Part shown: positions 1-64,000 of the stretch, in pieces
How the letters are laid out: the number at the start of each line of letters is the position of its first letter
Position numbering within the stretch: the stretch's first letter is position 1
Assembly (NCBI RefSeq): GCF_044324875.1
Contig: NZ_CP172188.1
From: Escherichia coli
GTDB lineage: Bacteria > Pseudomonadota > Gammaproteobacteria > Enterobacterales > Enterobacteriaceae
Reading direction: 5' to 3' (one strand)
Length of the DNA stretch: 64,000 nt
Translations under genes and position numbers: made by a program
The notes under the pieces: model-generated
The model's input: the letters and a program-made list of their open reading frames with translations, nothing else
The model's database searches: none
What the model was told of the DNA's origin: nothing

Positions 1-192
1 ATTTTCGGCGCCGCGATCGATAAGGTCGCCAACCGATATCAGTAAATCCTGTGTCGGGTCAAAATCCACACGATGGAGTTCATTCATAAGTAGGGTGTAG
101 CAACCGTGCAAATCACCAATAACCCATATGTTTCTGTAGCCTGAACCATCAATACGGCTATATAAATTCACTTCATGCAGAGCCTGGATCAT
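1..192 (-). CDS. Ser/Thr protein phosphatase (lambda PPase/PrpA-like metallophosphatase), 3' end cut by window edge
   Basis: Minus-strand ATG at 192 overlaps upstream stop (ATGA); N-terminus read from DNA has GDLHG and GDLIDRG metallophosphatase motifs. Confidence 0.7.
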
Positions 193-500
193 GCGGCAAC
201 CTTCTCCCGCAGCCAGATACAAACTGGACCATCTTCAGTGTCATGAATAGAGCCAACAAACCAGCCTTCACCCTCTGGTCGCTCCGGTTCCCAGGCGGCA
301 ATATCGGGACCAGCTGCGTCCAGATCAAAATCATCTTCATCCATACTGCGAATAGTCCACTGAAGATTATTTTCCTTCATCCAGGCGTCAAATTCCTCAG
401 TGGATATATATTCACGACCTGCGCAAAACTTTTCATACTCCGGATGTGTCCAGCAGCCATATTCATCACGTTCTACCGGCATTTCTTTAATGATGCTCAC
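189..500 (-). CDS. hypothetical protein (103 aa), acidic
   Basis: ORF translationally coupled (start/stop overlap) to neighbours in a minus-strand operon. Confidence 0.45.
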
Positions 501-721
501 TCTTCATCCTCCAAGTCGGCAACGGCATCCATCACATCAGAACCGCGAATAACCTCAAAAGCACGGCAGGCCATTTCAAACACCTGTTGTTCTTGCGGAT
601 GCGGTGACTCCCAATACTTAAAACCAGGTCGATGCTCGTAACCCATCATGGAATAAAAATCGCCAGCAAGTTCAATCGCGGCATCAACAAGTTCGCGATT
701 TGTCATCGTCTGTTCTGTCAT
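497..721 (-). CDS. hypothetical protein (74 aa)
   Basis: ORF with ATGA-type overlap to flanking genes in same operon. Confidence 0.45.
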   Translation of the reverse strand: MTEQTMTNRELVDAAIELAGDFYSMMGYEHRPGFKYWESPHPQEQQVFEMACRAFEVIRGSDVMDAVADLEDEE

Positions 722-993
722 TTGGTTTTCTCCTGTCTGAACATCACTATCATCAGGTCGCCTTTTGTCGCTATCCTCGCTGTTGTGCCTGGTTCAATGC
801 GGCTAAGTTCAAATGCGTCATAGAACGCCTCCAACGCTTTCTGGCGTTTTTCCTGTTTGCGGCGCTTTCCCCACTGCTTTAGAAAAACAGAGGCCGCCCA
901 CTTCCCCGCACTGAACATGATGTAAAACCAACCGAGAAGTGCCAGACCGGTATTTAGGAGCGTATCGATCGTTATTGTCGTGTCGATATTCAC
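718..993 (-). CDS. small membrane protein (91 aa)
   Basis: Hydrophobic N-terminal segment followed by basic tail; coupled to flanking genes. Confidence 0.45.
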   Translation of the reverse strand: MNIDTTITIDTLLNTGLALLGWFYIMFSAGKWAASVFLKQWGKRRKQEKRQKALEAFYDAFELSRIEPGTTARIATKGDLMIVMFRQEKTK

Positions 994-1706
994 TGGTTGC
1001 CTCCTTTGCGAAGCTGGTCGGCGAACAAACGTACACCAGACGCTTCACTGCGTAGAAACTTAACGGCATAATCAAAACCACCTCGTTCTGCGTCGTCTGC
1101 TGCGTTGTCGAGGTTATCTGCGTACATCTCTACCCCCTGCGCACGCACTTCAGCCAGGAAAGCGTCGGTGGCTGGGGTTTCAACACGGATGCTGTCGCGC
1201 AAGATGAAAAATGCATTGAGCATTCCTGTCTCTGGCACTTCATCCTGATGCTTCTCATACGCATCAAGAGCCTTCATCATCTCAGCTCCGAATGGTTGAG
1301 GGTGCACAGACTTCAGCTCCGCATTCTCCGCCGCCAGCACCACGCGTTCGCTCTCCAGTTCTGCAATGCGCTGTTTTGCGGCATCAAGTTCAATCGATAA
1401 TTTTTCCAACTGCTCTTTATGCTTCTTGTATTCCTGATATGCGTGCCAAGACTGACCTTTGCGCACACTATCCGTGATATCAGTAATCTGTTCTGGTGTT
1501 AGCGTGGTCAGTGGCTGTGCTGGGAAAATCAGCACTTTCCCGGAATCCCAATCAAAACCAGCGTGAATTGACTGAACCTCAACTGAAGGTGTTGAACCAA
1601 TGCTGCCAGGCGAATGAACAACGATCGTTACATCCATATCGCGACGATGGCTGTGGTTGTTGGACAAAATACGATTCACCAACTCAGAAAATTTGGAAAA
1701 TTTCAT
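990..1706 (-). CDS. hypothetical coiled-coil protein (238 aa)
   Basis: ORF 990..1757; likely start is ATG at 1706 overlapping the upstream stop (ATGA); central coiled-coil segment. Confidence 0.5.
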
Positions 1707-2065
1707 GCTGATTCCCTTTGCTCTTCCTGGATAATGTTGTTGCAATCTTTCACGCACTCGTTGCAGATGAAAACGTTGTCCCCGGCAATTAACTTTTTAA
1801 CGGTGTGCTGGGATTTGTTGCAGAAGCTGCAATAAAGCGTTGGACTGGCTGATACGGATGGTGCGCCAGATGTCAGCCGCGCGATGTCGTTCTTGCGACG
1901 CAATATCACACGGCTGCACTCGACCAGCATCTCCGGGGATATCTCCTCCTCCGTAGCGAGCGTTTCTAATCGTTCGAGTATGTGGAAGGCTTTTTCCTGG
2001 GTAATCCTGGGTAATTCAGCGTTACGCTCTGCCAGTTGTGCGGGCGTTAAACCTTCAGACTTCAT
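1703..2065 (-). CDS. ClpX-type C4 zinc-finger (zinc-binding domain) protein
   Basis: C-terminal [36 protein letters not shown] closely matches the ClpX N-terminal zinc-binding domain motif; no AAA+ module. Confidence 0.6.
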
Positions 2066-2339
2066 ACACTCTCCTTTCGAAATAAACGTACTGATTAATC
2101 ATGCCCAGGGGCATTTCGAGTTTTTCCGCGATCTCACGGCGGGGAACACCACACTGATGAAGCTGCCGTGCCAGTTCTATATCGCTCTGCCGGTATTTGG
2201 CTGACGGATGAAAGTCACCTTTCAGAATCATTCTGATCCCCAGTTCCCGCGCTTTAGTCCTGACAGCATCTCCGGTACGCCCGATCAGCCTCCCTATACT
2301 CTCGACTGTCATAGTTCCGGCACACTGGCGGAGTATCAT
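2055..2339 (-). CDS. putative DNA-binding regulatory protein (94 aa)
   Basis: ORF 2055..2372; likely ATG at 2339; helix-turn-helix-like segments; first gene of the operon downstream of the IS. Confidence 0.4.
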
Positions 2340-2519
2340 GATTTCTGCCCTTCTCCATCCCCGCCATCTCACGCTGACATCCTCTTAGACATAAACTCAA
2401 CAAAACGAACTGCATCTTCAGAAACAACGCCGCATGACTTCAGCGAAAAACCGCCGAGAACCCTCGCCCAATGCGGGCGGGGAGGAAAGGCGGAAAAGCC
2501 CGAAGGGCTTTAAAAAAAA

Positions 2520-2945
2520 TCATTCCGGCGTTGACTGGTTTTGAACGTAAGCCCTGAGTGTTTCAATCGTTGCTCCTCCGGTACTACATGCAAAGTAGGC
2601 TCTCGACCAAAGCAAGCCTGTTTTGCTCTGTGTTCGTAAATGTGTGTTTTGTTGACGTAGCAGACGTGACGATACTGATTTCAAATTATTCACCATTACG
2701 CTGACTGCCAGCTTTGGCGGATAGGCAACCAGTAGATGTACATGATCTGCTTCTCCATCCATTTCAAGAATTTCGCATTCAAGTTTTGCAGCAGCGGAAC
2801 AAAAAGCTTCCCGTAGTTGCTCTATCATGCAGCCGTCAAAAAGTTTTCTGCGGTATTTTGTAGTGAAAATTAAATGCACAACGAGCTTACTCACGCTGTG
2901 ACGTTTCCGAAGGAATCCCTCAAGGGATTCATGCTGTTCGCTCAA
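2520..2945 (-). CDS. tnpA: IS200/IS605 TnpA (Y1 HUH transposase)
   Basis: HVHLLV (HUH) motif, KYRRK motif, about 140 aa; followed on the minus strand by a hairpin plus T-run. Confidence 0.85.
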   Translation of the reverse strand: MSEQHESLEGFLRKRHSVSKLVVHLIFTTKYRRKLFDGCMIEQLREAFCSAAAKLECEILEMDGEADHVHLLVAYPPKLAVSVMVNNLKSVSSRLLRQQNTHLRTQSKTGLLWSRAYFACSTGGATIETLRAYVQNQSTPE

Positions 2946-3001
2946 TTGAAAAAACGCCTCAATTTGTTAAAATGATTGAATAATATCAATGAGCGCTGAG
3001 T

Positions 3002-4180
3002 ATGTTAAGAGCGACAAAAGTACGCATATATCCCACTACTGAACAGGCTGAGTATCTCAATGCCCAGTTCGGTGCGGTACGTTTTGCGTACAATAAAGCT
3101 CTTCACATCAAAAAACATGCTTACCAGCGATACGGGGTGAATTTAAGTCCGCGCAAAGATTTAAAGCCGTTGCTGTCTATAGCGAAGAAGTCCCGTAAGT
3201 ATGCCTGGCTCAAAGAGTTTGATTCAATGGCATTGCAACAGGCAGTAATTAATCTTGATGCGGCATTTTCCAACTTTTTTAATCCGAAGCTGAAAGCACG
3301 GTTCCCGACGTTTAAACGTAAACACGGGAGACAATCGAGCTATCACTGCACCGGAATCAAGGTGCTGGATGATGCCATTAAGATCCCTAAACTGAATCTG
3401 CCGATAAAGGCGCGTATACACCGTGTAATTACGGGAAAAGTAACGAGCATAACAATTACTCGCAATGCCGCTGGGGAATATCACGCATCCATCCTTTGTG
3501 ATGACGGTATTCCCGCGCCAGAGAAACCCACGTATCTGGAAGAAGAAAAGATTACTGGTGTGGACATGGGATTAACAGATTATGCCATCAAATCGGATGG
3601 TAATAAGGTTGGTAATCCTCGTCATCTCATCAATGCCAGTCGTAATCTGCGACGCAAACAAAAAGCGTTATCCCGCAAGCAAAAGGGAAGCGCGAACCGT
3701 AAAAAGGCCAGAATCCGTCTGGCAGCGTTACACGAACGGGTGGCTAATGCCCGTGCTGATTTTCAACACAAGCTCTCTCGTGCAATTGTTGACGAAAACC
3801 AAGCGGTAATTGTCGAGACGCTGAAAACAGCCAACATGATGAAAAACCACAATCTGGCAAGAGCGATAGGTGATGCAGGCTGGCATAGCTTCATCACAAA
3901 GCTGGAGTACAAGGCAGCGGAAAAAGGCGTTCACCTGGTAAAACTCGACCAGTGGTTTGCCAGTTCGAAAACGTGCCATTGTTGTGGTTACAAAATGCCG
4001 GAAATGCCGCTTCATAAACGCATCTGGCGATGCCCTGAATGTGGAGCAGAGCACGACCGCGATATCAATGCGGCGCTCAATATCCGGCAAAAAGGAATAC
4101 TGGAACTAAAGGCGGCGGGACTCGTCGTTTCTGTCCATGGAGGCCAGCGTAAATCCGTCGAACAGACGGTAGCGGCCTGA
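3002..4180 (+). CDS. tnpB: TnpB (OrfB) RNA-guided nuclease of IS200/IS605
   Basis: 392 aa; C-terminal zinc finger CHCCGYK...CPECGAEHDRDINAALNI typical of TnpB/OrfB; divergent from tnpA. Confidence 0.9.
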   Translation: MLRATKVRIYPTTEQAEYLNAQFGAVRFAYNKALHIKKHAYQRYGVNLSPRKDLKPLLSIAKKSRKYAWLKEFDSMALQQAVINLDAAFSNFFNPKLKARFPTFKRKHGRQSSYHCTGIKVLDDAIKIPKLNLPIKARIHRVITGKVTSITITRNAAGEYHASILCDDGIPAPEKPTYLEEEKITGVDMGLTDYAIKSDGNKVGNPRHLINASRNLRRKQKALSRKQKGSANRKKARIRLAALHERVANARADFQHKLSRAIVDENQAVIVETLKTANMMKNHNLARAIGDAGWHSFITKLEYKAAEKGVHLVKLDQWFASSKTCHCCGYKMPEMPLHKRIWRCPECGAEHDRDINAALNIRQKGILELKAAGLVVSVHGGQRKSVEQTVAA

Positions 4181-4240
4181 GAAGTGGGAAGCCTCGCCCG
4201 ACAGGGCGGGGAGCAGTCACATAATTCATTGCGTCATTAG
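4060..4240 (+). ncRNA. putative TnpB-associated omega RNA / right-end element (boundaries approximate)
   Basis: Inferred from established TnpB biology (guide RNA from the tnpB 3' end and right end); subterminal hairpin at 4193-4212. Confidence 0.3.
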
Positions 4241-4769
4241 GTAGCGGATTAGTTGGTTCGGCATTTGCCAGGGATTGAGATAAACGCGTGATTAATTTGA
4301 CCATTCTCCGCTGCCGGAGGTTGTATCCTTCAGCTAAAGACAGGTAACTGGAAAGGGTATTGCTTAAGCGGGCGCGAAGCTGATCCGTGCCGTGACATTC
4401 AATAGCAACATCACGTAACGCATCGACCAGTTCACGGTAAAGATGCGCTGCCATTCTGCAATCTGTGTCAGATGGTGCTTCATAAATTACCGTCAACCCC
4501 AGTTTTTCAGCCAGAGCGTGTTCTGCACGTGCTCCTGCGGACACATCCCATCCCTTAAGCAGATAGATCGCATCAGCAGAACGCACCATTGCCAGGCAAA
4601 TATCCATGTATTCACTCTGGCAAAGGCCACCAGGTAACACAGCTGGATTCAGAACGATATGCCCTTCAGACATCAGCTCGCTCGCTTTCGCATTAAACGC
4701 CGCACGGTTGTAGTCTGGATAACCAGTCATCGGCCCCGCGATGTAAATTTTCAAAACACGTTTCACCAT
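4077..4769 (-). CDS. DUF4406 / nucleoside 2-deoxyribosyltransferase-like protein, 3' end interrupted by the IS right end
   Basis: N-terminal KIYIAGPMTG...GWDVSAGARAEHALAEKLGL fold signature; reading frame runs without stop across the IS boundary (about 4225), so the last ~50 codons are IS-derived. Confidence 0.5.
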   Translation of the reverse strand: MVKRVLKIYIAGPMTGYPDYNRAAFNAKASELMSEGHIVLNPAVLPGGLCQSEYMDICLAMVRSADAIYLLKGWDVSAGARAEHALAEKLGLTVIYEAPSDTDCRMAAHLYRELVDALRDVAIECHGTDQLRARLSNTLSSYLSLAEGYNLRQRRMVKLITRLSQSLANAEPTNPLPNDAMNYVTAPRPVGRGFPLLRPLPSVRRIYAGLHGQKRRVPPPLVPVFLFAGY

Positions 4770-4962
4770 CAAAATTTCCCCAAAATCGTGACGCAAAACA
4801 TAAGCACTGCGAAAAGCTCAATACCAAGCTCAAGTAGCGCCAACGCCCCGAAAAACAACACATAGAACAGGCCAATCTCATTCACAGATGGCTGGTGGAT
4901 CGCACTTAAAGCTATAAGCATCATGTCCTCCAAACAGTTATCAGGAATGATATTAATGTTTT

Positions 4963-4982
4963 GTGTTAGAAAATCAATTTTG
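4963..4982. promoter_or_regulatory. operator-like motif (TGTGTTAGAAAA...TTT family), upstream of ref
   Basis: One of seven occurrences of a shared motif, all intergenic; loosely resembles the P1 C1 operator. Confidence 0.35.
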
Positions 4983-5041
4983 AATATCTAACTGTTTTGA
5001 TCAATCATAGAAAAATAGCTGAAAAGTAAGAGGCAGCCATC

Positions 5042-5620
5042 ATGCAGAAACAGAGCTATTGGGAGAAACAGAGACAAAAAGCCATGCAAAAATTGGCTGA
5101 CCCAGCCTGGCGAGAGGAACAAAGGGCAAAGCGCCTTCAACAAGCTCAACGCCAGCAGCAGCGAGCGAGAGAAAAAGCCGCATCGCCTGAATATCGGCAA
5201 AAGAAAATTGAAAAAGCAAAGCAATATGAACAGCGGAGAAAAGATAAAGCTGTATCCGCTCCGCCCAAAAAAACACGCACGTCACGCGGCCTGAAGGGCA
5301 GATCACTCACAGCCGATGAACGCCGGATACAGACCGCTATCGGTACTCTCCCCTGCATTGCCTGCCATATTCACGGGCAACATAGCCCAGTGGTATCCCT
5401 GCACCATATCTTCGGGAGAACGGCAGAGAACGCACATAAATATGTCCTCCCTTTGTGTAAATGGCACCACCAGTACGCAGCGCCAGCCGAGGTCCGAGAA
5501 CAATATCCCTGGCTGGTCCCTGTTCATGCTGATGGAAAAATAGGCGGAAAAGCAGATTTCATACGGCACAATGCCGATGAAATGGCGTTGTATCAGATGG
5601 CGATTGAATTAATAAATTAG
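5042..5620 (+). CDS. ref: Ref-like HNH endonuclease (recombination enhancement function)
   Basis: Highly charged K/R/Q-rich N-terminus followed by HNH core CIACHIHG...SLHHI...CKWHH; architecture as in P1 Ref. Confidence 0.6.
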   Translation: MQKQSYWEKQRQKAMQKLADPAWREEQRAKRLQQAQRQQQRAREKAASPEYRQKKIEKAKQYEQRRKDKAVSAPPKKTRTSRGLKGRSLTADERRIQTAIGTLPCIACHIHGQHSPVVSLHHIFGRTAENAHKYVLPLCKWHHQYAAPAEVREQYPWLVPVHADGKIGGKADFIRHNADEMALYQMAIELIN

Positions 5621-5631
5621 TTTTCTAACAT
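5621..5631. promoter_or_regulatory. operator-like motif copy (ttttctaacat)
   Basis: Core TTCTAACA motif immediately after the ref stop. Confidence 0.25.
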
Positions 5632-5951
5632 TTTAAGTTGAATTGTAAATTTCTCCGATGTACATTCACTACCGATTGGCACACCGGTCAACTTTTTGAG
5701 ACAAACTGTTTAGTTTTTCGTATTATTGCCCCCGCCATACCTATGGCGGTGCAATATAGGTGGCTGAAAAGCCCCCGTTGACTCACGGTGTTCCAGCCTT
5801 TATTGCGCCGCCACCAGACCGTGGAACAGTCGATGGCGGCTCCGAAAGCAAGGAGTCACTACACTATGAACAACTACAGTCTTTTCCCATCACTCGTCGT
5901 CCACCACTCACGCGATAATCTGCATTCTTTATTCGCGCTGGGGGAGTCAAA

Positions 5952-6119
5952 ATGACTGTTCGCTACCTCAACTTTCAAATCAAGAACATTACTGGCGGTT
6001 GCTATGACTGGTTTGTCACTCTCGGAAAAGAAGTGATTACCGGGAAGCTGGATGAAGTGAAAGCTAAAGCAATGGCCTACGCCTGCAAGCAAGCCCGGAA
6101 GAAATCCGCCAAAGCATAA
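5952..6119 (+). CDS. small hypothetical protein (55 aa)
   Basis: ATG preceded by GGGGAG; overlaps (ATGA) a 29-codon ORF at 5866..5955 that has an AAGGAG RBS; below the 60 aa ORF-track cutoff. Confidence 0.3.
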   Translation: MTVRYLNFQIKNITGGCYDWFVTLGKEVITGKLDEVKAKAMAYACKQARKKSAKA

Positions 6120-6431
6120 AATACTGACTGTTGCGCCCTGGCATTATCGTGGGGTATATTTCTACGGCACCTTAGAAAAACGGGTGCCGGGATTGGAACC
6201 CCGGATAATGCAAAAGGCGACACAGACGCCGAAAGCGTCTTTTCTTGTGTCATGCCATCGCACAGCCATACGTAGCGTTTAGCTCAGAGATCAATGGTAG
6301 TGCTGGCTGGGCTGCCGAAAGGCAGGCCGGTTCCCTTTTGCGCCGGTAGTTCCAACCCAGTCAGTGCTACCGCCATTGAGATTGGAACCTCACGCGGTAG
6401 CTCCTTAAATTAGCAAAAGGAGGCTGCCAAT

Positions 6432-6647
6432 ATGGCTACTATCCCTACCCCAACTCATTCTGAATTTATCTGGCGTTTCTATTCCTGCCAAAAACACCTG
6501 TATATCTGCGTCATGGCTGCAACCGAAGCAGAAGCTCGTTCATACCTTCCTGAAGAACCCTGCATTTTTGCCGCACGCTTCACTCTTGATGCGATGGAGA
6601 TCCTCAATTACTGGAATCTGCCAATGAACTGCGTGGAGGTGCACTGA
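6432..6647 (+). CDS. icd: Icd-like small protein (host cell division inhibitor family)
   Basis: About 71 aa, paralogous to two other copies in the window (EFIWRFYSC...AATEAEARS...CVEVH); stop overlaps the ant start. Confidence 0.7.
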   Translation: MATIPTPTHSEFIWRFYSCQKHLYICVMAATEAEARSYLPEEPCIFAARFTLDAMEILNYWNLPMNCVEVH

Positions 6648-7588
6648 TGAATCTGTCCATCTCTCAAAAAGCGACAATGACCAGCATTGAGATCGCGGAA
6701 CTGGTAGGAAGTCGCCAAGATAGTGTGAAGAGAACTATCGAAACACTGGCTAAAAAGAGTGTGATCCAATTTCCACAATCTGTGGAAATTGAAAATAAAC
6801 AATCAGTTGGCCCTCGTCGATTTTCCAAGGCTTACATCTTTGAAGGCGAACAAGGCAAGCGCGATAGTATCATTGTCGTCGCACAGCTCTCTCCGGAATT
6901 CACCGCCCGGCTGGTGGACCGCTGGCGCGAACTGGAGAATGCCAGGGGACCGTTAAAATCAAAAGCCGAAATCCTGGCTGAAATGGCGCAAATGCATCTT
7001 GAGCATGAACGCCGGATCAACGCCGTAAATGCCCAGGTAGCCGAGGTATCAGCACAAGTATCGATGGTCGCTGAAACACTCGAGCAAATAAAGAAAGGCA
7101 ATATGCCGGAAGGCTACATTGGCTACCGCCAGCTGGCGGCGAAATGCGGCCTGACTGAAGCCAAATGTCGCAACCTGGTTAACGCTTACCGGATACCCAC
7201 TGATACGCATGAGTTTTTGACTCCCGACGGTTTGCTTGCGCGACGCTCAATTGTGGCCCTGGCCCCCTTCCGGAAAGCCTTTAAGCAGGTTATGTCGGAG
7301 GCAGAACCACGCAACAAACGCTGGTATCATCCAAAGATGGGGATGTTTCAGGCAATCCACCATCCTGTGCCTGAAAGTCCAAAGGCAAACCTGTCGTTGC
7401 ATACCGCCAGAGAGAGGATTAAAACAGGGTATGCAATCGTATGCCGTCGAGCATCTTGGCCTGAAGGTGTATGGGTATGGCCCGAAGGTGGATCACGAAA
7501 GCACTGGCGCACTATCCGGGATGGGAAAATCCATGCGATTGATTTAGCTCCAGAGGATGTTGTTGCTACGGACTGGATTGTTAGTTAA
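6647..7588 (+). CDS. ant: Rha-family phage antirepressor (Ant), copy 1
   Basis: N-terminal Rha-like TSIEIAELVGSRQDSVKR; C-terminal ~200 aa near-identical to the copy at 39035..40033. Confidence 0.8.
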   Translation: MNLSISQKATMTSIEIAELVGSRQDSVKRTIETLAKKSVIQFPQSVEIENKQSVGPRRFSKAYIFEGEQGKRDSIIVVAQLSPEFTARLVDRWRELENARGPLKSKAEILAEMAQMHLEHERRINAVNAQVAEVSAQVSMVAETLEQIKKGNMPEGYIGYRQLAAKCGLTEAKCRNLVNAYRIPTDTHEFLTPDGLLARRSIVALAPFRKAFKQVMSEAEPRNKRWYHPKMGMFQAIHHPVPESPKANLSLHTARERIKTGYAIVCRRASWPEGVWVWPEGGSRKHWRTIRDGKIHAIDLAPEDVVATDWIVS

Positions 7589-7596
7589 TTACTGTT

Positions 7597-7618
7597 GCCC
7601 CGGCCTGTCCGGGGCTTT
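7597..7618 (+). terminator. rho-independent terminator hairpin after ant
   Basis: gccccggcctgtccggggc stem-loop followed by TTT; same hairpin after the other two ant copies. Confidence 0.6.
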
Positions 7619-7647
7619 AACTACTAAATAACCGGATTCTCCGCACG

Positions 7648-7932
7648 ATGAAGAAAATAGATTTCACTTACTCTGCTGCCACAATCCAGCGACGTTTCAG
7701 TCTCATAAGGGAAGTGGAACTATCAAAAAACTGGTATCAAATTCTACTGGATGAAGAGTTTTCACTGATGGTTATAGCAGAAAAATTGGCTATGCCGAAT
7801 GACCGGCACAAGGTCATAGCCAGCCTGGATCTGGTGACAAACAGATACTGGGAATCCGAGGAACTACTTGAAGTTGGCTTGATACGCGAGATGATAGAAC
7901 AGGCTGTTCCCCTCCACTTACAGCAACCATAA
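7648..7932 (+). CDS. hypothetical protein (94 aa)
   Basis: ORF at the start of a low-GC island; no recognisable motif. Confidence 0.4.
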   Translation: MKKIDFTYSAATIQRRFSLIREVELSKNWYQILLDEEFSLMVIAEKLAMPNDRHKVIASLDLVTNRYWESEELLEVGLIREMIEQAVPLHLQQP

Positions 7933-8068
7933 TTGAAAGGTCTTAACGATAGTCTGCCACGAATAGTTACTTTCACTGCCTAAAGTTATTTAATTGCATT
8001 ACAAAGTGTAAATTAGTAACATTAGAATCTCACACAGCACTATAACTATATGTTTTTTATGTAAAAGG

Positions 8069-8428
8069 ATGATAATCGTGGCTACTAAAATTAAACTTGA
8101 AAACCCTCAAACTGGCGAATCAATCACCGGTTTTTATGGTTTTTCCTGGACTACATTCTTGTTTGGTGCTTTTCCAGCTTTGTTCAGGAAAGACTTTATA
8201 ACTTTTATTGGGGTATTCGTAGTGATGCTGATACTGGCATTCCTCACAGCCGGAATTGGCCCGTGGATTGCCTCATTTATCTGGGCGTTCATGTATAATA
8301 AATATTTCACCGTAAATAAGATAAAACAAGGCTTCATTTTTGCTGGTTCTCACACAGAAAATGAGTTGGCTGCTAGCAAGCTAGGATTGTCATTAAATCA
8401 AAACAACTGCAAAACTATTACCGAGTAA
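8069..8428 (+). CDS. small integral membrane protein (119 aa)
   Basis: Two to three hydrophobic helices (FLFGAFPALF, IGVFVVMLILAFLTAGIGPWIASFIWAF); low-GC region. Confidence 0.5.
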   Translation: MIIVATKIKLENPQTGESITGFYGFSWTTFLFGAFPALFRKDFITFIGVFVVMLILAFLTAGIGPWIASFIWAFMYNKYFTVNKIKQGFIFAGSHTENELAASKLGLSLNQNNCKTITE

Positions 8429-8468
8429 TAGCCAAAAAGCAGGCTTAATAGTAAGCCTGCTATGTCAA

Positions 8469-9290
8469 TCACGAATCTCTCTGACAATTCAGAAACATAA
8501 ACGCCCGCTTGTCTGTTAAATCCGTAACATAATACTCTCTCATGCCTGTAGGTTTTATTCTACGAGCATATACAAACTTATGAACTGGTTGTTTTTCCCC
8601 ATAACTTACATCAGTCCTAAATTCATCAACCACGCTACCATCTTTTTCGACTTCCTTCCTCACCAGCTTATTTTCTAATGCTGGCTTTAATTCGTCCATG
8701 CCACTAAAAGCATCCTGGCCTGTACTATTGCCTCGATTTCCGCGCGGCAAATCCCAGGAGAAATAAGTGCCATAGTCAGTAATCACACGATCCCAGACTC
8801 CGGTATCCCCCATATAGTTAGAGCGCTTTCCATTGTAGGTTACAGCCACTTTACAGGAGTACGTTTCTTCATTCCCTCCAGCCTTACTCGCTGTGGTTGC
8901 AGGGATATTTTGGATAGATGCGCTTACGTCATCTTGCGTTAATTCCTCAACTGGAGCAAATTCATATATGGGTGTGCCGAGGCTATTTAAATATAACTTA
9001 TATCTAACCCTAAGCGCACTTCCATCTGAGAATTCATACGTTCCCAGGCATTGGAGCTTATTTTTTTCTCTTATCTCATTGATCTGATAATAAGCATCAA
9101 TTACAGAGATTGCTTCCTGATCGTCCTTCAGCAGTTCATTATAATCATCAATTAACATCTGTCTGGTTTTAGGGGCATTGCAGTCAATTTTGCTAAAATC
9201 ATAAGCAAAGGCAAATGTGGGAACAGAGAGAGCAACAACAGTAGCAAGTATTGTTGAGGAACATCTTTTTCCATTTTTTATAAAAAACAT
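8469..9290 (-). CDS. secreted/periplasmic protein of unknown function (273 aa)
   Basis: ORF 8469..9353; likely start is ATG at 9290 with GGAG RBS, giving signal peptide MFFIKNGKRCSSTILATVVALSVPTFAFA; low-GC. Confidence 0.5.
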   Translation of the reverse strand: MFFIKNGKRCSSTILATVVALSVPTFAFAYDFSKIDCNAPKTRQMLIDDYNELLKDDQEAISVIDAYYQINEIREKNKLQCLGTYEFSDGSALRVRYKLYLNSLGTPIYEFAPVEELTQDDVSASIQNIPATTASKAGGNEETYSCKVAVTYNGKRSNYMGDTGVWDRVITDYGTYFSWDLPRGNRGNSTGQDAFSGMDELKPALENKLVRKEVEKDGSVVDEFRTDVSYGEKQPVHKFVYARRIKPTGMREYYVTDLTDKRAFMFLNCQRDS

Positions 9291-9530
9291 TTCATTAACT
9301 CCATACTTTACCATCTTAGCCGCGAGCGCGGTCCCTAAAACCATTAACTTCACTGCACCGTTCCTTCATGCAATCAAAATGACTTTTATGTTATAAAAAT
9401 AATCAGCCAAATCAACATGATTTAGGCCAAATGCGTATTCCGCTCTATTCGATCACGGATTGGCATCGAAGTCCGATCAGCGATTCGCATCCATTCGATC
9501 AACCGGGAACTTAACTTTTTCTACCGCTTT

Positions 9531-10286
9531 TTAACGCGTTTTTTCGCTGCTTTCCACTACCGGGGGATTTTTCCTCAGTGACTCTCCCTGAAGGACCACT
9601 CGGTGTGAGTTATGTACCAGTCTGTCCAGGATGGCATCTGCTGTTGTTGGGTTCTCCATCAGACCATGCCATTTATCTACCGGGAACTGGCTTACCACTA
9701 TCGTGCTGCTTTGTCCGTAACGATCCTCTATGAGCTCCAGAAGGTCATTACACTGGGCGTTACTTAACTGTTCCAGCCCCAGATCGTCCAGGATTAGAAC
9801 CTGTATTTTTTGCAACTGTTTCAGATATTTCAGCCAGCTGCCATCAACACGTCCCTGAGCCAGTTGTTCCAGTAATCGCCCGGTTCTACAGTACCGGACG
9901 CTGTGTTTCTGTCGACATGCCTGTTCGCCCAGCGCATTGGCTATCCAGCTCTTGCCACATCCTGTCGGACCGGTTATCAGCAGGTTTTTCCTGTGGGTTA
10001 TGTAGTGGCCGTTCAGCAGTTCTCTCATCTGTTCAGCCCGCAGACCTCTTGAGGCCGGATAGCGCAGCCCTTCCGGTGTTGCCTGGTATTTCAGGCCGGC
10101 ATTTTTTCTCAACCGTGCCACACGGCTGTTTTCCCTGCTCAGAAGCTCGTCATCAACCAGCAGCGTCAGCCTTTCCTCGAACGACAGTTCGTCGTAGGTC
10201 TGAGGCGTTTCCCGCTGCCGTATCAGGCTCCCGGCCATCGCCGGGAGTTTCAGTTGGGTCAGTTTGTTTAACAGGTTATCACTCAT
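9531..10286 (-). CDS. istB: IS21 helper ATPase IstB
   Basis: Walker A GPTGCGKS, DnaC-like; ORF 9531..10529 but the start matching family length is ATG at 10286 (MSDNLLNKLTQLKLP). Confidence 0.85.
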   Translation of the reverse strand: MSDNLLNKLTQLKLPAMAGSLIRQRETPQTYDELSFEERLTLLVDDELLSRENSRVARLRKNAGLKYQATPEGLRYPASRGLRAEQMRELLNGHYITHRKNLLITGPTGCGKSWIANALGEQACRQKHSVRYCRTGRLLEQLAQGRVDGSWLKYLKQLQKIQVLILDDLGLEQLSNAQCNDLLELIEDRYGQSSTIVVSQFPVDKWHGLMENPTTADAILDRLVHNSHRVVLQGESLRKNPPVVESSEKTR

Positions 10287-10302
10287 ACTGTTGTTCCTTC
10301 TG

Positions 10303-11838
10303 TCAGTGGTAGTAGCCCGGACCACGCAGGTTTTCATGCTCTGAAGCATATGCCGGATGTTGTTCGCCCTGGCGGGATAATGGAAGCTCCAGGTTCTCCC
10401 GATGGTGACGCAGCAGATTGTCGATAAAGCGTCTGTCAGGGGCGTTATAGTGCAGGGCAACGTAACAGGCCTTTTCCAGCCGTTCCGGGCCGTATTTTTT
10501 CTGAAGTGCCAGCAGCCCCAGAACTGCACGATAAGCCAGTTCCGGATGGGGTTTTGCCTTCAGCATGGATTCAACCACCCGGCCTGTGGACGGGCCCGTA
10601 CGTTTTCCCTGCTCGATCAGGCGTTCCGGTGTCCATGTCCCGTGCTGCCGGTGGCGCTCTGGCATGTGAAGCGGATTGGTTGTGTGTTTATATTCATGTG
10701 TGCTGCGCGGATGTTGCGCCACACACTGCCCCTTGTGCCAGAGCTGTACCACCGACTGCCCCGCCTTCAGTGACAGACGCTGACCGACCAGTTCGTGTGG
10801 AACGGAGTACCAGTGACGGGCATATTCAACGTGGTAGTCAGGGCCAACCTTCACAGCTTTGTATTCCGTGTATTCATAAGGTGCCAGAGGCAGCGGAGAG
10901 AGTGCTGGCGCATCCAGTATGCGGAAGCGTTCTGCACGGGTTTGATTGCCGTACCCCTTCATTGGCCGGTTATTCATGTCTGTCAGTAACTCCCTAAGGC
11001 GCGCATTCAGCGCCCTGAGCGTGTGGAAGGTTTCATTACGGATGCGGGCAAGAAGCCATCGTTCAACGATGAGGACGCCGTTTTCTGCTTTTGGTTTATC
11101 TTTAGGTTTGCGTGGTCGGGCCGGGATGATAACCGTGCCATAGTGCTCAGCCAGTGCCTGATAACTGTCGTTGATGACAGGCTCATATCGATCGGCCTTT
11201 TTCACTGCGCTTCTGAGGTTATCGGGGATGAGCAGCTTCGGTACGCCGCCCAGGAAGGTCAGGCAACGGCTGTGGGCATTTAACCATGACATCATGTCCT
11301 GACCTTCGCACGCTTCAACGTAGGTATAGTTGGACGCCCCCATTACGGCCACGAAGATTGCCACGCGGCGTATCTCACCGGTGTCCGGATTAATAACAGG
11401 AACCGTAGGACCACAGAAGTCGATAAAAAGCTTTTCGCCGGCACGATGCTCCTGGCGCATGGAGAGACGTCGCGTTTTTTTCCACTCCCGGTAGCAACGG
11501 CAGAAGTGCGAGTATCCCATCGCTTTGTTACCCGCCTGTGCCTTGTATTCCATCCACAACAGTTGCCGCGTCACACCTGGTTTTCTCATTTCCGTATCGA
11601 AGTACAACATGTCAGGCATTACAAGCTCTGATGCAAAGGTGTCTTTGGGCGGAAAAATGAGTTTCTCCAGCGTGTCATGGGATATATCAGCAGGTAATGG
11701 CCATGACAGAGAAGAGGCTTTGAAGCGGGCAAGAACCTCAAAAACGGTTGAGGCGCTGATGTGTAACGTCAGTCCGATACAACGGTTAGTCAGCTTCTTG
11801 TCGAACTTGAGCTGAAGGATCTTAAAACAGGTTTCCAT
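10303..11838 (-). CDS. istA: IS21 transposase IstA
   Basis: DDE transposase with N-terminal HTH; ORF 10303..11949, likely start ATG at 11838 (METCFKIL). Confidence 0.8.
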   Translation of the reverse strand: METCFKILQLKFDKKLTNRCIGLTLHISASTVFEVLARFKASSLSWPLPADISHDTLEKLIFPPKDTFASELVMPDMLYFDTEMRKPGVTRQLLWMEYKAQAGNKAMGYSHFCRCYREWKKTRRLSMRQEHRAGEKLFIDFCGPTVPVINPDTGEIRRVAIFVAVMGASNYTYVEACEGQDMMSWLNAHSRCLTFLGGVPKLLIPDNLRSAVKKADRYEPVINDSYQALAEHYGTVIIPARPRKPKDKPKAENGVLIVERWLLARIRNETFHTLRALNARLRELLTDMNNRPMKGYGNQTRAERFRILDAPALSPLPLAPYEYTEYKAVKVGPDYHVEYARHWYSVPHELVGQRLSLKAGQSVVQLWHKGQCVAQHPRSTHEYKHTTNPLHMPERHRQHGTWTPERLIEQGKRTGPSTGRVVESMLKAKPHPELAYRAVLGLLALQKKYGPERLEKACYVALHYNAPDRRFIDNLLRHHRENLELPLSRQGEQHPAYASEHENLRGPGYYH

Positions 11839-12228
11839 AGTGCTCCTGGATTTTCTCTTTCTGGACATTGACGTCTCCACTGGTTTAAACACGGCAATGG
11901 AGACTGTGGTGAAAAGAGTTAATTCCCGGAGTGACTGGCAGGATGCCAATCAATGATCGGAAGCATGCCAAATCGTGATCGATTGTGATGCCAAACTGTG
12001 ATCGGAGATGGATGCCAAATCATGATCGATTCGAATGCCAAACTGCGATCGATTCAGATGCCATTTTGCAGCCAAATTTCTGTCAAAAAATAAAATCCAC
12101 AAAAAGTGGTTGACACTATTTTGGAAATCACAAACTGCACATAATCCATCGCGCTAACGGCTCCCGTTGAAGGTTCTTTTGACGATTAACTTTCAGCCGA
12201 AGCGCGGTAGGGAGTCATAACGCCAAAG

Positions 12229-12256
12229 CAGGCCGCCATGTGCGGCCTTTTTTTGT
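12229..12256 (+). terminator. rho-independent terminator
   Basis: ggccgc-catgt-gcggcc hairpin followed by a run of seven T. Confidence 0.55.
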
Positions 12257-12281
12257 ATCCGTCATCCGTGGAGGAAGGACA

Positions 12282-12935
12282 ATGGAAAAGATCGCAATAT
12301 TCAGCCTGACCACCAGCAAGCCTCAAATGCTCACTGCAATACTGAAAGACGGTGCTCTCATTATTAACGAAGTAAAACCCCTTCCCGCGTCAGCATTGGA
12401 GCAAAAGCAAAAAATTCCTCCAGCTATAGCAGCCCTGCGGAAAAGCAAATTTAAGGTACTGGTAGACGAAATTACGCCAACGATCTCCGCTGGCACCGGA
12501 GCAAGCCAGGTTACTCTCAAGACCCGTCATGCCGATGGCAGAGCAGCAATCATCGTCGGGATGGAAAGATACAGAGAGTTAAAACTCCAGAAGCTATTAT
12601 CCCTGCCGCAAAATAACAAAGGTGCTTTCGAAATCCCTGACTCCATCGTTGACACCGAATACAACGGTAACGGAGAAGAAGTCTACCGGGTGAACTGGCA
12701 GGATATCAGGCCGGAACATATTCTGATGGTCCTGTGTTGCTACGCGACCGTATACCACAACGTTGCCAGTGCAGATTACGTAGAGCAGATGACCGGCACA
12801 GTCGAGAAAGAGCAAAAAACAGGCATACTCGCTTCGTTCCTGTCCATTATTGGGCATGAAAAAGTTGAAGCAGGCACCTCCCAGCCAAAGTCACTGGCTG
12901 GGAAAGAAGTTGATGAAGATACCGTGATACTTTGA
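12282..12935 (+). CDS. hypothetical protein (217 aa)
   Basis: ATG at 12282 with GGAGGAAGG RBS (ORF track begins at GTG 12240); no recognisable family. Confidence 0.5.
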   Translation: MEKIAIFSLTTSKPQMLTAILKDGALIINEVKPLPASALEQKQKIPPAIAALRKSKFKVLVDEITPTISAGTGASQVTLKTRHADGRAAIIVGMERYRELKLQKLLSLPQNNKGAFEIPDSIVDTEYNGNGEEVYRVNWQDIRPEHILMVLCCYATVYHNVASADYVEQMTGTVEKEQKTGILASFLSIIGHEKVEAGTSQPKSLAGKEVDEDTVIL

Positions 12936-13272
12936 TCACATTAGTAGCTTTGTTAACTCCCTCAATACCAGGTAGAAGAGTAACAAAAACACTGACGTGG
13001 ATACCTGCTGAGTTAAAGAAGCACTAATGAATTTATTCAATAAATCAATCAGCTTATTAAAAATATTCATCTTTTCGAATCCATTCGATCGGTAAATAAC
13101 ACCCAGCTCACTATCGAGCTGGTCCACGCCTTAAGATTAATGAAAGTCACTTGTTGACAGTCAATAAATTCCAGGGTGGCGAAAAAACTCTGTCTATACG
13201 GATAGTGCTTGCATTTTACTCTTTCTGCGTGTAGCGTATATACACAGGTTGCACGCACGAATGGAATTATTT

Positions 13273-13553
13273 TGATTAAGTCATTTCGCCATAAAGGGCT
13301 TGAACGCTTTTTCAAGACAGGTTCAACCGCAGGCATTCAGGCCAAACATGCGGTTAAGCTACGCATTCAATTGACTGCGCTTAATACAGCTAAACGCCCG
13401 GACGATATGTCTGCGCCTGGATGGGAATTGCACCCTCTAAAGGGGGCGGACCTTAAAGGTCACTGGGCAATATCGGTAAACGGTAACTGGCGACTTACCT
13501 TCCGATTTGAAGGAGAAGACGCAATTCTAGTTGACTATCAGGATTATCATTGA
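13273..13553 (+). CDS. higB: HigB-type toxin (plasmid maintenance killer protein family)
   Basis: (M)[13 protein letters not shown]...[40 protein letters not shown] matches this toxin family; family-typical start is TTG 13273 (ORF track ATG 13209). Confidence 0.75.
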
Positions 13554-13561
13554 GGAACACT

Positions 13562-13843
13562 ATGAGTCGTATGCATAATCCCGCGCATCCAGGCGCGGTT
13601 CTTCGTGAATATTTGGGAGACATGTCAGTCACAGACGCCGCTGCGGCATTAGGCATTACTCGCACGGCGCTTTCCCGAATTCTGAATGAAAAAGCAGGTA
13701 TATCTGCTGATATGGCACTTCGTCTGGAGTCCGCTCTTGGAACCAGTGCCGAAATGTGGACCGGTATGCAATCCCAGTATGAGCTTTGGGTTGCTTCGCA
13801 AACCACTCGCCCAAACATCCGTCCATTATTTTTCCACGCATAA
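13562..13843 (+). CDS. higA: HigA-type antitoxin (XRE helix-turn-helix)
   Basis: HTH region [42 protein letters not shown] directly after the toxin; ATG 13562 with GAGGAA RBS. Confidence 0.75.
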
Positions 13844-13935
13844 TTTCACAGCGTCACCAGGCCTGGTGACGCTGCTTTCTCGCATTTCACACCCTGCATA
13901 CAGTTTTCCCCAGGTTATGACTGAGGGGCTTTGTT

Positions 13936-14265
13936 ATGGGCTATAGCAGACTCGACGATAGGTACATTGAAGACGATATTTTTCGTGCGCTGTTTCACCA
14001 GGAAATGATTAAGCGGGTATCGGAGTATCACTCTGATAATTTCCAGTACACGATAAAGATTGATGAAGTATATCGTTCAGACCTTGCAGCCTACAGGGCG
14101 TATGGCAATGCAGATTTGCGCTGGGTATTCCGGGTGCTGGTGGGCCATGAGTCAGAAATGGAAGAAATGCCCGCCGGGACCACGTTAACTCTTCCTGATG
14201 TGGCATGGCTGAGGAATAAGATCCGTGATTACGCGAGCGCGGAACCGGAGATAGAAAATGCCTGA
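13936..14265 (+). CDS. hypothetical protein (109 aa)
   Basis: ORF whose stop overlaps the start of the next gene (operon). Confidence 0.45.
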   Translation: MGYSRLDDRYIEDDIFRALFHQEMIKRVSEYHSDNFQYTIKIDEVYRSDLAAYRAYGNADLRWVFRVLVGHESEMEEMPAGTTLTLPDVAWLRNKIRDYASAEPEIENA

Positions 14266-15448
14266 TTTCCTGAAAAACCAGGACGGGCGCTATATCACTG
14301 ACGGCCTGTCCTCTAAGGACTTCACGCGTTTATTCGACCTTATCAGGAAAGAACAAACCCGTAAGCGCCGGCAAGCTCACCGGACGCTGACGCCAGGTAG
14401 ACTGAGGAACAAATCCGCCGAAGATATTCTCAAGTTAGGGAAGAAAAAAGGCGGCACGTTCTTCACGCGAGACGACCTGAAAGGTTTCGAAAAGCTACGG
14501 AGTAAAACGCGCGAAAAATATGACAGCAAGACGGCTGGCATCACATACGCCCAGCTGGTGGCATCCAGCCAGGCAATCGATATTAAGCGTGCAAATAACG
14601 CCGTGGATGACGGATCTGGTATCAAAAGAGCTACACCCGTATCTCTTCGCCACAATGTGATTAATATCCGCGTAGAAGCATCGGATATATCCGTCCACCA
14701 GCACCATATCGTCCGGATACGCTTTGAAGAATGGGATCAGATGGTTGATGATATCGCAGAAGACGATAAATCAGCTCTCAAAATCACTAAATCACTGTGC
14801 GCCGGGCGAGTGTCTTTCGATTGTGACTGTGGTCGTCATCAATACTGGTATCGTTACATCGCCACTGCGGGTAACTTTGCCCTGGCACCGCCAAAAGAAT
14901 ACGCCTATCCAAAAGTTCGCAACCCGAAGCTGCAAGGCGTCGCCTGTAAACACGTGATCCACTCAATGACGCGGTTACAGTCCGCCAGTTGGCAAATGAG
15001 TATTGCTCGTGCGCTACAAAAGGCTGCAACGCAAATTGCATTTGGTGACGATCGCCGCCGTACAACCAAACACTTCTCAAAAGAAGACGAGAAGGAGTTT
15101 AATCGCAATCGTAGCAGTAAAACAAACGTTGAAGCCGCCAAACGCGAATGGAGGCTCTATCAGAAGCGCCAGGCAGCTTTAAGTACAAAACTGGCAAAGG
15201 ACAACGGCAATATCGACAAGCTACGTGACCAATTGACCAGGGCCAGAAAGTTGTCAGACGCACAGAAAAAACGGGCGGCTGCAAAAGAAGCGGCCTTGCA
15301 ACGTGAGAAACAGAAAAATAAGGAACTTCAGCAACGCCTTGCCGATCAGTTCGCACTGAAGAAGCAGGCGTTCATTGATGCGCTTGTCATGGCTGGAACA
15401 CCACCAGCACAAGCTGAAAAAATGTTCATGGAGTACATAAAAAATTAA
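14258..15448 (+). CDS. SWIM zinc-finger-containing protein with basic coiled-coil C-terminus (396 aa)
   Basis: CxC...CxH pattern (FDCDCGRHQYW...GVACKHVIH) consistent with a SWIM finger; K/R/Q-rich coiled-coil tail. Confidence 0.5.
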   Translation: MPDFLKNQDGRYITDGLSSKDFTRLFDLIRKEQTRKRRQAHRTLTPGRLRNKSAEDILKLGKKKGGTFFTRDDLKGFEKLRSKTREKYDSKTAGITYAQLVASSQAIDIKRANNAVDDGSGIKRATPVSLRHNVINIRVEASDISVHQHHIVRIRFEEWDQMVDDIAEDDKSALKITKSLCAGRVSFDCDCGRHQYWYRYIATAGNFALAPPKEYAYPKVRNPKLQGVACKHVIHSMTRLQSASWQMSIARALQKAATQIAFGDDRRRTTKHFSKEDEKEFNRNRSSKTNVEAAKREWRLYQKRQAALSTKLAKDNGNIDKLRDQLTRARKLSDAQKKRAAAKEAALQREKQKNKELQQRLADQFALKKQAFIDALVMAGTPPAQAEKMFMEYIKN

Positions 15449-15459
15449 CAAAGGTGGGT

Positions 15460-16200
15460 TTATCCCACCTTTTTATTAGCATCGCATTTAATTTTTTCAA
15501 GTGAATCAGAAAGCTTTGAGAGAATCTCCTCAAGTGTCTCCCTGTCATTTGTATCACCCGAACGAAAAGATGAGTTTTTCACGGCAGTAAAAAATTCATA
15601 AAAATCATCCAACGAATTTAAGCTCTCACCTTTCTCTCTATATAATTTAATAACATGACGGATATCGCTATCCACACATTCAATCTGTTCCCTAACTTCT
15701 TCTACCTTTCTTTTTAATGATTCATGTTCTTCTTTTTCTTTTTCAAGACGCTCTTCAACGTCTTTCCGTTTCTTAGTAAGATCATTAATGTCTCTGTTAA
15801 TTTTTCTTACTTGTTCTTTTTTGTCTTCAATTTTATCTATCTCTCTCAATTTAGCGTATATTGTGCCAGTCACCATAGAAATTAGTAAAGTTAACATTGG
15901 GGCTAATATTGAAGCCACAACACCATAAATAAAAGGCAAGACAAAATGAGCTACGAATGAGGGTACAAAAACATTCCCAAATAATGGAATCTTTTCCCCA
16001 ACAAACACCATAGATAATGTATACATAACATCATCTTTTGACTTCAACAATATAAATATATCTCGCCAGTTAGAAATTAAAAATGAAATAAAAATGTAGG
16101 CAAAAACCTTATTAAACAACTTATCTTTTACAGCATCTTCTATCAGATTTTGGGCGGATGATTTTTCATTTTCCTTTTCTATTGATGAATCAGTGCTCAT
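15460..16200 (-). CDS. membrane-anchored coiled-coil protein of unknown function (246 aa)
   Basis: Very AT-rich gene; N-terminal hydrophobic helices then a long charged coiled-coil (KEQVRKINRDINDLTKKRKDVEERLEKEKEEHESLKRK). Confidence 0.5.
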   Translation of the reverse strand: MSTDSSIEKENEKSSAQNLIEDAVKDKLFNKVFAYIFISFLISNWRDIFILLKSKDDVMYTLSMVFVGEKIPLFGNVFVPSFVAHFVLPFIYGVVASILAPMLTLLISMVTGTIYAKLREIDKIEDKKEQVRKINRDINDLTKKRKDVEERLEKEKEEHESLKRKVEEVREQIECVDSDIRHVIKLYREKGESLNSLDDFYEFFTAVKNSSFRSGDTNDRETLEEILSKLSDSLEKIKCDANKKVG

Positions 16201-16260
16201 ATAATCACCAAATATTTAAACCTTGATTTTATGTAAAATCGGCCCTCCAGACTGCCAAAC

Positions 16261-16641
16261 TTAAACACCAACTAGGCTTTCAAGAGGAATGCCAAACTGG
16301 GAATGTAAACGACGAATCATAGGTAACGTTAAATTTCGTGTCCCATTTAGCACTTCGTAAACACGATTTGACTTACCAATCGCCGGTTCCAGATCCTTCA
16401 CGGTCAACCCTTGCTATTCCATACGGGATTTAATGGCTTCAATAGGTGATGGCGGCTCAATTGGGTAATGTTTTTTCTCGTACTCCTCAATGAGAAGACA
16501 CATAACCTCCAAGAAATTACCTTCCGGGGTGTTCGTTTCCGGTTCGTTATCGAACATCGGTTCTACCGCACGCAGTGCGGCCTCATAATCTTGTTCTGTA
16601 CGGATAGTTTTAATGTTCATTAATTCCAAAGGAAAGCCCAC
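16261..16641 (-). pseudogene. HigA-like HTH antitoxin/regulator interrupted by an in-frame amber codon
   Basis: ORF 16414..16641 ends at TAG (16414-16416); same frame continues QGLTVKDLEPAIGKSNRVYEVLNGTRNLTLPMIRRLHSQFGIPLESLVGV to TAA at 16261 (hand-translated). Confidence 0.55.
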
Positions 16642-16676
16642 TTGTTAAGTGGGCTTTTTGTATGTGTTTTACTATA

Positions 16677-17015
16677 TCAGGCTGCTTTTTTATTCAGGTT
16701 CCGCTGAGAAATAAATTTTTCAGCAGTATTGATACGACTTAACTCTTCCTGAACGCGCATGTCATTTTCGACTTCCCACAGGTCTACTGCGGTCTGGAGA
16801 TTAATCCAAAAATCTACAGAAGTATCGAATGCTTTTGCCAGGCGATATGCCATATCCATCGTTAGCTTACGATTATTATTAACAAGAGCACTTACGGTGT
16901 TACGATGAACATGAAGTATTTCTGCTAACTCGTTGATCTTCAGCTCTAACGGCTCCAGGTATTCGTACAGCAGGATATCACCTACGGTCGTCGGTTTTCT
17001 GGTTGCCTGTTTCAT
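16677..17015 (-). CDS. higA: HigA-type antitoxin (HTH), second module
   Basis: HTH LAEILHVHRNTVSALVNNNRKLTMDMAYRLAKAF; immediately downstream of the toxin gene. Confidence 0.75.
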   Translation of the reverse strand: MKQATRKPTTVGDILLYEYLEPLELKINELAEILHVHRNTVSALVNNNRKLTMDMAYRLAKAFDTSVDFWINLQTAVDLWEVENDMRVQEELSRINTAEKFISQRNLNKKAA

Positions 17016-17085
17016 TTTTTGCCCTTACTAGCGTGCGTATTAAGTGGACTCTGGTCAGAACCCGGTCCGTAACCGGGTATCTGTT

Positions 17086-17388
17086 TTAGTATTTGTGAGG
17101 GTCGAGATACAAGTCCTCGGCCTTTCCGTTAACCCACTTAAAAATTAACCTATATTGCTTATTCACCCTTACTGATGAATAGCCATTTAGCTTCCCTGAC
17201 AGTTCCTCATACCGATTACCTGGTGGTGATCTTAAATCCTTACAGGTAGTTGCGGCATTGATAATGTCCAACTTCCGTGACAATGTCATATGAATATCAG
17301 GAGGTATCTTTCTATGTGGTGTTGAAAATTCAAAAAAATCATCAAGCCACGCATCCCTGAAATCCTTTATGTTAATTTTTTTGGTCAT
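17086..17388 (-). CDS. higB: HigB-type toxin (killer protein family), second module
   Basis: NRYEELSGKLNGYSSVRVNKQYRLIFKW...LYLDPHKY fits the toxin family; palindromic operator-like gcgcactgttgcactgtgcgc upstream. Confidence 0.75.
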   Translation of the reverse strand: MTKKINIKDFRDAWLDDFFEFSTPHRKIPPDIHMTLSRKLDIINAATTCKDLRSPPGNRYEELSGKLNGYSSVRVNKQYRLIFKWVNGKAEDLYLDPHKY

Positions 17389-17550
17389 TAGTCATTTGAT
17401 CCTCCGTGATGATTACCGAATGCCATAACTATAGCGCACTGTTGCACTGTGCGCAAGTGCATTTTATGAATTCCCCCTCCTTCATCCAAAATCACAATCT
17501 CCCGAAAATCTTCCTTTCGATACCTGACAGATCGACCTTTGAGGATGCTT

Positions 17551-18342
17551 ATGGGCCGTTTTGACGAATGGTTTGCTGACGATGCAAACCTGGCAAGTAA
17601 GGAGTCAGAACATGACAGCACGCAGAGAGAAACGCCAGCACCGATTGAAGCGAATGCAGGAGGCGCGCCGGAACATGGCAATACCGGTTCGGATTCATTC
17701 AGCATTCTGGAAGAGCAACCCGCCGCCAAAGCTGATAGCCATGATAATTTTGCTGATAGCAACGGTGGCCTTACTTCGGATGCTGGCGAATCAGATATAG
17801 CCATACTTCCATCTTCCCTGGCTGGCAGAGAACCGACTCCACAGTTAAAAGCACGCTATAACGGGCATAAAGCCTTTAACGACCAAATCCGCGCAGACTG
17901 GATGCTGATTATTGAATCCAGCCCAGACGCGTTTCAGGCTCTCTTATATCGACCAGATGTTGGCACATATGGGGTAGTCAGCGACGAAACAGGAGAAGAG
18001 TCATTCACCGAACTGGATAACAACCAACGCGAACTGACTTACCAGGAACCTGAAATCGTTTATGTGCTGGATAACCCTGACGGGCGTGACTCTTTCCATG
18101 CGATTGACGCAGACGGTGAGCAGGATGGCTTAACCGATGATGTTCTGATTCTGCGTATTGCAGCAAATAACGTCCCCGTCGGCTCAATTCTTGAATGGAA
18201 TGAAGAGATGGTAAACGGCGTAGCGCGCCGCTGGTGGTACGTGCACCGTATTTTTAGCTACGGCACACAGCATGTTGGTTCGCTTTACTACTGCATACCT
18301 GCCAGGAATTTTGATACGACTCAAAACGGAGTGATCGAATGA
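17551..18342 (+). CDS. acidic phage structural/baseplate-module protein (264 aa)
   Basis: ATG 17551 with TGAGG RBS; first gene of four translationally coupled genes ending in a spike-like protein. Confidence 0.45.
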   Translation: MGRFDEWFADDANLASKESEHDSTQRETPAPIEANAGGAPEHGNTGSDSFSILEEQPAAKADSHDNFADSNGGLTSDAGESDIAILPSSLAGREPTPQLKARYNGHKAFNDQIRADWMLIIESSPDAFQALLYRPDVGTYGVVSDETGEESFTELDNNQRELTYQEPEIVYVLDNPDGRDSFHAIDADGEQDGLTDDVLILRIAANNVPVGSILEWNEEMVNGVARRWWYVHRIFSYGTQHVGSLYYCIPARNFDTTQNGVIE

Positions 18343-19106
18343 CTTCAAATAAAACCCTCCTGGCGCGAACAGGTGAATGGCAAACCTCACGCACAGGAAA
18401 ATTCCAGACCACGGGCTTTGAAAACGTGGATAACGCGTTTGCGACGCTAATCAGCAACATTTTTTCTGATATCTTACTGGTGGCCCCCGCGCCGGAAGAA
18501 AAACGCTTTGCGTCATTCCTGAATCGTCCACCAGCAGAGCGTGTCTATGTGGCCCGTTTCGACAATGCGATCGAGTTTCTTAAAGCAGTTCGTCGCGCAA
18601 ATGCCGGGCAAGGGAGAAAACCTGAAAACCAGAACATTAACCGGGATGCTCTCCCCCTGGTCAATATCTCACGCAATATGGATATCAATTATATCAACGA
18701 TGATCAGCAGATTGACCGCAAAAAAGTAGCCAGTTTTTGCGAACCGGATACCGGAATGCCTTTAGCAGAACTGGAATACACCCAGGCCATTCTGACGTAT
18801 GACGTTACGTTAATGGCAACTGATAAAGCGACCATGAGTCTGATGTGTAATTCGCTGGGCGCACGGCTTCGCCTGATGACAGGTACACAATTTGAAGCAA
18901 CCACTCACCTTGTTCGTGTCCCGGTCCCGCTGATTAGCTCGATACAGGATGCCAAAGAAGTCGGCTTTACGGATGTTTCAGCACCAATTGGAGAAGAGCG
19001 TATTTATGCCACACAAGCGCCGATAAGTGTGATTGCAGACGTGATCACAGCATGGGAGTTGGACGCAAAACGTATTATTACCGAAACCTCGATATCTATG
19101 GGGTGA
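18339..19106 (+). CDS. phage baseplate-module protein (255 aa)
   Basis: ATGA overlap with the upstream gene; operon context. Confidence 0.45.
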   Translation: MTSNKTLLARTGEWQTSRTGKFQTTGFENVDNAFATLISNIFSDILLVAPAPEEKRFASFLNRPPAERVYVARFDNAIEFLKAVRRANAGQGRKPENQNINRDALPLVNISRNMDINYINDDQQIDRKKVASFCEPDTGMPLAELEYTQAILTYDVTLMATDKATMSLMCNSLGARLRLMTGTQFEATTHLVRVPVPLISSIQDAKEVGFTDVSAPIGEERIYATQAPISVIADVITAWELDAKRIITETSISMG

Positions 19107-19109
19107 TAA

Positions 19110-20090
19110 GTGGCCCAGGAGTTACAACAATATTTTCTACAGTCAGTGCTCATTAACGATAACAAAGTGCCACGAGACTGGATTTTTACCGCAGTATATG
19201 TAGAAAAAACCAGCCTCAAAGCCCCTTTGCTAAAACTGGAAATTCATGACGCTACCGGCACCGTAATTGATGACTGGAAAGCCAAATACGGTGCATCGCT
19301 GGTGGCTGAAATGGGCGATCCAAACGGTAATGCAGGCACTTTTAAAACAGATTTCTTTGTTACGTCTGCAATGCTGGCTGGTGATGTTGTTACCGTTATT
19401 GCTGTCAGTGAAGACGTGCGCAGGTTTAAGATCCCCTCCCCGCGCACAAATTTACATACCAACAAAACACCAGACGCTATATTCAAGGCATATTCCGGCA
19501 AGCTTAAAATTACCAGCAGCGTGCTAAAACGCGCAGTTACATATCATCTGAATGCCGGTGACAAACCGTCAAAAATGCTTTCGGAGATAGCGCGAGACAA
19601 AGGTGCATTATGTTGGGTATGCCGGGGGGAATTTAACTTTTACACCCTGGATGATCTGATGAAGCAAACGCCATCATTTACCTACGAGGGGAATAACCCT
19701 AAAGCAGAATACACTTTGTCCAAAATGCGCCTACTCCAACAGGAACATGCGACAACAGCAAAGAATCAATATCGTTTTGTTGGGTATTCCATGACCGATG
19801 GCTACGTCGAATATGGCGATAGCTCACTCCCAGTGCGTTATATATCCGACTCTGATATGGAAACTCTTCGCAATATGCAGCTGTCTCTCGTCCCCAAAAT
19901 GGATATAGAAGTCGCAGGCAATCCGGATATAAAACCGGGAATGGTAATAGAGATTATCGTATACCGCTATGACCAGGAAAACCGCATTGATGAATCAATG
20001 CCCCGCAAGCTGATAGTAAAAAATGTTGCGCACTTTGAAGACCGCGTAGGCTACACAACACGAATGATATTAGGAGTGCCGAACAAATGA
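19110..20090 (+). CDS. phage baseplate-module protein (326 aa)
   Basis: GTG start directly after the upstream stop; operon context. Confidence 0.45.
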   Translation: MAQELQQYFLQSVLINDNKVPRDWIFTAVYVEKTSLKAPLLKLEIHDATGTVIDDWKAKYGASLVAEMGDPNGNAGTFKTDFFVTSAMLAGDVVTVIAVSEDVRRFKIPSPRTNLHTNKTPDAIFKAYSGKLKITSSVLKRAVTYHLNAGDKPSKMLSEIARDKGALCWVCRGEFNFYTLDDLMKQTPSFTYEGNNPKAEYTLSKMRLLQQEHATTAKNQYRFVGYSMTDGYVEYGDSSLPVRYISDSDMETLRNMQLSLVPKMDIEVAGNPDIKPGMVIEIIVYRYDQENRIDESMPRKLIVKNVAHFEDRVGYTTRMILGVPNK

Positions 20091-20740
20091 AGCGTAGAGC
20101 GCAAATTGTTGGAACTGTGCACCCGGCAGGGCTTATGCGTGCTCAGGTCCGTGTTTTACCAGACTGGAATGGCGTTCCTGATGACGATCTACCCTGGGCA
20201 GAATACCTGTTACCCATAGGTAACGCGTTTGTACCTACAGTAAAAGGCGACCTGGTATGGGTAGAGTTTCCTTATCTGGATGTTAATGGTCGAATTGATA
20301 CCAGACGCCCAATGATAGTTGGCGCAGCTCAGGATGCGCCTGGCGGAGTACCAAACGTCGCGCCGGAGGCGTCAGGCAATGGTAGCGGCTGGACGCCACC
20401 AGAAGTAGACGGAGCGCCTCCCCGCCCGCAATTTTCGGCGACAAAAGATTTCGTGATTCACCGCAACAATGTGCTCGAAGTGCGAACGGCTGGCGGTGGA
20501 TATGAAATAGCGAATACGGCAGCAGGCTCAAGGATTGGAATGAATGAATCAGGGCAGATATACATCATTGGTCCGGCTGATGTAGTAGTGAATGCGGGAG
20601 GGAGTGTTAACGTCAAATCAGCCGATAACATCAGCGTTAATGGCAAAAACATTACTGTGACAGCCGACGAAAATATTGATTTCAAGGCTGGAGGCACCTT
20701 CCAGGCTATCGCAAGCAACTTTGATTTCAAGAAGGGATAG
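20087..20740 (+). CDS. baseplate central spike protein (gpV/gp5 OB-fold type)
   Basis: N-terminal GDLVWVEFPYLDVNGR OB-fold-like motif and C-terminal repetitive beta-helix-like VNVKSADNISVNGKNITVTADENIDF. Confidence 0.5.
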   Translation: MKRRAQIVGTVHPAGLMRAQVRVLPDWNGVPDDDLPWAEYLLPIGNAFVPTVKGDLVWVEFPYLDVNGRIDTRRPMIVGAAQDAPGGVPNVAPEASGNGSGWTPPEVDGAPPRPQFSATKDFVIHRNNVLEVRTAGGGYEIANTAAGSRIGMNESGQIYIIGPADVVVNAGGSVNVKSADNISVNGKNITVTADENIDFKAGGTFQAIASNFDFKKG

Positions 20741-20773
20741 AAAACACATCCAATTGTGTTAGATAATTGAACA

Positions 20774-20793
20774 GAATTTTCTAACACAATTGG
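20774..20793. promoter_or_regulatory. operator-like motif copy upstream of rdgC
   Basis: gaattttctaacacaattgg; member of the 7-site motif family. Confidence 0.35.
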
Positions 20794-20799
20794 TGAAAC

Positions 20800-21705
20800 A
20801 TGAGATCAGTCGCTTTCAAAAACATCTTCATCTATCGTCTTTCACGTGAAGTTAACTGGAGTGCCGCAGAAGTATCCGATGCTCTTAGCAAATTCGTGTT
20901 TACTCCTTGCGGTTCTCAGGACACAGCTAAAGTCGGTTGGACACCTGTTCTTGGTGACAACCTCACCCATGAATACCAGGGTTTTCTGCTAATACAGCAT
21001 AAGCGAGAAGAAAAAATTCTCCCCTCGCAGGTGCTCAAGGAAGAGTTGCAGAAAAAAGTCCTGAAACTCGAAGAAGAGCAAGCCCGCAAGCTGAAGAAAA
21101 CGGAAAGAGACAGTCTTAAAGATGAAGTCCTGCATTCCCTTTTGCCTCGCGCGTTCACGAGAAAATCACTCGCCAAAATCCTGATCGACCGCAGCAACCA
21201 TCTGGTATTCGTTGAGGCAAGCAGCGCCAAAAAGGCAGAGGACCAGCTGGCTTTATTGCGAAAATCGCTCGGCAGCCTGCCTGTCATTCCATTCACACCA
21301 CGCGAACCGCTGGAAATTACAATGACCGAGTGGTTTAAAAACGGCTTCCCTGCCGGATTTACAGCAGGTGAAGACGCCACATTAAAGGGTCTGCTCGATA
21401 ATGGTGGTGCCGTTCGCTGCAACAAAGTTGATCTACAGTCCGACGAGATTATGTCTCACATTGAGGCGGGGAAAGTAGCTACGACCGTTGCAATTAACTG
21501 GATGGAACGCGCGTCGTTCAGAGTCAACGATGATATGAGTATCAAAGCCCTGACATTCTGTGATGATCTCTATGACCAGAACGACGATATCGACCGGGAG
21601 GATGTAGCACAACGATTTGATGCTGATTTCGTGCTCTTTACGGGCGAATTATCTGCACTGTTTAACGCGCTGGTGGAGGCCATTGGCGGTGAAGCAGAAC
21701 GATAA
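20800..21705 (+). CDS. rdgC: recombination-associated protein RdgC
   Basis: Full-length collinear similarity to E. coli RdgC (FTPCGSQD..., [57 protein letters not shown]). Confidence 0.85.
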
Positions 21706-21721
21706 TAACCGACAGCTTGTT

Positions 21722-22369
21722 GTGAGTCTTTGTGATTTTACGGGGGCAATGGTTGCCCCCTGGCTGGAATACGGTGTCGATGCCGCTATCGTCGATCCAC
21801 AGCACTTATCGACCAGTGACGAGCGGATGCAATCAGGTGCCGTTCTGACGCGTATTAGTGCGATCATCGATAGCGATGAAGTATACGCTTTTCTTCGTAA
21901 GAATTTGCAGCGCATCGTGTTTCTGGCCGGGTTCCCACCGTGTACTGACCTGGCTGTTTCCGGCGCGCGCTGGTTTTCTGACAAGGCTAATAAAGATCCG
22001 GTTTTCCAGTTCAAAGCAATGCAGGTTGTCTGGCAGTGTTACGACATTGCAAAGATGATTGGTTGCCCGTACATGATTGAAAACCCGGTCAGCCAAATAT
22101 CGACATTCTGGCGTAAACCTGATCACATCTTCCATCCTTACCACTTCACTGCATATTGCAAGGAAGACAATTACACCAAAAAAACATGCCTCTGGAGCGG
22201 GCAAGGCTTTGTCATGCCTGATGCCCTAATGGACGAATCATTAGGCAAGCCAGATAACAGAATCCATACCGCGCCACCTGGACCTGAAAGGGCTAATTTT
22301 CGAAGTGCTACTCCGCATGGATTCGCAAAGGCAGTTTTCGAAGCGAATAAGGGGGTGCTCTATGAGTAA
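21722..22369 (+). CDS. small C5-cytosine methyltransferase-like protein
   Basis: Motifs resembling C5-MTase I (LCDFTGAM), IV (GFPPCTD) and VI (MIENPV); start assumed GTG 21722 (ORF track 21617 overlaps the rdgC end). Confidence 0.5.
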   Translation: MSLCDFTGAMVAPWLEYGVDAAIVDPQHLSTSDERMQSGAVLTRISAIIDSDEVYAFLRKNLQRIVFLAGFPPCTDLAVSGARWFSDKANKDPVFQFKAMQVVWQCYDIAKMIGCPYMIENPVSQISTFWRKPDHIFHPYHFTAYCKEDNYTKKTCLWSGQGFVMPDALMDESLGKPDNRIHTAPPGPERANFRSATPHGFAKAVFEANKGVLYE

Positions 22370-23267
22370 ATCTATAGCAAGCATAGCCATAGAAAAACAG
22401 GATACGATGGCTGAAATTAGCTATATGCGCACCATTCGGACTCAGGATGAATATGAGCGCCCGATCTTCAAATGGGTAGGCGGTAAATTCTCAGAGTTGC
22501 CTACAGTGCTTGAGCATCTACCACACGGCAAGCGGTTAATAGAACCATTCGTTGGTGGCGGTTCCGTATTTACAAATGCAGGATTTCGCCACAACCTGCT
22601 TAATGATATTAACGGTGACCTGATTAACTTCTATCAGACATTGCAGCGAGAAGGACATTCGCTCGTCACGCTGTCATATAGTTTTTTCCAAAATTACAAC
22701 AACGCTGACGCTTACCTCGAAGTGCGTGAGGCATTTAACAGAGGAAAGTATGACCAGCTACATCATGCTGCCGCCTTTTTGTACCTTAATCGGCACTGTT
22801 TTAATGGCGTAACGCGGTACAACCAAAATGGCGAGTTCAACGTGGGGTATGGCAAATACAAAGCGCCCTACTTCCCACATGCAGAGATGGAGGCATTTTT
22901 GGCTGATGACGTACTCAAAAACACGTCCTTTGTATCAGGTGACTTTGCTGGCGTCATCGAGGCGGCTGGTGAAGGCGATGTGATTTTTTGCGATCCGCCG
23001 TATGAACCGCTGCCGGATACAGAAGGGTTTACCAGTTATTCAGGAAATAGCTTCCGTTTCGACGAACAGAAACGGCTGGTATCTCTATTGGTGGAAGCCC
23101 ACCAGCGCGGCGCTAAGGTAGTGATAACAAATAGTGGTGCGCCAAACATCCGTGAACTATATGAAGGAAACGGGTTTAAAGTACATCATATGGCAGCCAG
23201 ACGGTCGGTTTCCTGCAAGGCGTCAACACGTGTAGTTGCTAACGATATAATTGCAATAATGAAGTAA
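22362..23267 (+). CDS. dam: DNA adenine methyltransferase (Dam family)
   Basis: FKWVGGK N-terminal motif and catalytic DPPY; ATG 22362 with AAGGGGG RBS overlaps the upstream stop. Confidence 0.8.
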   Translation: MSKSIASIAIEKQDTMAEISYMRTIRTQDEYERPIFKWVGGKFSELPTVLEHLPHGKRLIEPFVGGGSVFTNAGFRHNLLNDINGDLINFYQTLQREGHSLVTLSYSFFQNYNNADAYLEVREAFNRGKYDQLHHAAAFLYLNRHCFNGVTRYNQNGEFNVGYGKYKAPYFPHAEMEAFLADDVLKNTSFVSGDFAGVIEAAGEGDVIFCDPPYEPLPDTEGFTSYSGNSFRFDEQKRLVSLLVEAHQRGAKVVITNSGAPNIRELYEGNGFKVHHMAARRSVSCKASTRVVANDIIAIMK

Positions 23268-23269
23268 AA

Positions 23270-23296
23270 AACGCCGCAGTAGCGGCGTTTACTTTT
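23270..23296. terminator. bidirectional terminator between dam and glnS
   Basis: aacgccgc-agta-gcggcgtt hairpin flanked by A-run and T-run. Confidence 0.6.
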
Positions 23297-23315
23297 TCAT
23301 GTGGCGAAATACCTA

Positions 23316-24977
23316 TTAACCTAACTTCGCCCAGGTATCACGCAGCCCAACGGTGCGGTTAAATACCGGTTTTTCCGCCGTAGAATGGCGGCTATCGAGG
23401 CAGAAGTAACCTTCACGCTCAAACTGGAATGCTTTACCCGCAACCGCATCTTTCAGCGACGGTTCAGCAAAGCCCTGTTTGATCACCAGCGATTCCGGGT
23501 TAATCACCGACAGGAAATCATCCGCAGCACCTGGGTTAGGCACGCTGAACAGACGATCGTACAGGCGGATTTCAACCGGCAGCGCATGTGCCGCGCTCAC
23601 CCAGTGAATAACGCCTTTCACTTTACGACCATCTGCCGGATCTTTGCTTAAGGTGTCGGCGTCATAAGTACAGAAGATGGTGGTGATATTGCCTTCGGCA
23701 TCTTTCTCCACGCGTTCAGCCTTAATGACGTAAGCATTACGCAGACGCACTTCTTTACCCAGCACCAGACGTTTGTACTGCTTGTTAGCTTCTTCGCGGA
23801 AATCGGCGCGGTCGATCCAAATCTCACCGCTAAACGGCACCTGACGGCTACCCATTTCCGGTTTGTTCGGATGGTTCGGCATGGTGACCATTTCGCCTTC
23901 GCCCTGGTAGTTTTCGATAACCAGTTTCACCGGATCGATAACCGCCATTGCGCGCGGCGCATTTTCGTTGAGATCTTCACGGATGCAGGATTCCAGCGAC
24001 GCCATCTCAATGGTGTTGTCCTGCTTGGTCACGCCGATGCGTTTGCAGAACTCACGAATAGAAGCCGCAGTGTAACCACGACGACGCAGACCGGAAATGG
24101 TCGGCATACGCGGGTCATCCCAGCCTTCAACGTGTTTGTCGGTCACCAGCAGGTTCAGCTTACGCTTGGACATCACGGTGTATTCCAGATTCAGGCGCGA
24201 GAATTCGTACTGGCGCGGGTGAACAGGAATGGTGATGTTGTCCAGCACCCAGTCGTACAGGCGACGGTTGTCCTGGAACTCAAGCGTACACAGAGAGTGC
24301 GTAATACCTTCCAGCGCATCGCTGATGCAATGGGTGAAGTCGTACATCGGGTAGATGCACCACTTGTTGCCAGTCTGGTGGTGTTCAGCAAATTTAATGC
24401 GGTACAGCACCGGATCGCGCATTACGATAAATGGCGACGCCATGTCGATTTTCGCACGCAGGCAGGCTTTACCTTCTTCAAAACCACCGGCACGCATTTT
24501 TTCGAACAGCGCCAGGTTCTCTTCAACGCTGCGATCGCGGTACGGGCTGTTTTTACCCGGCTGCGTCAGGGTGCCGCGGTATTCGCGGATCTGTTCCGGC
24601 GTCAGTTCGTCAACATACGCCAGGCCTTTGTTGATCAGTTCAACAGCATAGGCGTGGAGCTGATCAAAATAATCGGAGGAGTAACGGATGTTGCCAGACC
24701 AGTGAAAACCTAACCATTCAACGTCGTTTTTAATCGACTCGACGTACTCGATATCTTCTTTTACCGGGTTAGTGTCGTCGAAACGCAGGTTGCACTGGCC
24801 TTTATAGTCCTGGGCGATCCCGAAGTTCAGGCAGATAGATTTCGCATGACCAATATGCAGATAGCCATTCGGTTCCGGCGGGAAACGGGTATGTACTGTG
24901 GTGTGCTTACCACTGGCCAGATCTTCATCGATGATCTGACGAATAAAGTTAGTCGGGCGGGCTTCTGCCTCACTCAT
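23316..24977 (-). CDS. glnS: glutaminyl-tRNA synthetase
   Basis: 553 aa; class I aaRS HIGH ([13 protein letters not shown]) and KMSKS-like (VMSKRK) motifs; essentially collinear with E. coli GlnS as recalled from memory. Confidence 0.95.
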
Positions 24978-25129
24978 TGTGGATTCCTCAAAGCGTAAAC
25001 AACGTATAACAGCGTATGATCTTATAAGCCGAATAGGCTGACAACCACTAGTTGATTAGAAATTGCTTTCTATCGTTATTTCAATAATGAGCTTTTTCAT
25101 TAAGCCCACTTTTGCGCATAAGTAAATTA

Positions 25130-25215
25130 ATGACAAATGGTACACAATTGGAACCAAAAAGGATGTAAAGGTGCACCAAATTAGTGGTGTATTGGTGCAC
25201 CTTTGGTTCAAGACT
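25130..25215. repeat. GGAACC/GGTGCACC repeat cluster with a 10-bp inverted repeat, downstream of parG
   Basis: ttggaaccaaa, ggtgcaccaa...ttggtgcacc, tttggttc; related to the repeats upstream of parF. Confidence 0.4.
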
Positions 25216-25245
25216 TTTTAAGTTCTAAAACCAACCTGAAAGACT

Positions 25246-25533
25246 TTATTTTGCTTCCTCAGACTCCGCTAACATGAGGATAGCATGGCGGATCATATTC
25301 AATTTGCTACGATTATGCTTTTTACTTAACGCATCAAGTACCTGGTACTCGTATTCATTGAAACCAACACGAATAGATTTAAAATCACGTGGAGCGTCCT
25401 TATCGAGCACTTTGTTGTCTTCTGGTTGCTCACCCGGCACCAAATCAGCCTTACTTGCAAAATCCTCAATTCGGCGTTCAAGATCGGGGTCTTTTACTTC
25501 GGGGGCTTTTACCGATTTACGAGGCTTAATCAC
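25246..25533 (-). CDS. ParG-like ribbon-helix-helix centromere-binding protein
   Basis: C-terminal RHH-like segment (SIRVGFNEYEYQVLDALSKKHNRSKLNMIRHAILML); overlaps the ParA-type ATPase gene. Confidence 0.65.
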   Translation of the reverse strand: MIKPRKSVKAPEVKDPDLERRIEDFASKADLVPGEQPEDNKVLDKDAPRDFKSIRVGFNEYEYQVLDALSKKHNRSKLNMIRHAILMLAESEEAK

Positions 25534-26167
25534 TTAATAACTCCTTAACCAACATCTGGATTTCACCTTTAGCTTTCCCGTTGTCCATCTCAACAACGCC
25601 CTTCCCTTCAGCCATGCAATCGCGGTAAACCTTACGATCACGAATGATGGTTTTCAGCAACTTCAGTTGCGGATATTCAGCCAGGTACTCTTTGGCCTCA
25701 TTGGTTTCATTCACAACCGGATTGGATGGGGCCATTGTTAAGACTGCGAACGCCTTAATGCTAGGATTAGGCATCAGGTCCAAAGCCTCTTCAAACACTT
25801 CAACAAAGTGTGCCAGCGTGTCTAAATCTGGTTGAGATGGTCTGAATGGGACCAACACAATATCTGCAGCGGTTATGCCTGTACGCATCTCTTTGCTATC
25901 GCGCCCGGCTGTATCAACAACTACAAATTCATAACGCTTATCCAGATCGAGAAGTGTTTCTCGAATATTACCAAACTTCTGGACACAATGAATTACAGGA
26001 GAAACCTCTGCCGTGTTACGGTCAGCGGCCCAGCGGGCAGCTGTTCCTTGCTTGTCTGCATCTAGTAACACTACATCCTTATTTTCGCGGGCAAGCTCCG
26101 CACAGATGTTTACGCTTGTGGTTGATTTTCCACAGCCACCTTTTTGGCTGACTACCAATATAATCAT
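25526..26167 (-). CDS. ParA/ParF-type partition ATPase (type Ib)
   Basis: Deviant Walker A KGGCGKST, about 213 aa, no N-terminal HTH domain. Confidence 0.85.
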   Translation of the reverse strand: MIILVVSQKGGCGKSTTSVNICAELARENKDVVLLDADKQGTAARWAADRNTAEVSPVIHCVQKFGNIRETLLDLDKRYEFVVVDTAGRDSKEMRTGITAADIVLVPFRPSQPDLDTLAHFVEVFEEALDLMPNPSIKAFAVLTMAPSNPVVNETNEAKEYLAEYPQLKLLKTIIRDRKVYRDCMAEGKGVVEMDNGKAKGEIQMLVKELLSD

Positions 26168-26189
26168 ATCCGTTCCTCGGTGTTATTTT

Positions 26190-26430
26190 GGTATCAAACT
26201 GGTTCCAAACAGAAGCCTTATTGATGCGGTTTTGGCTCTATAGTGGAGTCATTATGCTTTGCAAAAGTATAACACTAATCATTCTAAATTTGCCCTCTGT
26301 TGCATCCTGTTTAACACGAAATCAGCACTAAATTGGAACCAGATACAAAGCAGCACCATAACAACACCGTTTTGGTACTAAAAGAGCACCAAACTAGAAC
26401 CATAACGGTATAAAAAAGGCTGCAAATTGC
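26190..26430. repeat. candidate centromere-like repeat array for the ParF/ParG system
   Basis: Several TGGTTCC/TGGAACC/TGGTACT/TAGAACC-type motifs upstream of the parF-like gene. Confidence 0.4.
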
Positions 26431-26452
26431 AGCCTTTGAAGATGTAGATTGG

Positions 26453-26824
26453 TTAATCAGGGAGTGAGTTTGCCAAATTCTGAGCAGAGCGGCTTTTCGG
26501 AACGCCTGGTTTTTTTACATCCTCTGAGACAGAGGTTTTTCCTTCAGTAGGTTCCCGAACTTCATGCGAAATTTCAAGAAACGAAACCAGCATTTTTCTG
26601 ATCACTTCAGAGCTATTATCACCGGATAAAAGCGATGCCAACATGGGAGGTAATCTGCTATCAACCTCGCCAAGAGCGATACCTGCAAGCATCGCAGTGC
26701 GCACCATATCATTGCGATCACTTAATGGATGGGCCTCAATTTTTGCCACAGCATATTGCTCACTGGCGTAAGCGTTAAGATCTGAACGAAGATAAAACAT
26801 TATTTTTCGACGTTCTTTAGACAT
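26453..26824 (-). CDS. parR: ParR-like partition adaptor (type II system)
   Basis: Small protein downstream of parM; N-terminal RRKIMFYLRSDLN...RTAMLAGIALG resembles ParR of R1. Confidence 0.55.
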   Translation of the reverse strand: MSKERRKIMFYLRSDLNAYASEQYAVAKIEAHPLSDRNDMVRTAMLAGIALGEVDSRLPPMLASLLSGDNSSEVIRKMLVSFLEISHEVREPTEGKTSVSEDVKKPGVPKSRSAQNLANSLPD

Positions 26825-26834
26825 GGCAACCTCA

Positions 26835-27794
26835 TCAACCGATAGATTTTAGACCATATACAAGAGCAAGTTGTGGATCATCAGCAACGAAAAACCTATC
26901 GTCACGAATGTTTACCTGCTCACGGATAGCATCAGCAACAAGCGGCGCGCCGCCACCAATTACCATAACATGTGTGTATCCTTTGAAATCACTGATCACA
27001 TCCAGTACGCGTGTACGGAGTCGCTCTATGCTTGACGAAATGGCTTTCTTAACATCATCAATAGCAGACGGATCGTTAATATTGTCGGTCAGATAATCCT
27101 CATCATCTCGATTAATGATTAATTGATCGACGTTATAATTAGAGGTTTCGGTATTAGCTTTTGCAAGTGCCTGTCTGACCTCTTTAGTTACCAGCGAAAC
27201 GCCGAGATTAGAATCGCCAAATACGCGAGAAACGGCGGTCATTTGCCCGGCAACCATCGACACATCCAGAGTAGTCCCGCCAAGATCAACAATAAGCACA
27301 GAATGCGCTGGCACAAGGCTGTCGCACAGACCGATCCCTGCGGGTATTGACTCCGGGCGCACAGTCACTTTTTTGATAGTAAAAACCTGACCTTTGTTAA
27401 GGGTGACTGGTCGCATCAGGCTGGCCTTTTTCCGCTCAATATTTTTCATGTTGTATTGTGCGTCGTCGTCATAAAACTCTGCCAGTGGCAACGTGACTAC
27501 TATTTCCACTTCTTGAGGCTCAATGCCACTTGTAAGCAGGGCATGATGAACAGCAAGCACATTAAGCGGGCTGTATTGCCATTCAACGTTATTCGTTGGC
27601 AGAGCATCCGGCGAGATCAAGTCATATGAATATTTTTCGTCATCAATGATGTAGTTAAACGTTTTTCCTGCGCCAAATGTGGCGGACCATCCACGTTTAA
27701 AACTGTTCGGGCAGATATGGGTTCGAGTTTCCCCGTCTTGTTCCCACAGCATTTTGATATTGGTAGAACCATCGTCGATAAAAATGCGCATCAT
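26835..27794 (-). CDS. parM: ParM/StbA actin-like partition ATPase
   Basis: MRIFIDDGSTNIK N-terminal phosphate-1 motif as in ParM; ATG 27794/27791 with GGAG RBS (ORF track 27920 extends into the iterons). Confidence 0.8.
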   Translation of the reverse strand: MMRIFIDDGSTNIKMLWEQDGETRTHICPNSFKRGWSATFGAGKTFNYIIDDEKYSYDLISPDALPTNNVEWQYSPLNVLAVHHALLTSGIEPQEVEIVVTLPLAEFYDDDAQYNMKNIERKKASLMRPVTLNKGQVFTIKKVTVRPESIPAGIGLCDSLVPAHSVLIVDLGGTTLDVSMVAGQMTAVSRVFGDSNLGVSLVTKEVRQALAKANTETSNYNVDQLIINRDDEDYLTDNINDPSAIDDVKKAISSSIERLRTRVLDVISDFKGYTHVMVIGGGAPLVADAIREQVNIRDDRFFVADDPQLALVYGLKSIG

Positions 27795-27884
27795 ATTGCT
27801 CCACTTCTGAGACACATTTGAGAAAGAATTGAATCTTATATGAGAAAACAAAATAAAACCAGAAGTTGAGAGAGCAAAAAGCAC

Positions 27885-27955
27885 CAGATTTGAGACAAAC
27901 CAGAGACAAACCAGAGACAAACTAGAGACACACTAGAGACAAGTATGAGAAACAA
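27885..27955. promoter_or_regulatory. parC-like centromere/promoter iterons
   Basis: About six tandem 11-bp repeats (accagagacaa / actagagacac) directly upstream of parM. Confidence 0.6.
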
Positions 27956-28013
27956 GAAATCTTAAGAGTGAAAATCACAAAGTGGAGAAGATTTAAGAAA
28001 AAGGAGGTGTTAG

Positions 28014-28298
28014 ATGAGTGCAATAGCGACCTGTGACACAGTTTGTTCCGGTCATGGAGGATTCCCTCCGCGACCTGTAGCAGAAACAGTTTCCTGGTTT
28101 ACCGTAAATGGAAAGCCAGTTGTTGTAGATGGTGCCATGTTTCCCAGTCACACTGACGGTAACAGTGCACATCCAGGGGCAGCTGTATCGACGCGAGTAT
28201 GGTTTTCGATAGGTGGAAAGGGAGTTGTCTGTGTAGGCGATCCGCTTTCTTGTGGTTCTGTTATCGCCAACGGCGAGGATATTTTTCAGGTTGCATAA
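28014..28298 (+). CDS. PAAR-like spike-tip protein
   Basis: CSGHGG...VNGKPVVVDGAMFPSH...IGGKGVVCVGDPLSCGSVIANG pattern resembles PAAR-repeat proteins such as T4 gp5.4. Confidence 0.5.
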   Translation: MSAIATCDTVCSGHGGFPPRPVAETVSWFTVNGKPVVVDGAMFPSHTDGNSAHPGAAVSTRVWFSIGGKGVVCVGDPLSCGSVIANGEDIFQVA

Positions 28299-29104
28299 TG
28301 CTTGATTCAATAGGTGAAGTTAAAGCCTTCAAAATTCTGTCAGATGCCGGTATCTCTACACCAGAATCTATAACCATAAGCCGGGCAGCTTCTGTAAAAG
28401 CCTCATCGCTCGCCAGCGCCATACAGGGAATAGTTCACGCCGATAAAACCTATCCTGATTCTGTTTCGGCCTGGACTACTCAATTGCTTGGCTTTTCTGA
28501 ACAGCTCAATGAGGCCAGCAAAGCGTCTTCATCACTGGCTGATTCTCTTTCCCCATACACCAAGCCATCAGAGCTGTTACAGATGAAGATTGGCTGGGAA
28601 TGCTACGCAAAAGGTAACGAGCTGACCCCCATACCTGCTTTCGCCCTTGTTGAGGGAATGGGGAATGTTTCCATTCCGCAATCTCTAACGGACGCATTGA
28701 CGGCGCTAAAACTTGATGCTCTGAAAACCGCCATGAACGCCATTAACGCAAAAATTGAAGCTGCCGGAAGTGCTGGTGGTGGTGAAAGCAATGGTGGACA
28801 GGGTGGTGCTGGGGGCGCTCAGGCTCCAGTCATTACTCAGGATGAAATTGATGCTTTACGGGAAGCAGTGACAGCCGCCGAAGTTTTACTCTCCGAAATT
28901 AACTCAGCAAGTGAGGGTGTCGTAGCCCTTACAGGTCGCATTAAAACGTCAACCACTCAGGCAACCAAAGGTTTAGAGAACGCTGTCGCCATCACGTTAA
29001 CTGGTTCTCTACTGGATGATGCAGTAATGAGTCCGGCAATCAGTTTAATCATGCCACAAGGCGTTATTGATGCGCTCCAAAAGAACACCAAAAAGGAACC
29101 ATAG
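28298..29104 (+). CDS. hypothetical phage protein (268 aa), Ala/Ser/Thr-rich
   Basis: ATG 28298 overlaps the upstream stop (TAATG); ORF track 28199 is an upstream extension. Confidence 0.45.
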   Translation: MLDSIGEVKAFKILSDAGISTPESITISRAASVKASSLASAIQGIVHADKTYPDSVSAWTTQLLGFSEQLNEASKASSSLADSLSPYTKPSELLQMKIGWECYAKGNELTPIPAFALVEGMGNVSIPQSLTDALTALKLDALKTAMNAINAKIEAAGSAGGGESNGGQGGAGGAQAPVITQDEIDALREAVTAAEVLLSEINSASEGVVALTGRIKTSTTQATKGLENAVAITLTGSLLDDAVMSPAISLIMPQGVIDALQKNTKKEP

Positions 29105-29159
29105 AAACACCACTTAGGCACACAAAAGGATGTATATTGGTACATGTTTAACACCAAAA

Positions 29160-29633
29160 ATGAACCTGAAGAGGATGGTTTTGAAAAAGATAATTTTGAT
29201 TGTAATTGCGCTTTTAGCCATTTCTGGAATTTACCGAACAACGACGGCAGTTATCGAACACATCAGGTATGTCCGATCGCTTGAAGACTCAAAATCACAA
29301 CTGGAAAGCACGAACAACACGCTTTCTACCGCATTACAGTTAAGTGAGAACGCTCGCTCAGCCATGCTGACCGAAAACGAAAGAATTAAAGCACTGGAAA
29401 AGGAGTACCAGCGCAAAACAGCAGAACTGAATGCCAACCTAATCAAACAACGAGAGGAAAGCCAGAATGAAATCACTCGCCTTGAAAATGCGTTGCGCCG
29501 TGCTGGGATTAACGATGTGCGTGTGCCTGATGACGTTATCAGGATGCAGCGGGAACGGGCAAAAGCCATCAACCAGCGTGCCAGTGAAAATTACCGTAGA
29601 AGCCACCAGCAAGCCGCAGGCAAATCTGATTGA
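29160..29633 (+). CDS. i-spanin (Rz-like) candidate
   Basis: N-terminal TM helix (KKIILIVIALLAISGIY) followed by coiled coil; contains an embedded out-of-frame lipoprotein ORF. Confidence 0.45.
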   Translation: MNLKRMVLKKIILIVIALLAISGIYRTTTAVIEHIRYVRSLEDSKSQLESTNNTLSTALQLSENARSAMLTENERIKALEKEYQRKTAELNANLIKQREESQNEITRLENALRRAGINDVRVPDDVIRMQRERAKAINQRASENYRRSHQQAAGKSD

Positions 29634-29793
29634 TTACTCCCCTTGTTTAGTGCCAGAGGACACGCCAGTGCTGTTAAACAAGTATCCGACATACGCTGAA
29701 CAGTTATTCAGCACGATCGACGAATGCAACCAACGAAACGCACTGAATAACCAAAGAAACAGGGAGATTTGGGAAGGGAAGGGGCGGCAGTGA
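29467..29793 (+). CDS. o-spanin (Rz1-like) lipoprotein candidate, overlapping Rz in another frame
   Basis: Signal peptide with lipobox LSGC; starts inside and extends past the Rz-like gene. Confidence 0.45.
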   Translation: MKSLALKMRCAVLGLTMCVCLMTLSGCSGNGQKPSTSVPVKITVEATSKPQANLIDYSPCLVPEDTPVLLNKYPTYAEQLFSTIDECNQRNALNNQRNREIWEGKGRQ

Positions 29794-29820
29794 GCTTCAC
29801 AAAATCTATATAGCTATTTT

Positions 29821-29846
29821 ATGTTAGAAAAATAATTTGAATTTTC
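29821..29846. promoter_or_regulatory. operator-like motif upstream of immunity module 2
   Basis: atgttagaaaaataatttgaattttc; near-identical inverted copy at 40562..40592 upstream of module 3. Confidence 0.4.
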
Positions 29847-30019
29847 GAACATAAACAATAAAATAAATCATCAAAAATTTGATGTTGATCTTCCATGTTT
29901 TCAGGCTTATATTCACGCCGTTGCAGCAAATTCTGCGACCGGGTTTAGCAGCCTGAATGTACATGCGGACAACCGCAGATATCCGATATTGCGGTATTTT
30001 TGTGTCCGTAAAACCATGT

Positions 30020-30110
30020 TACGCCCGAATTATGGTGGGGCGTGATGGGGAGGCTTCGGCCTGCTGGTTTCATGTACGCCAGTCTGCTAACCCCGTCACG
30101 TCCTGCCACC
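30020..30110 (+). ncRNA. c4-like antisense RNA region of immunity module 2 (boundaries approximate)
   Basis: Element ctgctaa (about 30083) is complementary to ttagcag at 29945 and 30116 in the icd leader; compensatory changes in module 3. Confidence 0.45.
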
Positions 30111-30160
30111 CGTTTAGCAGCGGGTAGCAGGTTGTTAAACCTGTACATGAGGCCGTAACT

Positions 30161-30385
30161 ATGGTTAATGCCAATCCTTGCTCACGTCCAGAATTCATCT
30201 GGCGTTTTCACTCCCTGCAAAAACACTGCGATCACTTCGCAATTGCCGCAACTGAAAAAGAAGCCCGTTCTCTGATCCCTGATCAGTATGGTGTTCTTAC
30301 TGGTCGTTTCTCTACTTCCCCACAACCAAACACTAATCCCTGGTATCGCAATATTACCAATCCCGGAATTGCGGAGGCACACTGA
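30161..30385 (+). CDS. icd: Icd-like protein, module 2
   Basis: Paralog of the 6432 and 40248 copies; stop overlaps the ant start. Confidence 0.7.
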   Translation: MVNANPCSRPEFIWRFHSLQKHCDHFAIAATEKEARSLIPDQYGVLTGRFSTSPQPNTNPWYRNITNPGIAEAH

Positions 30386-31305
30386 TGGATATCTGCATTC
30401 TTGAAAAGCCATCAATGACCAGCATTGAGATCGCGGAGCTGGTGGGAAGTCGTCCAGATAACGTAAAAATATCAATAGAGCGCCTGGCTAAATCTGGAGT
30501 TATTCAACTTCCTGCATTGCAGGTTTTCGAAAAAATCAATAACTTAGGACTACGCCGTAGTGTCGAGGCTTACGTCTTCGAAGGCGAGCAAGGCAAACGA
30601 GACAGCATTATTGTCGTTGCGCAGCTCTCTCCCGAATTCACCGCCCGGCTGGTGGACCGCTGGCGCGAACTGGAAGAACAAGTACGCCAGCCGTTGACCG
30701 AAATAGAGATGATCGCCGCAATGGCTGCAAATGCAGTTCAGCAGCAAAAGCGGCTTCATGTTGTTGAGTCAAAGGTTAGCCAGGTTGCTGAAACCGTCGA
30801 GCAGATCAAGAAGGGCAACATGCCAGAAGGTTACATTGGCTACCGCCAGCTGGCGGCGAAATGTGGCCTGACTGAAGCCAAATGTCGCAACCTGGTTAAC
30901 GCTTTCCGGATTCCCACCGATACGCATGAGTTTTTAACTCCAGATGGTTTGCTTGCGCGACGCTCCATTGTGGCCCTGGCCCCCTTCCGGAAAGCCTTTA
31001 AGCAGGTGATGTCGGAGGCAGAACCACGCAACAAACGCTGGTATCATCCGAAGATGGGGCTGTTTCAGGCAATCCATCATCCTGTGCCTGAAAGCCCAAA
31101 GGATAATCTGTCACTACATACCGTCAGAGAGAAGATCAGGACTGGATACGCAACAGTGTGTCGTCGTTCTTCCTGGCCTGAAGGTATATGGGTGTGGCCC
31201 GAAGGTGGATCACGAAAGCACTGGCGCACTATCCGGGACGGGAAAATCCATGCTATTGATTTAGCGCCAGAGGATATTGTTGCTACGGACTGGATTGTTA
31301 GTTAA
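30385..31305 (+). CDS. ant: Rha-family antirepressor (Ant), copy 2
   Basis: Rha-like N-terminus; C-terminal domain homologous to the other two copies. Confidence 0.8.
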   Translation: MDICILEKPSMTSIEIAELVGSRPDNVKISIERLAKSGVIQLPALQVFEKINNLGLRRSVEAYVFEGEQGKRDSIIVVAQLSPEFTARLVDRWRELEEQVRQPLTEIEMIAAMAANAVQQQKRLHVVESKVSQVAETVEQIKKGNMPEGYIGYRQLAAKCGLTEAKCRNLVNAFRIPTDTHEFLTPDGLLARRSIVALAPFRKAFKQVMSEAEPRNKRWYHPKMGLFQAIHHPVPESPKDNLSLHTVREKIRTGYATVCRRSSWPEGIWVWPEGGSRKHWRTIRDGKIHAIDLAPEDIVATDWIVS

Positions 31306-31313
31306 TTACTGTT

Positions 31314-31336
31314 GCCCCGGCCTGTCCGGGGCTTTC
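31314..31336 (+). terminator. rho-independent terminator after ant copy 2
   Basis: gccccggcctgtccggggc hairpin followed by TTT. Confidence 0.6.
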
Positions 31337-31340
31337 GTGA

Positions 31341-31745
31341 CTAAAAATCTGTTCGCTGTCGCCATGCGTTTTTTAACTCAGGAATATCCGCCATTTCAAT
31401 TAACTTGCGAAGTCCAGCACTGACTTTCCCATTGCCAACCATAGCAAGCCAATCTCTTACAGCTTTCGGCATGTAGAGCGTTGCAGTTACCGGCTCTTCA
31501 ACCCTGGCAGGACATCCGCATACAGGCCATTTAATTGATTCCATAACTTCGGATGCCGGGGTGAGGGCGGGGACATTGAGTATATCTCTACCAGAAAACT
31601 GGATAACGATCCGTTCAGCGAGCGAGAGTATCTCACTTTCGGCAAGAATTGATGCCAACTGCGCCTCAACAAGAAAGCGACTTGTTGTGTTCAGAGAGTG
31701 GCTCTTAGCGCCATTTTTATACGAAACAAAGATTCGATACGCCAT
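31341..31745 (-). CDS. hypothetical protein (134 aa), operator-proximal
   Basis: ORF with an operator-like motif immediately upstream of its start. Confidence 0.45.
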   Translation of the reverse strand: MAYRIFVSYKNGAKSHSLNTTSRFLVEAQLASILAESEILSLAERIVIQFSGRDILNVPALTPASEVMESIKWPVCGCPARVEEPVTATLYMPKAVRDWLAMVGNGKVSAGLRKLIEMADIPELKNAWRQRTDF

Positions 31746-31754
31746 AACTCTAAT

Positions 31755-31778
31755 GATTTGTGTTAGAAAACTAAAATT
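31755..31778. promoter_or_regulatory. operator-like motif copy
   Basis: gatttgtgttagaaaactaaaatt, between divergent genes. Confidence 0.35.
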
Positions 31779-31903
31779 AAATCACATAACAACATGTGTG
31801 TTAATAGATTTTATTTTACTAAACCTATTGACTAAATCACAAAGTAGGTATTGTTAGCCCGTCAAAAGAACCTTCACGCCGCGCCCGAATTTAGGGCTTA
31901 ACC

Positions 31904-33601
31904 GTGAATAAAAACATTCAGCCAGCTCGTGATCGCGAGCGCGAGATTATGAATCGGGCGGCAAGCGTCATGGCTATGACCGTCGATCCGACCACCGATG
32001 CAGCAGGCAACATGATTGCTGACCAGGCAGTAATGATGGAAAACCTGGATAAAGCAATCCAGAAAGTGCCTATGTTTGAAGGCGTAAATCCAGAGGTCGC
32101 TCGTCAGATCACTGGTGGGTGGGCTATGTCTCTGCATGAGTATAAACGTCAACATGGTCATTACCCGGCAAGTGACATCCTGGCGAACGCACACATGGCT
32201 CTTGAACGCCTGATGACTGAATGTGCCAGTGATACCCATGAAGGCACGGGTAAGGCAATGTTTGAGTCTGTCGCGCAATCAATGCGTAGCTCTGACGGCG
32301 TAATGAAAGTTGCTCAATATGCTGCTCTAATTCTGCCTGCCTCTCTGGGCGCTGCTACCAGTGATGCCTGTACTTTTGTTCCTTGTGATCGTGACGAGTC
32401 AAATATTTATGAACTGGTCAACGTAGCAGGCACAAAATTCGGCACCTTCAAACAAGGTGACGAACTGAATATGCAGTCAGCTGGTGTTTATTCTCAAATG
32501 AAGCGCCTGTATACCCTTTCCACTAAAGGGGATGGCAGCACCAAAACCTTCCAGTTCGACATCCAAAATTTTGAGGGACAATCCTGCCCGCTTCGCGCTG
32601 GTTATAACAAACTGCTGATCAACCGCAAACCGTCCAAAGTTGACGACGGCGATGGCAACCTTTATTTCAATGCTAAAGACAGCAAAGGTAATGCTTTCTC
32701 AGCGACTGCCAAAGTTGCCTATGACACTGGTGTCATTGACATTACATTTACCCAGGCTCCGCCAGAAGGTACTGAAATTGCTGTTCAGGTCGAAATTAAC
32801 ATCGAGCGCAATCCAAGCCTGATTCCGGTGATCAACCAGGCTATGCGTAAGTACGAAGTTCGTCCGTCCCAGTACGTAATTGCTTCCGAACACACCGTAA
32901 TGTCCGCTTCCGATTTAAGCCGTGAACACGGCCTTGAATTGGCGGCACTTCAGTTCTCCGCAATGCGGAACTGGATCTCCCATGAAACCGACATCATGCG
33001 TCTGCGCACCCTGGTATTCCATACCGTTTATGGTCGTGAATTTGATGTGGCTCTGCCTGAAGCTCAAAACTATGAGTCCTGGGTCGGCCTCCTGCGCCAC
33101 GCAGTAAACGCCCTGTCTCAGGAAATGGCAAACCGCACCCTGACCACAGGTATTCGCGGTGGCTTCGCAGGTGGTGACGCAGCTAACTTCCTGCGTTCTC
33201 TGCCTCCACAGCACTTCCAAATCGCGCCGGGCTACGTTCAGTCACCGTATGTGCAGTACATCGGCACCCTGTTTGGCACGATTCGTATTTACGAAGTGCC
33301 GCAGCCTGTGTGTGAGCAATTCAAGGCTCAGGGATATGACTTAGGTCTGGATGACATTTATTTCTATGGTCGCGGTGAAGGCATCGGTAAAGCCGGGCTG
33401 ATCGCTGGTGATGCGGTCCCAGCAATCCCGTATGTGCACGAAACCAATCCATCTCTCGTTAACCGCACCACTCTCTGGGGTAGTGCTATCAACGAAGTCC
33501 ACCCGCGCAACGGTGAGAATTATTTCGCCCGCCTGCGTCTGACTCGTGCCAAAGAAGGTGCTATCGACATGCTGACAGGCAAGGTTAACGAAAAAAAGTG
33601 A
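31904..33601 (+). CDS. large phage structural protein (565 aa), function unassigned
   Basis: Long ORF heading the sheath/tube block (GTG start); no diagnostic motif recognised by eye. Confidence 0.5.
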   Translation: MNKNIQPARDREREIMNRAASVMAMTVDPTTDAAGNMIADQAVMMENLDKAIQKVPMFEGVNPEVARQITGGWAMSLHEYKRQHGHYPASDILANAHMALERLMTECASDTHEGTGKAMFESVAQSMRSSDGVMKVAQYAALILPASLGAATSDACTFVPCDRDESNIYELVNVAGTKFGTFKQGDELNMQSAGVYSQMKRLYTLSTKGDGSTKTFQFDIQNFEGQSCPLRAGYNKLLINRKPSKVDDGDGNLYFNAKDSKGNAFSATAKVAYDTGVIDITFTQAPPEGTEIAVQVEINIERNPSLIPVINQAMRKYEVRPSQYVIASEHTVMSASDLSREHGLELAALQFSAMRNWISHETDIMRLRTLVFHTVYGREFDVALPEAQNYESWVGLLRHAVNALSQEMANRTLTTGIRGGFAGGDAANFLRSLPPQHFQIAPGYVQSPYVQYIGTLFGTIRIYEVPQPVCEQFKAQGYDLGLDDIYFYGRGEGIGKAGLIAGDAVPAIPYVHETNPSLVNRTTLWGSAINEVHPRNGENYFARLRLTRAKEGAIDMLTGKVNEKK

Positions 33602-33747
33602 TGGTGGCGAACGTGTCGGTATCACCAACGTCACTTGACGTAGATGAAGGTGAAACTATCGCCGCGAACACTTCAAAGGCACAGAAAAAAACAAAGCAGA
33701 AGTAAGGCAAAAACACGCCCCTGATTAAGGGGCGTTCAGGAGAAAAA

Positions 33748-34026
33748 ATGGCAAACATTCAAGTAACTATCACGCCATCTGACGCAACAGACAAATCTTT
33801 CACTGTTGAGTCAGATCACCCTGAAATTGTCCGGGTTGATGGCACTACATGTACCGCTCTTAAGGCCGGGCAGGCAGTGCTGACAATCAAAACAAATGAC
33901 GGCAATAAAACCGCACAGTGCACAGTCACTGTTAGGGAGGCACATAAAAGCGTAAGCACCGTCAGTGTTGAACCAACTACGAAAGAAGTAACCGTAGGCG
34001 ATAACTTCACGGTAAGCGAATCCTGA
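33748..34026 (+). CDS. bacterial Ig-like (Big_2-type) domain protein (92 aa)
   Basis: ITPSDATD...FTVESDHPEIVRVDGTTCTALKAGQAVLTIKT pattern typical of Big_2 domains; AGGAG RBS. Confidence 0.5.
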   Translation: MANIQVTITPSDATDKSFTVESDHPEIVRVDGTTCTALKAGQAVLTIKTNDGNKTAQCTVTVREAHKSVSTVSVEPTTKEVTVGDNFTVSES

Positions 34027-34093
34027 TCAGAGGCTGCCCATTAACCGTGGGTAGCCTTGCCTCGTTCTCTCGCTTTAGAGGATAAGAACCAGC

Positions 34094-35752
34094 ATGAATA
34101 AGATTAGTTTTTCGGTAGGGCAGGCAGCTGGCGTTGCTGTAATGTCAGTAAATGCTGACGCTACCCTCACCAATACCAGCGGTGGCGCATCCGTCTTTGC
34201 TGGGCTTGTAATATCGCGTCGTGGCGCACCGGGTAAGGTACTGAAAGTTGACGATGCGACTTATCAAAGCGTATTAGGTTCACCGATTCACCCTCGCCAG
34301 GGCGCGGCATTTGAACCATATCGCCACGTGGAGCGTGCAGTAAAAGGCGGCTCTGGATATGTCGTTCGAGTTTGCGCTAAAGACATGAAGGTGCCGGGTA
34401 TTTCTGTTTCCGTTGTGGGCAGAGCAAAAGCGGCAAAGGCGAGTAAAGAACTTTCCGTTGAACCAACTGAAACCACAGTAAATCCAGGTGACACATTAAG
34501 CGTTGGTGTTGCTTCAACTGCAACGACTCAATCAGTGACCTTCACACCCAAAGAGACGCCCCAGATTAAAGGTGGAGAGAAGGCATTATTCTTCATCAAA
34601 GATGGTGATGCATCTCAAAATCGCACGTTATCACTAACTCGCGATGATGAAGAAAGCGAACTCTTTACGCTGACGCTGAAAGAAAAACAAACCGATGGGT
34701 CCATTGAGGTGCTGGAAAGCCACCAAGTGTCTTTCAATCCAGAAGGCACCAACGACATGGGCCAACCAGCATGGATTCCGACACTGCTTGAAAGCCAGTC
34801 CTCTCGCATTGGTGCCGTACTGGCAGATAATGCAGAAGCATCCGCTGCTCAACTCATTTTTGAGGATGTAGCTTTTGAAGGTGGTACTGATGGAAATCTG
34901 TCCGAAATTAACGCTGCAGACTATCTGGAAGCATTAAAGGTTCTCGAAGCTTCAGAGGTTAATTACACCGCATTGCTGTCACTGGGTTGTTATGACGCAT
35001 CCGCCTTAGCCGCAATCAAAAAGCTGGCTGAAGATGTTCGCGTAGACATGTTCTATGACCTGAAGGGCAACCAGACACCTGAAAACGCTATTTCAGAAGC
35101 GAAAAGCCATAGTTTTGGCGGCTCACATCAACCAAGCCGTTACTACTTCCCACTTTCCTGCCGAGATACCTTCACTGGGATGAATGTCGTCTATGGCATT
35201 AGTTGCGACGCATTCGTAGCGAAAGCAAAAGGAGTTGCGCTGGTACCGGATGTTGGTGGTTGGCATTACGCACCCGCAGGTATATCACGCGCGATTATTG
35301 ATCGACAGAACATTGCCCGAATTCCAAATATCGGTGCGGTTGATCGTGAAGCGTTCGTTCTTGCGCGCATTAATCCAGTTTCAGTTGCTGCTGACGGGTC
35401 CGTTTACATTGACGACTCTTTAACAACTTACAGCAAAAACAACTATCTGCGATTCCAGCATGTGTCTTCCTTGATGAACGCCATCGCCAGAGATTTCTAT
35501 GAAGTAGCTCAGGCGATTAAGCACGAACCGGATGGCATTACCAAAGAAACGCTAATGAAAGCAATGACTGAATTGCTTGACCGTTACGTTGCAGCCGGTG
35601 CGCTGGTTACTCCACGTGACAAGTCCCAGGGTGAAGATCCATATGTTGTTCAGGTTGTCCAAAAGGACATCGATCTGTGGGAAGTGTCCTGGTCTGTTTG
35701 TCCGACCGGTACAGCTCGCCGAATCGTCGGTAAGCCAATTCTGATGCGCTGA
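34094..35752 (+). CDS. tail sheath protein with internal Ig-like insertion
   Basis: C-terminal region parallels the P2 FI sheath as recalled from memory; 552 aa; GAGGA RBS. Confidence 0.55.
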   Translation: MNKISFSVGQAAGVAVMSVNADATLTNTSGGASVFAGLVISRRGAPGKVLKVDDATYQSVLGSPIHPRQGAAFEPYRHVERAVKGGSGYVVRVCAKDMKVPGISVSVVGRAKAAKASKELSVEPTETTVNPGDTLSVGVASTATTQSVTFTPKETPQIKGGEKALFFIKDGDASQNRTLSLTRDDEESELFTLTLKEKQTDGSIEVLESHQVSFNPEGTNDMGQPAWIPTLLESQSSRIGAVLADNAEASAAQLIFEDVAFEGGTDGNLSEINAADYLEALKVLEASEVNYTALLSLGCYDASALAAIKKLAEDVRVDMFYDLKGNQTPENAISEAKSHSFGGSHQPSRYYFPLSCRDTFTGMNVVYGISCDAFVAKAKGVALVPDVGGWHYAPAGISRAIIDRQNIARIPNIGAVDREAFVLARINPVSVAADGSVYIDDSLTTYSKNNYLRFQHVSSLMNAIARDFYEVAQAIKHEPDGITKETLMKAMTELLDRYVAAGALVTPRDKSQGEDPYVVQVVQKDIDLWEVSWSVCPTGTARRIVGKPILMR

Positions 35753-35795
35753 TTTATAACCCCCGCTAAATGATGCGGGGGAGAGAGGTTTGAAT

Positions 35796-36530
35796 ATGAA
35801 AAATTATACTGCTGATCCTTTTATGCGTGCGATTTTCGGTTCTGGCTGCTTTGAAAGCGGTGATAAATCCACGCAGGACAATAATGATAACGCCATGCTG
35901 GAAAGCGCAGGACAGAAAGGAAAGGACACTCAACCAAAGCCCAAAGACGACATTGAAACCGCGATGATGGAAGCGGTTGAATCCCGTGCACAAGGTGATA
36001 TGCGCAGCCTGGCAGCTTCCATGATTGCTGGTTGGGTTGAAGATGGTGATCCGGAGGCTGACTCATTTGATGCATTAGCAATCACTATGGCTGGCCTGGC
36101 TGATATCGATGAAGACACCGATTTCACCGATGAGCAAATCGATGCTTATAACGATGCTCTCGCAGCTCTTGCTGATGCAGCTGTTGCGCTTGGCGCTGAT
36201 CAGGACGATGTAACCGAAATGATCGACGATGAAGATGACTCAGCTGCCGAACGTGTTTATGACGCTCTTTCCGAAAGCGACACCGACATGATGGAAACAG
36301 CTATTGCCATTTACACCGTTGCTGGTGGTGATAGCGCAATGCTGGAAGCGGTACGTAAAAAAGTGGTTCGTGATGGCAAGGTTACCATCATCCGTAAACG
36401 CCCGCGTCCTCGCCGCATGACGTCATTGCAAAAACAGGCGCTGAAAAAAGCACGCCGCAAAGCACATACATCCGTAGCGAATATCAACCGCAAAAAATCA
36501 ATGCGCATTCGCAAAAAACGCGGTTTGTAA
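35796..36530 (+). CDS. acidic phage protein with basic C-terminal tail (244 aa)
   Basis: ATG 35796 after a GGGGGAGAGAGG RBS; strongly acidic body, K/R-rich C-terminus. Confidence 0.45.
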   Translation: MKNYTADPFMRAIFGSGCFESGDKSTQDNNDNAMLESAGQKGKDTQPKPKDDIETAMMEAVESRAQGDMRSLAASMIAGWVEDGDPEADSFDALAITMAGLADIDEDTDFTDEQIDAYNDALAALADAAVALGADQDDVTEMIDDEDDSAAERVYDALSESDTDMMETAIAIYTVAGGDSAMLEAVRKKVVRDGKVTIIRKRPRPRRMTSLQKQALKKARRKAHTSVANINRKKSMRIRKKRGL

Positions 36531-36578
36531 GTGACATAGGCCGCCTGCAAAGGTGGCCTCTACCTGGGAGAAATAGCT

Positions 36579-37175
36579 GTGTATTGCGGAGCAAGTTTAG
36601 CTGATGGCATAAGCCCTTTTTTAAAGGTTTATATTATAAACGAGTCCAATACAGATATGGTGGTCGGCTATATTGGAGAAGGTTCGTCGGCGGAATTAGC
36701 ATCACTATGGCAATCCCCATTTGAAGATAAAGCTATGGGAAGTTTGTTAGGCTCAATTAGTGAAGCAGCGTCATCATTTGCCAGCATAGTTCAAAATTTA
36801 AGTGGACTGACAAGCAAAAGCCGATTCAATTCCACGTTAATCTGGGAAGGACAACAGCCACCAGAGTTCAATCTTGTGCTGGATTTCTTAGCAACATCCA
36901 ATGCAAAAATTGAAGTTAATGACGCAATTACAACCTTATTGAAAATGGCCTCTCCAGAGTTAAATGACGTTGCGCCAATGGGAAGGATTCCTGAAACAGT
37001 CACAATTAATATTGGCAGAAACGTCCTGCTAACTGGCGTTGTTATCAAAAGCGTGAGTTACCAACTGGACGCCCCGCGCACACCGGAAGGCTATTTCACT
37101 CATAACACGGTAACCCTGCAATGCAGCGGTAACACATCGATCAACCGTAGCAATATCTCATCTGTTTTTGTGTAG
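36579..37175 (+). CDS. phage structural protein (198 aa)
   Basis: ORF with GTG start and TGGGAG RBS in the tail gene block. Confidence 0.4.
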   Translation: MYCGASLADGISPFLKVYIINESNTDMVVGYIGEGSSAELASLWQSPFEDKAMGSLLGSISEAASSFASIVQNLSGLTSKSRFNSTLIWEGQQPPEFNLVLDFLATSNAKIEVNDAITTLLKMASPELNDVAPMGRIPETVTINIGRNVLLTGVVIKSVSYQLDAPRTPEGYFTHNTVTLQCSGNTSINRSNISSVFV

Positions 37176-37183
37176 GAGTATTT

Positions 37184-37675
37184 ATGTCCGGTTTTGCAAA
37201 TACAAAAGCCGATATGGCCTTTCTAAAATCCCGGTTTAATAAAAACCTGGCTGCAGGCGAAAAACTTATTGGTTCTGAATATTGGATGACCATTAAGGGT
37301 TACGAACATCTGTCTGTACTAGTTCGTACAGCTCAGTTACCAGAAATGACACGTGAAGATGTGGAGGATTACGCCCCTGGTGGCATGAAATTCAACCAGC
37401 ACGGACCATTACGCAACTCTGGTGAATTTCAGGTCACATGCGCGGAAACTATCGAAGGCGCAGTTCTCGCCGCTGTAAAACAGATGGTATACGGAAAAGA
37501 ATATCTGGAAATTACCTTACAGGCGGCGGCTGAATCGAATAGCGGTAACCATAAAGGTCTGATCCGCACATATTCTCATTGCAAAGTGTATTCCGACGCC
37601 GTGGACTTCTCATCCGAAGACGTAACGGCGGTCGTTAAACCTTCCCTGCGCATTGTTTACAACTGGGCGGAATAA
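37184..37675 (+). CDS. tail tube protein candidate (163 aa)
   Basis: Size and position downstream of the sheath gene; AGGAG RBS. Confidence 0.45.
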   Translation: MSGFANTKADMAFLKSRFNKNLAAGEKLIGSEYWMTIKGYEHLSVLVRTAQLPEMTREDVEDYAPGGMKFNQHGPLRNSGEFQVTCAETIEGAVLAAVKQMVYGKEYLEITLQAAAESNSGNHKGLIRTYSHCKVYSDAVDFSSEDVTAVVKPSLRIVYNWAE

Positions 37676-37729
37676 TCCCTATCCCGCCCTTGTGGCGGGA
37701 ACATCCTTGTTATTGAGTTGTAGGCAACA

Positions 37730-38281
37730 ATGACACCAATTGAATTATTAGAAAGCGTTAAAGAGCGATTTAATCCGCTGCTTGTGCGTGAAGAAGAAAC
37801 GTTGAAAGCATTCCTGATCAAAGCTCTGACCACGTATCAGGACAGGGCAGGGGTAGTGAAAACGTTAAAACTTGAAAGAGCTGGTGGTACTGCAATCCCG
37901 TTGCCAGAAGATTATCTCTCTCTGGTTCATGTTACCGACAACAACGGCCTGTTGGTCTATTCGGATGAATTATCCGGCTTTATTGAATTAGAGCTAACAG
38001 GTTCAGAACGCTGGCCTTTTCGAATGCTGTATCTGGTTAATCTACGCGACAGAAAGCTGGATGAATGGCAAGTGCCTCCTGCAATCATTGGAATGCTAGA
38101 GGAATATCTGGAGGCGCTTATCAATGTAAGAAATGTCGCCCGGCAGCGTAGAGCGTCCATCGACGGGAAATTTGACTACTCCGATCTGCCCGATGAAGCC
38201 ACGCTATATGCCCGCGTGCAGGAGATTGAGGAAAAAATGTCCTCAAACCGGGCCATTATTCCGGGGGCTACCATTTTTTAA
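37730..38281 (+). CDS. phage tail-associated protein (183 aa)
   Basis: ORF in the structural block. Confidence 0.4.
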   Translation: MTPIELLESVKERFNPLLVREEETLKAFLIKALTTYQDRAGVVKTLKLERAGGTAIPLPEDYLSLVHVTDNNGLLVYSDELSGFIELELTGSERWPFRMLYLVNLRDRKLDEWQVPPAIIGMLEEYLEALINVRNVARQRRASIDGKFDYSDLPDEATLYARVQEIEEKMSSNRAIIPGATIF

Positions 38282-38296
38282 CGCTGGAGGCGCAGA

Positions 38297-39004
38297 GTGA
38301 GTATTTTCAGCAGCGTTGGTAGAACGTTGACCACCGCATTGTCATTTAACACGAAATCATTCACCAGCAACCTCATTAGCGACATTCTTGATAAAGCCAT
38401 ATCAGGCGGCGGGGTAAGCGGGAATTACAGTAGCGATATTGCCTACGGGAAAAATATTGTTGCTGCCGCTATGCGCATCCGTTACGCCCAGGGGTGGCAG
38501 TGGACCGTTGAAGTGGATGGTCTGAACGGCTTCGATATGTTCGTGAAGGATATCACCTACAGCAGTGGGAACATCGAGACAGAAAGCAAGGTGATCGGTA
38601 GCGTAGAATTCAGCAAGCCAACCTATGTTAGCGCCGGACCGGTCACTATGACCGTGAGGGATACCGAAGATGGCAAGATCATGGACTGGTTCAAAGAGCG
38701 TCGTTCTCGTGTAACAAATCCTGATGGAACAATAAACCTTCCTCCGGAATATCTGATGAAAATCCGTGTCTACCGGGTAACTCAGGACGGCGGAAAAGAA
38801 CTGGAAGAAGAAATGCGCGTATTTCCTACACAACTTGGGGAAATCACTCGCTCACGTGATCAGGTGTCAGAGTTCTTGTCATACCCAATCACTTTCCAGA
38901 AATACACATCCGCAGGCTCAGGTGTTTCTGCTTTGGTCAACGGTGCCGCTGGCATGGCTACAAGTGCCCTGAAAAATACTGCCAGTAACATAATTAAATT
39001 TTAA
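38297..39004 (+). CDS. phage tail-associated protein (235 aa)
   Basis: GTG start with GGAGG RBS; structural block. Confidence 0.4.
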   Translation: MSIFSSVGRTLTTALSFNTKSFTSNLISDILDKAISGGGVSGNYSSDIAYGKNIVAAAMRIRYAQGWQWTVEVDGLNGFDMFVKDITYSSGNIETESKVIGSVEFSKPTYVSAGPVTMTVRDTEDGKIMDWFKERRSRVTNPDGTINLPPEYLMKIRVYRVTQDGGKELEEEMRVFPTQLGEITRSRDQVSEFLSYPITFQKYTSAGSGVSALVNGAAGMATSALKNTASNIIKF

Positions 39005-39007
39005 AAA

Positions 39008-39026
39008 GCCCCGGACAGGCCGGGGC
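39008..39026. terminator. bidirectional terminator hairpin shared by the tail operon and ant copy 3
   Basis: gccccggacaggccggggc hairpin between convergent genes. Confidence 0.55.
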
Positions 39027-39034
39027 AACAGTAA

Positions 39035-40033
39035 TTAACTAACAATCCAGTCCATAGCAATAACATCCTCTGGAGCTAAATCAATAGCATGGATTTTCCC
39101 GTCACGGATGGTGCGCCAGTGCTTTCGTGATCCACCTTCGGGCCATACCCATACACCTTCAGGCCAGGAAGAACGACGACACACTGTTGCGTATCCAGTC
39201 CTGATCTTCTCTCTGACGGTATGCAGTGACAGATTATCTTTTGGGATTTCCGGTAAAGGATGATGGATTGCCTGAAACAGCCCCATCTTCGGATGATACC
39301 AGCGTTTGTTGCGTGGTTCTGCCTCCGACATAACCTGCTTGAAGGCTTTCCGGAAGGGGGCCAGGGCCACAATGGAGCGTCGGGCAAGCAAACCATCTGG
39401 AGTTAAAAACTCATGCGTATCGGTGGGAATCCGGTAAGCGTTGACAAGGTTGCGGCATTTGGCTTCAGTCAGGCCACATTTCGCCGCCAGCTGGCGGTAG
39501 CCAATGTAGCCTTCCGGCATATTGCCTTTCTTGATTTGCTCGACGGTTTCAGCGACTTTGGACACTTGTGCCGATACCTCGGCTACCTGGGCATTTACGG
39601 CGTTAATCCGGCGTTCATGTTCAAGATGCATTTGCGCCATTTCAGCCAGGATTTCGGCTTTTGATTTTAGCGGTGAGTGCTCCGGTATTAATTGCTTAAT
39701 ACGAAAATAGCTGTTTACCAGCTCACGTTGCACTTGCCAGGCCAGATCGTCATTGAATGACTTAACAATCATTAGATAACCGGACTCAGTGAACACGCGC
39801 AAACCGCGCGGGGGGACATTAATTCCAAAAGTGTCAAAAACGCCCTTTTCAGAGTAATCAATAAGATAGGTATCTACACCATCAACAAAACGGTGCTTGT
39901 TACGATGGAAAGTTGTTTTAGCTAATCCTTTTGGTCGCTCGTGCACCTCATCAATCATCTCAAAGGTCACTACACGCTGATTTTTATATTCGAGAGTCGG
40001 GAATGGTTTGTTATTGATAGTTACTGCGTCCAT
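39035..40033 (-). CDS. ant: antirepressor (Ant), copy 3, with a different N-terminal domain
   Basis: C-terminal ~200 aa near-identical to copy 1; N-terminal 130 aa unrelated to Rha (KilA-N/ORF6N-like); ATG 40033 overlaps the icd stop. Confidence 0.8.
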   Translation of the reverse strand: MDAVTINNKPFPTLEYKNQRVVTFEMIDEVHERPKGLAKTTFHRNKHRFVDGVDTYLIDYSEKGVFDTFGINVPPRGLRVFTESGYLMIVKSFNDDLAWQVQRELVNSYFRIKQLIPEHSPLKSKAEILAEMAQMHLEHERRINAVNAQVAEVSAQVSKVAETVEQIKKGNMPEGYIGYRQLAAKCGLTEAKCRNLVNAYRIPTDTHEFLTPDGLLARRSIVALAPFRKAFKQVMSEAEPRNKRWYHPKMGLFQAIHHPLPEIPKDNLSLHTVREKIRTGYATVCRRSSWPEGVWVWPEGGSRKHWRTIRDGKIHAIDLAPEDVIAMDWIVS

Positions 40034-40248
40034 TAATGCACCTCCACGCAGTTCATTGGGCGGTTCCAGTAGGTCAAAACGTCCAGGGCATCGAGTTTGA
40101 AGCGAGCCGCAAAAATGCACGGATCTGTAGGAAGAAATGAACGCGCTTCAGCCTCAGTAGCTGCCATTACGGTGATATAGGTGTGTTTTGTGCAGGAATA
40201 AAAGCGCCAGATGAATTCTGGACGTGAGCAAGGATTGGCATTAACCAT
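40033..40248 (-). CDS. icd: Icd-like protein, module 3
   Basis: Paralog (MVNANPCSRPEFIWRFYSC...CVEVH). Confidence 0.7.
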   Translation of the reverse strand: MVNANPCSRPEFIWRFYSCTKHTYITVMAATEAEARSFLPTDPCIFAARFKLDALDVLTYWNRPMNCVEVH

Positions 40249-40299
40249 AGTTACGGCCTCATGTACAGGTTTAACAACCTGCTACCCGCTGTCAAACAG

Positions 40300-40390
40300 G
40301 TGGCAGGGCGTGACAGGGTTGACAGACTGGCGTACATGAAACCAGCAGGCCGAAGCCTCCCCATCACGCCCCACCATAATTCGGGCGTAA
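40300..40390 (-). ncRNA. c4-like antisense RNA region of immunity module 3 (boundaries approximate)
   Basis: Paralogous to 30020..30110, with the pairing element changed to ctgtcaa and both target sites changed to ttgacag. Confidence 0.45.
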
Positions 40391-40561
40391 CGTGGTTTAC
40401 GGACACAAAAATACCGCAATATCGGAAATCTGCGGATGTCCGCATGTACATTCAGGCTGTCAAACCTGGTCGCAGAATTTGCTACGACGGCGTGAATATA
40501 AGCCTGAACATCTGGAAGATCAACATCAAATTGTTGATGATTTATTTTATTATTCATGTTT

Positions 40562-40592
40562 GAAAATTCAAATTATTTTTCTAACACAATAC
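40562..40592. promoter_or_regulatory. operator-like motif upstream of immunity module 3
   Basis: gaaaattcaaattatttttctaacacaatac; inverted copy of the module 2 site. Confidence 0.4.
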
Positions 40593-40699
40593 GAAAGGGA
40601 GTGAAAATTATTCTCCAGCGTTAACCCAAACAAAATTATGTGTGCTGGAGGGTTGCTCATTTCCCGTCAGCACCCACGCCCTCAACGATAGCGGGTAGG

Positions 40700-41005
40700 G
40701 AAGGAAGCGCAATTTTGAGGGCATTTTTTACATCATCAATCCATATGTAATGAAGGCATTCTTTACACATTTCAATAATATCAATCAGTTAGCACAGTGA
40801 ATGATAATAAAAAAGCGCAATAAGAATGCACGATACGCACGATATTGGTTGAGGGTAATTTTTACATAATCCTTATATATCAATATGTTATATAAAAACA
40901 CAACTTACCAATAACAAGATACATGCAATTAAGATGTAAAAATTGCCCTCAATTGCCGATCGTTAAGGGCAAATTCTACACCTTGAGAGGGGTGTAAAAA
41001 TTGCC
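40700..41005. repeat. iteron cluster plus AT-rich region downstream of repA (incC-like)
   Basis: Copies of the TGAGGGCAA(T)TTTTACA iteron in both orientations (about 40713, 40842, 40937, 40961, 40987) around an AT-rich stretch. Confidence 0.6.
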
Positions 41006-41006
41006 C

Positions 41007-41762
41007 TTAAGACTGCTGATAGGTAAATTTTATCCTGGTAACTTTGCCGCCTTCCGTCACCTCTGAGAAGACTATTTTCATTTTTGTATTTTTTTCAATC
41101 TCTGCTACAGCCTTCGTTAAAAAACTTCTCTTAAATTCGGCATACCGCTGATAGCTTTTTGGTAACCCATAACGCTCCCGCATCCATTCGACGCCAAGTA
41201 TGGCAAAGCCGCTTCCATCATCCTTCCTGTACTGGCATAAGGACTCATAAAGCCGCATAGAATAAGGATTTGTAAGGCGAGATACTTCGGTAAAATTCAG
41301 CCTTGTGAATCTCTTATCAAGCAGAGTAAAAAACGGCATGAGATATGGATTAAGATGAATAATGTAAGTCCCACGCCGTGGTGAATAGGCATCCTTAATC
41401 ATCCAAGGATAAGACTCATAACTGTCTTCTGATTCGGTCGATTCATCAGGGTTATATATCGTAACTTTCTTCTCGCTAAGACCTGAAATGGCCTTACGAA
41501 TATCCTTGCTGGCTTCAGCAGAGGGCAAATTATACATCTCTGCATATTCGTTGACCGTCAACTCACAGGCACCTGAACCAAGAACGCCATCCTTAGAAGC
41601 ATAGCGAAGCCTTCCCACCACAATAAACAACAGTCGCTTTTGGTCGCGAGTCAGGTGATAAGCAGCCTCCGTGATCTCATTGGCTTGTGCCAAACTACGA
41701 CTAATAGGTGTCGCTGACTCAATCAGGCTGACGGCTTTTGCTGTTAATTCCGCTCTGTTCAT
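41007..41762 (-). CDS. repA: RepE(F)-like plasmid replication initiator
   Basis: Collinear with F-plasmid RepE as recalled (EAAYHLTRDQKRLLF..., EASKDIRKAI, NPYLMPFF, RLNFTEVSRLTNPYSMRLYESLCQYRK); likely start ATG 41762 gives 251 aa. Confidence 0.8.
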   Translation of the reverse strand: MNRAELTAKAVSLIESATPISRSLAQANEITEAAYHLTRDQKRLLFIVVGRLRYASKDGVLGSGACELTVNEYAEMYNLPSAEASKDIRKAISGLSEKKVTIYNPDESTESEDSYESYPWMIKDAYSPRRGTYIIHLNPYLMPFFTLLDKRFTRLNFTEVSRLTNPYSMRLYESLCQYRKDDGSGFAILGVEWMRERYGLPKSYQRYAEFKRSFLTKAVAEIEKNTKMKIVFSEVTEGGKVTRIKFTYQQS

Positions 41763-41783
41763 AACCCTGTGTGATCCTTCAAA

Positions 41784-41910
41784 TGGTGAGGGCAATTTTT
41801 ACATCACTTTGAGGGCAATTACTACACCTTTTGAGGGCAAATCTTACACCTTCTGAGGGCAAATCTTACACCGATCGTATCTAATTGAGGGCAAATCTTA
41901 CACCAGACTC
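41784..41910. repeat. five direct iterons upstream of repA (origin / autoregulation)
   Basis: Direct repeats of about 22-24 bp (ttgagggcaa(a)tcttacacc) at 41784, 41808, 41832, 41856, 41886; one inverted copy near 42027. Confidence 0.7.
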
Positions 41911-42150
41911 CTCTACAGCCCGCGCCACTACTGGCTCCAGCGACGCCTAAAAAGGATCTAAAAAGGATTAAAAATGGAAAAAGGTTTATAAAAATACTCT
42001 GTGGATATGTGAGTAGCGTCACTTAAGGTGTAAAAATCACCCTCAATAATCGCTTCTCGACCGGCAAAGATCTTCATTCAATCCCCATCGCAAATCACAC
42101 ACTCCCTATCCTCTGGAAAATGAACAGATACCTGCTTTTCGGAGGAATAA

Positions 42151-42972
42151 TTGAACATTCCAAAATTTCCATTGCCTTCCCGTCCTGAGACAGAAATTCA
42201 GTTCCACGCCCCTACCGTGAAGGATGCGCTGAAATATTCTGACCTGAACCCGGCAGAAGATGAGGCAACTACTACAGAGTACCTTAACTCGATGCAGGAT
42301 GGTGAAATTAACGACAGTGCTAACTGGACAGTTCAGGATCGCAGAACTGCTCTTTGGTGGATATTTGTTAATTCGCGCCCCGATGCAGTAATGACCTACT
42401 CCTATGAGTGCAGTCACTGCGGTAATACGCATCATGCAGATATTAACCTAAGCGACCTGGCCCAAACAGTAGAAATACTCACTGTACCTCCTTACGTGAA
42501 AACCAACGTACCAGTAAATGGAGTACCAACTAACTGGATACTTAAACCATTAACCGGGAAAGGCGCGGAACTCCTTGAACGAATGCGAGCGTCACTTCCT
42601 GATATGAAAAGCCCCGAATACAGTGCTGGCGTGGCACGGATGCGGATTGCTGAACTCGCTTTATGCACGGCGCTTGAAGACGATCCGGAGGACTTCACGC
42701 AGGCCGCTAACCGACGCTTTGACATCATTGAAAGCATGGCGCTTGAAACCGAATTTACACCGCTTGTGGCTCGCATACAGCTTATGCAAAAAGACCTACG
42801 CCACGGCCTGAAGATGTCTATTGAGAGAGGCAAAAGCCGCCTGATCCTGCCTCCGCAACATTGCAAAAACGCTAAGGAGGGTGCAGACGTGACTACCACG
42901 CTGTACGTCACCTTTCACAATAGAGAGTTTATCCCATCAATTAGATCTGAATGGATGGCTAACCATTATTAA
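42151..42972 (+). CDS. hypothetical protein (273 aa) with Cys/His cluster
   Basis: TTG start with GGAGG RBS; CSHCGNTHH motif. Confidence 0.45.
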   Translation: MNIPKFPLPSRPETEIQFHAPTVKDALKYSDLNPAEDEATTTEYLNSMQDGEINDSANWTVQDRRTALWWIFVNSRPDAVMTYSYECSHCGNTHHADINLSDLAQTVEILTVPPYVKTNVPVNGVPTNWILKPLTGKGAELLERMRASLPDMKSPEYSAGVARMRIAELALCTALEDDPEDFTQAANRRFDIIESMALETEFTPLVARIQLMQKDLRHGLKMSIERGKSRLILPPQHCKNAKEGADVTTTLYVTFHNREFIPSIRSEWMANHY

Positions 42973-43026
42973 CAACCTGACTCTGTATGGATATCAGCCC
43001 GTTAGTGACGTTGAACAATTGCCACA

Positions 43027-46000
43027 ATGGCGAGCACTCCATATGTCAAAAGCCCTAGAAGAAAAATACAAAGCTCAAGCCGGGAAACGTTGATCGCCGC
43101 TGGCAAAAGAGAGGTTATTTTGAAAGAGAATAAAGACCGTATCGCAATAATTGACGCTATTCAGGGGGCGAGCACAAACGAACTTAAGGCTCTTGCTGAG
43201 ATCAAAGACGCCATTCTCTCTGGTAGAGGGTCTATAACTCAACTTGGTGAAAATCAAGGTAAAGTAAGTCAAAGACTATCCCGTAGACGCATAGCAAGCG
43301 AACCCTATGTCTCTGGTGATGCCAAGAATACCCAAGCTAACCCATATATAAAACGCCTTCCGATGAAAAAAGGGAGGACGCAGGTCAACAACGGAGAAGA
43401 ACGTCTCATTGTTGCAACCAACACATCAGAGCGCGTTCATTTTGCGTCATCACGCCAGTCCGCCCAAAAGTTGAAAGGTTCTGTGCCAGTAGCCGCTAAT
43501 TCTGCTCCTCTTGAACCACAATCCCCCCAAAGCCAAAAAGGACCGCTTCGGGATAGTAATGGACGCTTTGTATCCCAGAAAAACAACGAAGATATAGCCA
43601 GAAAAAAAGAATGGCAGAACGCACGTAAGGCCGACGCCAAACTACAAGAAGGCTTCCTCCGGAAATTAGGCTCCATTATAGGGGTAGATGGCAATCAGTC
43701 TTCCAGTGAAGAGTCTTTAACAGATGCCGCAGGTGTCGGCGCTGGTGGTCCGTTGTGGATGGCTGCTCGCGGCATGTACGACATTACTAAAGAGATCACA
43801 GGTAAAGCAGAATCTCTTAAAGAATGGGTAGAAAAGGGGAAAGGTGAGGCTTTATCTTCGAAAGCGACATCACCAGCTATCACTTATCCGGCGGTGGTGA
43901 ATACTCAAAAAGCAACCTCTGCAACAGCATTTAATAATGCTGTTGAGACAAAATCAGCACAAGCAGTAGAAGAGCAAACAAAAATTCTTCAGACCAATGA
44001 CAACAAAATAATTGATGGTCTGGAAAATGTCTCCGACGAAGTAGTTAAGCTACGCAAATCAGTATCTTCTGGGAATAAGTTCGGCTTAAGTGATCTCTGG
44101 AGAAATCGAGCAAGCAGAAGAAATAAAATCAATATTGGCGATCAGGCTGGTAAAAATAAACGGAACAAACCGAAAAGGAAAGGTCGCAATCTGGGGAAAA
44201 ATGCCCTTTCTGTTGGTGAAAAAGCCGCTGCCGGAACCGCTGCTGCTGGAGCTGGTGCCGGAGCTGCAAAGACTGTTAAAACAAAGGTTAGTAAAGCCAA
44301 AGACATCAGCACCACAAGCGACGCATCTAAGGGTATTGCTAAAGAAACAAAAAACACAGCAAAGGCAGTTAAGCCAGCAGGTGTTGTTGCCGAAGAGGCC
44401 ACAATTAAAACAGGTGAAACTGTTGCAAAGAAAAAAACCGAATCCGTAGCCCTCAAAAGTGCTGCAAAAATAGGTGTTAAATCAGCTGCTTCTACAGCTG
44501 CAAGAGCTATCCCGATCATCGGATCGCTGGCTATGGCGGGATATGACGCTATAGATGGTTACACTGATACAGATGCGCAAAAGGCAGCCTTTGGATTAAG
44601 TGACGATGATGCTGTATCCGAACAGCAAAAAACGGCTTACGCAACAGCTAATGTGCTCGATATGGGGGGCTTGGTGTCGGGCGCAACGAACTTGATAGGG
44701 AAAGGAATTTCTGCGCTAGGATTTGAAAGAGCAGGTGAAAAACTTCAGAATTTTGATACCGGAGATATTGCTCGTGGTGTTAACGGCGCGGTAGATATCA
44801 CCAAATCTGTTTTTGGTAACCTTAAGGATACATTTTTATCCACTGACGAAAACACGAAACAAGTAAAAAAAGCTGTTGAAGACGGCACAAAAAAAACTGT
44901 CGATGCGATTCATTCTCTTGGTGAACAATTACAAGGTGGGCGTAATGGCGAGGATGGAGTTGGTGAGCACGGGTATACTTCTCCAACTGAATTTAGTGCA
45001 CCTGCCAACAACACCATTGCAGCGGATCTGAATATTGGCGGCAGCAACGCTAAAAACCGCAATTACCGAAATAATAATCTCGGCAATCTTGTTTTTGCCA
45101 ACCAGGAAGGGGCGACGCTGGAATCGCCAAATGCAAAAGGTGAACAACGTTTTGCGCGATTTAACACACCTGAAGAAGGGATCAGGGCACTGGCAAACCA
45201 GGTTTCCAGCTATTACAACGGCACCAGTGCCGCAGCGGGATATCAGAAGTTACAGACGGTATCCAGCATCATTTCAAAATGGGCACCGCCAAATGAGAAC
45301 AATACTAACCAATATATTGATAACGTCAGTAAATATCTTGGTGTATCGCCTAATGAAAAAATAGATGTCAGCAAACCAGAAGTTATGACGCAATTAGTTC
45401 GTGCAATTGCGACGAAAGAAGGCGGAAATCCGGCAGTTAATAATGAGTTCATTAAGAACGCACTTGGAGCATTTAACACAAACACTGGTCGATGGGAGGG
45501 ACAATTCTCTGACGAAACATTGGCGCGGATTAATAAAATTCAGAAAGAAAATGGTGGTCAGCTAATTGCCCGCGATTCGCAATATAGTGTTGGTCGCAAG
45601 GTAAAATATGCTAATGGAAAATCTCCAGCTCAACCAGTTTTGAATGCCGTTCCGACAGCAACACAACAGCCAATTGAGGTTGCACAACATGCCCAGGCAG
45701 TCAAAAAGCCACAAAAAACAGGTAACCAACCACAACCGATTAATCCAGAGAACGCTGATGTTAATACCGGCTCTCCATCGAGTTTGCTTGAGCGGTTAAT
45801 CACAATAAATGAAAGCGGAATCAGTGGTGCAAGTAATTTATTTGGCGGCGCGGCTACCAGCCTTGCTGGAACAAGTCTGGACCTGGTAAAGGATTTTGCG
45901 TTAGCTACTTCGTTTGGTTCTATATCTTCGCTTTCCGAAAAAGCGAAAGGAATGGATCAGGCTCTTACTGAAAAGATATCCAGCTTAACCGGTAAATCTT

Positions 46001-47091
46001 TTGGATTTAAAAAAGCTTCTCAAGTGGCTGATATCGCAACAGCCATACAACAAAAACGCACTGTTAATCACGATACAGAAATCATTGATCTACTTCCGGG
46101 AGATCAAGTATCCCCTTCTACTCCGAAAACTCCACAGCAGGAGCAGGCTCTGGCAATCAACCAGGCTATGGAGGGCTTTTCGTCTGCAGCGCCAGCACCG
46201 AAAACCCCACAGCAGGAGCAGGCTCTGGCAATCAGCCAGGCTATGGCGGGCTTTTCGTCTGCAGCGCCAGCACCGAAAACCCCACAGCAGGAGCAGGCTC
46301 TGGCAATCAACCCGGCTATGGAGGGCTTTTCGTCTGCAGCGCCAGCACCGAAAACCCCACAGCAGGAGCAGGCTCTGGCAATCAGCCAGGCTATGGCGGG
46401 CTTTTCGTCTGCAGCGCCAGTAGTTACCTCTGGAAAACGAACTATCACGGCACCAAGTGATGTGCAGATTTATGACAACGGCTACAAGGTGGTTACAGGT
46501 GAGGATAAGAGCTTCTTTGGTTCGCTATTTGATTCCACGGTGTCAGGGCTTAAACAGACAGGAACCGCAGTAATTCCTGCCGTTGGCGATAACCTTTCAC
46601 GACTTGTTGGGGGGATTGATAGTACAGGGATATTGAACGATCTTGTAATGCAGTCTACTGGGCAGAATAGTGCGATTGCGCGAGCTATTAGCCCATTAAC
46701 AAGAAATGTTGGAGACTGGTTGAATGGGGGGATTCAACAAACCGCTAATAGCATTAGGGGAATAGCAACTGGTGCCAATAACGCCATATTTGGCTCTGCT
46801 TCAGCTGTGCAAGAACCTTTTCTTGCTATGCCGCCACAACTCCCTACTGTAACCGATCTCGCACGAAGCGGAATAAGACAACCATTAACTACTGACACTA
46901 TAAATAACGATCCTGCTATGTTGAAGGCGCTGGATAACATCTGCTCTATCCTGAACGATCTGCTGAATGTGAACAAGAACAATACAAAAGGCGATCCGGA
47001 TAATGTTGTCAAAACATCGCAGCCGCAGCCGCGACCACGTGCGAGCACAACTATTAATGACCAGTCGCTGGATGCTCTGCTTGAGGATTAA
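43027..47091 (+). CDS. large virion protein (1354 aa), Sit/tape-measure-like
   Basis: Very long ORF directly upstream of baseplate genes; Lys/Ala-rich N-terminal third; internal 25-aa tandem repeats. Confidence 0.55.
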   Translation: MASTPYVKSPRRKIQSSSRETLIAAGKREVILKENKDRIAIIDAIQGASTNELKALAEIKDAILSGRGSITQLGENQGKVSQRLSRRRIASEPYVSGDAKNTQANPYIKRLPMKKGRTQVNNGEERLIVATNTSERVHFASSRQSAQKLKGSVPVAANSAPLEPQSPQSQKGPLRDSNGRFVSQKNNEDIARKKEWQNARKADAKLQEGFLRKLGSIIGVDGNQSSSEESLTDAAGVGAGGPLWMAARGMYDITKEITGKAESLKEWVEKGKGEALSSKATSPAITYPAVVNTQKATSATAFNNAVETKSAQAVEEQTKILQTNDNKIIDGLENVSDEVVKLRKSVSSGNKFGLSDLWRNRASRRNKINIGDQAGKNKRNKPKRKGRNLGKNALSVGEKAAAGTAAAGAGAGAAKTVKTKVSKAKDISTTSDASKGIAKETKNTAKAVKPAGVVAEEATIKTGETVAKKKTESVALKSAAKIGVKSAASTAARAIPIIGSLAMAGYDAIDGYTDTDAQKAAFGLSDDDAVSEQQKTAYATANVLDMGGLVSGATNLIGKGISALGFERAGEKLQNFDTGDIARGVNGAVDITKSVFGNLKDTFLSTDENTKQVKKAVEDGTKKTVDAIHSLGEQLQGGRNGEDGVGEHGYTSPTEFSAPANNTIAADLNIGGSNAKNRNYRNNNLGNLVFANQEGATLESPNAKGEQRFARFNTPEEGIRALANQVSSYYNGTSAAAGYQKLQTVSSIISKWAPPNENNTNQYIDNVSKYLGVSPNEKIDVSKPEVMTQLVRAIATKEGGNPAVNNEFIKNALGAFNTNTGRWEGQFSDETLARINKIQKENGGQLIARDSQYSVGRKVKYANGKSPAQPVLNAVPTATQQPIEVAQHAQAVKKPQKTGNQPQPINPENADVNTGSPSSLLERLITINESGISGASNLFGGAATSLAGTSLDLVKDFALATSFGSISSLSEKAKGMDQALTEKISSLTGKSFGFKKASQVADIATAIQQKRTVNHDTEIIDLLPGDQVSPSTPKTPQQEQALAINQAMEGFSSAAPAPKTPQQEQALAISQAMAGFSSAAPAPKTPQQEQALAINPAMEGFSSAAPAPKTPQQEQALAISQAMAGFSSAAPVVTSGKRTITAPSDVQIYDNGYKVVTGEDKSFFGSLFDSTVSGLKQTGTAVIPAVGDNLSRLVGGIDSTGILNDLVMQSTGQNSAIARAISPLTRNVGDWLNGGIQQTANSIRGIATGANNAIFGSASAVQEPFLAMPPQLPTVTDLARSGIRQPLTTDTINNDPAMLKALDNICSILNDLLNVNKNNTKGDPDNVVKTSQPQPRPRASTTINDQSLDALLED
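46125..46430 (+). repeat. four tandem 75-bp coding repeats (PAPKTPQQEQALAI-N/S-QAM-E/A-GFSSAA)
   Basis: Near-identical 75-bp units in tandem within the 1354-aa gene. Confidence 0.8.
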
Positions 47092-47096
47092 TACTG

Positions 47097-47471
47097 ATGC
47101 TTTACGAAATAGACGCAAGACTTCAAACGAATGAGAGCGGTGTCATTATTGCAGAAGGAAGTACCGCAGCATGGATGGCCCGACTTGACGAGTGGCTACG
47201 AACCCCTGAAGGGAGTGTTTATGGTTTACCCTCTTGGGGGAGTCCAATGGAAGAATTTAAGCATGAACCATTCGGCTCTGAAACTTCGCACATAGTTGAA
47301 GTGGCTATTGAAGGGAGAATGATGAAAAAACTACGACAAGACTTGCCAGGTTTGGATGTGCAGGGGATTCGTTGCACATCAATTTCTGAAGATTCTTTAT
47401 TAATTAGTTTTTATGCGAAAGGTGGGAGCATGGATATTGTTATGCAGAAATCAAGTGGGGTGGGCGCGTGA
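47097..47471 (+). CDS. baseplate protein (gpW/gp25-like candidate)
   Basis: About 124 aa, immediately after the large virion protein; assignment by size and position. Confidence 0.4.
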   Translation: MLYEIDARLQTNESGVIIAEGSTAAWMARLDEWLRTPEGSVYGLPSWGSPMEEFKHEPFGSETSHIVEVAIEGRMMKKLRQDLPGLDVQGIRCTSISEDSLLISFYAKGGSMDIVMQKSSGVGA

Positions 47472-48898
47472 CGATTACAGAATTACTGGACAAATTTAAC
47501 GCTAAGTTAAATGAAAACACATGGTGGTCACGATTTGTAAATAGTCAGTTTGTGCAGATGCACGCTATATTCGGATCACAGCTTATTTATATTGCCCGTA
47601 CATTTGCAAGCCGCGGCCTCACTGAGGGACTTATTTCAACGGCTACGCGCCGCTCAAGTATTTTAGCGGTTGCTGAAGACCGTAGCTACGTAGGGCGATT
47701 TGTTAGTGCTTCATACGGAACAACGTCTATAACCAATAAAACTGATCGGGATATTACATTACCAGCCGGGGCTGAATTGCTTGCCAATGACCAAACACCT
47801 TTGGCAATTATTAACAGTGTTGTAATTCCTGCTGGAGGAACTGTTTCTGGCGTAGAAACTAAACAGCATGAAGCTGTTAGCGTTACATTTGATATTGAGA
47901 AGGAAACTTTATTTCTGACATTGTTGCTTTCCAGAGAGTTAACAAAAGAAGTCTCTAGCCTGGATGTTTATGTTATTACAGATGGCGTAGAAGAAAAATG
48001 GACATATAACCCATTATTTAGAATGTCCAGAGACAAGAGTAAGCACTATTCATTGGCATATAAACCTACAGAACAACTTGGAGTCAAGTTTGGTGATGGT
48101 TCTATGGGTATGATGCCTCCAGCAGGCTGTCAGGTTCGAATCGATGTTATGGCTAGCCTTGGCGACTATACTTTGGCTGAAGGACAAAAGTTAGAACCGG
48201 CTGGAAATATCGCTCAATATGTGGAGTCACTTGAGTTTAAAACTGATTCGATCATTACCGGTGGTAGTGGTATGGAAACTACAGAAGAAACTCGAAATCG
48301 TGCTCAGTATTATGTTGCATACGATGAACAAGTGGTATGGGGCGGTGATTATCGCCAATTCATTCAGAATGTTGTTCATGGAACTTCATGGTTGAACGTT
48401 TGGGGCGAAGCGTTACAAGAGAAAATAACTGGGTTTGACGTTCGAAACATCAACAAAATTTTCTTTTGCGGACATAAGCCGGGTGTAAGCCAGGCTCAGC
48501 TAAAATCAGAAATACTGAAAGCTCTAGAGAATGTTCCAAATGAGTTGAACAAGCGGTTCGAGTATGTAGATACAAATGAACAGCCATTTACTATAAATTT
48601 TACAGGTATTGCACGTAAAAATGTTCTGATAGACGACGCTCAAAATGCTATTAAAGCAGCATTGGAAGATAATTTTGGTCGTGATTCGTCATCATTTAGT
48701 TTATTACTACAGAGTGATGATGATTCTCAGCAATGTTATGCACAGGTAAAAGTTAAAGATATTTGGCGAGTAATAGAATCGCTGGATATGTTTCTCTCTT
48801 ATGACATAACAATACAAAATATGAAAGATGCAGTTTACTTTAATGACTTCATTTATCTTGACGTGAAATCTTCCACGTTCAGCATTTCTTACCCGTAA
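47468..48898 (+). CDS. baseplate protein (gpJ-like candidate)
   Basis: 476 aa; GTG start overlaps the upstream stop; position in the baseplate block. Confidence 0.45.
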   Translation: MTITELLDKFNAKLNENTWWSRFVNSQFVQMHAIFGSQLIYIARTFASRGLTEGLISTATRRSSILAVAEDRSYVGRFVSASYGTTSITNKTDRDITLPAGAELLANDQTPLAIINSVVIPAGGTVSGVETKQHEAVSVTFDIEKETLFLTLLLSRELTKEVSSLDVYVITDGVEEKWTYNPLFRMSRDKSKHYSLAYKPTEQLGVKFGDGSMGMMPPAGCQVRIDVMASLGDYTLAEGQKLEPAGNIAQYVESLEFKTDSIITGGSGMETTEETRNRAQYYVAYDEQVVWGGDYRQFIQNVVHGTSWLNVWGEALQEKITGFDVRNINKIFFCGHKPGVSQAQLKSEILKALENVPNELNKRFEYVDTNEQPFTINFTGIARKNVLIDDAQNAIKAALEDNFGRDSSSFSLLLQSDDDSQQCYAQVKVKDIWRVIESLDMFLSYDITIQNMKDAVYFNDFIYLDVKSSTFSISYP

Positions 48899-48908
48899 TG
48901 AGGTTAGC

Positions 48909-49754
48909 ATGAAAGATAATTGGCTTAAGGAACGATTAACTAAAGTAAAGCAGGATTCACATCTCTGGAGTGCCTTTATAGACGCTTTACAGGATGTCTG
49001 GAATGAGGCAGTAGAACCAATATTAACAAGAATAAGTAACAGAAAATCCTTCTTCACTATGGACAGTGAGGATATGGATGCCCGCATTGCTGAATACGGG
49101 CGTTTTTTCGTTATCACTGAAAAAGATAATGCCCGTAGGCCAATGCTTCTGGCGCAGCGTTTAGATGAAGTGCACTTTAAAGGTACTATCTTGCCTATTG
49201 AGCAGACATTCTGGCGTGAATTCGGTTGTATTCCTGTTAGTTGGGAACCGCTGTATGCACCTGTAAATATAGAAAAACACCCCTATGGTTCATATTTTGC
49301 GACCGAAATAGAAATACCTACGGCACAGGCTCAATTCGGTGAGTTCTTCCTGACATCAAGGGGGCTGGTCGTTGTTGATCAGAACAAGCTATATCGCTCA
49401 TATGGAGAGCAGGATAAAGAAGCCGCTGTGCAGAAATTGTTATCTGACTTCGAAACAGTAATAGCCCCTTTGTTGCCATTGCATATTGTTTTTGATGGCG
49501 TCTCGTTTCGGCTTAGTGCTGTATTCCCTGAAGTGGCAGAAATACTAAATTGCCTGTCTACGGATGTTTCGGTAATTGAAGGTGTTTATGTTACTGAGAG
49601 TATGGCTGATATGCTATCCCGTAGTGATACCTCCTGCCAGGTAAACAATATTTCTCTTAACGCCATACCGAACAGAACGGCAGAAAAGCAATTACATCTT
49701 GATGTAACCCCACTCGATGCGTGGCCTTTGGATTACCACCTTCAACCTGTTTAA
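48909..49754 (+). CDS. baseplate/tail-fiber-proximal protein (281 aa)
   Basis: GAGG RBS; position between the J-like gene and the tail fiber. Confidence 0.4.
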   Translation: MKDNWLKERLTKVKQDSHLWSAFIDALQDVWNEAVEPILTRISNRKSFFTMDSEDMDARIAEYGRFFVITEKDNARRPMLLAQRLDEVHFKGTILPIEQTFWREFGCIPVSWEPLYAPVNIEKHPYGSYFATEIEIPTAQAQFGEFFLTSRGLVVVDQNKLYRSYGEQDKEAAVQKLLSDFETVIAPLLPLHIVFDGVSFRLSAVFPEVAEILNCLSTDVSVIEGVYVTESMADMLSRSDTSCQVNNISLNAIPNRTAEKQLHLDVTPLDAWPLDYHLQPV

Positions 49755-49848
49755 TAATTCTTCCCCCAAATGCGGGGGAAGAACAACGGAAATCACAAAC
49801 TGAGCATACTCTCCTTTGGTTCATTGCTTATGAAGGGGCTATGTTCGT

Positions 49849-50295
49849 ATGGCTGAAAATTTAAAGGCAAGAGATGGTAACCGCCTGTATAAGGCGCAAT
49901 TGCTTTCCTACTATTATTCACGCCGCGCTGAGTCGGCGATCGGCAAAGGTGCGCGTTTTGTTATCTCTAAGGCGTATTGGTGCAAATCTAGTCTGGTAAC
50001 TGCTAATGGTGCAGGAGGCTGGAATATAGCGGACATTCCACTCGATTTTAAATTGAGTAACGCTCAACAGTTTGCTGTGTCCGATCTGATATTGTCCAGT
50101 GTGGATGGGATTATCACTATCAATGCAGCCTTCCCTCAAGAAAGAATGCCGGATAACACGCCTTACGACTTTAACACGCTTGTGCTTGTGGATGCTGAGG
50201 AACAGGCTTTTGCTGTGCTTTGCACCCAGCAAGACACCCTCTATAAAGGTAAACGTTACAGTATTCTCATGACAATCGAGCAAGTTGAGGGTTGA
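49849..50295 (+). CDS. phage tail protein (148 aa)
   Basis: ORF directly upstream of and overlapping the tail fiber gene start. Confidence 0.4.
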   Translation: MAENLKARDGNRLYKAQLLSYYYSRRAESAIGKGARFVISKAYWCKSSLVTANGAGGWNIADIPLDFKLSNAQQFAVSDLILSSVDGIITINAAFPQERMPDNTPYDFNTLVLVDAEEQAFAVLCTQQDTLYKGKRYSILMTIEQVEG

Positions 50296-50297
50296 TT

Positions 50298-53180
50298 ATG
50301 GGTGCTGATAAAACGAACAACATAATGACACTATCCTCTGGTGTCTCACAGCCGTTGCTTGCTGATGTTCAATATTTCGAACTCTATAGTAGTTCGGCTC
50401 TTAACAGAAAACTTAAAAATATTGTTTTGCCGGGCTTTTACTGTGGATTTGAACCGGTTCCCGGCACAGGGTTGAGTGTCCGTATAACTTCTGAAAACTC
50501 AGAAGGTAAAGGGGCTGCTTCAGTAGATGTAAATAATGTTCAGATATCCGTTCAGCAAATAGAAGATGTGACTGTCTCGGTAAAGGCAGGGGCTACCAAC
50601 ATTATTGTGCTGGAAGCCAATTTTGAACATGGTGTAAAAACGACACAGGTAGATAGCGCATCTTCTGTCAGTGCTGCAAGAATTTACGCGCGTACGGACA
50701 ATACTATTGGGCAGAATCAAATTGAATTATGTCGAGTTATCGTGCCTAGCGGCGCAACGGCTGTGACTAAAGAAATGATTGTGCTTAAATACCGGGTTAA
50801 CCGTGCTGTTGGTGTCGAATTCTCTAATGAAATAAGCAGTACAGAAGAAAGAAAAGCGGCTACACCTCTGGCTGTCAAAACTCTCCATGATTTGGTTGAT
50901 ACAAAAGCCCCGATCAACAGCCCGAATCTGACAGGAACGCCAACAACACCAACAGCGCCACAGGGGACTAATAATACCCAGATCGCAAGCACGGCTTTCG
51001 TTATGGCCGCGATTGCCGCACTTGTAGATTCGTCACCTGATGCACTTAACACTCTGAACGAACTGGCCGCCGCGCTTGGTAATGATCCGAACTTTTCCGC
51101 GACAGTGACTCGCCTGATTGGAGAAAAAGTTGCCAAAGATGGCGACACCATGACAGGTAAACTTAATCTGCCGCAGACCTCTGCATTCGGCATCAATACC
51201 AACAACAGACTGGGGGGGAACTCTCTGACGCTGGGCGATCACGATACCGGAATTAAACAGGAAGGAGACGGCGTATTGTCCGTGTTCGCCAACGGCCAGC
51301 GTGTGTTCCTTTTCACGGAAAGAAGTATTACCTCATTAAAAGAGCTTCTGATAGGGGATGCACGTTATAGCACCGGTGGTGATGTGTATGGCAGTCAGTG
51401 GGGAGACGGTTGGTTGAGTTCCTGGTTAAGTGCTCGCTTTGCAGAGTGTGCCAACGCCAGCCATAACCACCCTTGGAGCCAGATTACCGACGTACCAGCA
51501 GCCAGCCTCACTCAGAGCGGCATTGTACAACTTAGTAGTGCCATCAACAGCACTTCTGAAACATTAGCTGCAACTCCAAAAGCGGTTAAAGCTGCATACG
51601 ATCTAGCAGCCGGAAAGGCACCATCCAGTCATACACACCCCTGGAATCAGATCACTGGTGTGCCAACAGCTTCATTGACAGCGAAAGGCATCACTCAGCT
51701 CAGTAGTGCTACTAACAGCACGTCTGAAGTGCTGGCCGCCACACCAAAAGCTGTCAAGGCTGCATATGACCTGGCTAACGGGAAGTATACAGCCCAGGAT
51801 GCAACCACGACACAAAAAGGGATAGTTCAGCTCAGTAGCGACACCAACAGCACTTCTGAAACATTAGCTGCAACTCCAAAAGCGGTTAAAGCTGCATACG
51901 ATCTAGCAGCCGGAAAGGCACCATCCAGTCATACACACCCCTGGAATCAGATCACTGGTGTGCCAACAGCTTCATTGACAGCGAAAGGCATCACTCAGCT
52001 CAGTAGTGCTACTAACAGCACGTCTGAAGTGCTGGCCGCTACACCGAAAGCGGTTAAAGCTGCATACGATCTAGCAGCCGGAAAGGCACCATCCAATCAT
52101 ATACATCCCTGGAATCAGATCACTGGTGTGCCAACAGCTTCATTGACAGCGAAAGGCATCACTCAGCTCAGTAGTGCCACTAACAGCACGTCTGAAGTGC
52201 TGGCCGCTACACCGAAAGCGGTTAAAGCTGCATACGATCTAGCAGCCGGAAAGGCACCATCCAGTCATACACACCCCTGGAATCAGATCACTGGTGTGCC
52301 AACAGCTTCATTGACAGCGAAAGGCATCACTCAGCTCAGTAGTGCTACTAACAGCACGTCTGAAGTGCTGGCCGCTACACCGAAAGCGGTTAAAGCTGCA
52401 TACGATCTAGCAGCCGGAAAGGCACCATCCAATCATATACATCCCTGGAATCAGATCACTGGTGTGCCAACAGCTTCATTGACAGCGAAAGGCATCACTC
52501 AGCTCAGTAGTGCCACTAACAGCACGTCTGAAGTGCTGGCCGCTACACCGAAAGCGGTTAAAGCTGCATACGATCTAGCAGCCGGAAAGGCACCATCCAA
52601 TCATATACATCCCTGGAATCAGATCACTGGTGTGCCAACAGCTTCATTGACAGCGAAAGGCATCACTCAGCTCAGTAGTGCCACTAACAGCACGTCTGAA
52701 GTGCTGGCCGCTACACCGAAAGCTGTCAAGGCTGCATACGATCTGGCAAACGGAAAACAACCGGCAGATGCCACGCTCACTGCTCTGGCAGGACTTGCCA
52801 CTGCAGCAGATCGGTTGCCTTATTTTACCGGAGCAGACCGCGCAGCGCTGACAACCCTTACAGCTATTGGTCGCGCTATTATCGCTAAGGGCAGTATAAA
52901 AGATGTCCTCAATTACCTTGGTTTAGGAGAAGGCTCGGCGCTACCCGTTGGTGTGCCTGTTCCATGGCCCACCGCCACACCGCCAGCAGGCTGGTTAAAG
53001 TGCGACGGGCGCGCCTTTACAAAAGAACAATATCCTGTTCTGGCCAGAGTCTACCCGACCCTCCGTCTTCCCGATTTACGCGGTGAGTTTATCCGTGGAT
53101 GGGACGACGGGCGAAAAGTTGATACAGGGCGCGATTGCTTTCACGGCAAGGGGTACAAGTTTTTCTCATTACGGAGGTAA
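50298..53180 (+). CDS. tail fiber protein (S-like) ending inside the invertible-region repeat
   Basis: Tandem fiber repeats (ATPKAVKAAYDLA, HTHPWNQITGVPTASLT) and the conserved C-terminal junction PAGWLKCDGRAFTKEQYPVLAR...LRGEFIRGWDDGR. Confidence 0.85.
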   Translation: MGADKTNNIMTLSSGVSQPLLADVQYFELYSSSALNRKLKNIVLPGFYCGFEPVPGTGLSVRITSENSEGKGAASVDVNNVQISVQQIEDVTVSVKAGATNIIVLEANFEHGVKTTQVDSASSVSAARIYARTDNTIGQNQIELCRVIVPSGATAVTKEMIVLKYRVNRAVGVEFSNEISSTEERKAATPLAVKTLHDLVDTKAPINSPNLTGTPTTPTAPQGTNNTQIASTAFVMAAIAALVDSSPDALNTLNELAAALGNDPNFSATVTRLIGEKVAKDGDTMTGKLNLPQTSAFGINTNNRLGGNSLTLGDHDTGIKQEGDGVLSVFANGQRVFLFTERSITSLKELLIGDARYSTGGDVYGSQWGDGWLSSWLSARFAECANASHNHPWSQITDVPAASLTQSGIVQLSSAINSTSETLAATPKAVKAAYDLAAGKAPSSHTHPWNQITGVPTASLTAKGITQLSSATNSTSEVLAATPKAVKAAYDLANGKYTAQDATTTQKGIVQLSSDTNSTSETLAATPKAVKAAYDLAAGKAPSSHTHPWNQITGVPTASLTAKGITQLSSATNSTSEVLAATPKAVKAAYDLAAGKAPSNHIHPWNQITGVPTASLTAKGITQLSSATNSTSEVLAATPKAVKAAYDLAAGKAPSSHTHPWNQITGVPTASLTAKGITQLSSATNSTSEVLAATPKAVKAAYDLAAGKAPSNHIHPWNQITGVPTASLTAKGITQLSSATNSTSEVLAATPKAVKAAYDLAAGKAPSNHIHPWNQITGVPTASLTAKGITQLSSATNSTSEVLAATPKAVKAAYDLANGKQPADATLTALAGLATAADRLPYFTGADRAALTTLTAIGRAIIAKGSIKDVLNYLGLGEGSALPVGVPVPWPTATPPAGWLKCDGRAFTKEQYPVLARVYPTLRLPDLRGEFIRGWDDGRKVDTGRDCFHGKGYKFFSLRR
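51460..52750 (+). repeat. about seven tandem ~165-bp coding repeats inside the tail fiber gene
   Basis: Near-identical 55-aa units repeated; several DNA copies identical over more than 100 bp. Confidence 0.8.
52911..52933. promoter_or_regulatory. candidate invertase crossover site (cix/gix-like), left
   Basis: aattaccttGGTTTAGGAGAAgg at the outer edge of the left inverted repeat; mirrored at 54945..54970. Confidence 0.45.
52920..53133. repeat. left inverted repeat of the invertible region (~215 bp, ~98% identical to 54746..54960)
   Basis: Hand reverse-complement comparison shows only about four mismatches. Confidence 0.8.
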
Positions 53181-53334
53181 TTTCGACATTGGGTCTGGTT
53201 ATTCAATCAATAACTACGACCAATAGTTGTTTCTAACAACCAAGATTTTCCCGACCTTCATGAGGGCCTTTAACGAGGTGATGGGGTTAACATGTAACCA
53301 TTCGTCCTGGTAACATTGTTTAATTATATGGTAT

Positions 53335-53560
53335 GCAGGCTATAAACGTTGGTTTAGGAGAAGCGGCGCTATGCGTTGGTGTGCCTGTTCAGTGGCCCCC
53401 GCCACACCGCCATTGCAGGCTTAATTAAATTGTGAGGGCGCGTTTACAAAAGAACAATATCAGTTCTGGCCAGAAAACCCGACCCTCCGCTTCCCGATTT
53501 AGCGGTGCGATATCCGTGGATCACTATGACGAGACGAAAGGTTGATACACGGGCGTGCCT
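53335..53560. repeat. degenerate third copy of the inverted repeat with its own crossover-like site (plus orientation)
   Basis: About 80-85% identity to 52920..53133 with indels; begins ctataaacgttggtttaggagaag. Confidence 0.55.
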
Positions 53561-54239
53561 CTTTGGAGTTTCGCCCTTGGGACTATCGTATCCGGTTTTG
53601 ATGCGCCGATGCATACCGGAGATTTCAGGTTACGTGGTCGGCTGCCACACAAACGGATGGTGACGCATTTAACCTGATCACCTGGGGGTATAAATGGCAA
53701 AAAGTGGATATTTGATGCATCCCAACCGGTGCACAAAGATATGACTGGCGGACTTACCACCAGCAAAACAGCCTGCCACAATATGGGATTTAACTATATC
53801 GTGAAGGCGGCGTATACCGTTACTGAACGGCATAGAGCCGCAGTGGCGCTGGCCAGCTGCAACGCCAGAAACCTTGTGATATCCAGGCGTTCAGCTCGTC
53901 GATATAATCCAGCACGGCGGGCAGTTTTGCCGTTTCTTCCAGTTTCAGACTGCGACCTGCCCGCCGTTTGGGTTGATAGGTCGACGGCTTCACGCCTGGA
54001 TCCACCCGGCACTGGCGTTGCAGTTGGCAAGTCTCCAGCTCTGCGGCTCTATGCCGGCTCAGTATCACGCCGCCCACGATTACCGTTCCAGGTATCCCAT
54101 GGTGTGGCAGGCTGTTTTGTGGTGGTGTCCGCCGGTAATCACCCGGTTGAGGTGCATCAGAACGGGGTTCCCGTTTTCCGTTTATACCGTCTCCCGCGGT
54201 GATTAGGGTTACATGCGTCCCAAATCCGTTCAGTGTGGC

Positions 54240-54480
54240 AGTCCGAAACCACGTAACCCGATATCCTCCGGTATGCATTATCATCACGAACCGGAGTACG
54301 ATAGTCCCAAGGGCGAGATACTGAAAGTAGCGCACGCCCGGTATCAACCTTTCGTCCGTCATATCCACGGATAAACTCACCGCGTAAATCGGGAAGACGG
54401 ATCGGTTAGACTCTGGCCAGAACAGGATATTGTTCTTTTGTAAACGCGCCCTCACAATGTAACCAGCCTGCTACGGCGGT
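54240..54480. repeat. degenerate fourth copy of the repeat (minus orientation), inverted partner of 53335..53560
   Basis: Reverse complement aligns to the 53335..53660 copy, including gcccttgggactatcgta. Confidence 0.5.
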
Positions 54481-54564
54481 GTGACGGTGATACCCTTCGC
54501 ATACAGGCTTCTGATAGAGGTCAGAATAGTAGCCTGCATACCATTGTCTGACATTACCACGATG

Positions 54565-54960
54565 TTACGAGGATCGCTGAATGTTGTCCCGTCCGGCATT
54601 TTGAAGGCCCTCACGAAGGTCTGTAATGGAATCTTCATTGTTGAATCCCATGCCGACTATCCCCGAGGTTCCCGTAGTGTCCTGGTTATAATAATCCAGC
54701 ATTGCTGTTCTTAACAGCGTTGCCCCTTGTGCGGACAGCAACTTACGTCCTGTATCAACTTTGCGCCCGTCGTCCCATCCACGGATAAACTCACCGCGTA
54801 AATCGGGAAGACGGAGGGTCGGGTAGGCTCTGGCCAGAACAGGATATTGTTCTTTTGTAAAGGCGCGCCCGTCGCACTTTAACCAGCCTGCTGGCGGTGT
54901 GGCGGTGGGCCACGGAACAGGCACACCAACGGGTAGCGCCGAGCCTTCTCCTAAACCAAC
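54565..54960 (-). CDS. alternative tail-fiber C-terminal cassette (start-less; joined to the fiber gene only after inversion)
   Basis: Minus-strand frame encodes the same PVPWPTATPPAGWLKCDGR...RGWDDGRKVDTGR junction followed by a different 57-aa tail. Confidence 0.5.
   Translation of the reverse strand, partial: VGLGEGSALPVGVPVPWPTATPPAGWLKCDGRAFTKEQYPVLARAYPTLRLPDLRGEFIRGWDDGRKVDTGRKLLSAQGATLLRTAMLDYYNQDTTGTSGIVGMGFNNEDSITDLREGLQNAGRDNIQRSS
54746..54960. repeat. right inverted repeat of the invertible region
   Basis: Reverse complement matches 52920..53133. Confidence 0.8.
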
Positions 54961-54970
54961 GTTTATCTCT
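54945..54970. promoter_or_regulatory. candidate invertase crossover site, right
   Basis: ccTTCTCCTAAACCaacgtttatctc adjacent to the invertase gene. Confidence 0.45.
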
Positions 54971-55025
54971 CAAATCCTCCCCACATTATCTCAGTACTTT
55001 AACCACTCAAAAGGGAGTATTTTTA

Positions 55026-55598
55026 ATGCTGATTGGCTACATACGTGTGTCAACAAATGACCAAAACACAGATTTGCAACGCAATGCATTAATGTGCGCA
55101 GGATGTGAACAGATTTTTGAGGACAAAATGAGCGGAACCAAGTCGGAACGACCAGGCCTGAAACGCGCTTTAAAGTGCCTTAAAAGAGGGGATACATTGG
55201 TGGTCTGGAAGCTGGATCGGTTGGGTAGAAGAATGAAACACCTCATTGCTCTCACAGAAGAGCTACGCGCAAAAGGTGTCAATTTTCGCAGTCTGACGGA
55301 TTCAATCGATACCAGCACTCCGATGGGAAGGTTCTTTTTTCATATGATGGGTGCACTGGCAGAAATGGAGCGTGAACTGATAGTTGAGCGCACGCTGGCA
55401 GGACTGGCTGCTGCGCGATCACAAGGAAGAGTTGGAGGACGTCGCCCGAAACTGACGAAGGAGCAGCATGAGCAGATCGCAAGATTGCTCCAGAAAGGGT
55501 ATGACAGAAAGCGGCTGGCAATTATCTATGATATTGGACTGTCAACGATCTACCGCTATCACCCTGTTGGGACTGTCATAACGCAACCTGAAATGTAA
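55026..55598 (+). CDS. cin: Cin/Gin/Hin-family serine DNA invertase
   Basis: MLIGYIRVSTNDQNTDLQRNAL...LVVWKLDRLGR...FRSLTDSIDTS collinear with Mu Gin as recalled; ATG 55026 (ORF track 54897 extends into the repeat). Confidence 0.9.
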   Translation: MLIGYIRVSTNDQNTDLQRNALMCAGCEQIFEDKMSGTKSERPGLKRALKCLKRGDTLVVWKLDRLGRRMKHLIALTEELRAKGVNFRSLTDSIDTSTPMGRFFFHMMGALAEMERELIVERTLAGLAAARSQGRVGGRRPKLTKEQHEQIARLLQKGYDRKRLAIIYDIGLSTIYRYHPVGTVITQPEM

Positions 55599-55814
55599 TT
55601 CTTTTTCAAATAATGAAACGCCGCGTGGATGCCATTTATCGCACAAGATAGAGTGCATTTATCGCGCGGCGCATCATCATTTGTTGATATGCGAATGTAT
55701 CCAATAAGCATATGTCTCCCTTGTATGCTAAGGATACGATCCTAGAAGATGTCCTGTAAGGAAATAACAAACTGACTAAGTTAGTGGCGCATTAGATGTT
55801 ATTTCTGGAGGGGT

Positions 55815-56141
55815 ATGTTTGCAGATTATGAAAATCTGGCTGTAGTAGTCATAACATCCCTACTAAGTGGAACCGGCGTATTCCTTCTCGGAGTTAGAGA
55901 CGGGCGCATTTCTGCGTCCCTGCTCAATCTTGCGAGTGAATTGTTTACTGCGGTAACAGCCGGGCTTGCGGGGTATGGGGTGGCGGTTAGCCAAGAATGG
56001 CCTGAAGGTATCATTTTCTGCGTTGTTCTGATTGCCAGTAACAACGGTAGTGAAATTTTACAGGGCTTGAAGTCCAGAGCTAGTAACGTCTTGAATCTCT
56101 TAAGCGTAATAGCGAATGGGGGAAAAGGTGGAGAGAAATAA
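55815..56141 (+). CDS. holin-like small membrane protein (LydA-like candidate)
   Basis: 108 aa with hydrophobic helices; first gene of an operon that continues into DarA-like genes, as in the P1 dar operon. Confidence 0.45.
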   Translation: MFADYENLAVVVITSLLSGTGVFLLGVRDGRISASLLNLASELFTAVTAGLAGYGVAVSQEWPEGIIFCVVLIASNNGSEILQGLKSRASNVLNLLSVIANGGKGGEK

Positions 56142-56587
56142 TGGGTAACTTTGGAAATTATTTCATTTTTATCATGGCATTTGTTGCCATCATTGACCGT
56201 TTCATTTTTCGTCGCAAGAGTGTTGAGATTTTGAGTATTGGTGACGCTGTAGTGAAAGAATCCGCTATAGCATTTCCTGTTTCGCTACGTGTTAAGCGAA
56301 GCTGGGTCAGCAATGCTCAAATCGAATATTGGTTGCAAGACCTGAAAAATCCATCTGTGGTTATTTCAGGGAAAACGCGACCAGTTGACGCCTCAAAACG
56401 CGGTGAGAGAGAAGAGTATTTGCTCATCGATACGAAATATCTTGAGCCAACGAAGTGGGATCTGAAAGTCACATTGACTAACGGTAACTGCCGACTGAAT
56501 CCGCTTTATCGCATTTTCCCTATCAATGACTGCATAGAGCGCCAGTTTACGATCGAAAAGCGTAAAGGAGACTGGGATGTCAAATAA
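56141..56587 (+). CDS. membrane-anchored protein (LydB-like candidate)
   Basis: N-terminal TM helix (FIFIMAFVAIIDRFIF); coupled to the upstream gene. Confidence 0.4.
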   Translation: MGNFGNYFIFIMAFVAIIDRFIFRRKSVEILSIGDAVVKESAIAFPVSLRVKRSWVSNAQIEYWLQDLKNPSVVISGKTRPVDASKRGEREEYLLIDTKYLEPTKWDLKVTLTNGNCRLNPLYRIFPINDCIERQFTIEKRKGDWDVK

Positions 56588-57197
56588 GAATAATTATGTT
56601 CTTCTTAATTATGATGAGTTAAACGAAAAGGGGCTGGCAAAACTCGTCAAAGAAATCAGCAAAGGTGGTTACAAGATAGCGAGGGTGATCCCTGCAAGTA
56701 ATGGCAGGAAGAAAGATGGGATCATGACGCGCACGTTTACCCTTATTGGTATTGATGAACAGACAATGGAAGTTCAGGTTAACGATACCGGTGATATATC
56801 TGGGATCAAACTGAATGGTAAAACAGTACCGTTCAAGCCAGTAAAAACAATGTCGGCTTTGGGGCAATCTCTTGCGGCTTTATTTAATCGCGGAGCAACT
56901 TCTTTCCAGAAGTCATTAGCTCGAAAACTTGCTCGTGCAGCAAAAAATATTGATGACGGAAATAAGAAGCGGCAGGGAGTTAAATCTAACGCTCAGAAAT
57001 TAGCTGAAGCGAAAGAATCACGTGATGCACTCCGTGAAGATATCGCTAATGCTAACGACAAACTGTCTAAACTCCAGAGCAAGTCAGACAAAGTAATACA
57101 AGATACGGGTAACGTTAAAGCTGCCTTGTCTCAGGAAGTAGCTAAGACACGTGCTCTTAAAGAAGAAATCGCGCGCCTGGAGGATGAGCATGATTAA
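56577..57197 (+). CDS. Hdf-like protein candidate (206 aa)
   Basis: Position before the DarA-like gene; C-terminal coiled coil. Confidence 0.35.
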   Translation: MSNKNNYVLLNYDELNEKGLAKLVKEISKGGYKIARVIPASNGRKKDGIMTRTFTLIGIDEQTMEVQVNDTGDISGIKLNGKTVPFKPVKTMSALGQSLAALFNRGATSFQKSLARKLARAAKNIDDGNKKRQGVKSNAQKLAEAKESRDALREDIANANDKLSKLQSKSDKVIQDTGNVKAALSQEVAKTRALKEEIARLEDEHD

Positions 57198-59115
57198 CAA
57201 TCCTTTACGAATTAATATTCAGTCTACTTTTGCTGATACGATCCCCGGCTATATGCCAAGTCGCTGGTCTTCAGAAGAATTAAGCGAAGATGACCTGATT
57301 TTTGAGGCGGCGACCTTAGAAGATATTGAGCTTGCCTATATGGGCAATGAAATTCTGGTTGTGTCTGACGAAGCTATGTTTGAGTCCATAACTACAACCA
57401 GAATTCGGTTAGCTCAAACAATGCGAGCTTTCGTCCGTGCGCTGAATCGTGGCCTGAATGGTACGAATATTATGGCAGGGACTGATGAAGCTGGGACCGA
57501 TGAAAATGGACGTAATTGTATTGGAGGTGCGATTATCGGTCGTGTACGTCGGGTAGCTAATATCCCTGTTTTGACCGCGCAGATACCGCTTACTGACGGG
57601 CAGAGTACAAGCATAATTTTCCACTCTCCAACAGCTGACGGGGCAAAAATAAAGAGTAACGACGAGCTTGTTGCATTTCAGTTTTTACTTAATAAACGTA
57701 ACGTAACTCACGTTGTCGCCCCGATTGGTGGGAGAGATGTTTCTTTAAGCCAGGTATGCCAGGCGCTATCTAATTTGATTGAGCGTAACAGCGAAAAATT
57801 TAAGAAAGCAAAAGAGCGCCAGGACAAAATGAAGGCAGATATTGAGAGTTATCTCAATGAAGCAGATAAACTGGCAGAAGAACGGTCAATAATGATTGAT
57901 CAGGTGGAAGTTGCGCAACGTGGGCTGACTGAAAAGCGTGCTGCTCTTACGGAGATGCAAAAAAAACTTGATGCCCAGAAAGCCATCAACGAGGAATTAC
58001 AAGCAAAACGCGATAAATTGTTGTCTGCTAAAGGTGAAAAAACGAAAGAACGAGCGTTTAGTGACCAGCTGCGACATGTAAAACATAATCTTGCCATTGA
58101 CGGAAAAACAGTGCTGGATAATGGCGCTGAAGTTAATTATGTCACGTCCGGCAGTGATAATTTCGTTACGATAGTAGCACCTGAAGGTAAATTCAGTATT
58201 GATGCCAGTGCTGTCAAAGGAGGCAGTTTGGCAGATGCTGCAACTAAATTACTTAAAGCCTACCGAGAGCATAACGCAGATAAATATAAAGTTGATGTGT
58301 TACCAGGCCAGCAGGAAGACCCCGAACCACCACAGACAGACCCCGAGACGAACCCAGTATCACAACCAGAGAGCCAGGATGTAGGTAAATACCACTATGC
58401 ACTTCAATCTCGCCCGGCTGGTGTTGGTGCTGTGCCGGATGGAAATAAAGCCGTGCTTGATCGTCCTGACCAGGCTGATCAGTATTACGAATATGCTCGT
58501 CACGGTATCATTACGTATGACCGTAAACTGACAGATGAAGAAGTCAGCCAGTACGAGTTGCTCTATCTTCCTGATGAAGATGAGCTGAAAGATTTTGCAG
58601 GCCAATTGGTTGTGTCCAGCATGTCGAAACATATTGATGGCTATGTAGACCTGTTTGGCAGTGACCTGAAAACATTCAAGGCGCAAGTGAAAATTCTTTT
58701 CCGCAAAGCGTTTCCAAATGTGGCGTATCCACTTGGTGATGGGGAGAACCTTTTCATTATGGACGTGTATAACGCCCTTCAAAATCATTCAAGCGAAGTA
58801 AAAACAGAGCATGTGGTTGAGCCGGAATCACAACCACAACCAGCACCAGAACAGGAGCCGGAGCCAGAAGAAGTTGGTGAATCAGCAAGTGAAGCTGATC
58901 AGGAAGCAGATAAAGCGCTGGAGTACCTGAAATCCGTGCCGGAGCAGTTTACATCCCGCGATCTGACGGTCATCAGTGCTGAACTTGATCATGTGCAGGA
59001 AGCAGCGAACGCTCTAATCAGTGCAGGTCGATACGACGAGAACGAAGCCACTGTGGGTGCAGCAGTTGACTACCTGATCAATATTCTGGCTGAAATTCAG
59101 CAGGGAGGTGTTTAA
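57190..59115 (+). CDS. DarA-like capsid-associated antirestriction protein candidate (641 aa)
   Basis: Size and operon position as in the P1 darA operon recalled from literature; ATG 57190 with GGAGG RBS. Confidence 0.4.
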   Translation: MINNPLRINIQSTFADTIPGYMPSRWSSEELSEDDLIFEAATLEDIELAYMGNEILVVSDEAMFESITTTRIRLAQTMRAFVRALNRGLNGTNIMAGTDEAGTDENGRNCIGGAIIGRVRRVANIPVLTAQIPLTDGQSTSIIFHSPTADGAKIKSNDELVAFQFLLNKRNVTHVVAPIGGRDVSLSQVCQALSNLIERNSEKFKKAKERQDKMKADIESYLNEADKLAEERSIMIDQVEVAQRGLTEKRAALTEMQKKLDAQKAINEELQAKRDKLLSAKGEKTKERAFSDQLRHVKHNLAIDGKTVLDNGAEVNYVTSGSDNFVTIVAPEGKFSIDASAVKGGSLADAATKLLKAYREHNADKYKVDVLPGQQEDPEPPQTDPETNPVSQPESQDVGKYHYALQSRPAGVGAVPDGNKAVLDRPDQADQYYEYARHGIITYDRKLTDEEVSQYELLYLPDEDELKDFAGQLVVSSMSKHIDGYVDLFGSDLKTFKAQVKILFRKAFPNVAYPLGDGENLFIMDVYNALQNHSSEVKTEHVVEPESQPQPAPEQEPEPEEVGESASEADQEADKALEYLKSVPEQFTSRDLTVISAELDHVQEAANALISAGRYDENEATVGAAVDYLINILAEIQQGGV

Positions 59116-59483
59116 TGACCATCTCTGTTTTAGACCGCCTGAAATTAGGTAAAGAGCTATCAGATCTAATGCAGGCGCAGAAAACTGCGCCAGTATTGCA
59201 ACGCGTCACCATTGGTAAGCAGATTGTTGATGTGATGCTGAAATTGGGCCTGGGGACTGCCGCGCAACCGGCAGCGGAACCGCAACAACAGGCTGATCCT
59301 GTTGTAGATGAAGTCCCTAAGATAGTGACTGACTTCCTGGGCGGTGTGTTCACAAAGTCCACACAAATGGAATTTATTGATGCGCTGCGTGGGATCTCAA
59401 ACTATGTTGGCGAGTTCCTTACGTTGGAGCAGGCTAAAGAGCAGACCATAAGCTGGGTGAAAGCTAACGGTTATGCCGGGTAA
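59115..59483 (+). CDS. DdrA-like small protein candidate (122 aa)
   Basis: Overlapping start with the upstream gene stop; operon context. Confidence 0.35.
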   Translation: MTISVLDRLKLGKELSDLMQAQKTAPVLQRVTIGKQIVDVMLKLGLGTAAQPAAEPQQQADPVVDEVPKIVTDFLGGVFTKSTQMEFIDALRGISNYVGEFLTLEQAKEQTISWVKANGYAG

Positions 59484-59577
59484 TCAAAAGGGGCTGAAAT
59501 GCCCCTTTCACTTATCTGTTCTCACATAAATCACACACTTTTTACACTCACAGCTTTCTCTATAGTTGGAGTGTATT

Positions 59578-60963
59578 TTGAACAAATCAGTTACTTCTGC
59601 GCTTTCCGAGGCCGCAGATATTAACAGCGTCATTGCTCTGGTTTCTTCATTAGAGAGGAAAGAAACACGCCTGGGGCGAAGTAGCTACGTAGTCACCAGC
59701 AAAGGTGCAGAGGTAAAGACGGCTTTTAAGGTCGTTGATGCCAGCAGTCTGATCATTTCGAACAACCTTGACGGTACGATTAACCCGGCCTTCCCGGAAG
59801 AACTCCAACCACGAGATCGTACCCGGCTATCCAGCAAACTCCAGGTTAACCGTATTGCCTCCAATTTACGCCCGGCACAATTAACGGATTCCGGTATGAG
59901 CAGCCACGGAGCGCCGATAGTTGGTCCGGACAACGTTGTTGAATCCGGCAACGGAAGGAGTATGGGTATCTGGCGTGCCTATGAGCAAGGACAGGCGGAT
60001 GAGTATCGCCAGTACCTGATCGACCATGCGAAAGAGTTTGGTCTGAATCCTGACGAAATTTCGCAAATGTCTATGCCTGTACTGGTGCGAGAAAGACTCA
60101 CAGATGTAGACCGCGCTCAATTTGCCCGCGATTCAAACATTAGTGATCTGCAAGAGATGGCAGCAAGTGAAAAAGCGTATGCGGATGCGCAATTTCTCAC
60201 TGAGAGCGTCATGGCGCTATTTAATCCTTCAGATGATGGAAATCTGCTGGCGCGGTCCAATGATGCGTTTATTCGTGCGTTTTTGCGCGAAATTGGCGAT
60301 ACAGCGACGGCAGGCTTGCTTACTGCCGATGGGCGTCCCACGAAACAGCTTATCGATCGCATCCAGAATGCAATTTTTGCCAAAGCGTACAAGGATGAAA
60401 GGCTTGTTCGGCTGGTGTCGGAAGAGCCAGATCCGGAAATGCGTAATATCCTGACCGCATTAAATACGGCAGCCAGCGATTTTGCGCAAATGCAGTCGCT
60501 GTCTGGCGACGCTCACCATGACGCAGTAACAGGCTTAGTGGACGGTATAGAGCAGGTTAATGGCCTGGATACACAGGCGATAGCAGCACTCCAGGAAGCA
60601 ATTAATCTTGTTCGTGAAGCCAAAGACAACGGTCAGGCCGTTGAAGAAGTGATCGCCCAAAGGGGGTTATTCGGCGACAGTACACCGGAAGCTGAGGCAT
60701 TGGCGTTATTCATCGTAGCAAATAATCGCAGTGCGAAGCGTATGGGGGCAGCATTCAAAAAAATGGCGCAAAAAATCAACGACGAGCTGACTCATAAACA
60801 ACAGGCATTGGGCGATATGTTCGGCGGTGGCGATGTTGATCTGCGTCGTATTTTGTCTGCTGTATCTGATGAAATTGAGGGTGAATTTGGCGAAGGGAAA
60901 GGTCTGAACTTTGCTATGTTTGAAAATTCTACAGATCTAAATAATTGCCGTACGGAAAACTAA
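59578..60963 (+). CDS. hypothetical virion/antirestriction-operon protein (about 460 aa)
   Basis: Long ORF with no ATG near its 5' end; probable TTG start at 59578 after GGAG. Confidence 0.4.
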   Translation: MNKSVTSALSEAADINSVIALVSSLERKETRLGRSSYVVTSKGAEVKTAFKVVDASSLIISNNLDGTINPAFPEELQPRDRTRLSSKLQVNRIASNLRPAQLTDSGMSSHGAPIVGPDNVVESGNGRSMGIWRAYEQGQADEYRQYLIDHAKEFGLNPDEISQMSMPVLVRERLTDVDRAQFARDSNISDLQEMAASEKAYADAQFLTESVMALFNPSDDGNLLARSNDAFIRAFLREIGDTATAGLLTADGRPTKQLIDRIQNAIFAKAYKDERLVRLVSEEPDPEMRNILTALNTAASDFAQMQSLSGDAHHDAVTGLVDGIEQVNGLDTQAIAALQEAINLVREAKDNGQAVEEVIAQRGLFGDSTPEAEALALFIVANNRSAKRMGAAFKKMAQKINDELTHKQQALGDMFGGGDVDLRRILSAVSDEIEGEFGEGKGLNFAMFENSTDLNNCRTEN

Positions 60964-61027
60964 ACCAACCGCTGAAATCACATACTGATTATGCTGCCGC
61001 AAAACTGGAAACAATTTGCGGTGATTC

Positions 61028-62710
61028 ATGGCAACGAAAGACAAAAACAAAGGCTTTCTGTCAGCATTGAAGAAAGCCTTCAACGGTGGTGATGTTACGC
61101 CCGCCGATCCGGTCGTTTTTACGAGCGGGCATAGTGTCGTTGCTCGTTCCGGCCTGTCTGCTTTACGTCCAGGTATACTGGGGAGCAACAGCGATGGCAT
61201 GACGAGTGCAGCAGATTCAATTTCTTTATCCGCTGAACTGCCCGGCGAGCGCCTGCAAAAGTACAACATCCTGGAAACGATGGCTAAAAGCCCGACTATC
61301 TCGACGGCTTTAAATATTCACATTGCACATGCGCTTGCGCCTTCAAAAAAAACCGGACAAGCATTCATCCTTTCGCCAAAGGATGGTTCCGATGCTGAGG
61401 CAGTAAGTAGATGTGAAGAGTTAACTGCTGATTTGGGGGCGATGATTAATGACGGACTTCCTTCATGGGCCATGATTATGGCGATCTTTGGGGTGTCTTA
61501 TGTCCGCCCTTATGCTGAACAGGGCAGGGGGATAACAGGCATTGAGTCCAGTTATTACACTCTGCCACACTTCGTCCAGGAGTTTTATCGTGGTAGCCAG
61601 CTGGTAGGTTTCAGTGGTGATTACATCCTGGATACGCATAGTTTGCGCAGAGTAATAACCGAACCGTGGAATCTGGTTTCCATGAAAAATCCCTATTGGA
61701 CGCCACAGCATAAAGTTATTCCGGTTAGCTACGGCACAAAAGGGTACTCACTGTTAAGTGATCAGGCTGATAAGCCGTTAATGGAGACGCAGAATTACGG
61801 GACTTCATTCCTGGAATACAGCTATGAACCTTACCTTAATTTATGTGCTTCGCTCGCCGCGCTGAAATCAACGCGAAATAATGCAGCCAAAATTGACCGC
61901 CTGATTGCTCTTACGACGAACACACTGGACCCGGTTAATGCGGCGAACTATACGCGTGGCGTCAGCCAGGCATTGAAGCGTCATAGTGACTTGGTGGCGC
62001 AAAGGTCGATTAATGCCAACGCTATTCCGACTGTGCTTAACCATCTGATACCTGTTATGGGAGACGGGAAGAACGGCATCACCATTGATACGCAATCCAT
62101 ACCCGCAGATATCAGTGGTATCGAAGACGTTATGTTTCACCTCCGGCAGCTTGCTGCAAGCCTCGGCATTGACGCAACAATGCTTGGCTGGGCTGATCAG
62201 ATGAGCGGAGGGCTTGGAGAAGGCGGCTGGCAGCAAACTGCTATCCAGGCTGCATTGCGTGCGAACTGGATCAGACAGGCCGCCCAGCGAACTATTTATC
62301 GGCTTCTGGACATTCACCTCGCTTATAAATACGGCAAGGTTTACACCGAAACAAACCGCCCTTATGACGTGCAATTCAACTCAATGAACACTGCTATCCA
62401 GGAAGAGGAAAACCGAGAACTGGATGCACGCGCCAACTTTGTTGCTGTCATCTCCCAAATTATGGACCAGATCCAGAATAACCCGAAACTGGCTGGTAGC
62501 GACGCGTTTATGCGTTATCTGTTCACTGAGCAGTTGCACATCGACGATGACACTCTCAACACCATGATCAAAGAGTTTAAGGCGAATGAATCAGAGCAAA
62601 ACAACGAGCATGGTATGTACGAATCCGCGCCGTTGTCGTCCGGTGACGATCCGGAAAACTGGACGCCAGAACAGTTAATAAACTTTGCAAAATTTGTGAT
62701 GAGCAATTAA
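61028..62710 (+). CDS. portal protein candidate (560 aa)
   Basis: Size and position directly upstream of a prohead protease/scaffold-like gene. Confidence 0.5.
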   Translation: MATKDKNKGFLSALKKAFNGGDVTPADPVVFTSGHSVVARSGLSALRPGILGSNSDGMTSAADSISLSAELPGERLQKYNILETMAKSPTISTALNIHIAHALAPSKKTGQAFILSPKDGSDAEAVSRCEELTADLGAMINDGLPSWAMIMAIFGVSYVRPYAEQGRGITGIESSYYTLPHFVQEFYRGSQLVGFSGDYILDTHSLRRVITEPWNLVSMKNPYWTPQHKVIPVSYGTKGYSLLSDQADKPLMETQNYGTSFLEYSYEPYLNLCASLAALKSTRNNAAKIDRLIALTTNTLDPVNAANYTRGVSQALKRHSDLVAQRSINANAIPTVLNHLIPVMGDGKNGITIDTQSIPADISGIEDVMFHLRQLAASLGIDATMLGWADQMSGGLGEGGWQQTAIQAALRANWIRQAAQRTIYRLLDIHLAYKYGKVYTETNRPYDVQFNSMNTAIQEEENRELDARANFVAVISQIMDQIQNNPKLAGSDAFMRYLFTEQLHIDDDTLNTMIKEFKANESEQNNEHGMYESAPLSSGDDPENWTPEQLINFAKFVMSN

Positions 62711-62723
62711 CCGGAGGGAAATA

Positions 62724-63722
62724 ATGCAATCACTGAATACTGTTACGGATCGCTTCTCCCTGGTAGAGAAAATCCGCAAACACACACCGCAGAACAACCG
62801 AAATTACGTCATTCAGTCGGTACGAGACACATTCAACTCGCCAGAAACAAAAGAGCGTATCGCGCTGGGTGAGATGTATGGTTATTACGGTCATGGTCGC
62901 CGGGCGATGCACTATAACAAAACGAAAAGCCTGAACTTGCCGGAAGTCTCTGTTGTGATGGTAGATGGGAAGCCTGTTGTATTGGAGAACGTGCCATCCA
63001 ACAGGACTATCGACATTTCGATTGACGACAACGGCATTGTTACCCATACGCAGGAAATACTGGATACAGACACCGGGCGTATTGTTCAGGGGATGATAAA
63101 TTCTGGCGCCGGTGGTTGGTCATGGGCTACATCTGGTCCAGACTCATCGGTATCCCTGGTAAAGTCTTTCCACGGCTTTGATTACGTAACTGTGCCTAAC
63201 TATATCAGCCTCGACAAGAAAAGCCTGATGCTTGAATCAGCAGAAGAGCGCGATGCGGCTATTCATGCAGCACTTATCGAACAAGGTTTTACCGATAACG
63301 CTGCCACGGATCTGGTTCACCACTTTTCAGCGATGAAAAATCAGCAAGCCATGCTCGAGTCTGCACATCGTGAAGCCCTGGAATCAGAATTAATGCTCCT
63401 TGAAGCGGAAAATATGCAACTTCGCGACAAATTACGAAACCAGGCTGCAATGATGGAAAGCCAGGGCGAAGATGCGAAGAAATGCCGCCGTATTTTGCGT
63501 GATGCTATCCAGGAAATGCCTGTTTTTATCAGTGCAGAACAACGCCGGGCGCTCTGCCGTATGCAGTCTGAAGATGATGCTCGCATAGTGGCTGCGATGC
63601 TTGAATCTCTGGGGGCAAATGCGACTTATGGCTTACCGATATCAGGCAAGAAAGAGGCGGAGTTATCACCGAAGGAGAACAAAAATACCACACCGTTACT
63701 CTTCGTTTCGCGACGGGCGTAA
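62724..63722 (+). CDS. prohead protease/scaffold-like protein candidate (332 aa)
   Basis: Gly-rich segments (GYYGHGRR, SGAGGWSW) followed by a coiled-coil scaffold-like C-terminus; follows the portal candidate. Confidence 0.4.
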   Translation: MQSLNTVTDRFSLVEKIRKHTPQNNRNYVIQSVRDTFNSPETKERIALGEMYGYYGHGRRAMHYNKTKSLNLPEVSVVMVDGKPVVLENVPSNRTIDISIDDNGIVTHTQEILDTDTGRIVQGMINSGAGGWSWATSGPDSSVSLVKSFHGFDYVTVPNYISLDKKSLMLESAEERDAAIHAALIEQGFTDNAATDLVHHFSAMKNQQAMLESAHREALESELMLLEAENMQLRDKLRNQAAMMESQGEDAKKCRRILRDAIQEMPVFISAEQRRALCRMQSEDDARIVAAMLESLGANATYGLPISGKKEAELSPKENKNTTPLLFVSRRA

Positions 63723-63734
63723 CCGTTACATGAA

Positions 63735-63754
63735 GTTAAATTTCTAACATAGTG
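63735..63754. promoter_or_regulatory. operator-like motif copy
   Basis: gttaaatttctaacatagtg downstream of the prohead gene. Confidence 0.3.
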
Positions 63755-63835
63755 TATTTATATACACTGTTGATCCTGTTCGATGTGATCGAGTAGGATC
63801 GCGGTCACTGCTCCGGTAGCGACTGCCAAAAAAGC

Positions 63836-63862
63836 AAAAGCCGCTGAGAAGCGGCTTTTGGG
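63836..63862 (+). terminator. rho-independent terminator
   Basis: aaagccgct-gaga-agcggcttt hairpin followed by TTT. Confidence 0.55.
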
Positions 63863-64000
63863 TGTATAAATCCTCGGACATAGATTTATACGGTAGATAG
63901 ATTTTTTTCACGGAACTATCTGGTGAGTATTTTAAATTCAGTTTCAGTAACTTTCAACACTTCTGAGTATAAAAACAACACTGAATACCACAAAAAAATC

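Follow-up and report, generated by a model that had tools for sequence, protein, structure and literature searches.

Why does a DUF4406 gene of Escherichia coli read without a stop into a transposable element, and is the resulting C-terminus native to its protein or acquired from the element? The gene lies in a 64,000-nt stretch of contig NZ_CP172188.1, referred to here as the window, in which the initial annotation had placed an IS605-type element with TnpB at 2440-4769. The best explanation, to which we assign a probability of roughly 95%, is that a recently mobile IS605-group element inserted 3' of a TTCAG pentanucleotide and thereby split the DUF4406 gene of a D6-like phage-plasmid. The kind of element involved is already known, the event being an ordinary, well-understood transposon insertion, and this particular copy is already in public databases.

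Positions 2444-4220 (1,777 bp, with the top strand of the element on the + strand of the window) are a complete, intact and apparently active insertion sequence of the IS200/IS605 family, IS605 group, with both tnpA (Pfam Y1_Tnp) and tnpB (three TnpB domains). The initial annotation was correct on this point, and its interval contained the element, although it also took in the first portion of the DUF4406 gene, as far as its ATG at 4769. The ends were set by alignment against the IS-free plasmid pF719-4 and an identical copy located in norW of E. coli TUM9803. The left end abuts TTCAG (2439-2443, +), the probable cleavage and target site of TnpA and a putative target-adjacent motif (TAM) of TnpB. 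In pF719-4, the empty site reads GACTTCAG/ATAATTC, and removal of the IS in silico yields a 120/120 match to the IS-free plasmid NZ_CP069886.1, so that the empty site is reconstructed exactly, with no target-site duplication at the 2444-4220 insertion. The uninterrupted site, within an annotated DUF4406 gene, is present in 54 PLSDB plasmids.

The termini of the IS, CGAAAAACC... and ...GCAGTCAC, are not mutual inverted repeats; as in other IS200/IS605 elements, each end instead carries a subterminal imperfect hairpin on the + strand. The left-end hairpin, CCTCGCCC-AATGC-GGGCGGGG (2462-2482, +), was identified by pattern match and begins 18 nt inside the end; the DNA fold of the surrounding region, 2434-2520, has a z-score of -3.8, and the hairpin is retained in ISEc46 and other relatives. 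The right-end hairpin, CCTCGCCC-GACA-GGGCGGGG (4192-4211, +), was located by folding and is nearly invariant across seven relatives (76-100% identity), with the IS ending 9 nt further on, at GTCAC. Folding also revealed a second hairpin close to the left end, AAAGCCC-TTC-GGGCTTT followed by TTCC (2495-2511, -), which lies directly after the tnpA stop codon and is a possible tnpA terminator; it falls below the criteria of the terminator scan.

The two genes of the element are divergent. The tnpA gene (2520-2945, -) encodes a 141-aa Y1 HUH transposase, identical to WP_045145567.1, that covers the full Y1_Tnp model (E 1.2e-38); in its alignment to the IS608 transposase, H68/H70 fall on the HUH motif and Y133 on Y127. 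The tnpB gene (3002-4180, +) encodes a 392-aa homologue of RNA-guided endonucleases, identical to WP_045145569.1, that comprises the HTH_OrfB_IS605, OrfB_IS605 and Cas12f1-like TNB domains. Its residues D188/E272/D354 align to D191/E278/D361 of ISDra2 TnpB, the RuvC catalytic triad in the numbering of the published structures, and C325/C328/C344/C347 align to the four zinc-finger cysteines of the same protein; overall, the match to the ISDra2 TnpB structures 8exa and 8h1j is full-length (E 4e-79). Judged by these alignments, the catalytic residues are intact in both TnpA and TnpB. The spacer between the genes (2946-3008) is a promoter-like region containing the two best promoter-like sites of the scan, each a 10/12 match to the sigma-70 consensus, with 2946-2973 (+) facing tnpB and 3008-2980 (-) facing tnpA; by the scan counts, promoter-like and terminator-like matches show no excess over shuffled sequence.

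Copies of the IS that are 99.9-100% identical occur at 10 other distinct sites, on the chromosome, F-like plasmids, P1/D6-like plasmids and a lambdoid prophage, and on this sequence evidence the element is therefore recently mobile. The insertions follow a simple rule, which is a further trait of the IS200/IS605 family: TCAG lies 5' of the left end at 11 of 11 distinct sites and TTCAG at 9 of them, and every copy ends in GTCAC. A very unlikely alternative is a decayed or domesticated, immobile remnant whose TnpB is either dead or a TldR-like regulator rather than a homing nuclease. Derivatives of this IS lineage that lack tnpA, ~89-91% identical, are indeed common in P1-like and IncI plasmids; the copy in the window, however, has both ORFs at full length, the catalytic and zinc-finger residues described above and both ends intact, and the presence of near-identical copies at 11 distinct sites points to transposition in the very recent past. 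As a separate observation, two other D6-like plasmids display TTCAG-to-TTCAG deletions beside the left end, which might be a side reaction catalyzed by TnpA rather than recombination between two IS copies.

Codons 1-183 of the DUF4406 gene retain their native sequence and occupy 4221-4769 (-), starting with the ATG at 4769. They encode the DUF4406 domain at residues 16-105 (Pfam, E 2e-33), and 181 of the 183 residues are identical to those of the pF719-4 protein WP_064752065.1. Just as the initial annotation had described, the reading frame crosses the 4221/4220 junction without a stop into the right end of the IS; it terminates at 4077, and its last 47 codons plus stop (4077-4220, -) are encoded by the IS, antisense to the 3' end of tnpB and the right end. 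The resulting chimeric ORF of 230 aa corresponds to WP_395762635.1 in NCBI. Beyond the left end of the IS, 2369-2443 (-) preserves the original terminus of the gene: its 24 codons, followed by the stop, translate to LKSCGVVSEDAVRFVEFMSKRMSA, identical to the intact tail in pF719-4. The 3' end has thus been displaced across the IS and not deleted: the replacement proposed in the initial annotation holds for the C-terminus of the protein but not for the DNA.

These data bear directly on the alternative of a DUF4406 gene that is natively long, with the tnpA/tnpB block as an ancestral component of the operon. Although the frame is open for 230 codons and its product is annotated in NCBI as a normal DUF4406 protein, the 54 plasmids, pF719-4 and phage D6 lack the block and share a different, conserved C-terminus; the missing 24 codons are intact next to the element; and the block itself recurs, nearly unchanged, at 10 unrelated sites. 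The chimeric protein was found on only two contigs, all sampled IS-free relatives encode the 207-aa form, and the IS-derived tail is absent from every one of the 54 plasmids, pF719-4 and D6. The native-variant reading, the outcome that would have undone the initial annotation, is already refuted by these sequence comparisons with IS-free relatives, and we give it practically no credence. WP_395762635.1, labeled "DUF4406 domain-containing protein", is a transposon-made chimera whose annotation should be corrected, the true gene being one of 207 codons that is split by the IS. The insertion also separates the 5' part, and the operon DNA upstream of it, from the next gene of the leftward operon (2055-2339, -), as had been noted from the outset. 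This gene encodes a 94-aa DNA-binding protein, and its annotated position in pF719-4 is 29 bp past the DUF4406 stop codon; the exact protein (P0009) adjoins tnpA in L026.

The initial annotation had described the surroundings as a P1-like operon, which is accurate as far as a leftward operon of a P1-related phage-plasmid is concerned, but the backbone is D6-like and not P1 proper. The DNA flanking the element shows 92% identity to phage D6 and 96-98% to non-mobilizable plasmids of ~92 kb in rep_cluster_1704, and pAPEC201603 covers 84% of window positions 5000-29000 at 96.6% identity, with tail, parM, glnS and icd genes in the matched part. The host replicon is, then, a D6-like E. coli phage-plasmid that shares some P1-like modules and is not P1 itself. 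In BLAST, D6 homology seemed to stop exactly where the IS is inserted, as if a mosaic boundary lay there. This boundary was rejected: direct alignment uncovers a homologous site in D6, GACTTCAG/GTAATTC, which differs by point changes and, further along, a gap of 12 bp, and the break is therefore a BLAST artefact.

Could the junctions themselves be artefactual, that is, a chimeric join made during assembly through a repeated copy of the IS elsewhere in the genome? An IS is the type of repeat that breaks short-read assemblies, and two Logan contigs, assembled independently from run SRR31072984, which match the window at 1-3811 and 3790-6925 with 100% identity and cover both junctions, each end inside the IS. 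Yet these contigs overlap within it (3790-3811), and the same right-end junction is found in a second assembly, GCA_965255965.1. Furthermore, both junctions obey the TTCAG/GTCAC rule and together restore the natural empty site without a mismatch, an outcome that no random mis-join would give. We consider such an artefact extremely improbable. The occupied arrangement was detected only via the exact-protein index: exact-pattern scans for the right-end junction returned nothing from species-representative genome contigs and viral contigs, and the phage, plasmid and complete E. coli genome collections contain no record of the occupied site.

Under the preferred scenario of a recent insertion, TnpA would have catalyzed single-strand "peel-and-paste" transposition, which in this family is biased to the lagging-strand template, and would have joined the element directly 3' of the TTCAG on the + strand. 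The site lies inside codon 184-185 of the 207-codon DUF4406 gene in the leftward operon. The insertion duplicated and deleted nothing; it left codons 1-183 running into 47 IS codons, stranded the last 24 codons across the IS, and placed 1.8 kb, including the co-oriented tnpA, between the 5' part of the gene and the genes downstream. Polarity on those downstream operon genes is conjecture, because the promoter-like and terminator-like matches do not exceed those in shuffled sequence.

By analogy with ISDra2 and the Geobacillus elements, tnpB and the right end would give rise to an omega RNA (reRNA), predicted at 4070-4236 (+), with an approximate 5' limit, and extending from the 3' end of tnpB through the right end into a guide formed by the first ~16 nt of flanking DNA. 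The initial annotation had anticipated that the guide region would derive from flanking phage DNA, and the sequence just past the right end, ATAATTCATTGCGTCA (4221-4236), is in fact phage-plasmid DNA of the DUF4406 gene. Consistent with a structured RNA in this region, conservation within the IS peaks over its last ~100 nt, with 0.82-0.95 of positions invariant vs 0.47-0.87 elsewhere among relatives of 76-78% identity, and the region proximal to the right end has a stable predicted fold (z = -2.2). RNAalifold analysis of the seven relatives recovered no informative covariation in this part because it is nearly invariant, too conserved to covary; the few compensatory pairs are located in the upstream coding sequence. 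An Rfam scan of 2000-5200 at E<=1 produced no family above threshold; the only match, to HgcC over the right end, was discarded (16.7 bits, E 0.98, where the gathering score is 50).

If transposition and TnpB function proceed as published for related systems (PMC8612924, 10.1101/2023.03.14.532601, PMC5027513, PMC11870625), the guide would be aimed at the uninterrupted DUF4406 allele, with TTCAG, deduced from insertion sites only, as the likely TAM. TnpB would then cut TTCAG followed by the guide sequence, the predicted target on the uninterrupted allele being TTCAG-ATAATTCATTGCGTCA. Across the window, TTCAG plus guide has a single near match, at the occupied site, where GTCAC takes the place of TTCAG (two mismatches in the motif), and hence the window contains no predicted self-target. 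Cutting of the IS-free allele would favor retention of the IS after excision as well as its spread among plasmid copies. The observed target of this IS lineage, TTCAG or minimally TCAG, is thus a candidate TAM for any use of this E. coli TnpB, and our literature search on ISEc46, IS609 with TnpB and TTCAG/TCAG TAMs retrieved no functional study of the lineage.

The predicted guide would represent a case of natural reprogramming, pointing at an allele that is common among related phage-plasmids, a situation that has been modeled experimentally for plasmids (PMC11870625). Since the allele to which the insertion appears to have reprogrammed the guide is carried by dozens of circulating D6-like phage-plasmids, the IS could conceivably serve as a gene drive, or as a weapon of exclusion, between related phage-plasmids; we advance this as a speculative and rather unlikely proposal. 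If it is true, IS-free D6-like genomes, whether co-resident or superinfecting, would be cut and then either converted to IS carriers or eliminated.

Among known systems, the nearest named IS is ISEc46, a name taken from RefSeq and the annotation of phage RCS47; the comparison was made with the RefSeq-labeled copy. The two share the divergent arrangement of tnpA and tnpB, similar left-end and right-end hairpins, an almost identical right end with the terminal GTCAC, and comparable length (1,763 vs 1,777 bp). They differ in being only 78% identical at the nucleotide level, with 82% and 87% amino acid identity for TnpB and TnpA, respectively, and in the target, the two ISEc46-type copies examined being located 3' of TTAG rather than TCAG. 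ISfinder practice treats elements as isoforms at roughly >=90% nucleotide or >=95% amino acid identity. The values obtained here lie below both thresholds, and the element is therefore a separate IS and not an isoform of ISEc46. Some close relatives of its TnpB carry the label "IS609 transposase", a misnomer: the genuine IS609 of E. coli K-12 (insQ) belongs to the same family, but its TnpB is 28% identical at the amino acid level, its ends are unrelated, and no meaningful nucleotide alignment to it, let alone near-identity, was obtained.

More distant systems share the mechanism-related features. The IS608 transposase of Helicobacter pylori aligns with TnpA (E 2.5e-21), and the HUH and Y127 equivalents are kept; the layout of the ends also matches that of IS608, in which cleavage occurs 18 nt 5' of the left-end hairpin and 9 nt 3' of the right-end hairpin. 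IS608 differs in its target (TTAC vs TTCAG) and in its co-oriented genes, as opposed to the divergent pair found here. ISDra2 of Deinococcus radiodurans likewise combines a Y1 TnpA with insertion 3' of a pentanucleotide, no target duplication, subterminal hairpins, and a TnpB with the RuvC D/E/D and zinc-finger residues, but it belongs to another host clade, uses TTGAT as target (PMC8612924) and contrasts with the divergent tnpA and tnpB of the present element. Finally, in the plasmid TnpB gene drive of Mears et al. (2025 preprint, PMC11870625), a plasmid replicon likewise carries an IS with TnpB, the guide of which is reprogrammed to match the allele lacking the IS, as is predicted here for the allele of the 54 PLSDB plasmids; the replicon in our case differs in being a phage-plasmid.

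The element is an IS200/IS605-family insertion sequence (IS) of 1,777 bp occupying positions 2444-4220, with its ends set by alignment with pF719-4, an IS-free D6-like plasmid in which the counterparts of 1700-2443 and 4217-5700 are contiguous. The empty site in pF719-4 reads ...GACTTCAG|ATAATTCATTGCG..., and the occupied site in the window reads ...GACTTCAG|CGAAAAACC...GCAGTCAC|ATAATTCATTGCG...; comparison of the two sites thus equates the element with 2444-4220, without target duplication and with zero bases deleted. An in-silico join of 60 nt from each side matches plasmid NZ_CP069886.1 at 120/120 positions, and the uninterrupted site is present in 54 PLSDB plasmids, each time within an annotated DUF4406 gene. 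The element carries a Y1 transposase gene, tnpA (141 aa; 2520-2945, minus strand; Pfam Y1_Tnp, E = 1.2e-38), and a divergent tnpB (392 aa; 3002-4180, plus strand) encoding HTH_OrfB_IS605, OrfB_IS605, and Cas12f1-like TNB domains, in agreement with the initial annotation of an IS605-type element with TnpB. TnpA aligns with the transposase of IS608 and other solved Y1 transposases, with HUH histidines H68 and H70 present and Y133, its catalytic tyrosine, corresponding to Y127 of IS608. The alignment of TnpB with the solved protein of the Deinococcus radiodurans element ISDra2 is full-length (E = 4e-79), so that D188/E272/D354 coincide with the RuvC triad and four cysteines with the zinc finger. 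The IS lacks terminal inverted repeats, and subterminal hairpins of the same kind lie on the same (+) strand at the left end (CCTCGCCC-AATGC-GGGCGGGG; 2462-2482) and right end (CCTCGCCC-GACA-GGGCGGGG; 4192-4211).

The occupied site was found neither in any record of three annotated collections (phage, plasmid, and complete E. coli genomes) nor by exact scans of species-representative genomes and IMG/VR. It is nevertheless very unlikely that the junctions were created during assembly, because two contigs from an independent assembly of run SRR31072984, located via an exact-protein index, match 1-3811 and 3790-6925 at 100% and cover both junctions, a second assembly, GCA_965255965.1, contains the same right-end junction, and the empty site is reconstituted perfectly.

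The DUF4406 open reading frame starts with an ATG at 4769 (minus strand; DUF4406 domain at residues 16-105, E = 2e-33) and, as noted initially, enters the right end of the IS without a stop, remaining open leftward to the stop at 4077, so that its terminal part overlaps the tnpB 3' end in antisense. The comparison with IS-free relatives that the initial annotation proposed reconstructs an uninterrupted protein of 207 residues (WP_064752065.1 in pF719-4) with the C-terminus ...NDAMNY-LKSCGVVSEDAVRFVEFMSKRMSA, which differs from the IS-encoded one; residues 1-183 of the window protein are identical to those of pF719-4 at 181 of 183 positions and precede a tail of 47 residues encoded by the IS, VTAPRPVGRG...FLFAGY. 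The native C-terminus has indeed been replaced in the protein. In the DNA, the final 24 native codons with their stop survive beyond the IS at 2369-2443 (minus strand) and translate into the exact native tail; "displaced" is therefore the accurate word at this level. Phage D6 contains homologues of both the tail and the target site. The chimeric protein is catalogued by NCBI as an ordinary DUF4406 protein, WP_395762635.1. The separation from the downstream operon is borne out as well: the gene that follows in the leftward operon, encoding a 94-aa DNA-binding protein (2055-2339), usually starts 29 bp past the DUF4406 stop, as in pF719-4, and is now 1.8 kb farther from the DUF4406 5' part. The orientation of tnpA is that of this operon, and the hairpin at 2495-2511, after the tnpA stop, was not classified as a terminator by the terminator scan.

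Sequence identity of the IS flanks is 92% with phage D6 and 96-98% with many non-mobilizable plasmids of ~92 kb from E. coli and Salmonella, which lack the tnpA/tnpB block. The host replicon is a D6-like phage-plasmid with the P1-like modules ref, ppp, pdcB, icd/ant, and c4; the P1-like setting described initially thus applies to these modules and the backbone is D6-like. Elsewhere in the window, three separate C4 antisense-RNA loci (6290-6377 and 30028-30113, plus strand; 40296-40381, minus strand), a1/b1 target elements at two of them (29907-29959, plus; 40449-40501, minus), and an isrK match beside the first (6167-6245, plus) exceed the Rfam gathering thresholds; the C4 loci suggest three putative P1-type immunity/antirepressor control modules on one phage-plasmid. 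A 553-aa ORF at 23316-24977 (minus strand) matches in position and length glnS (glutamine--tRNA ligase) annotated on D6-like plasmids, an aminoacyl-tRNA synthetase gene on a phage-plasmid.

The identical TnpB protein occurs on 192 contigs in the exact-protein index, and in the E. coli TUM9803 chromosome norW is disrupted by a 100% identical IS copy. Ten further places with 99.9-100% identical DNA, combined with the window and TUM9803, yielded 11 distinct flanks, located in F-like plasmids (psiA-hok), P1/D6-like plasmids, a lambdoid prophage, and chromosomes. TCAG precedes the IS in all copies, TTCAG in 9 of the 11, and GTCAC is the terminal sequence of all copies examined; this pattern marks a recently mobile member of the IS200/IS605 family whose target is TTCAG. 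The window contains 261 TTCAG sites over the two strands together; the DUF4406 site was therefore not specially selected.

Two other D6-like plasmids carry the IS with deletions beside it. In that of GCA_965255965.1 (CBDGJA010000029.1), the right-end junction in DUF4406 is identical to that of the window, the left end abuts a different TTCAG, equivalent to 234-238, and 2,205 bp equivalent to 239-2443, comprising six genes and the displaced DUF4406 tail, are missing; this product is consistent with recombination between two IS copies of the same orientation or with a TnpA-mediated reaction from one TTCAG to the other. In that of GCA_024181985.1 (BRDB01019680.1), the same IS lies in the opposite orientation within a DUF4752 gene (compared with 736-930), and 175 bp equivalent to 736-910, present in pF719-4 and D6, are missing; on the IS top strand, a second TTCAG (736-740, minus strand) closes this segment. 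Such TTCAG-bounded left-side deletions, seen in two of three D6-like insertions, are mildly unusual.

In ISDra2 and Geobacillus elements, the TnpB RNA derives from the tnpB 3' end and the right end, its 3' ~16 nt, copied from flanking DNA, serve as the guide, and TnpB cleaves the target motif (TAM) plus guide match, that is, the donor site emptied by excision, which favors IS retention (PMC8612924; 10.1101/2023.03.14.532601). On plasmids, the effect is a gene drive acting on copies that lack the IS (PMC11870625). Under the ISDra2/Geobacillus model, the guide in the window would be ATAATTCATTGCGTCA (4221-4236) and the target TTCAG plus ATAATTCATTGCGTCA, the intact DUF4406 allele; this combination is present verbatim in pF719-4 and NZ_CP069886.1. 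The only near match within the window is the occupied site, where GTCAC stands instead of TTCAG, as would fit avoided self-cleavage. Two observations lend indirect support to a functional RNA: conservation within the IS peaks in the last ~100 nt (0.82-0.95 invariant columns vs 0.47-0.87 elsewhere, among relatives only 76-78% identical overall), and the predicted RNA fold scores moderately above shuffled sequences in stability (z = -2.2). The alignment of relatives revealed no covariation in the candidate guide (omega) RNA, and the Rfam scan returned no family above threshold at the IS. We infer that the IS may encode a guide RNA against the intact DUF4406 allele; a guide directed at an allele that is frequent among related phage-plasmids would be mildly unusual. 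The scan gave a single match near the IS, a hit to HgcC below the threshold (RF00062; 4121-4227, plus strand; 16.7 bits vs a gathering score of 50, E = 0.98), compatible with chance, with the right-end hairpin CCUCGCCC-GACA-GGGCGGGGAG as its well-aligned part; given this resemblance, HgcC-type archaeal RNAs might be TnpB right-end RNAs. A weak sigma-70-like match (CCGACA-16-CATAAT, 9/12; 4198-4225, plus strand), not above chance, straddles the right-end/flank junction and is directed outward, antisense into the DUF4406 gene.

Overall, the observation is real, the initial interpretation is supported with minor corrections, and the case amounts to a routine insertion by a very well-known kind of IS that public databases already contain and annotate sensibly. 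Derivatives of ~1,336 bp without tnpA, 89-91% identical and with tnpB and both ends intact, are widespread (H84-H102, e.g., NZ_CP117572.1 and AP024477.1); they adjoin lpa, which activates the late promoter, in plasmids of ~100 kb whose lpa gene points to a P1-like type, and psiA in IncI plasmids, 3' of ATCAG. In several plasmids some of these relatives are labeled "IS609 transposase," a misnomer, because the TnpB of the genuine E. coli K-12 IS609 is only 28% identical to that of the window. The nearest named IS is ISEc46 (name taken from RefSeq and the phage RCS47 annotation), with 78% nucleotide identity and 82% and 87% amino acid identity in TnpB and TnpA, respectively, too distant for an isoform by usual ISfinder practice; the two ISEc46-type copies examined have TTAG as the 5' neighbor, whereas the window IS has TCAG.

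Follow-up and report, generated by a model that had tools for sequence, protein, structure and literature searches.

Operators of a probable D6-type C1 repressor regulon in a P1-related plasmid prophage of Escherichia coli

Lambdoid phages have symmetric 17-bp cI/Cro operators (OR and OL), which are grouped in two control regions beside the repressor gene. The operators of the C1 repressor of phage P1 (immC) are asymmetric sites of ~17-19 bp, which are dispersed across a ~90-kb plasmid prophage and positioned in gaps at operon starts. Those annotated in the P1 record (AF234172) include Oref, Omat, Ossb, Oc4, OrepL, Odmt, Obanab, Olpa and Oc1a-e. Single sites occur alongside inverted overlapping (bivalent) ones, such as the 28-bp pairs Obanab and Oc1ab. 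Omat overlaps the 3' end of ref, and OrepL controls kilA-repL. D6-like plasmid prophages, which are related to P1, are common in E. coli and Salmonella, and D6 (MF356679) is the reference genome for this group. No operators are annotated in the GenBank records of D6. Full-text literature searches for the motif described below, and for D6 together with the C1 repressor, returned nothing relevant within a coverage that excluded the D6 genome and immC papers, and an earlier description of the D6 operators is possible.

The stretch of DNA analyzed here (the window, 64,000 nucleotides of the Escherichia coli contig NZ_CP172188.1) is part of a D6-like plasmid prophage. It corresponds to the reverse complement of D6 positions ~80181-22216, with 93-98% identity over most of the window length. 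Our comparisons of sequence and position suggest that a motif repeated across this window is very probably the operator set of the D6-type C1 prophage repressor. Such an operator set is expected biology rather than a surprise, because it would be the D6 counterpart of the known scattered C1 operators of P1.

Recurrence, form and context of the motif

The core TGTTAGAAAA has six exact matches in the window, against 0.21 ± 0.52 expected from dinucleotide shuffles, and no shuffle reached six. A 30-bp palindrome, TGTTWGAWAA-N10-TTWTCWAACA, occurs four times (0.05 expected), and a 19-bp weight matrix (TRTGTTAGAAAAYTAAWTT) gives 11 matches of at least 15 bits, compared with 0.27 in Markov-shuffled sequence. 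As the matrix was trained on the same sites that it scores, the exact-word counts are the cleaner test. All 11 matrix matches are intergenic in a window that is ~90% coding according to a greedy ORF map, and they fall at eight loci spread across 59 kb (Table 1). A sequence-only reading had placed the motif at seven intergenic sites, and it is indeed present at each of them: it reads forward at 4962, 29820 and 31759, and as the reverse complement TTTTCTAACA at 5621, 20777, 40577 and 63740, the last copy carrying one mismatch. The weaker candidate at 9387 was absent from that list and constitutes the eighth locus.

Table 1. Putative operators and associated immunity modules in the window (scores are those of the 19-bp weight matrix)
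Feature	Position	Strand	Remarks
Putative ref operator, paired	4962..4995	.	Between divergent orf88-like gene (-) and ref (5042-5620, +); strong half 4962-4980 (+), 26.4 bits; weak half 4977-4995 (-), 7.1 bits
Putative single operator	5614..5632	-	Overlaps ref stop codon; 25.5 bits; no partner half-site
Weaker candidate single operator	9387..9405	+	15.9 bits; core TGTTATAAAA
Putative hrdC/rdgC operator, paired	20755..20788	.	Halves 17.0 and 22.4 bits, 15-bp offset
Putative immunity module 2 operator, paired	29820..29853	.	Halves 27.4 and 23.4 bits
Immunity module 2	c4-a1b1 29907-29959; C4 RNA 30028-30113; icd 30161-30385; ant 30385-31305		Rfam (C4), PHROGs (Ant)
Putative single operator	31759..31777	+	28.2 bits, top score in window; no partner
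Putative immunity module 3 operator, paired	40555..40588	.	Halves 20.0 and 27.8 bits
Immunity module 3	c4-a1b1 40449-40501; C4 RNA 40296-40381; ant 39035-40120	-	Operator upstream; Rfam matches
Putative repL operator, single	63733..63751	-	25.1 bits; core TGTTAGAAAT; between pro (ends 63722) and repL past window end

At three of the eight loci the sites form clear inverted pairs of 34 bp, at one the second half of the pair is weak, and at the remaining four a single asymmetric site is present. In the pairs, two ~19-bp sites are inverted and overlap by 4 bp, so that their conserved cores lie 20 bp apart, centre to centre; inside each motif, TGTTAG and TAAWTT are spaced by 5 bp. The weak half of the ref site still scores above the 99.9th percentile of background. 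The whole ref site is a near-perfect 30-bp palindrome in other D6-like contigs, and it differs from that of D6 by one substitution, which is located in the weak half.

The gene identities proposed in the sequence-only reading were confirmed, with Ref assigned to phrog_2321 and the RdgC-type protein to phrog_724 in PHROGs, and the immunity modules recognized by Rfam C4 RNA matches. The modules are present as proposed, but their number had been given as two, whereas the window holds three c4-icd-ant units. The single site at 5614 precedes the third of these, being followed by orf86-orf85-isrK-like RNA-C4 RNA-icd-ant (immunity module 1, C4 RNA at 6290-6377 by Rfam). Relative to D6, the two modules preceded by the paired sites at 29820 and 40555 are extra and inserted, and the site at 40555 belongs to an inverted duplicate of the 29819-30012 arm. 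Of the remaining loci, the candidate at 9387 lies 34 bp upstream of a simB-like gene (8469-9353, - strand) and originally faced mat, from which it is now separated by an IS21-family element. Tail gene 5 (ending at 20740) and hrdC/rdgC (starting at 20800) are separated by 59 bp, which the pair at 20755 largely fills, and the central spacer of this pair differs from that of D6. The site at 31759 is found in the divergent gap between an orf52-like gene (31341-31745, - strand) and the major capsid gene 23 (31904-33601, + strand).

Promoter-like hexamers overlap the motif at three loci, hrdC and the two duplicated immunity modules. A -10 (GATAAT, 20762-20767) is positioned within the left half of the hrdC site; a -35 (TTGAAT, 29837-29842) lies within the module 2 site, with its -10 at 29859-29864 and a second promoter-like sequence at 29885-29913; and a -35 starting at 40571 on the - strand lies within the module 3 site. 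These predictions are weak (8-9 of 12 positions matching) and no more frequent than in shuffles, and strict sigma-70 scans around each site likewise returned no more promoter-like matches than shuffles did. The candidates overlapping the sites, which came from a relaxed scan, are thus offered as suggestions.

Correspondence with the C1 operators of P1

Six loci of the window coincide in position with C1 operators annotated in the P1 record. The site at 4962 takes the place of Oref and that at 5614 the place of Omat; 20755 corresponds to Odmt (upstream of uhr-hrdC-dmt), 29820 and 40555 both correspond to Oc4 (upstream of c4-icd-ant), and 63733 corresponds to OrepL. Oc1 and Olpa are matched in D6 by motif copies upstream of c1 and lpa. 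The motif marks the operons that C1 controls in P1, namely ref, mat, the dmt operon, c4-icd-ant, repL and lpa. The likeness extends to the form of the sites, since here as in P1 a single asymmetric motif of similar length recurs in many intergenic or promoter-proximal copies (eight loci in the window and 13 in D6), single and inverted overlapping sites are mixed, and the Omat counterpart overlaps the 3' end of ref. In addition, the layout of immunity module 2 matches that of Oc4 with P2c4 and P1c4. A dispersed repressor regulon of the P1 type, as put forward in the sequence-only reading, is thus supported by a D6-like relative of P1 with matching operator positions. The set also resembles the lambdoid operators in that prophage repressor sites, as we take these to be, overlap early promoters; unlike those operators, it is distributed over 59 kb at no fewer than eight loci, half of which carry an asymmetric single site, and the repressor family is unrelated.

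Several differences from P1 were also observed. The paired sites are longer than those of P1 (34 against 28 bp). No C1 operator is annotated in P1 at the place corresponding to 31759, and the window in turn lacks equivalents of the P1 operators at ssb, ban, 26 and pmgT. The motif itself is also different, being TRTGTTAGAAAAYTAAWTT here and ATTGCTCTAATAAATTT in P1. The P1 consensus, with which the sequence-only reading had suggested a comparison, is absent from the window. The P1 cores TGCTCTAATA and TTGCTCTAAT have no exact copies in the window or in D6, compared with 10-12 in P1, and conversely the D6 core has no copy in P1. A matrix of P1 operators yielded a single match of at least 15 bits in the window (5603-5619), which lacks the GCTC core. 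As the D6 and P1 matrices are no more similar than expected by chance (p about 0.3), sequence homology between the two sets of operators cannot be claimed, and assignment to the P1-type class (P1/P7 immC specificity) was rejected.

Conservation of the motif in D6 and other relatives

The best independent test of the motif is provided by the ~33 kb of D6 that do not overlap the window, in which six more exact copies of the core were found (199, 8917, 10322, 11365, 21267 and 80729). All 15 strong matches in D6, at 13 loci, lie within gaps between annotated genes, and the motif is present at every D6 orthologue of a window operator, for example at 72195-72213 (the candidate near simB), 54201-54219 (the site before the capsid gene) and 22465-22483, which again lies between pro and repL. 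The site at 197-215 is located 12 bp upstream of the start codon of c1 (ATG at 227), and another copy is found upstream of lpa (position 4630). The window itself excludes c1, and the expectation in the sequence-only reading that the repressor gene lies outside it proved correct, since a tblastn search of the window for a c1 homologue gave a best E value of 0.11. D6-type c1 is carried by 149 plasmid records. In plasmid pK91, which encodes a C1 68% identical to the D6-type protein, the motif is retained at the same place upstream of c1, so a putative operator at the repressor's own gene is seen in both D6 and pK91. Because this C1 keeps the same motif, there is no covariation to exploit at this distance, and a change of specificity within D6-type C1 was set aside.

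Conservation was also observed among D6-like contigs from IMG/VR, which were found by searching for the paired-site pattern of the hrdC and ref operators. The sites that were not used for picking them (window positions 5621, 9396 and 31767) are conserved: the core at 5614 is invariant in seven distinct D6-like sequences, none of which was selected for this site, the candidate at 9387 is retained in several contigs, and the site at 31759 is retained in two contigs not selected for it. The half-sites at hrdC are likewise retained in contigs with flanks 72-77% identical, where the central 10 bp are variable, but the conservation of half-sites at hrdC and ref is biased because the contigs were found by that very pattern.

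In a Leclercia element (pE1_003), whose C1 is 30% identical, neither the D6 nor the P1 core was found in 30.5 kb around c1. Repeats of GTGATCAC lie upstream of c1 in this element.

The proposed regulon and alternative readings

From the motif and its positions we infer binding by C1, genuine promoters at the predicted places and repression as the outcome. The operators would lie on or adjoin predicted sigma-70-type promoters of genes kept silent in the plasmid prophage, including ref, the hrdC-methylase operon, the three c4-icd-ant antirepressor modules, repL, the simB/mat region and the orf52-like gene, and, elsewhere in the replicon, lpa and c1 itself. RNA polymerase would be blocked by C1 bound at these operators, and once an antirepressor inactivated C1, all these units would be released together. 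The operator map would then indicate which genes are silent in the carrier state and released jointly on induction, among them three antirepressor modules, the lytic replication gene and a recombination/methylase operon, and the consensus may be used for annotating and immunity-typing P1/D6-like plasmids.

The repressors of D6 and P1 are distantly homologous, with 21% identity (pairwise E = 2e-8), and both match phrog_1678 over their full length, with 345 aa in D6 and 283 aa in P1. Since these C1 proteins are homologous and yet would read unrelated sequences at the same positions, the P1/D6 pair may represent a natural specificity swap, which could help to map where on the protein DNA is read, in a repressor family without a recognized DNA-binding domain.

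It is unlikely, in our estimation, that the sites are bound instead by another phage-encoded regulator, either a second repressor or an early-gene activator, with a regulon overlapping that of P1 C1. C1-family proteins have no Pfam match and no relative with a solved structure, so that nothing direct ties the protein to the motif, and P1 has no operator matching the site at 31759. However, seven positions match P1 C1 operators, one of them being the site immediately before c1, motif and repressor lineage travel together across P1, D6, pK91 and the Leclercia element, and no other candidate regulator was found. A related and similarly improbable reading is that the sites are not read by C1 alone, and that C1 acts in a looped or cooperative higher-order complex or beside a second, unrecognized regulator. 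The cores of the 34-bp pairs are exactly two helical turns apart, compared with ~1.5 turns in P1, and three operators guard antirepressor modules, two of them forming an inverted duplicate around the capsid-sheath-tube genes. Under either arrangement, D6-like prophages would have an immunity circuit whose organization departs from the P1 one.

The motif is A+T-rich and always near promoter-like sequence, as would be expected of a target of a host nucleoid-associated protein or transcription factor, or of a shared element of early promoters. This origin appears very doubtful, as the G-containing TGTTAG is invariant, the motif far exceeds dinucleotide expectation, P1 lacks the core despite having the same hosts and homologous operons, and the 5-bp spacing between TGTTAG and TAAWTT is unlike that of a -35/-10 pair. 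To our knowledge, no host-factor consensus matches the motif. Still less plausible is an action in RNA, where the palindromes would form hairpins for termination or processing. Stems of 10 bp could arise at the four loci with inverted repeats, but the other four are single asymmetric sites without a partner, and a terminator scan called none, the G+C-rich stem and the T-run both being missing. Moreover, the sites lie upstream of genes, at promoter-like sequence, and their central 10 bp vary freely. Chance recurrence in the A+T-rich intergenic DNA of the window, which might be suspected from the only about two-fold excess of the 12-mer of the sequence-only reading (15 copies with up to two mismatches, 7.3 expected), has a negligible probability given the far larger excess of the exact 10-mer and the palindrome and the recurrence of the motif in the D6 segment outside the overlap and, in many contigs, at orthologous sites.

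Other candidates were set aside during the analysis. The P1-type late promoter, which is Lpa-dependent and consists of a -22 box (AAGTGACTT) and a -10, is unlike the motif in sequence, and none of its five loose pattern matches in the window coincides with an operator. Among the IMG/VR contigs matching the palindrome, 14 of 48 are unrelated, sharing no homology with the window and carrying hardly any additional sites, and two copies in contig L051 represent a duplicated coding segment.

Recurrence and conservation of the motif

The window corresponds to the reverse complement of D6 (MF356679), a P1-related plasmid prophage, from ~80181 down to 22216 (megablast and local blastn), with 93-98% identity across most of its length and a few insertions. 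Its close relatives are many 90-95-kb plasmids of E. coli and Salmonella, none of which is identical to it. In D6, c1, lpa, pacAB, repL and dre are all located in the part of the replicon beyond the window, and tblastn with D6 C1 and P1 C1 as queries found no c1 homologue in the window, which bears out the earlier placement of the repressor gene outside it.

The sequence-only reading had listed seven intergenic sites, and the motif was present at all of them: three copies read forward (4962, 29820 and 31759) and four read as the reverse complement (5621, 20777, 40577 and 63740). There are six exact copies of the core, TGTTAGAAAA, in the window against 0.21 expected from dinucleotide shuffles, and four of the 30-bp palindrome TGTTWGAWAA-N10-TTWTCWAACA against 0.05, counts far enough above expectation to exclude chance recurrence. 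Alignment of the sites widened the motif to ~19 informative positions, TRTGTTAGAAAAYTAAWTT, and the resulting weight matrix gave 11 matches of at least 15 bits, compared with 0.27 after Markov shuffling; every one of the 11 is intergenic, in a window that is ~90% coding. As this matrix was built from the same sites that it scores, more weight is carried by the independent check in D6, in which the ~33 kb outside the window contain six more exact cores, and all 15 strong matrix matches, at 13 loci, fall in gaps between annotated genes.

A palindrome scan of IMG/VR retrieved 48 stretches, including 34 D6-like ones that match the hrdC or ref operator and 14 unrelated ones that look like chance matches. 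Both cores of the hrdC operator are intact even with flanks of just 72-77% identity, and its central 10 bp (window 20767-20776) take at least 10 forms among D6-like contigs, both observations being biased by the search pattern. Unbiased evidence of conservation comes from the sites at 5621, 9396 and 31767, which were not part of the search and are found at orthologous positions in every covering contig. In addition, the window and D6 differ as to which half of the hrdC operator has GATAA and which has GAAAA.

Anatomy and surroundings of the putative operators

Eight putative operator loci were recognized in the window, with neighbouring gene identities checked against PHROGs and Rfam. Three are clear inverted pairs, in which two 19-bp sites share a 4-bp overlap within a 34-bp span and their cores lie 20 bp apart. 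The fourth pair, between ref and the orf88-like gene, consists of a strong and a weak half, the latter with a score of 7.1 bits that exceeds the 99.9th background percentile, and the orthologous site in other D6-like contigs is a near-perfect palindrome. The remaining four are single asymmetric sites without a partner; the one near the simB-like gene (15.9 bits) is additional to those listed from the sequence alone. A 14.7-bit match at 60915 lies within coding sequence and was left out of the count.

Putative operators and other features located in the window
Feature	Coordinates	Strand	Surroundings or remarks
Gene for TnpB-type RNA-guided endonuclease	3002-4180		within 2443-4222, absent from D6
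Paired operator	4962-4995		between divergent orf88-like gene and ref
P1-matrix match	5603-5619	+	in last ref codons
Single operator	5614-5632		over ref stop codon; ahead of orf86, orf85, isrK-like RNA, C4 antisense RNA, icd and ant
isrK-type sRNA match	6167-6245	+	directly upstream of module 1 C4 RNA
C4 RNA, module 1	6290-6377	+	RF01695
Single operator, weaker	9387-9405		34 bp upstream of simB-like gene; D6 counterpart faces mat
IS21-family element	9433-12070		inserted relative to D6
IstB	9531-10529	-	
IstA	10303-11949	-	
mat	12240-12935		
Paired operator	20755-20788		most of 59-bp gap ahead of RdgC-type hrdC and two methylase genes
Inverted-repeat arm	29819-31335		module 2
Paired operator	29820-29853		upstream of c4-a1b1 element, C4 RNA, icd and Ant antirepressor
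C4 RNA, module 2	30028-30113	+	RF01695
Single operator	31759-31777		between orf52-like gene and major capsid gene
Inverted-repeat arm	39005-40589		module 3
C4 RNA, module 3	40296-40381	-	RF01695
Paired operator	40555-40588		upstream of c4-a1b1 element, C4 RNA, icd and Ant antirepressor
Tail-fibre variable region	51005-55026		no blastn match >250 bp to D6
Serine invertase (cin-like) gene	54897-55598		adjoins tail-fibre variable region
Single operator	63733-63751		between pro and repL
Terminator-like hairpin	63835-63860	-	~85 bp past repL-side operator

The hrdC operator contains a promoter-like -10 inside its left half, and both operators of the duplicated immunity modules contain a promoter-like -35, with a second promoter-like match ~48 bp downstream; since these hexamers match the consensus weakly and do not exceed their frequency in shuffles, the promoters placed here are putative. 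The IS21-family element lies between mat and the candidate simB/mat operator, at a distance of ~30 bp from the latter. The hairpin near the repL-side operator is strong (11-bp stem, 6 G-C pairs and a T-run) and is oriented towards pro.

Relation to the C1 operators of P1

The dispersed C1 operators of P1 are textbook knowledge. According to the annotation of record AF234172, Oref is flanked by the -35 and -10 of a ref promoter, Omat overlaps the ref 3' end, and Odmt is ahead of uhr-hrdC-dmt. There are two c4 promoters, the first of which has its -35 overlapped by Oc4, and OrepL overlaps the promoter of kilA-repL. Olpa is ahead of lpa, Oc1a-e are positioned around c1 and coi, and two operators, Obanab and Oc1ab, each form an inverted overlapping pair of 28 bp. 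Such annotated places are matched by six of the eight window loci. D6 has the motif at 197-215, 12 bp ahead of the c1 start codon (ATG at 227), and at 4630-4648, ahead of lpa. The proposed P1-like dispersed regulon is supported by these positions, but its sequence is not that of P1: exact copies of the P1 operator core are lacking from both the window and D6. Likewise, P1 contains neither an exact D6 core nor a D6-matrix match of at least 15 bits. The similarity of the two operator matrices is no greater than in column-shuffled controls (p ~0.3), so we make no claim of sequence homology for the operators; their likeness is one of layout and positions only. A stretch at the ref 3' end, ATTGAATTAATAAATTA, reaches 15.9 bits when scored with a matrix from P1 operators and adjoins the D6-type site in exactly the place of P1 Omat; as it lacks the GCTC core and lies within coding sequence, it is probably an A+T-rich coincidence or a relic.

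The repressors themselves are homologous: D6 C1 (345 aa) and P1 C1 (283 aa) are 21% identical across 240 residues (E = 2e-8 in a pairwise comparison), and both match phrog_1678 end to end; neither a Pfam domain nor a solved relative was found for this family. Although the C1 of plasmid pK91 has just 68% identity to D6 C1, the same site occupies the same place before c1. The motif goes with the repressor lineage, and the P1 C1-operator system has a second specificity in the D6-type sequence. D6 GenBank records hold no operator features, and a full-text search of literature other than the D6 genome and immC papers found no prior description, although there is a real chance that these operators have already been described. 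In addition, Leclercia adecarboxylata plasmid pE1_003 (NZ_CP042508.1), a P1/D6-like element, encodes a C1 homologue 30% identical to D6 C1; neither the P1 nor the D6 core was found in 30.5 kb around its c1, and its GTGATCAC-containing repeats, upstream of c1 (9133-9525) and in five other places, may represent a third operator type.

P1 C1 is reported to bind one site per protein unit. By analogy, the best-supported reading of the mechanism is that one unit of D6-type C1 would bind each 19-bp site, and we infer both this binding and the direction of its effect. Single sites may provide basal repression and paired sites stronger or two-sided repression, the pairs being placed at the divergent ref/orf88 promoter region and at units that would be harmful if leaky (the antirepressor modules and the hrdC-methylase operon). 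If C1 were inactivated, ref, hrdC, repL, lpa, the three immunity modules and the remaining units would then be derepressed together. Another phage regulator is unlikely to read the sites, since the motif occurs at c1 and its placement matches the P1 regulon, and host-factor targets or a generic promoter element are similarly unlikely, given that P1 shares the same hosts and lacks any copy of the core. A role as RNA hairpins does not fit the four single sites.

Immunity modules and divergence from D6

Three C4 antisense RNA/icd-ant modules were identified in the window (RF01695, 70-77 bits), only one of which is present in the same interval of D6, whose second module adjoins repL outside the window. 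Relative to D6, modules 2 and 3 have been inserted; they make up an imperfect inverted repeat (88-95% identity) on either side of a ~7.7-kb capsid-sheath-tube gene block, which could be inverted by homologous recombination. The three Ant proteins differ from one another (306, 361 and 313 aa), and the c4-a1b1 element is absent from module 1, next to which the isrK-type Hfq-binding sRNA was matched (RF01394, 59 bits). Elsewhere, the TnpB-type gene was assigned by NCBIfam guided_TnpB (356 bits), and the serine invertase gene is only ~69% identical to its D6 counterpart.

Follow-up and report, generated by a model that had tools for sequence, protein, structure and literature searches.

A probable antisense immunity module of the P1 immI type and IsrK/C4 variety on a D6-like plasmid prophage of Escherichia coli

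The region between positions 6131 and 7615 of the 64,000-nucleotide stretch of Escherichia coli DNA analyzed here (contig NZ_CP172188.1, hereafter called the window) very probably forms a complete antisense immunity module (P1 immI type, IsrK/C4 variety) residing on a D6-like plasmid prophage of the P1 family. Its parts are arranged in the order annotated for P1, namely a1, b1, a terminator, the C4 antisense RNA gene, a2 directly after C4, and b2 at the icd RBS (Table 1). This kind of module is already known, and the present example is an ordinary but complete P1-type immunity module. Plasmid pRHB39-C21_3 matches the module region with 100% identity and phage D6 with 96%, and 450 plasmid records contain a match to it. 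The window holds three C4-guarded antirepressor modules in one plasmid prophage, of which the other two are hereafter called modules 2 and 3. A second c4-icd region in a D6-like prophage has already been mentioned (PMC6799933).

A preliminary description of the window had proposed structure prediction and a covariance-model search for this leader. Both were run, and they returned matches to C4 and isrK together with predicted hairpins. The C4 match to Rfam RF01695 scored 76.7 bits (gathering score 45, E=3e-13) and covered model positions 1-87 of 87. Leaders of all three modules in the window contain a C4 above the Rfam gathering score, and the module at 6131-7615 scores highest. Based upon alignment to the annotated 77-nt C4 of P1, the mature RNA is predicted to extend from about 6296 to 6374 (79 nt). 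The fold consists of a long closing stem around two hairpins and a single-stranded linker, and the predicted MFE structure (-46.4 kcal/mol) reproduces that of the family. A family set of 55 distinct C4 loci was assembled from IMG/VR, the window, and P1. Across these 55 sequences the family fold paired 97.4% of alignment cells, compared with 80.8% for shuffled and 34-54% for slid alignments, and compensatory double changes were observed at 17 pairs.

Table 1 Features of the module, with positions counted from the first letter of the window
Feature	Start	End	Strand	Basis
Promoter-like site for the IsrK-like/C4/icd/ant transcript (putative)	6131	6160	+	Read from sequence
IsrK-like small RNA, a1/b1 'decoy' element	6167	6245	+	Rfam RF01394 isrK
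a1 (UUGGAAC), in 8-nt loop AUUGGAAC	6193	6199	+	Exact 7-nt complement of C4 a'
b1 (GCAAAAGG)	6210	6217	+	Exact 8-nt complement of C4 b' loop
Intrinsic terminator of the IsrK-like RNA, AGACGCCGAAAGCGTCT then TTTTCTT	6224	6245	+	Terminator scan; 3' hairpin of isrK model
C4 antisense RNA gene	6290	6377	+	Rfam RF01695
39-codon ORF, PGAP 'ash family protein'	6294	6413	+	Pfam Phage_ASH PF10554
b' (CCUUUUGC), 12-nt loop of C4 hairpin 2	6334	6341	+	Pairs with b1 and b2
a' (GUUCCAA), single-stranded linker from hairpin 2 to 3' arm of closing stem	6349	6355	+	Pairs with a1 and a2
Alternative hairpin, a2 (6382-6388) in 8-nt loop AUUGGAAC	6366	6401	+	Fold of segment
a2, just 3' of C4	6382	6388	+	Exact 7-nt complement of a'
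Predicted RBS-sequestering hairpin, GGUAGCUCCUU (6396-6406) with AAGGAGGCUGCC (6417-6428)	6396	6428	+	Thermodynamic prediction
b2 (GCAAAAGG, 6413-6420), overlapping icd Shine-Dalgarno AAGGAGG (6417-6423)	6413	6423	+	Exact 8-nt complement of b'
icd-like ORF, 71 aa	6432	6647	+	NCBIfam NF033153 phage_ICD_like, E=3.3e-13
Antirepressor-type ORF, 313 aa, Rha N-terminal domain	6647	7588	+	Pfam Phage_pRha, E=8.6e-6
G+C-rich stem-loop after ant, GCCCCGG CCTGT CCGGGGC then TTTA	7597	7615	+	Read from sequence

Upstream of C4, the isrK model (Rfam RF01394) matched over its full length (1-77) with 59.4 bits (gathering score 50, E=3.6e-10). The IsrK-like RNA begins with a hairpin, followed by another that holds a1 in its loop; b1 is single-stranded, and an intrinsic terminator ends the RNA. 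A similar placement, with isrK 20-70 nt upstream of C4, recurs in 14 of 20 related loci. The start of the transcript is predicted near G6167, downstream of a promoter-like site with TTGCGC (6131-6136) and TATATT (6155-6160) separated by an 18-nt spacer, or by 17 nt if the -10 element is taken as GTATAT (6154-6159). This candidate fell under the threshold of a consensus promoter scan, with matches to the consensus of 3/6 and 5/6. The TTGCGC sequence and the position of the -10 element are also found in divergent relatives (TTGCGC-N17-TATGCT in the L048 type).

The RNA genes are absent from the annotation of both public records inspected, those of phage D6 and plasmid pRHB39-C21_3. The D6 record lists an opposite-strand ORF, and the 'ash family protein' assigned by PGAP in the plasmid record is a translation of the C4 RNA.

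Recognition in this family is carried by the short a and b sequences. Exact complements of at least 7 nt were counted across the family set, with the search confined to the C4 loop and linker. Duplex folding of whole C4 against whole flanks had proved uninformative, as it ignores intramolecular structure and returned long spurious duplexes. A cognate a1 complement was present in all 55 loci, compared with 0.8% of non-cognate pairs, and a cognate b2 complement in 46 of 55, compared with 1.0%. The corresponding counts were 52 of 55 for a2 and 35 of 55 for b1, and across all four sites non-cognate pairs reached 0-2.3%. There were 13 distinct a types and 42 distinct b types among the 55 loci. Natural variants of the module have either b or a changed at all three of its sites together. 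When GCAAAAGG is replaced by GUCAAAGG, b1, b', and b2 change jointly, and in the 280-nt leader of the phage D6 copy the main difference is one 2-nt change, GGAAC to GAGAC, repeated at a1, a', and a2 (the D6 a' reads GUCUCAA, with matching changes in a1 and a2). The position of b2 corresponds to that of P1 b2. Family membership, structure, and the complementarities with their covariation are demonstrated for this module.

The b' and a' sequences match the module's own a1/b1 and a2/b2 and have no match to the targets of module 2 or 3. The a/b pairs of the three modules all differ, with b common to modules 2 and 3. Judged from these sequences, the present pair is orthogonal to those of modules 2 and 3 and to those of P1, P7, and D6, and the module would therefore respond to its own C4 alone. 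An independent antisense specificity, as suggested in the preliminary description, is borne out insofar as the module has its own C4 with b' and a', but the inverted repeat GCTACCGC/GCGGTAGC to which that specificity had been assigned does not comprise the specificity elements. The leader had also been called unrelated to those of modules 2 and 3. This is true of primary sequence only, its global identity to them being 55%, versus 94% between modules 2 and 3, and is mistaken as regards homology, since all three hold a C4. Taken together, the three C4-guarded modules and the variants that swap a or b at three sites offer a clear natural example of RNA 'address codes' diversifying phage immunity.

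The icd-like ORF carries an Icd-like annotation in both D6 and pRHB39-C21_3, and D6 orf82 is annotated as a 'putative anti-repressor' (D6 record). The start of the antirepressor-type ORF overlaps the icd stop codon as ATGA at 6644-6647. By homology and arrangement the icd-like ORF and the predicted antirepressor ORF form a real icd-ant pair, as the preliminary description had it, although the pair is less divergent than was claimed there: Ant is 76% identical to the Ant of module 2 and 90.5% identical to that of module 3 over its C-terminal 222 residues, and Icd is 77% identical to the Icd of module 3. The stem-loop at 7597-7615 is a possible operon end, which the terminator scan missed because its T run is short.

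The circuit that follows is inferred, from the promoter and the processing of the RNAs to repression and decoy action, and the same applies to whatever function the alternative hairpin of Table 1 may have. Transcription would begin at about 6167 from the promoter near 6131-6160. The majority of transcripts would probably end at the terminator at 6224-6245, giving an IsrK-like RNA of about 79 nt, and read-through transcripts would include C4 (6290-6377). By analogy with P1, the C4 5' end would be cut by RNase P and the 3' end trimmed, yielding an RNA of about 79 nt. This RNA would pair with a2 through its linker a' and with b2 through its hairpin loop b', blocking translation of icd. Because ant starts on the icd stop codon, the block would also stop antirepressor synthesis, and Rho-dependent polarity would probably add to it, as in P1. 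The IsrK-like RNA should be able to bind a' and b' of C4, because the a and b sequences in it are identical, and it would serve as a decoy or activator, comparable to IsrK in Salmonella Gifsy-1.

The inverted repeat noted in the preliminary description is exact, but its first arm lies at 6366-6373 rather than near 6374. The exact reverse complement of this arm (GCTACCGC) is GCGGTAGC at 6394-6401, and the icd ATG (6432) lies 31 nt further downstream. The repeat 8-mer occurs five times in the window on both strands, compared with 1.35 expected, and five occurrences were reached in 0 of 100 shuffles. Within the C4 fold, GCTACCGC supplies the outer 3' arm of the closing stem. It can also be paired in an alternative hairpin with an outer stem (6366-6373 with 6394-6401) and an inner stem (6377-6380 with 6389-6392). 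Of its 5' arm, 7 nt (6366-6372) also belong to the closing stem, so this hairpin and the C4 fold are mutually exclusive. The segment fold has an energy of -18.9 kcal/mol, and about 50 of the 55 family members have this hairpin as their local MFE fold. On a MAFFT alignment that had not been fitted to structure, 83.2% of cells were paired, compared with 69.0% for shuffled alignments (0 of 500 as high) and 34-54% for slid alignments. Double-change cells numbered 98 versus 34, and duplex energies of the alternative stem for cognate, non-cognate, and shuffled pairings were -15.0, -11.1, and -8.6 kcal/mol, respectively. By this comparative evidence the GCTACCGC/GCGGTAGC pairing is a real alternative hairpin that covaries family-wide, and it is possibly a conserved structural detail not described before. 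In the leader including the icd RBS it is predicted to be rare (P about 0.01), its downstream segment being predicted to pair mainly with the icd Shine-Dalgarno region. The further partial pairing with GCCGGTAG (6342-6349) that had been described does exist as a 6-nt complement (CGGUAG/CUACCG). As a third pairing partner this segment was rejected, the complement elsewhere being 2-4 nt. Among the 55 C4 loci the 6-nt match is present in two entries, namely the window itself and another locus whose C4 and leader are identical to those here, and it is best taken as chance since it is confined to one sequence type.

The icd Shine-Dalgarno is itself predicted to be paired. The RBS-sequestering hairpin has pair probabilities of 0.89-1.00 (context 6290-6446), apart from one pair that alternates between G6422 and G6423. 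It uses part of the GCGGTAGC segment and places the 5' half of b2 in a 10-nt loop. The Shine-Dalgarno has an unpaired probability of 0.11, compared with 0.36 when the upstream sequence is shuffled, and 3% of shuffles were as paired. Since the predicted hairpin hides the Shine-Dalgarno, a hairpin layer of icd control on top of the antisense system is plausible. When considered as a conserved helix, Shine-Dalgarno sequestration gave a trend only, with partners that vary by lineage and none in P1-type leaders.

The preliminary description had offered purely hairpin-based control, with GCTACCGC/GCGGTAGC as the regulator and no trans-acting antisense RNA, as an alternative for icd-ant. The repeat is real and a strong hairpin sequestering the Shine-Dalgarno is predicted in the leader, but both the C4 and IsrK-like genes score above the curated Rfam thresholds, and hairpins would fail to explain why target complementarity covaries at three sites, both within the module type and in the family. 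Hairpins as the sole mechanism are unsupported because a complete antisense system is present, and such control is considered most improbable. It is similarly very hard to credit that the alternative hairpin acts as an intrinsic terminator or attenuator ending the C4 precursor before icd. At least 5 U are found in the 8 nt following the hairpin in 9 of 55 relatives (for example GUUUUUCA), whereas the present module has only 3 of 8, the hairpin was not flagged by the terminator scan, and over the 55 loci there was no family-wide U enrichment (2.47 versus 2.09 U per 8 nt expected). The stretch at 6294-6413 might instead be read as a protein-coding gene, or as a translated dual-function RNA like Gifsy-1 orf45. 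This ORF opens with the conserved C4 AUGG, stops 19 nt short of the icd ATG, and matches Pfam Phage_ASH PF10554 with E=9e-8 (residues 1-38 against model positions 49-87), in agreement with the PGAP annotation. It is often in frame with the downstream ORF among relatives, and in Gifsy-1 IsrK-dependent activation of anrP translation fell from 114-fold to 20-fold when the initial orf45 AUG was mutated and to 8-fold when orf45 was interrupted by a stop codon (PMC4825925). The conservation is nevertheless RNA-like, in that base-pair changes are compensatory and the variable loops change in step with their targets; the AUG at 6294 has no clear Shine-Dalgarno upstream. Of 57 relatives, 45 keep the frame open through C4, but another frame is open nearly as often (37 of 57; 22 for the third), and the 12 relatives in which it is broken include P1, where C4 is an established RNA. 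As a conserved coding frame the ORF thus gave a weak signal only, and a coding reading is judged unlikely.

A structural switch of four segments, adding to the antisense system rather than replacing it, is proposed tentatively on the basis of folding models and is regarded as somewhat doubtful. Segments 1 and 2 would be the 5' and 3' arms of C4, segment 3 GCGGUAGC(UCCUU), and segment 4 the icd Shine-Dalgarno region. With 1:2 formed (C4 folded or excised), 3:4 would form and the RBS would be hidden. If segment 1 were unavailable, whether through a ribosome at the C4 AUGG, through upstream pairing, or before the RNA had folded, 2:3 would form, freeing the Shine-Dalgarno and showing a2 in a loop. 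The folding or processing state of C4 would in this way reach icd-ant translation in cis. Consistent with such a switch, the 2:3 hairpin covaries on the unfitted alignment and is the local MFE in about 50 of 55 loci, and shared columns display three-way consistent states (A-U-A, G-C-G, C-G-C). In the present module the C4 and 2:3 folds are nearly balanced without the Shine-Dalgarno (P 0.44 versus 0.30), and 3:4 has P of about 0.99 with it. Compared with shuffled controls, 36 of 44 leaders had the Shine-Dalgarno paired to a greater degree (mean unpaired probability 0.32 versus 0.43), and translation of the Gifsy-1 antirepressor needs translation from the ORF at the C4 AUG (PMC4825925). On the other hand, the full C4 stem dominates at equilibrium in most family members (median P 0.85 versus 0.02), the ORF from the C4 AUG is inconsistently open, and 3:4, whose partners differ between lineages and which is absent in P1-type modules, is not a conserved helix; the support consists of thermodynamic prediction throughout. 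It is more doubtful still that the segment after a2 provides a cis-acting conformational relay, by pairing throughout the C4/IsrK family with the outer C4 3' arm, in three-way covariation with the 5' arm, and by pairing in this module with the icd Shine-Dalgarno instead. If it did, the folding of C4, its processing by RNase P, or translation started at the C4 AUG would be coupled to the accessibility of a2 and of the icd-ant RBS, a structural switch would be added to the P1 circuit, and the views of P1 (repressor) and Gifsy-1 (activator) would be reconciled. The family-wide alternative hairpin might account for the way in which C4 maturation is coordinated with target presentation. If confirmed, and if absent from the older P1 literature, it would be a modest but real addition to a 30-year-old paradigm.

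The assignment to a P1 immI-type module can be placed against three known systems. A literature search on c4-a1b1 returned unrelated papers only. The immI region of P1 and P7 (c4 - icd - ant1/2; Rfam RF01695 and c4-a1b1 RF03163) has the same order of promoter, a1, b1, and terminator-like hairpin, the same C4 fold, a2 directly 3' of C4, b2 on the icd RBS, and icd translationally coupled to the antirepressor. The alternative hairpin, which joins the C4 3' arm to the stretch following a2, is common to both as well, and the carrier is again a P1-family plasmid prophage. The a and b sequences differ (UUGGAAC/GCAAAAGG here, UUGACAG/GUUAGUGA in P1, and UUAGCAG/GAUUGUGA in P7), and the upstream a1/b1 element fits the isrK model rather than c4-a1b1. 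The antirepressor is one Rha-domain ORF in place of Ant1/Ant2, and the module is an extra one beside two P1-like modules in the same element.

The isrK - orf45 (STnc1160) - anrP region of Gifsy-1 (PMC4825925; Rfam RF01394) likewise contains an IsrK-type RNA with its own terminator and read-through into a structured RNA and an antirepressor gene. Based upon position counting rather than alignment, and provided that the Gifsy-1 region is arranged alike, the tested IsrK pairs G28-C162 and G31-C159 would correspond to a1:a', and the orf45 AUG (+107) to the C4 AUGG at which the Ash-like ORF starts. Unlike Gifsy-1, where orf45 is directly coupled to the antirepressor, the present module has a 39-codon ORF followed 19 nt later by icd, so that the C4/Ash-ORF region and the antirepressor are separated by an icd-like ORF, and the module resides on a plasmid prophage. 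The emphasis of the two literatures also differs: in P1, C4 is the repressor, and in Gifsy-1, IsrK is an activator by way of the ORF beginning at the C4 AUG, and that work left open what the processed downstream RNA does (PMC4825925). The immunity system of satellite phage P4 (seqA - CI RNA - seqC) resembles the proposed module in having an RNA processed from the leader of the operon under its control, with complementary targets up- and downstream. P4 CI causes premature transcription termination of the replication genes, and its action, unlike that proposed for C4, is not known to involve occlusion of an icd-ant RBS. P4 immunity was named as a structural analogue of IsrK by Hershko-Shalev et al. 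2016 (PMC4825925).

The entire window was scanned with Rfam at gathering thresholds, and three C4 antisense RNAs were found. The highest-scoring of these lies in the leader of module 1, the icd-ant module under study, behind an isrK match whose final hairpin is an intrinsic terminator. In modules 2 and 3, the window's other C4-icd-ant modules, c4-a1b1 matches stand in place of isrK. The covariance-model search proposed in the preliminary description yielded both C4 and isrK above threshold, and the view expressed there that the leader is unrelated to those of modules 2 and 3 survives in part. The sequence is divergent (55% identity, vs 94% between modules 2 and 3), but the architecture is homologous, with C4 in all three. 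The isrK and c4-a1b1 families seem to be variants of a single element, even though Rfam places isrK outside the C4 clan CL00128. Their Rfam matches overlap on one stretch in a related locus (L118, 805-892), and in 14 of 20 loci the distance from isrK to the downstream C4 is 20-70 nt.

Features of module 1 and the two other C4-icd-ant modules (window coordinates)
Feature	Position	Strand	Description
isrK match	6167-6245	+	Full-length, upstream of C4; Rfam, 59.4 bits vs 50
a1	6193-6199	+	UUGGAAC, in loop of second IsrK hairpin
b1	6210-6217	+	GCAAAAGG, single-stranded, ahead of terminator
C4 RNA	6290-6377	+	Highest-scoring of three; Rfam, 76.7 bits vs 45
Putative ORF	6294-6413	+	PGAP "ash family protein"; Pfam Phage_ASH, E=9e-8
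b'	6334-6341	+	CCUUUUGC, in loop of C4 hairpin 2
a'	6349-6355	+	GUUCCAA, linker
a2	6382-6388	+	UUGGAAC, directly 3' of C4
b2	6413-6420	+	GCAAAAGG, overlapping Shine-Dalgarno AAGGAGG, 6417-6423
icd-like gene	6432-6647	+	71 aa; NCBIfam phage_ICD_like, E=3.3e-13
Rha-domain gene	6647-7588	+	313 aa; Pfam Phage_pRha, E=8.6e-6
Module 2	29907-31305	+	
Module 3	39035-40501	-	

Based upon alignment with P1, mature C4 is predicted at about 6296-6374. In the GenBank annotation of P1, a1 and b1 lie upstream of a 77-nt C4, a2 begins 4 nt past the C4 3' end, and b2 directly precedes the icd start codon. In P1-type leaders, too (P1 itself, locus L003, about 375-405, and window 29960-30010), b1 and C4 are separated by a hairpin resembling a terminator and carrying a U run, CCGCAGAUUUCCGAUAUUGCGG UAUUUUUGU; P1 may therefore also produce a short a1/b1 RNA analogous to IsrK.

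The start of the Rha-domain gene sits on the stop codon of the icd-like gene in an ATGA overlap. Window 6100-7650 matches E. coli plasmid pRHB39-C21_3 at 100% identity and phage D6 (orf82-85) at 96%, and 450 plasmid records contain a match; the window therefore belongs to a D6-like, P1-family plasmid prophage. The module 1 region is flanked by ORFs that by eye, from their translations, resemble IS200/IS605-type TnpB (392 aa, 3002-4180, +) and the IS21-type helper IstB (332 aa, 9531-10529, -). The otherwise identical upstream region of pRHB39-C21_3 is without the TnpB-like insertion.

Relatives were collected by an Icd protein search (80 loci) and by a C4 sequence pattern in IMG/VR (at least 80 loci), C4 being placed in the pattern-derived loci by a purpose-built covariance model (65 hits). 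The comparison set comprised 55 distinct C4-plus-flank sequences, including the window's three modules and P1, and each C4 was searched for exact complementarity, 7 nt or longer, to its own flanks and to those of loci with other specificity. An a2 complement was present in 52 of 55 cognate comparisons and 0.0% of non-cognate ones; the corresponding values were 55/55 and 0.8% for a1, 46/55 and 1.0% for b2, and 35/55 and 2.3% for b1. Among the 55 C4 loci, a comes in 13 types and b in 42. Among natural variants of the module 1 type, UUGGAAC becomes UUGAGAC jointly at a1, a' and a2, and GCAAAAGG becomes GUCAAAGG jointly at b1, b' and b2. Such a pattern is the mark of an antisense address code in working order. 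The 280-nt D6 leader (locus L001, 2561-2840) differs from window 6160-6439 at about 11 positions, six of which make up the coordinated change of GGAAC to GAGAC at all three a sites (a1, a' and a2); nature has here switched specificity by a triple compensatory change. Locus L032 (IMG/VR UViG_2778261639_000014, about 1211-1512), with a1 of the GAGAC type and a' and a2 of the GGAAC type, is a natural recombinant in which the upstream decoy has lost its a-site match to the C4 of that locus.

The a/b code of module 1 is distinct from those of modules 2 (UUAGCAG/GUACAUGA) and 3 (UUGACAG/GUACAUGA), P1 and P7. The independent antisense specificity suggested in the preliminary description is thus upheld, but it is borne by a' and b', not by the 8-mer GCTACCGC. 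Modules 2 and 3 share a b sequence that matches neither P1 nor P7 and have different a sequences, of P7 type in module 2 and P1 type in module 3. The three Ant ORFs are mosaic: that of module 1 shares 76% identity with that of module 2 over its full length and 90.5% with that of module 3 over the C-terminal 222 aa, the N-termini being unrelated.

The 8-mer and its exact reverse complement near the icd RBS are present as described (GCTACCGC, 6366-6373; GCGGTAGC, 6394-6401). The partial complement GCCGGTAG also exists, at 6342-6349, but its 6-nt complementarity is not conserved in the family. GCTACCGC consists of the C4 closing stem's outer 3' arm and one further, overhanging base, and its pairing with GCGGTAGC forms the outer stem of an alternative hairpin with an inner stem UGAG/CUCA and an 8-nt loop, AUUGGAAC, which is a2 and is identical to the upstream loop displaying a1. 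This hairpin is not peculiar to module 1, folding having predicted it, with differing stem sequences, in the equivalent segment of about 50 of 55 family members. In a MAFFT alignment that was not structure-fitted, 83.2% of cells were paired vs 69.0% in shuffles (0/500 as high) and 34-54% with partners slid 1-3 columns; double-change cells numbered 98 vs 34 and the covariation score was 0.368 vs 0.166 in shuffles. Three-way consistent states occur at columns common to this hairpin and the C4 closing stem. Mean energies of the arm duplexes were -15.0 (cognate), -11.1 (non-cognate) and -8.6 kcal/mol (shuffled). The family-wide hairpin may be a new feature. A terminator role for it was not supported.

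Hypothetically, this alternative fold may serve to present a2 or as a folding switch. Equilibrium predictions have the full C4 stem dominant in most relatives (median P 0.85 vs 0.02 for the alternative hairpin), whereas in the module 1 type, with the RBS left out, the two are unusually balanced (P 0.44 vs 0.30). With the icd RBS included, the hairpin's downstream arm favours a third partner, GGUAGCUCCUU (6396-6406) pairing with AAGGAGGCUGCC (6417-6428) at a predicted P of about 0.99, and forcing the hairpin costs 3.6 kcal/mol relative to the MFE. The purely hairpin-based control raised in the preliminary description is not supported as the sole mechanism, given the complete antisense system in this leader. 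A cis conformational relay involving the hairpin seems rather unlikely. The third pairing is predicted to hide the Shine-Dalgarno sequence, with a 10-nt loop holding the 5' half of b2. The module 1 Shine-Dalgarno is unpaired at 0.11 vs 0.36 in shuffled controls, 3% of which are as paired, and occlusion above shuffled controls is a family trend (36 of 44 leaders). The trend does not amount to a conserved helix, and P1-type leaders lack it.

The putative coding ORF at 6294-6413 translates the C4 gene itself. Public records mis-annotate this gene: in pRHB39-C21_3 (locus L002, 2695-2814) PGAP labels it "ash family protein", in D6 (L001, 2478-2777, -) a hypothetical orf84 occupies the opposite strand, and neither record annotates C4 or the IsrK-like RNA. 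Pfam PF10554 may derive, at least partly, from translated C4/CI-type RNA genes. In many enterobacterial relatives (L159, L085, L091, L126 and others) an ORF from the C4 AUGG is open across C4, a2 and b2 and joins the icd-like ORF downstream without a change of frame (e.g. ...KEAAIMATVPT...).

The P1 immI-type operon has been known since the 1990s, and the C4 and isrK families are both already in Rfam. A D6-like prophage has also been noted earlier to carry a second c4-icd region (PMC6799933). Module 1 is therefore a new representative of a known kind of operon, uncharacterised and with its own specificity. By analogy, the reading with the most support combines the P1 immI mechanism and a front end of IsrK type. 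In this reading, C4 would block the icd RBS through a'/a2 and b'/b2 pairings, which would silence icd and the translationally coupled antirepressor, and the IsrK-like short RNA, bearing the same a/b sequences, would titrate C4. Experiments on Gifsy-1 tested the IsrK pairs G28-C162 and G31-C159 and the orf45 AUG at +107 (PMC4825925). Matched by position, not by sequence alignment, these coincide with the expected places of a1, a' and the conserved C4 AUGG and so fit the module 1 layout, in which the positional counterpart of orf45 is the "ash family protein" ORF.

Follow-up and report, generated by a model that had tools for sequence, protein, structure and literature searches.

A swappable accessory locus between ant and mat in a D6-like phage-plasmid of Escherichia coli, encoding a predicted secreted SimB-like/beta-barrel fusion protein

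The three genes found downstream of ant in the DNA analysed here form an accessory locus that is native to a D6/P1-type plasmid prophage but can be swapped. The whole stretch, 64 kb in length and hereafter referred to as the window, represents an E. coli phage-plasmid of the D6-like type (P1 family); by megablast, the DNA of the region has 96% identity with phage D6 and 100% with pE2863-2, a representative of E. coli plasmids of about 90 kb. Phage-plasmids of this kind occur commonly in E. coli and Salmonella, and positions 7589-9432, used alone as query, give matches in 82 of the 5426 complete E. coli genomes, located on plasmids every time and never on chromosomes. The products of the locus are a PmgF-like cytoplasmic protein, a small predicted inner-membrane protein and a predicted secreted protein composed of two domains, the first one related to SimB of phage P1; the favoured, although tentative, guess at the function of the latter product is superinfection exclusion in the periplasm. 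The main value of the analysis is that the reading of these genes as cargo of an insertion sequence is removed, and that a domain architecture and a cassette hotspot are defined.

The position of the locus is clearly delimited. The C4 antisense RNA of the immI region (6290-6377, plus strand; Rfam RF01695, 76.7 bits versus a gathering score of 45) is followed by icd (6432-6647) and by ant (6647-7588), both assigned from the list of open reading frames and from the D6 annotation; since these elements are found just upstream, the three-gene stretch lies directly 3' of the immI operon c4-icd-ant, which ends with ant. On its far side, the variable interval that starts at ant is delimited by mat, likewise conserved: the window contains a mat-like gene of 217 codons (12282-12935, plus strand; phrog_1837), annotated in D6 as "maturation control protein, similar to P1 mat", and the two proteins have 98.6% identity at the amino-acid level. 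The D6 record shows the order ref, icd, ant, orf81 ("similar to P1 pmgF"), orf80, orf79 ("similar to P1 simB"), mat and genes 26 and 25, and orthologues of all the three genes are annotated both in D6 (NC_050154) and in RefSeq plasmids. Thus, orf81-orf80-orf79 of D6, in the annotation by Gilcrease & Casjens, and the corresponding genes of pYU39_89 share with the window orthology, order, place and 96% DNA identity; the window differs for the presence of an ISSso4-like insertion sequence upstream of the secreted-protein gene. In the annotation as published, orf79 figures simply as "similar to simB", and neither a two-domain architecture nor a cassette structure is described. The homology to simB and the variability of the region were already known (PMC6799933), as was the annotation of the locus in a known phage-plasmid family; the two-domain reading of the "simB-like" product, the restriction of its barrel to contigs of mobile elements, the cassette junction, the GNAT-like nature of PmgF and the corrected start of the membrane-protein gene are added here.

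The open reading frames run from 7648 to 7932 (plus strand, 94 aa), from 8069 to 8428 (plus strand, 119 aa) and from 8469 to 9353 (minus strand); the last one comprises 294 aa if read from a GTG and 273 aa if read from ATG 9290. Their products match PHROG profiles with E values of 3e-53, 3e-47 and 1e-187, respectively. That the three frames are real genes, as in the original prediction, is supported by these matches, by the annotated orthologues and, for the third gene, by the dN/dS values; the predicted sizes of 94 and 273 aa also stand, whereas the 119 aa proposed for the membrane protein have to be reduced to 116. The predicted AT-richness was borne out by a GC-window check: the stretch 7648-9353 has a GC content of 39.7%, versus 47.0% for the whole window, and only 2.2% of the windows of the same size are as low (standard deviation 3.1 points, lowest value 37.7%). 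The dip is real and moderate, not extreme; a 400-bp profile drops to 30-34% elsewhere, at about 15.4-16.4 kb. A terminator of ant had been indicated as the left boundary, and a GC-rich, terminator-like hairpin is indeed present 3' of ant (7597-7615, plus strand; dG -15 kcal/mol, z -2.95); its U-tract is weak, however, and the hairpin was not called in a consensus terminator scan because only three U follow the stem. A second hairpin, revealed by the terminator scan, separates the convergent second and third genes (8438-8461; dG -15.9 and -15.3 kcal/mol, z -4.7 and -3.3 on the plus and minus strand, respectively) and can form on both strands; on the minus strand it has a U-tract and works as a terminator.

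Searches for regulatory signals and for known families were mostly negative. A sigma-70 consensus scan placed no promoter in front of any of these genes, its matches being intragenic only; the P1 C1-operator consensus, allowing up to three mismatches, had no match in the whole window, and D6-type operators presumably differ. Scans of the three proteins against Pfam and NCBIfam gave no significant family, sequence searches of the PDB gave no matches, and no significant match was obtained in PADLOC-DB, which covers catalogued anti-phage defence (best E = 0.012, to a MTase model, 56 aa). A fold search in BFVD returned weak matches to uncharacterised phage proteins only, with neither SimB nor SimC among them.

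The right boundary is formed, as predicted, by an IS21-family element. BLAST comparison with pE2863-2 delimits an ISSso4-like insertion sequence of 2638 bp carrying istA and istB (9433-12070, minus strand), flanked by the target-site duplication GCCAAA(T) at 9426-9432 and 12071-12077; positions 5001-9432 and 12071-12997 of the window are collinear with the uninterrupted pE2863-2, on which the two flanks overlap by 7 bp. Full-length copies of the element, 100% identical and annotated as IS21 family transposase and ISSso4-family IstB, are found in many E. coli replicons, and its GC content is 52.3%, versus 39.7% of the three-gene stretch. The IS target site is unoccupied in D6, in pE2863-2 and in a further 30 or so E. 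coli phage-plasmids, all of which possess these three genes; for this reason the IS is a later, unrelated insertion, located in the intergenic stretch from which the secreted-protein gene and mat diverge, and the proximity of an IS, which had been taken as a sign of acquired cargo, loses this meaning. Among the complete E. coli genomes searched, not one had the junction created by the insertion. An arrangement in which the three genes lie inside, or move with, an IS21 composite was also considered and is ruled out, the element being a discrete 2638-bp unit with its duplication and the genes lying outside it. The insertion has severed from its former upstream DNA the region preceding the secreted-protein gene (9354-9432, minus strand), defined by DNA alignment and by the empty-site comparison.

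The secreted-protein gene is located at 8469-9290 on the minus strand, with a GGAG sequence 8 nt before ATG 9290, and its predicted 273-aa product can be divided in four parts. A signal peptide (aa 1-29, 9204-9290), which reads MFFIKNGKRCSSTILATVVALSVPTFAFA and is followed by YDF, shows the canonical n-h-c layout with a putative cleavage site after AFA and before Y, as read from the sequence, in agreement with the original prediction. Then come a SimB-like domain with a cystatin fold (aa 30-116, 8943-9203), a low-confidence linker (aa 117-141, 8868-8942) and an eight-stranded beta-barrel (aa 142-273, 8472-8867) that bears a R-G-N-R-G-N-S-T-G-Q-D loop. The AF2 model (pLDDT 82.5) consists of two confident domains with a disordered linker between them; the protein contains two Cys pairs, and the one of the barrel is placed at the two ends of this domain.

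The two domains have distinct distributions. An exhaustive HMMER search among 1.84 billion representatives retrieved only 35 relatives; the SimB-like domain and the barrel also occur independently, the former as stand-alone proteins of about 105-120 aa, the latter preceded by nothing but a signal peptide (P0134) or attached to other N-terminal domains (P0009-P0011, P0132, P0137, P0144). The barrel is seen with three different N-terminal domains and is the best-conserved part, with the nearly invariant motifs YFSWDLP-GNRGNSTGQD and HKFVYARRIKP-G-REYYVTD. The six contexts of the barrel that were examined all lie on contigs of phage-plasmid or plasmid-like type; stand-alone SimB-like genes are also present in chromosomal housekeeping neighbourhoods; since the membrane protein, too, has homologues encoded by single genes in ordinary chromosomal neighbourhoods, neither of these two families is phage-specific. 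Comparison with D6 gives for the secreted-protein gene a dN/dS of 0.23 overall and of 0.15 in the barrel, and the gene is under purifying selection; diversifying selection, also considered, is unsupported, omega being 0.15-0.42 in all segments.

The 5' end of this gene reveals how the interval recombines. An in-frame leader of 21 codons, starting at GTG 9353 (9291-9353, minus strand), precedes ATG 9290, and DNA alignment with another D6-like plasmid (L012) identifies its first 14 codons or so as a remnant of the start of the gene for a 202-aa secreted protein, found at this position in other D6-like plasmids and beginning with VKLRVLGAALAA. The window and L012 have in common the upstream region, which corresponds to the promoter region of the 202-aa gene, and the segment GTGAAGTTAATGGTTTTAGGG...GCGGCTA, and diverge beyond it; the ending of the similarity after about 14 codons therefore indicates a recombination or deletion junction. 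The remnant upstream of ATG 9290 also explains why the annotated lengths of the protein conflict, RefSeq giving 291 aa and the D6 record 298 aa. The preceding region, 9354-9432, is conserved in the window, in D6 and in the cassette type with the 202-aa gene, and cannot be aligned in a variant encoding P0009 (L006).

The ant–mat interval is, indeed, a variable locus that recombines as cassettes, and secreted proteins with a signal peptide are encoded in it in every variant examined. About 31 E. coli plasmids contain all three genes, about 50 contain pmgF only, and some are devoid of pmgF. In the pmgF-only plasmids, pmgF is followed by two genes of another kind, whose secreted products have 202 and 130 aa; these alternative cassettes and the secreted-protein gene of the window have the 5' leader in common, and hhalign comparison of the family profile of the latter with the 130-aa and 202-aa proteins detected no relationship. 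In L006, a barrel protein with a different N-terminal domain is encoded directly against ant, and both pmgF and the membrane-protein gene are missing; the three genes, therefore, are not an obligate unit. A distant relative of 88 kb has the 202-aa gene and a SimB-barrel gene in tandem, beside a protein with a Tad2-like anti-defence domain. It was already noted that D6-like plasmids have a simB homologue without simA and simC, with divergence around it (PMC6799933).

The first gene (7648-7932, plus strand) encodes a cytoplasmic protein of 94 aa, 42% identical to P1 PmgF, whose fold matches only the N-terminal half of GNAT. The homologues of SJ46 and RCS47 are longer (198-210 aa) and run on through RDVGLA, a sequence that fits the GNAT R-x-x-G-x-A; according to the alignment, the proteins of the window and of P1 end just before this position. 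The acetyl-CoA motif A (R/Q-x-x-G-x-G/A) is absent from the window protein, which gave no Pfam GNAT match at threshold. Thus, the protein looks like a truncated GNAT-like domain, and the window and P1 proteins differ from GNAT acetyltransferases in having no acetyl-CoA-binding motif; since they stop before it, GNAT catalysis by them is unlikely. The name PmgF stands for "putative morphogenetic function", originally a guess.

The second gene (8078-8428, plus strand; phrog_4915) encodes a small and highly conserved protein of 116 aa, predicted to reside in the inner membrane. ATG 8069 would give 119 aa; however, MA (in most cases MAT) is the beginning of each of the 37 homologues aligned, which corresponds to GTG 8078, and for this reason the true length is 116 aa. 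A membrane location, suggested also by the original prediction, is consistent with a hydrophobic segment at residues 37-74 and a weaker stretch at 22-39. Homologues amount to 183, with invariant residues that fall in G-x-S-W-T-T-x-x-F-G-x-x-P-x-L-F-R-x-D and F-x-Y-N; they occur in jumbo coliphages ("HrgC" of 121Q) and in Lactobacillus phages, and also as single genes among ordinary chromosomal genes in Enterobacterales and other Proteobacteria. The label DUF2628 (PF10947), attached to some UniRef homologues, was examined and discarded, as the window protein has no match and only 6 of 38 homologues match it, with a best E of 0.21. On a metagenomic contig (L014), the gene for a homologue with 79% identity precedes by 10 bp a SimB-like gene that stands alone and has the same orientation, the pair adjoining a RepL fragment; this recurrent pairing in a different arrangement provides modest evidence that the membrane protein and the SimB-like module may be functionally connected.

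In P1, simB belongs to the superimmunity (sim) operon, simA-simB-simC. SimC, a processed periplasmic protein, is reportedly the only sim product with a demonstrated exclusion phenotype (Kliem & Dreiseikelmann 1989, Maillou & Dreiseikelmann 1990, cited in PMC8546580), and we know of no experiment that ties SimB, in P1 or elsewhere, to exclusion. Residues 8-116 of the window protein align by BLASTP with virtually whole P1 SimB (residues 2-111) at 45% identity (E = 3e-26), with both Cys kept, and the PHROG families of the two proteins, phrog_13054 and phrog_14329, match each other reciprocally; the likeness is confined to the N-terminal 116 of 273 aa. Conversely, SimC shows no relationship with the same protein (BLASTP E = 0.78, hhalign probability 0.3%) and has no tblastn match in the window; among 50,697 phage records tblastn found it only in P1 and two close relatives, and not in D6. 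SimA gives only chance tblastn matches in the window (E > 1). The two loci are similar in several respects: the window encodes a homologue of SimB, the likeness extending over the region of the signal peptide and both Cys, and secretion is predicted for its product; both are dispensable accessory loci that adjoin immI (c4-icd-ant). They differ in that the window is devoid of SimA and SimC and has its SimB-like module fused to an unrelated beta-barrel; moreover, the window gene lies downstream of ant and is convergent with it, whereas P1 sim is placed upstream of c4 and is divergent. P1 Sim is reported, in the account of PMC8546580 citing Kliem & Dreiseikelmann 1989, to block the entry of DNA of related phages.

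By analogy with this activity, the best guess for the fusion protein is a role in periplasmic superinfection exclusion. Expressed in the lysogen, the protein would pass into the periplasm and acquire its disulfide bonds; there it would stop superinfecting related phages at a stage that follows adsorption and precedes the entry of their DNA into the cytoplasm, as P1 Sim reportedly does. The barrel could act as the effector and the exchangeable N-terminal domain as the targeting element, and the membrane protein may cooperate with the SimB-like module. PmgF probably plays no part in exclusion. A superinfection-exclusion or envelope role had been proposed from the start: it is compatible with the homology to SimB and with the adjacency to immI, while the reasoning from base composition and IS proximity does not hold. 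Against exclusion speak the missing SimC, the single chromosomal genes for SimB-like and membrane proteins, the variant L006 with the barrel protein but neither of the other two genes, the negative family scans and the sigma-70 scan, which gave no promoter. Should the secreted fusion exclude related phages, it would shape which phage-plasmids can coexist and spread, and it would offer a tractable entry to the long-unexplained P1 SimB. A more detailed version, quite doubtful as a whole, makes of the barrel with the GNRG(N/D)STG loop the effector of an unrecognised periplasmic entry-blocking family of plasmids and phage-plasmids, which exchangeable SimB-like, helical or membrane-anchored N-terminal domains would target, with the membrane protein as partner of the SimB-like one; in that case P1 SimB, too, would gain a first functional handle.

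Among the other explanations, the one that survives best, a real but minor possibility, considers the three genes as independent morons that share a recombination hotspot, the secreted protein having some other role at the envelope, such as adhesion or receptor masking. It is consistent with the mosaic content of the ant–mat interval (pmgF only in about 50 plasmids, the membrane-protein and secreted-protein genes only in some, and the secreted-protein gene only in one variant) and with the location of the genes on different strands, with terminator hairpins between them; the adjacency of the membrane-protein and SimB-like genes in L014, again and in another arrangement, argues against it. As for the secreted protein itself, this explanation is largely compatible with the exclusion reading.

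Rather unlikely is a second alternative, suggested by the cystatin-like and PliC-like folds of the secreted protein, by which the two domains would bind an incoming hydrolase, acting as a host-protective periplasmic inhibitor in a case of lysogenic conversion. MliC/PliC, PhiA and ACP, which are beta-barrel inhibitors, and the cystatin-fold inhibitors have in common with the window protein the fold class, an eight-stranded barrel in the former and a cystatin-like helix-on-sheet domain in the latter, and the periplasmic or exported compartment. Candidate targets would be a lysozyme or transglycosylase, a protease, a colicin or a T6SS effector, with a fitness gain other than the block of phage DNA entry.

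A role in the lytic cycle, in virion morphogenesis or in lysis control, is very unlikely. It could be proposed from the homology to P1 PmgF and from the place of pmgF in P1, SJ46 and RCS47, where the homologue comes after the late bplB/pmgG tail genes; in the window, however, pmgF follows ant, with no tail operon, and the fold of its product is GNAT-like and not structural. A genome-wide CRISPRi screen found P1 pmgF and simABC to be nonessential, pmgF for plaque formation (PMC10695390), so that the morphogenetic label of PmgF is a nominal one; the homology to a phage morphogenesis protein that the original prediction had set against its own proposal is therefore found in name only, through the match to P1 PmgF. 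Furthermore, a search pattern built on LPsit, a late promoter of P1, has in the window five matches versus three expected, none of them near the locus, and some D6-like plasmids that are intact in other respects lack entire genes of the locus.

Finally, that the genes are cargo brought in or mobilised by the IS21 element has a practically negligible probability, since what suggested it was only the adjacency and the GC contrast, and it is refuted by the empty sites in D6 and about 30 plasmids, by the clean duplication and by the identical copies of the IS found elsewhere.

The locus between ant and the IS21-family element can be occupied by different genes in other members of the group. Many D6-like plasmids carry an alternative two-gene cassette at this position (L012 3868-4889 (-); also present in L013), encoding two proteins with signal peptides, one of 202 aa (165 aa in L013) and the other of 130 aa, which fall in phrog_12786 and phrog_13864; no known family was found for the 202-aa and 130-aa proteins, nor any detectable relation to the secreted 273-aa protein of the window. 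On L009, a distant 88-kb D6-like contig, the SimB-barrel gene is adjoined by a gene (6857-7186 (-)) with a Tad2-like (Thoeris anti-defence 2) domain; its Pfam match (E = 4.6e-5, 24.3 bits) is slightly below the cut-off of 25.

The P1 PmgF protein and its D6-like homologue, encoded by the first gene of the locus (window 7648-7932), resemble a GNAT-fold protein reduced to its N-terminal half. In SJ46 and RCS47 the pmgF position (L010 2465-3097; L011 2501-3097) holds a full-length form, 198-210 aa long, in which an R-x-x-G-x-A motif is present.

The other neighbor of the locus is an ISSso4-like IS21-family element (window 9433-12070), for which full-length copies at 100% identity exist. Matches over at least 80% of its length are present in at least 225 E. 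coli genomes, at up to 23 places per genome, which indicates that the element is currently active.

On the ant side, two additional RNA matches (window 5739-5818 and 6167-6245) lie upstream of the true C4 antisense RNA of the immI region. One, a second C4-like match, reaches 40.2 bits and is sub-threshold (gathering score 45); the other, an isrK match of 59.4 bits, is located immediately ahead of C4; a second c4/icd-like region has been mentioned for D6-like plasmids (PMC6799933). The ant gene itself, of the Rha family, is an intact 313-aa ORF in the window and in D6. In RefSeq, its orthologue in pE2863-2 and other plasmids is labelled as an incomplete pseudogene (L002 5248-5958); the DNA of the two versions is nearly identical, and the pseudogene call is probably an annotation-model artefact.

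The window segment 12998-13871 does not align to pE2863-2, where the counterpart is about 200 bp long. The window segment contains a 114-aa ORF for a HigB-like toxin (13209-13553) and a 97-aa ORF for a HigA-like antitoxin of the HTH type (13550-13843), forming a second toxin-antitoxin pair; D6-like plasmids have another higBA-like pair further on. Beyond this segment, a 246-aa ORF (15460-16200 (-)) combines hydrophobic segments with a long tail that is charged and coiled-coil-like, and appears to be the counterpart of D6 orf73, a 'hypothetical protein'. Nowhere else in the first 20 kb is the DNA as rich in AT as here: its GC content, 30-34%, is also below that of the three-gene locus.
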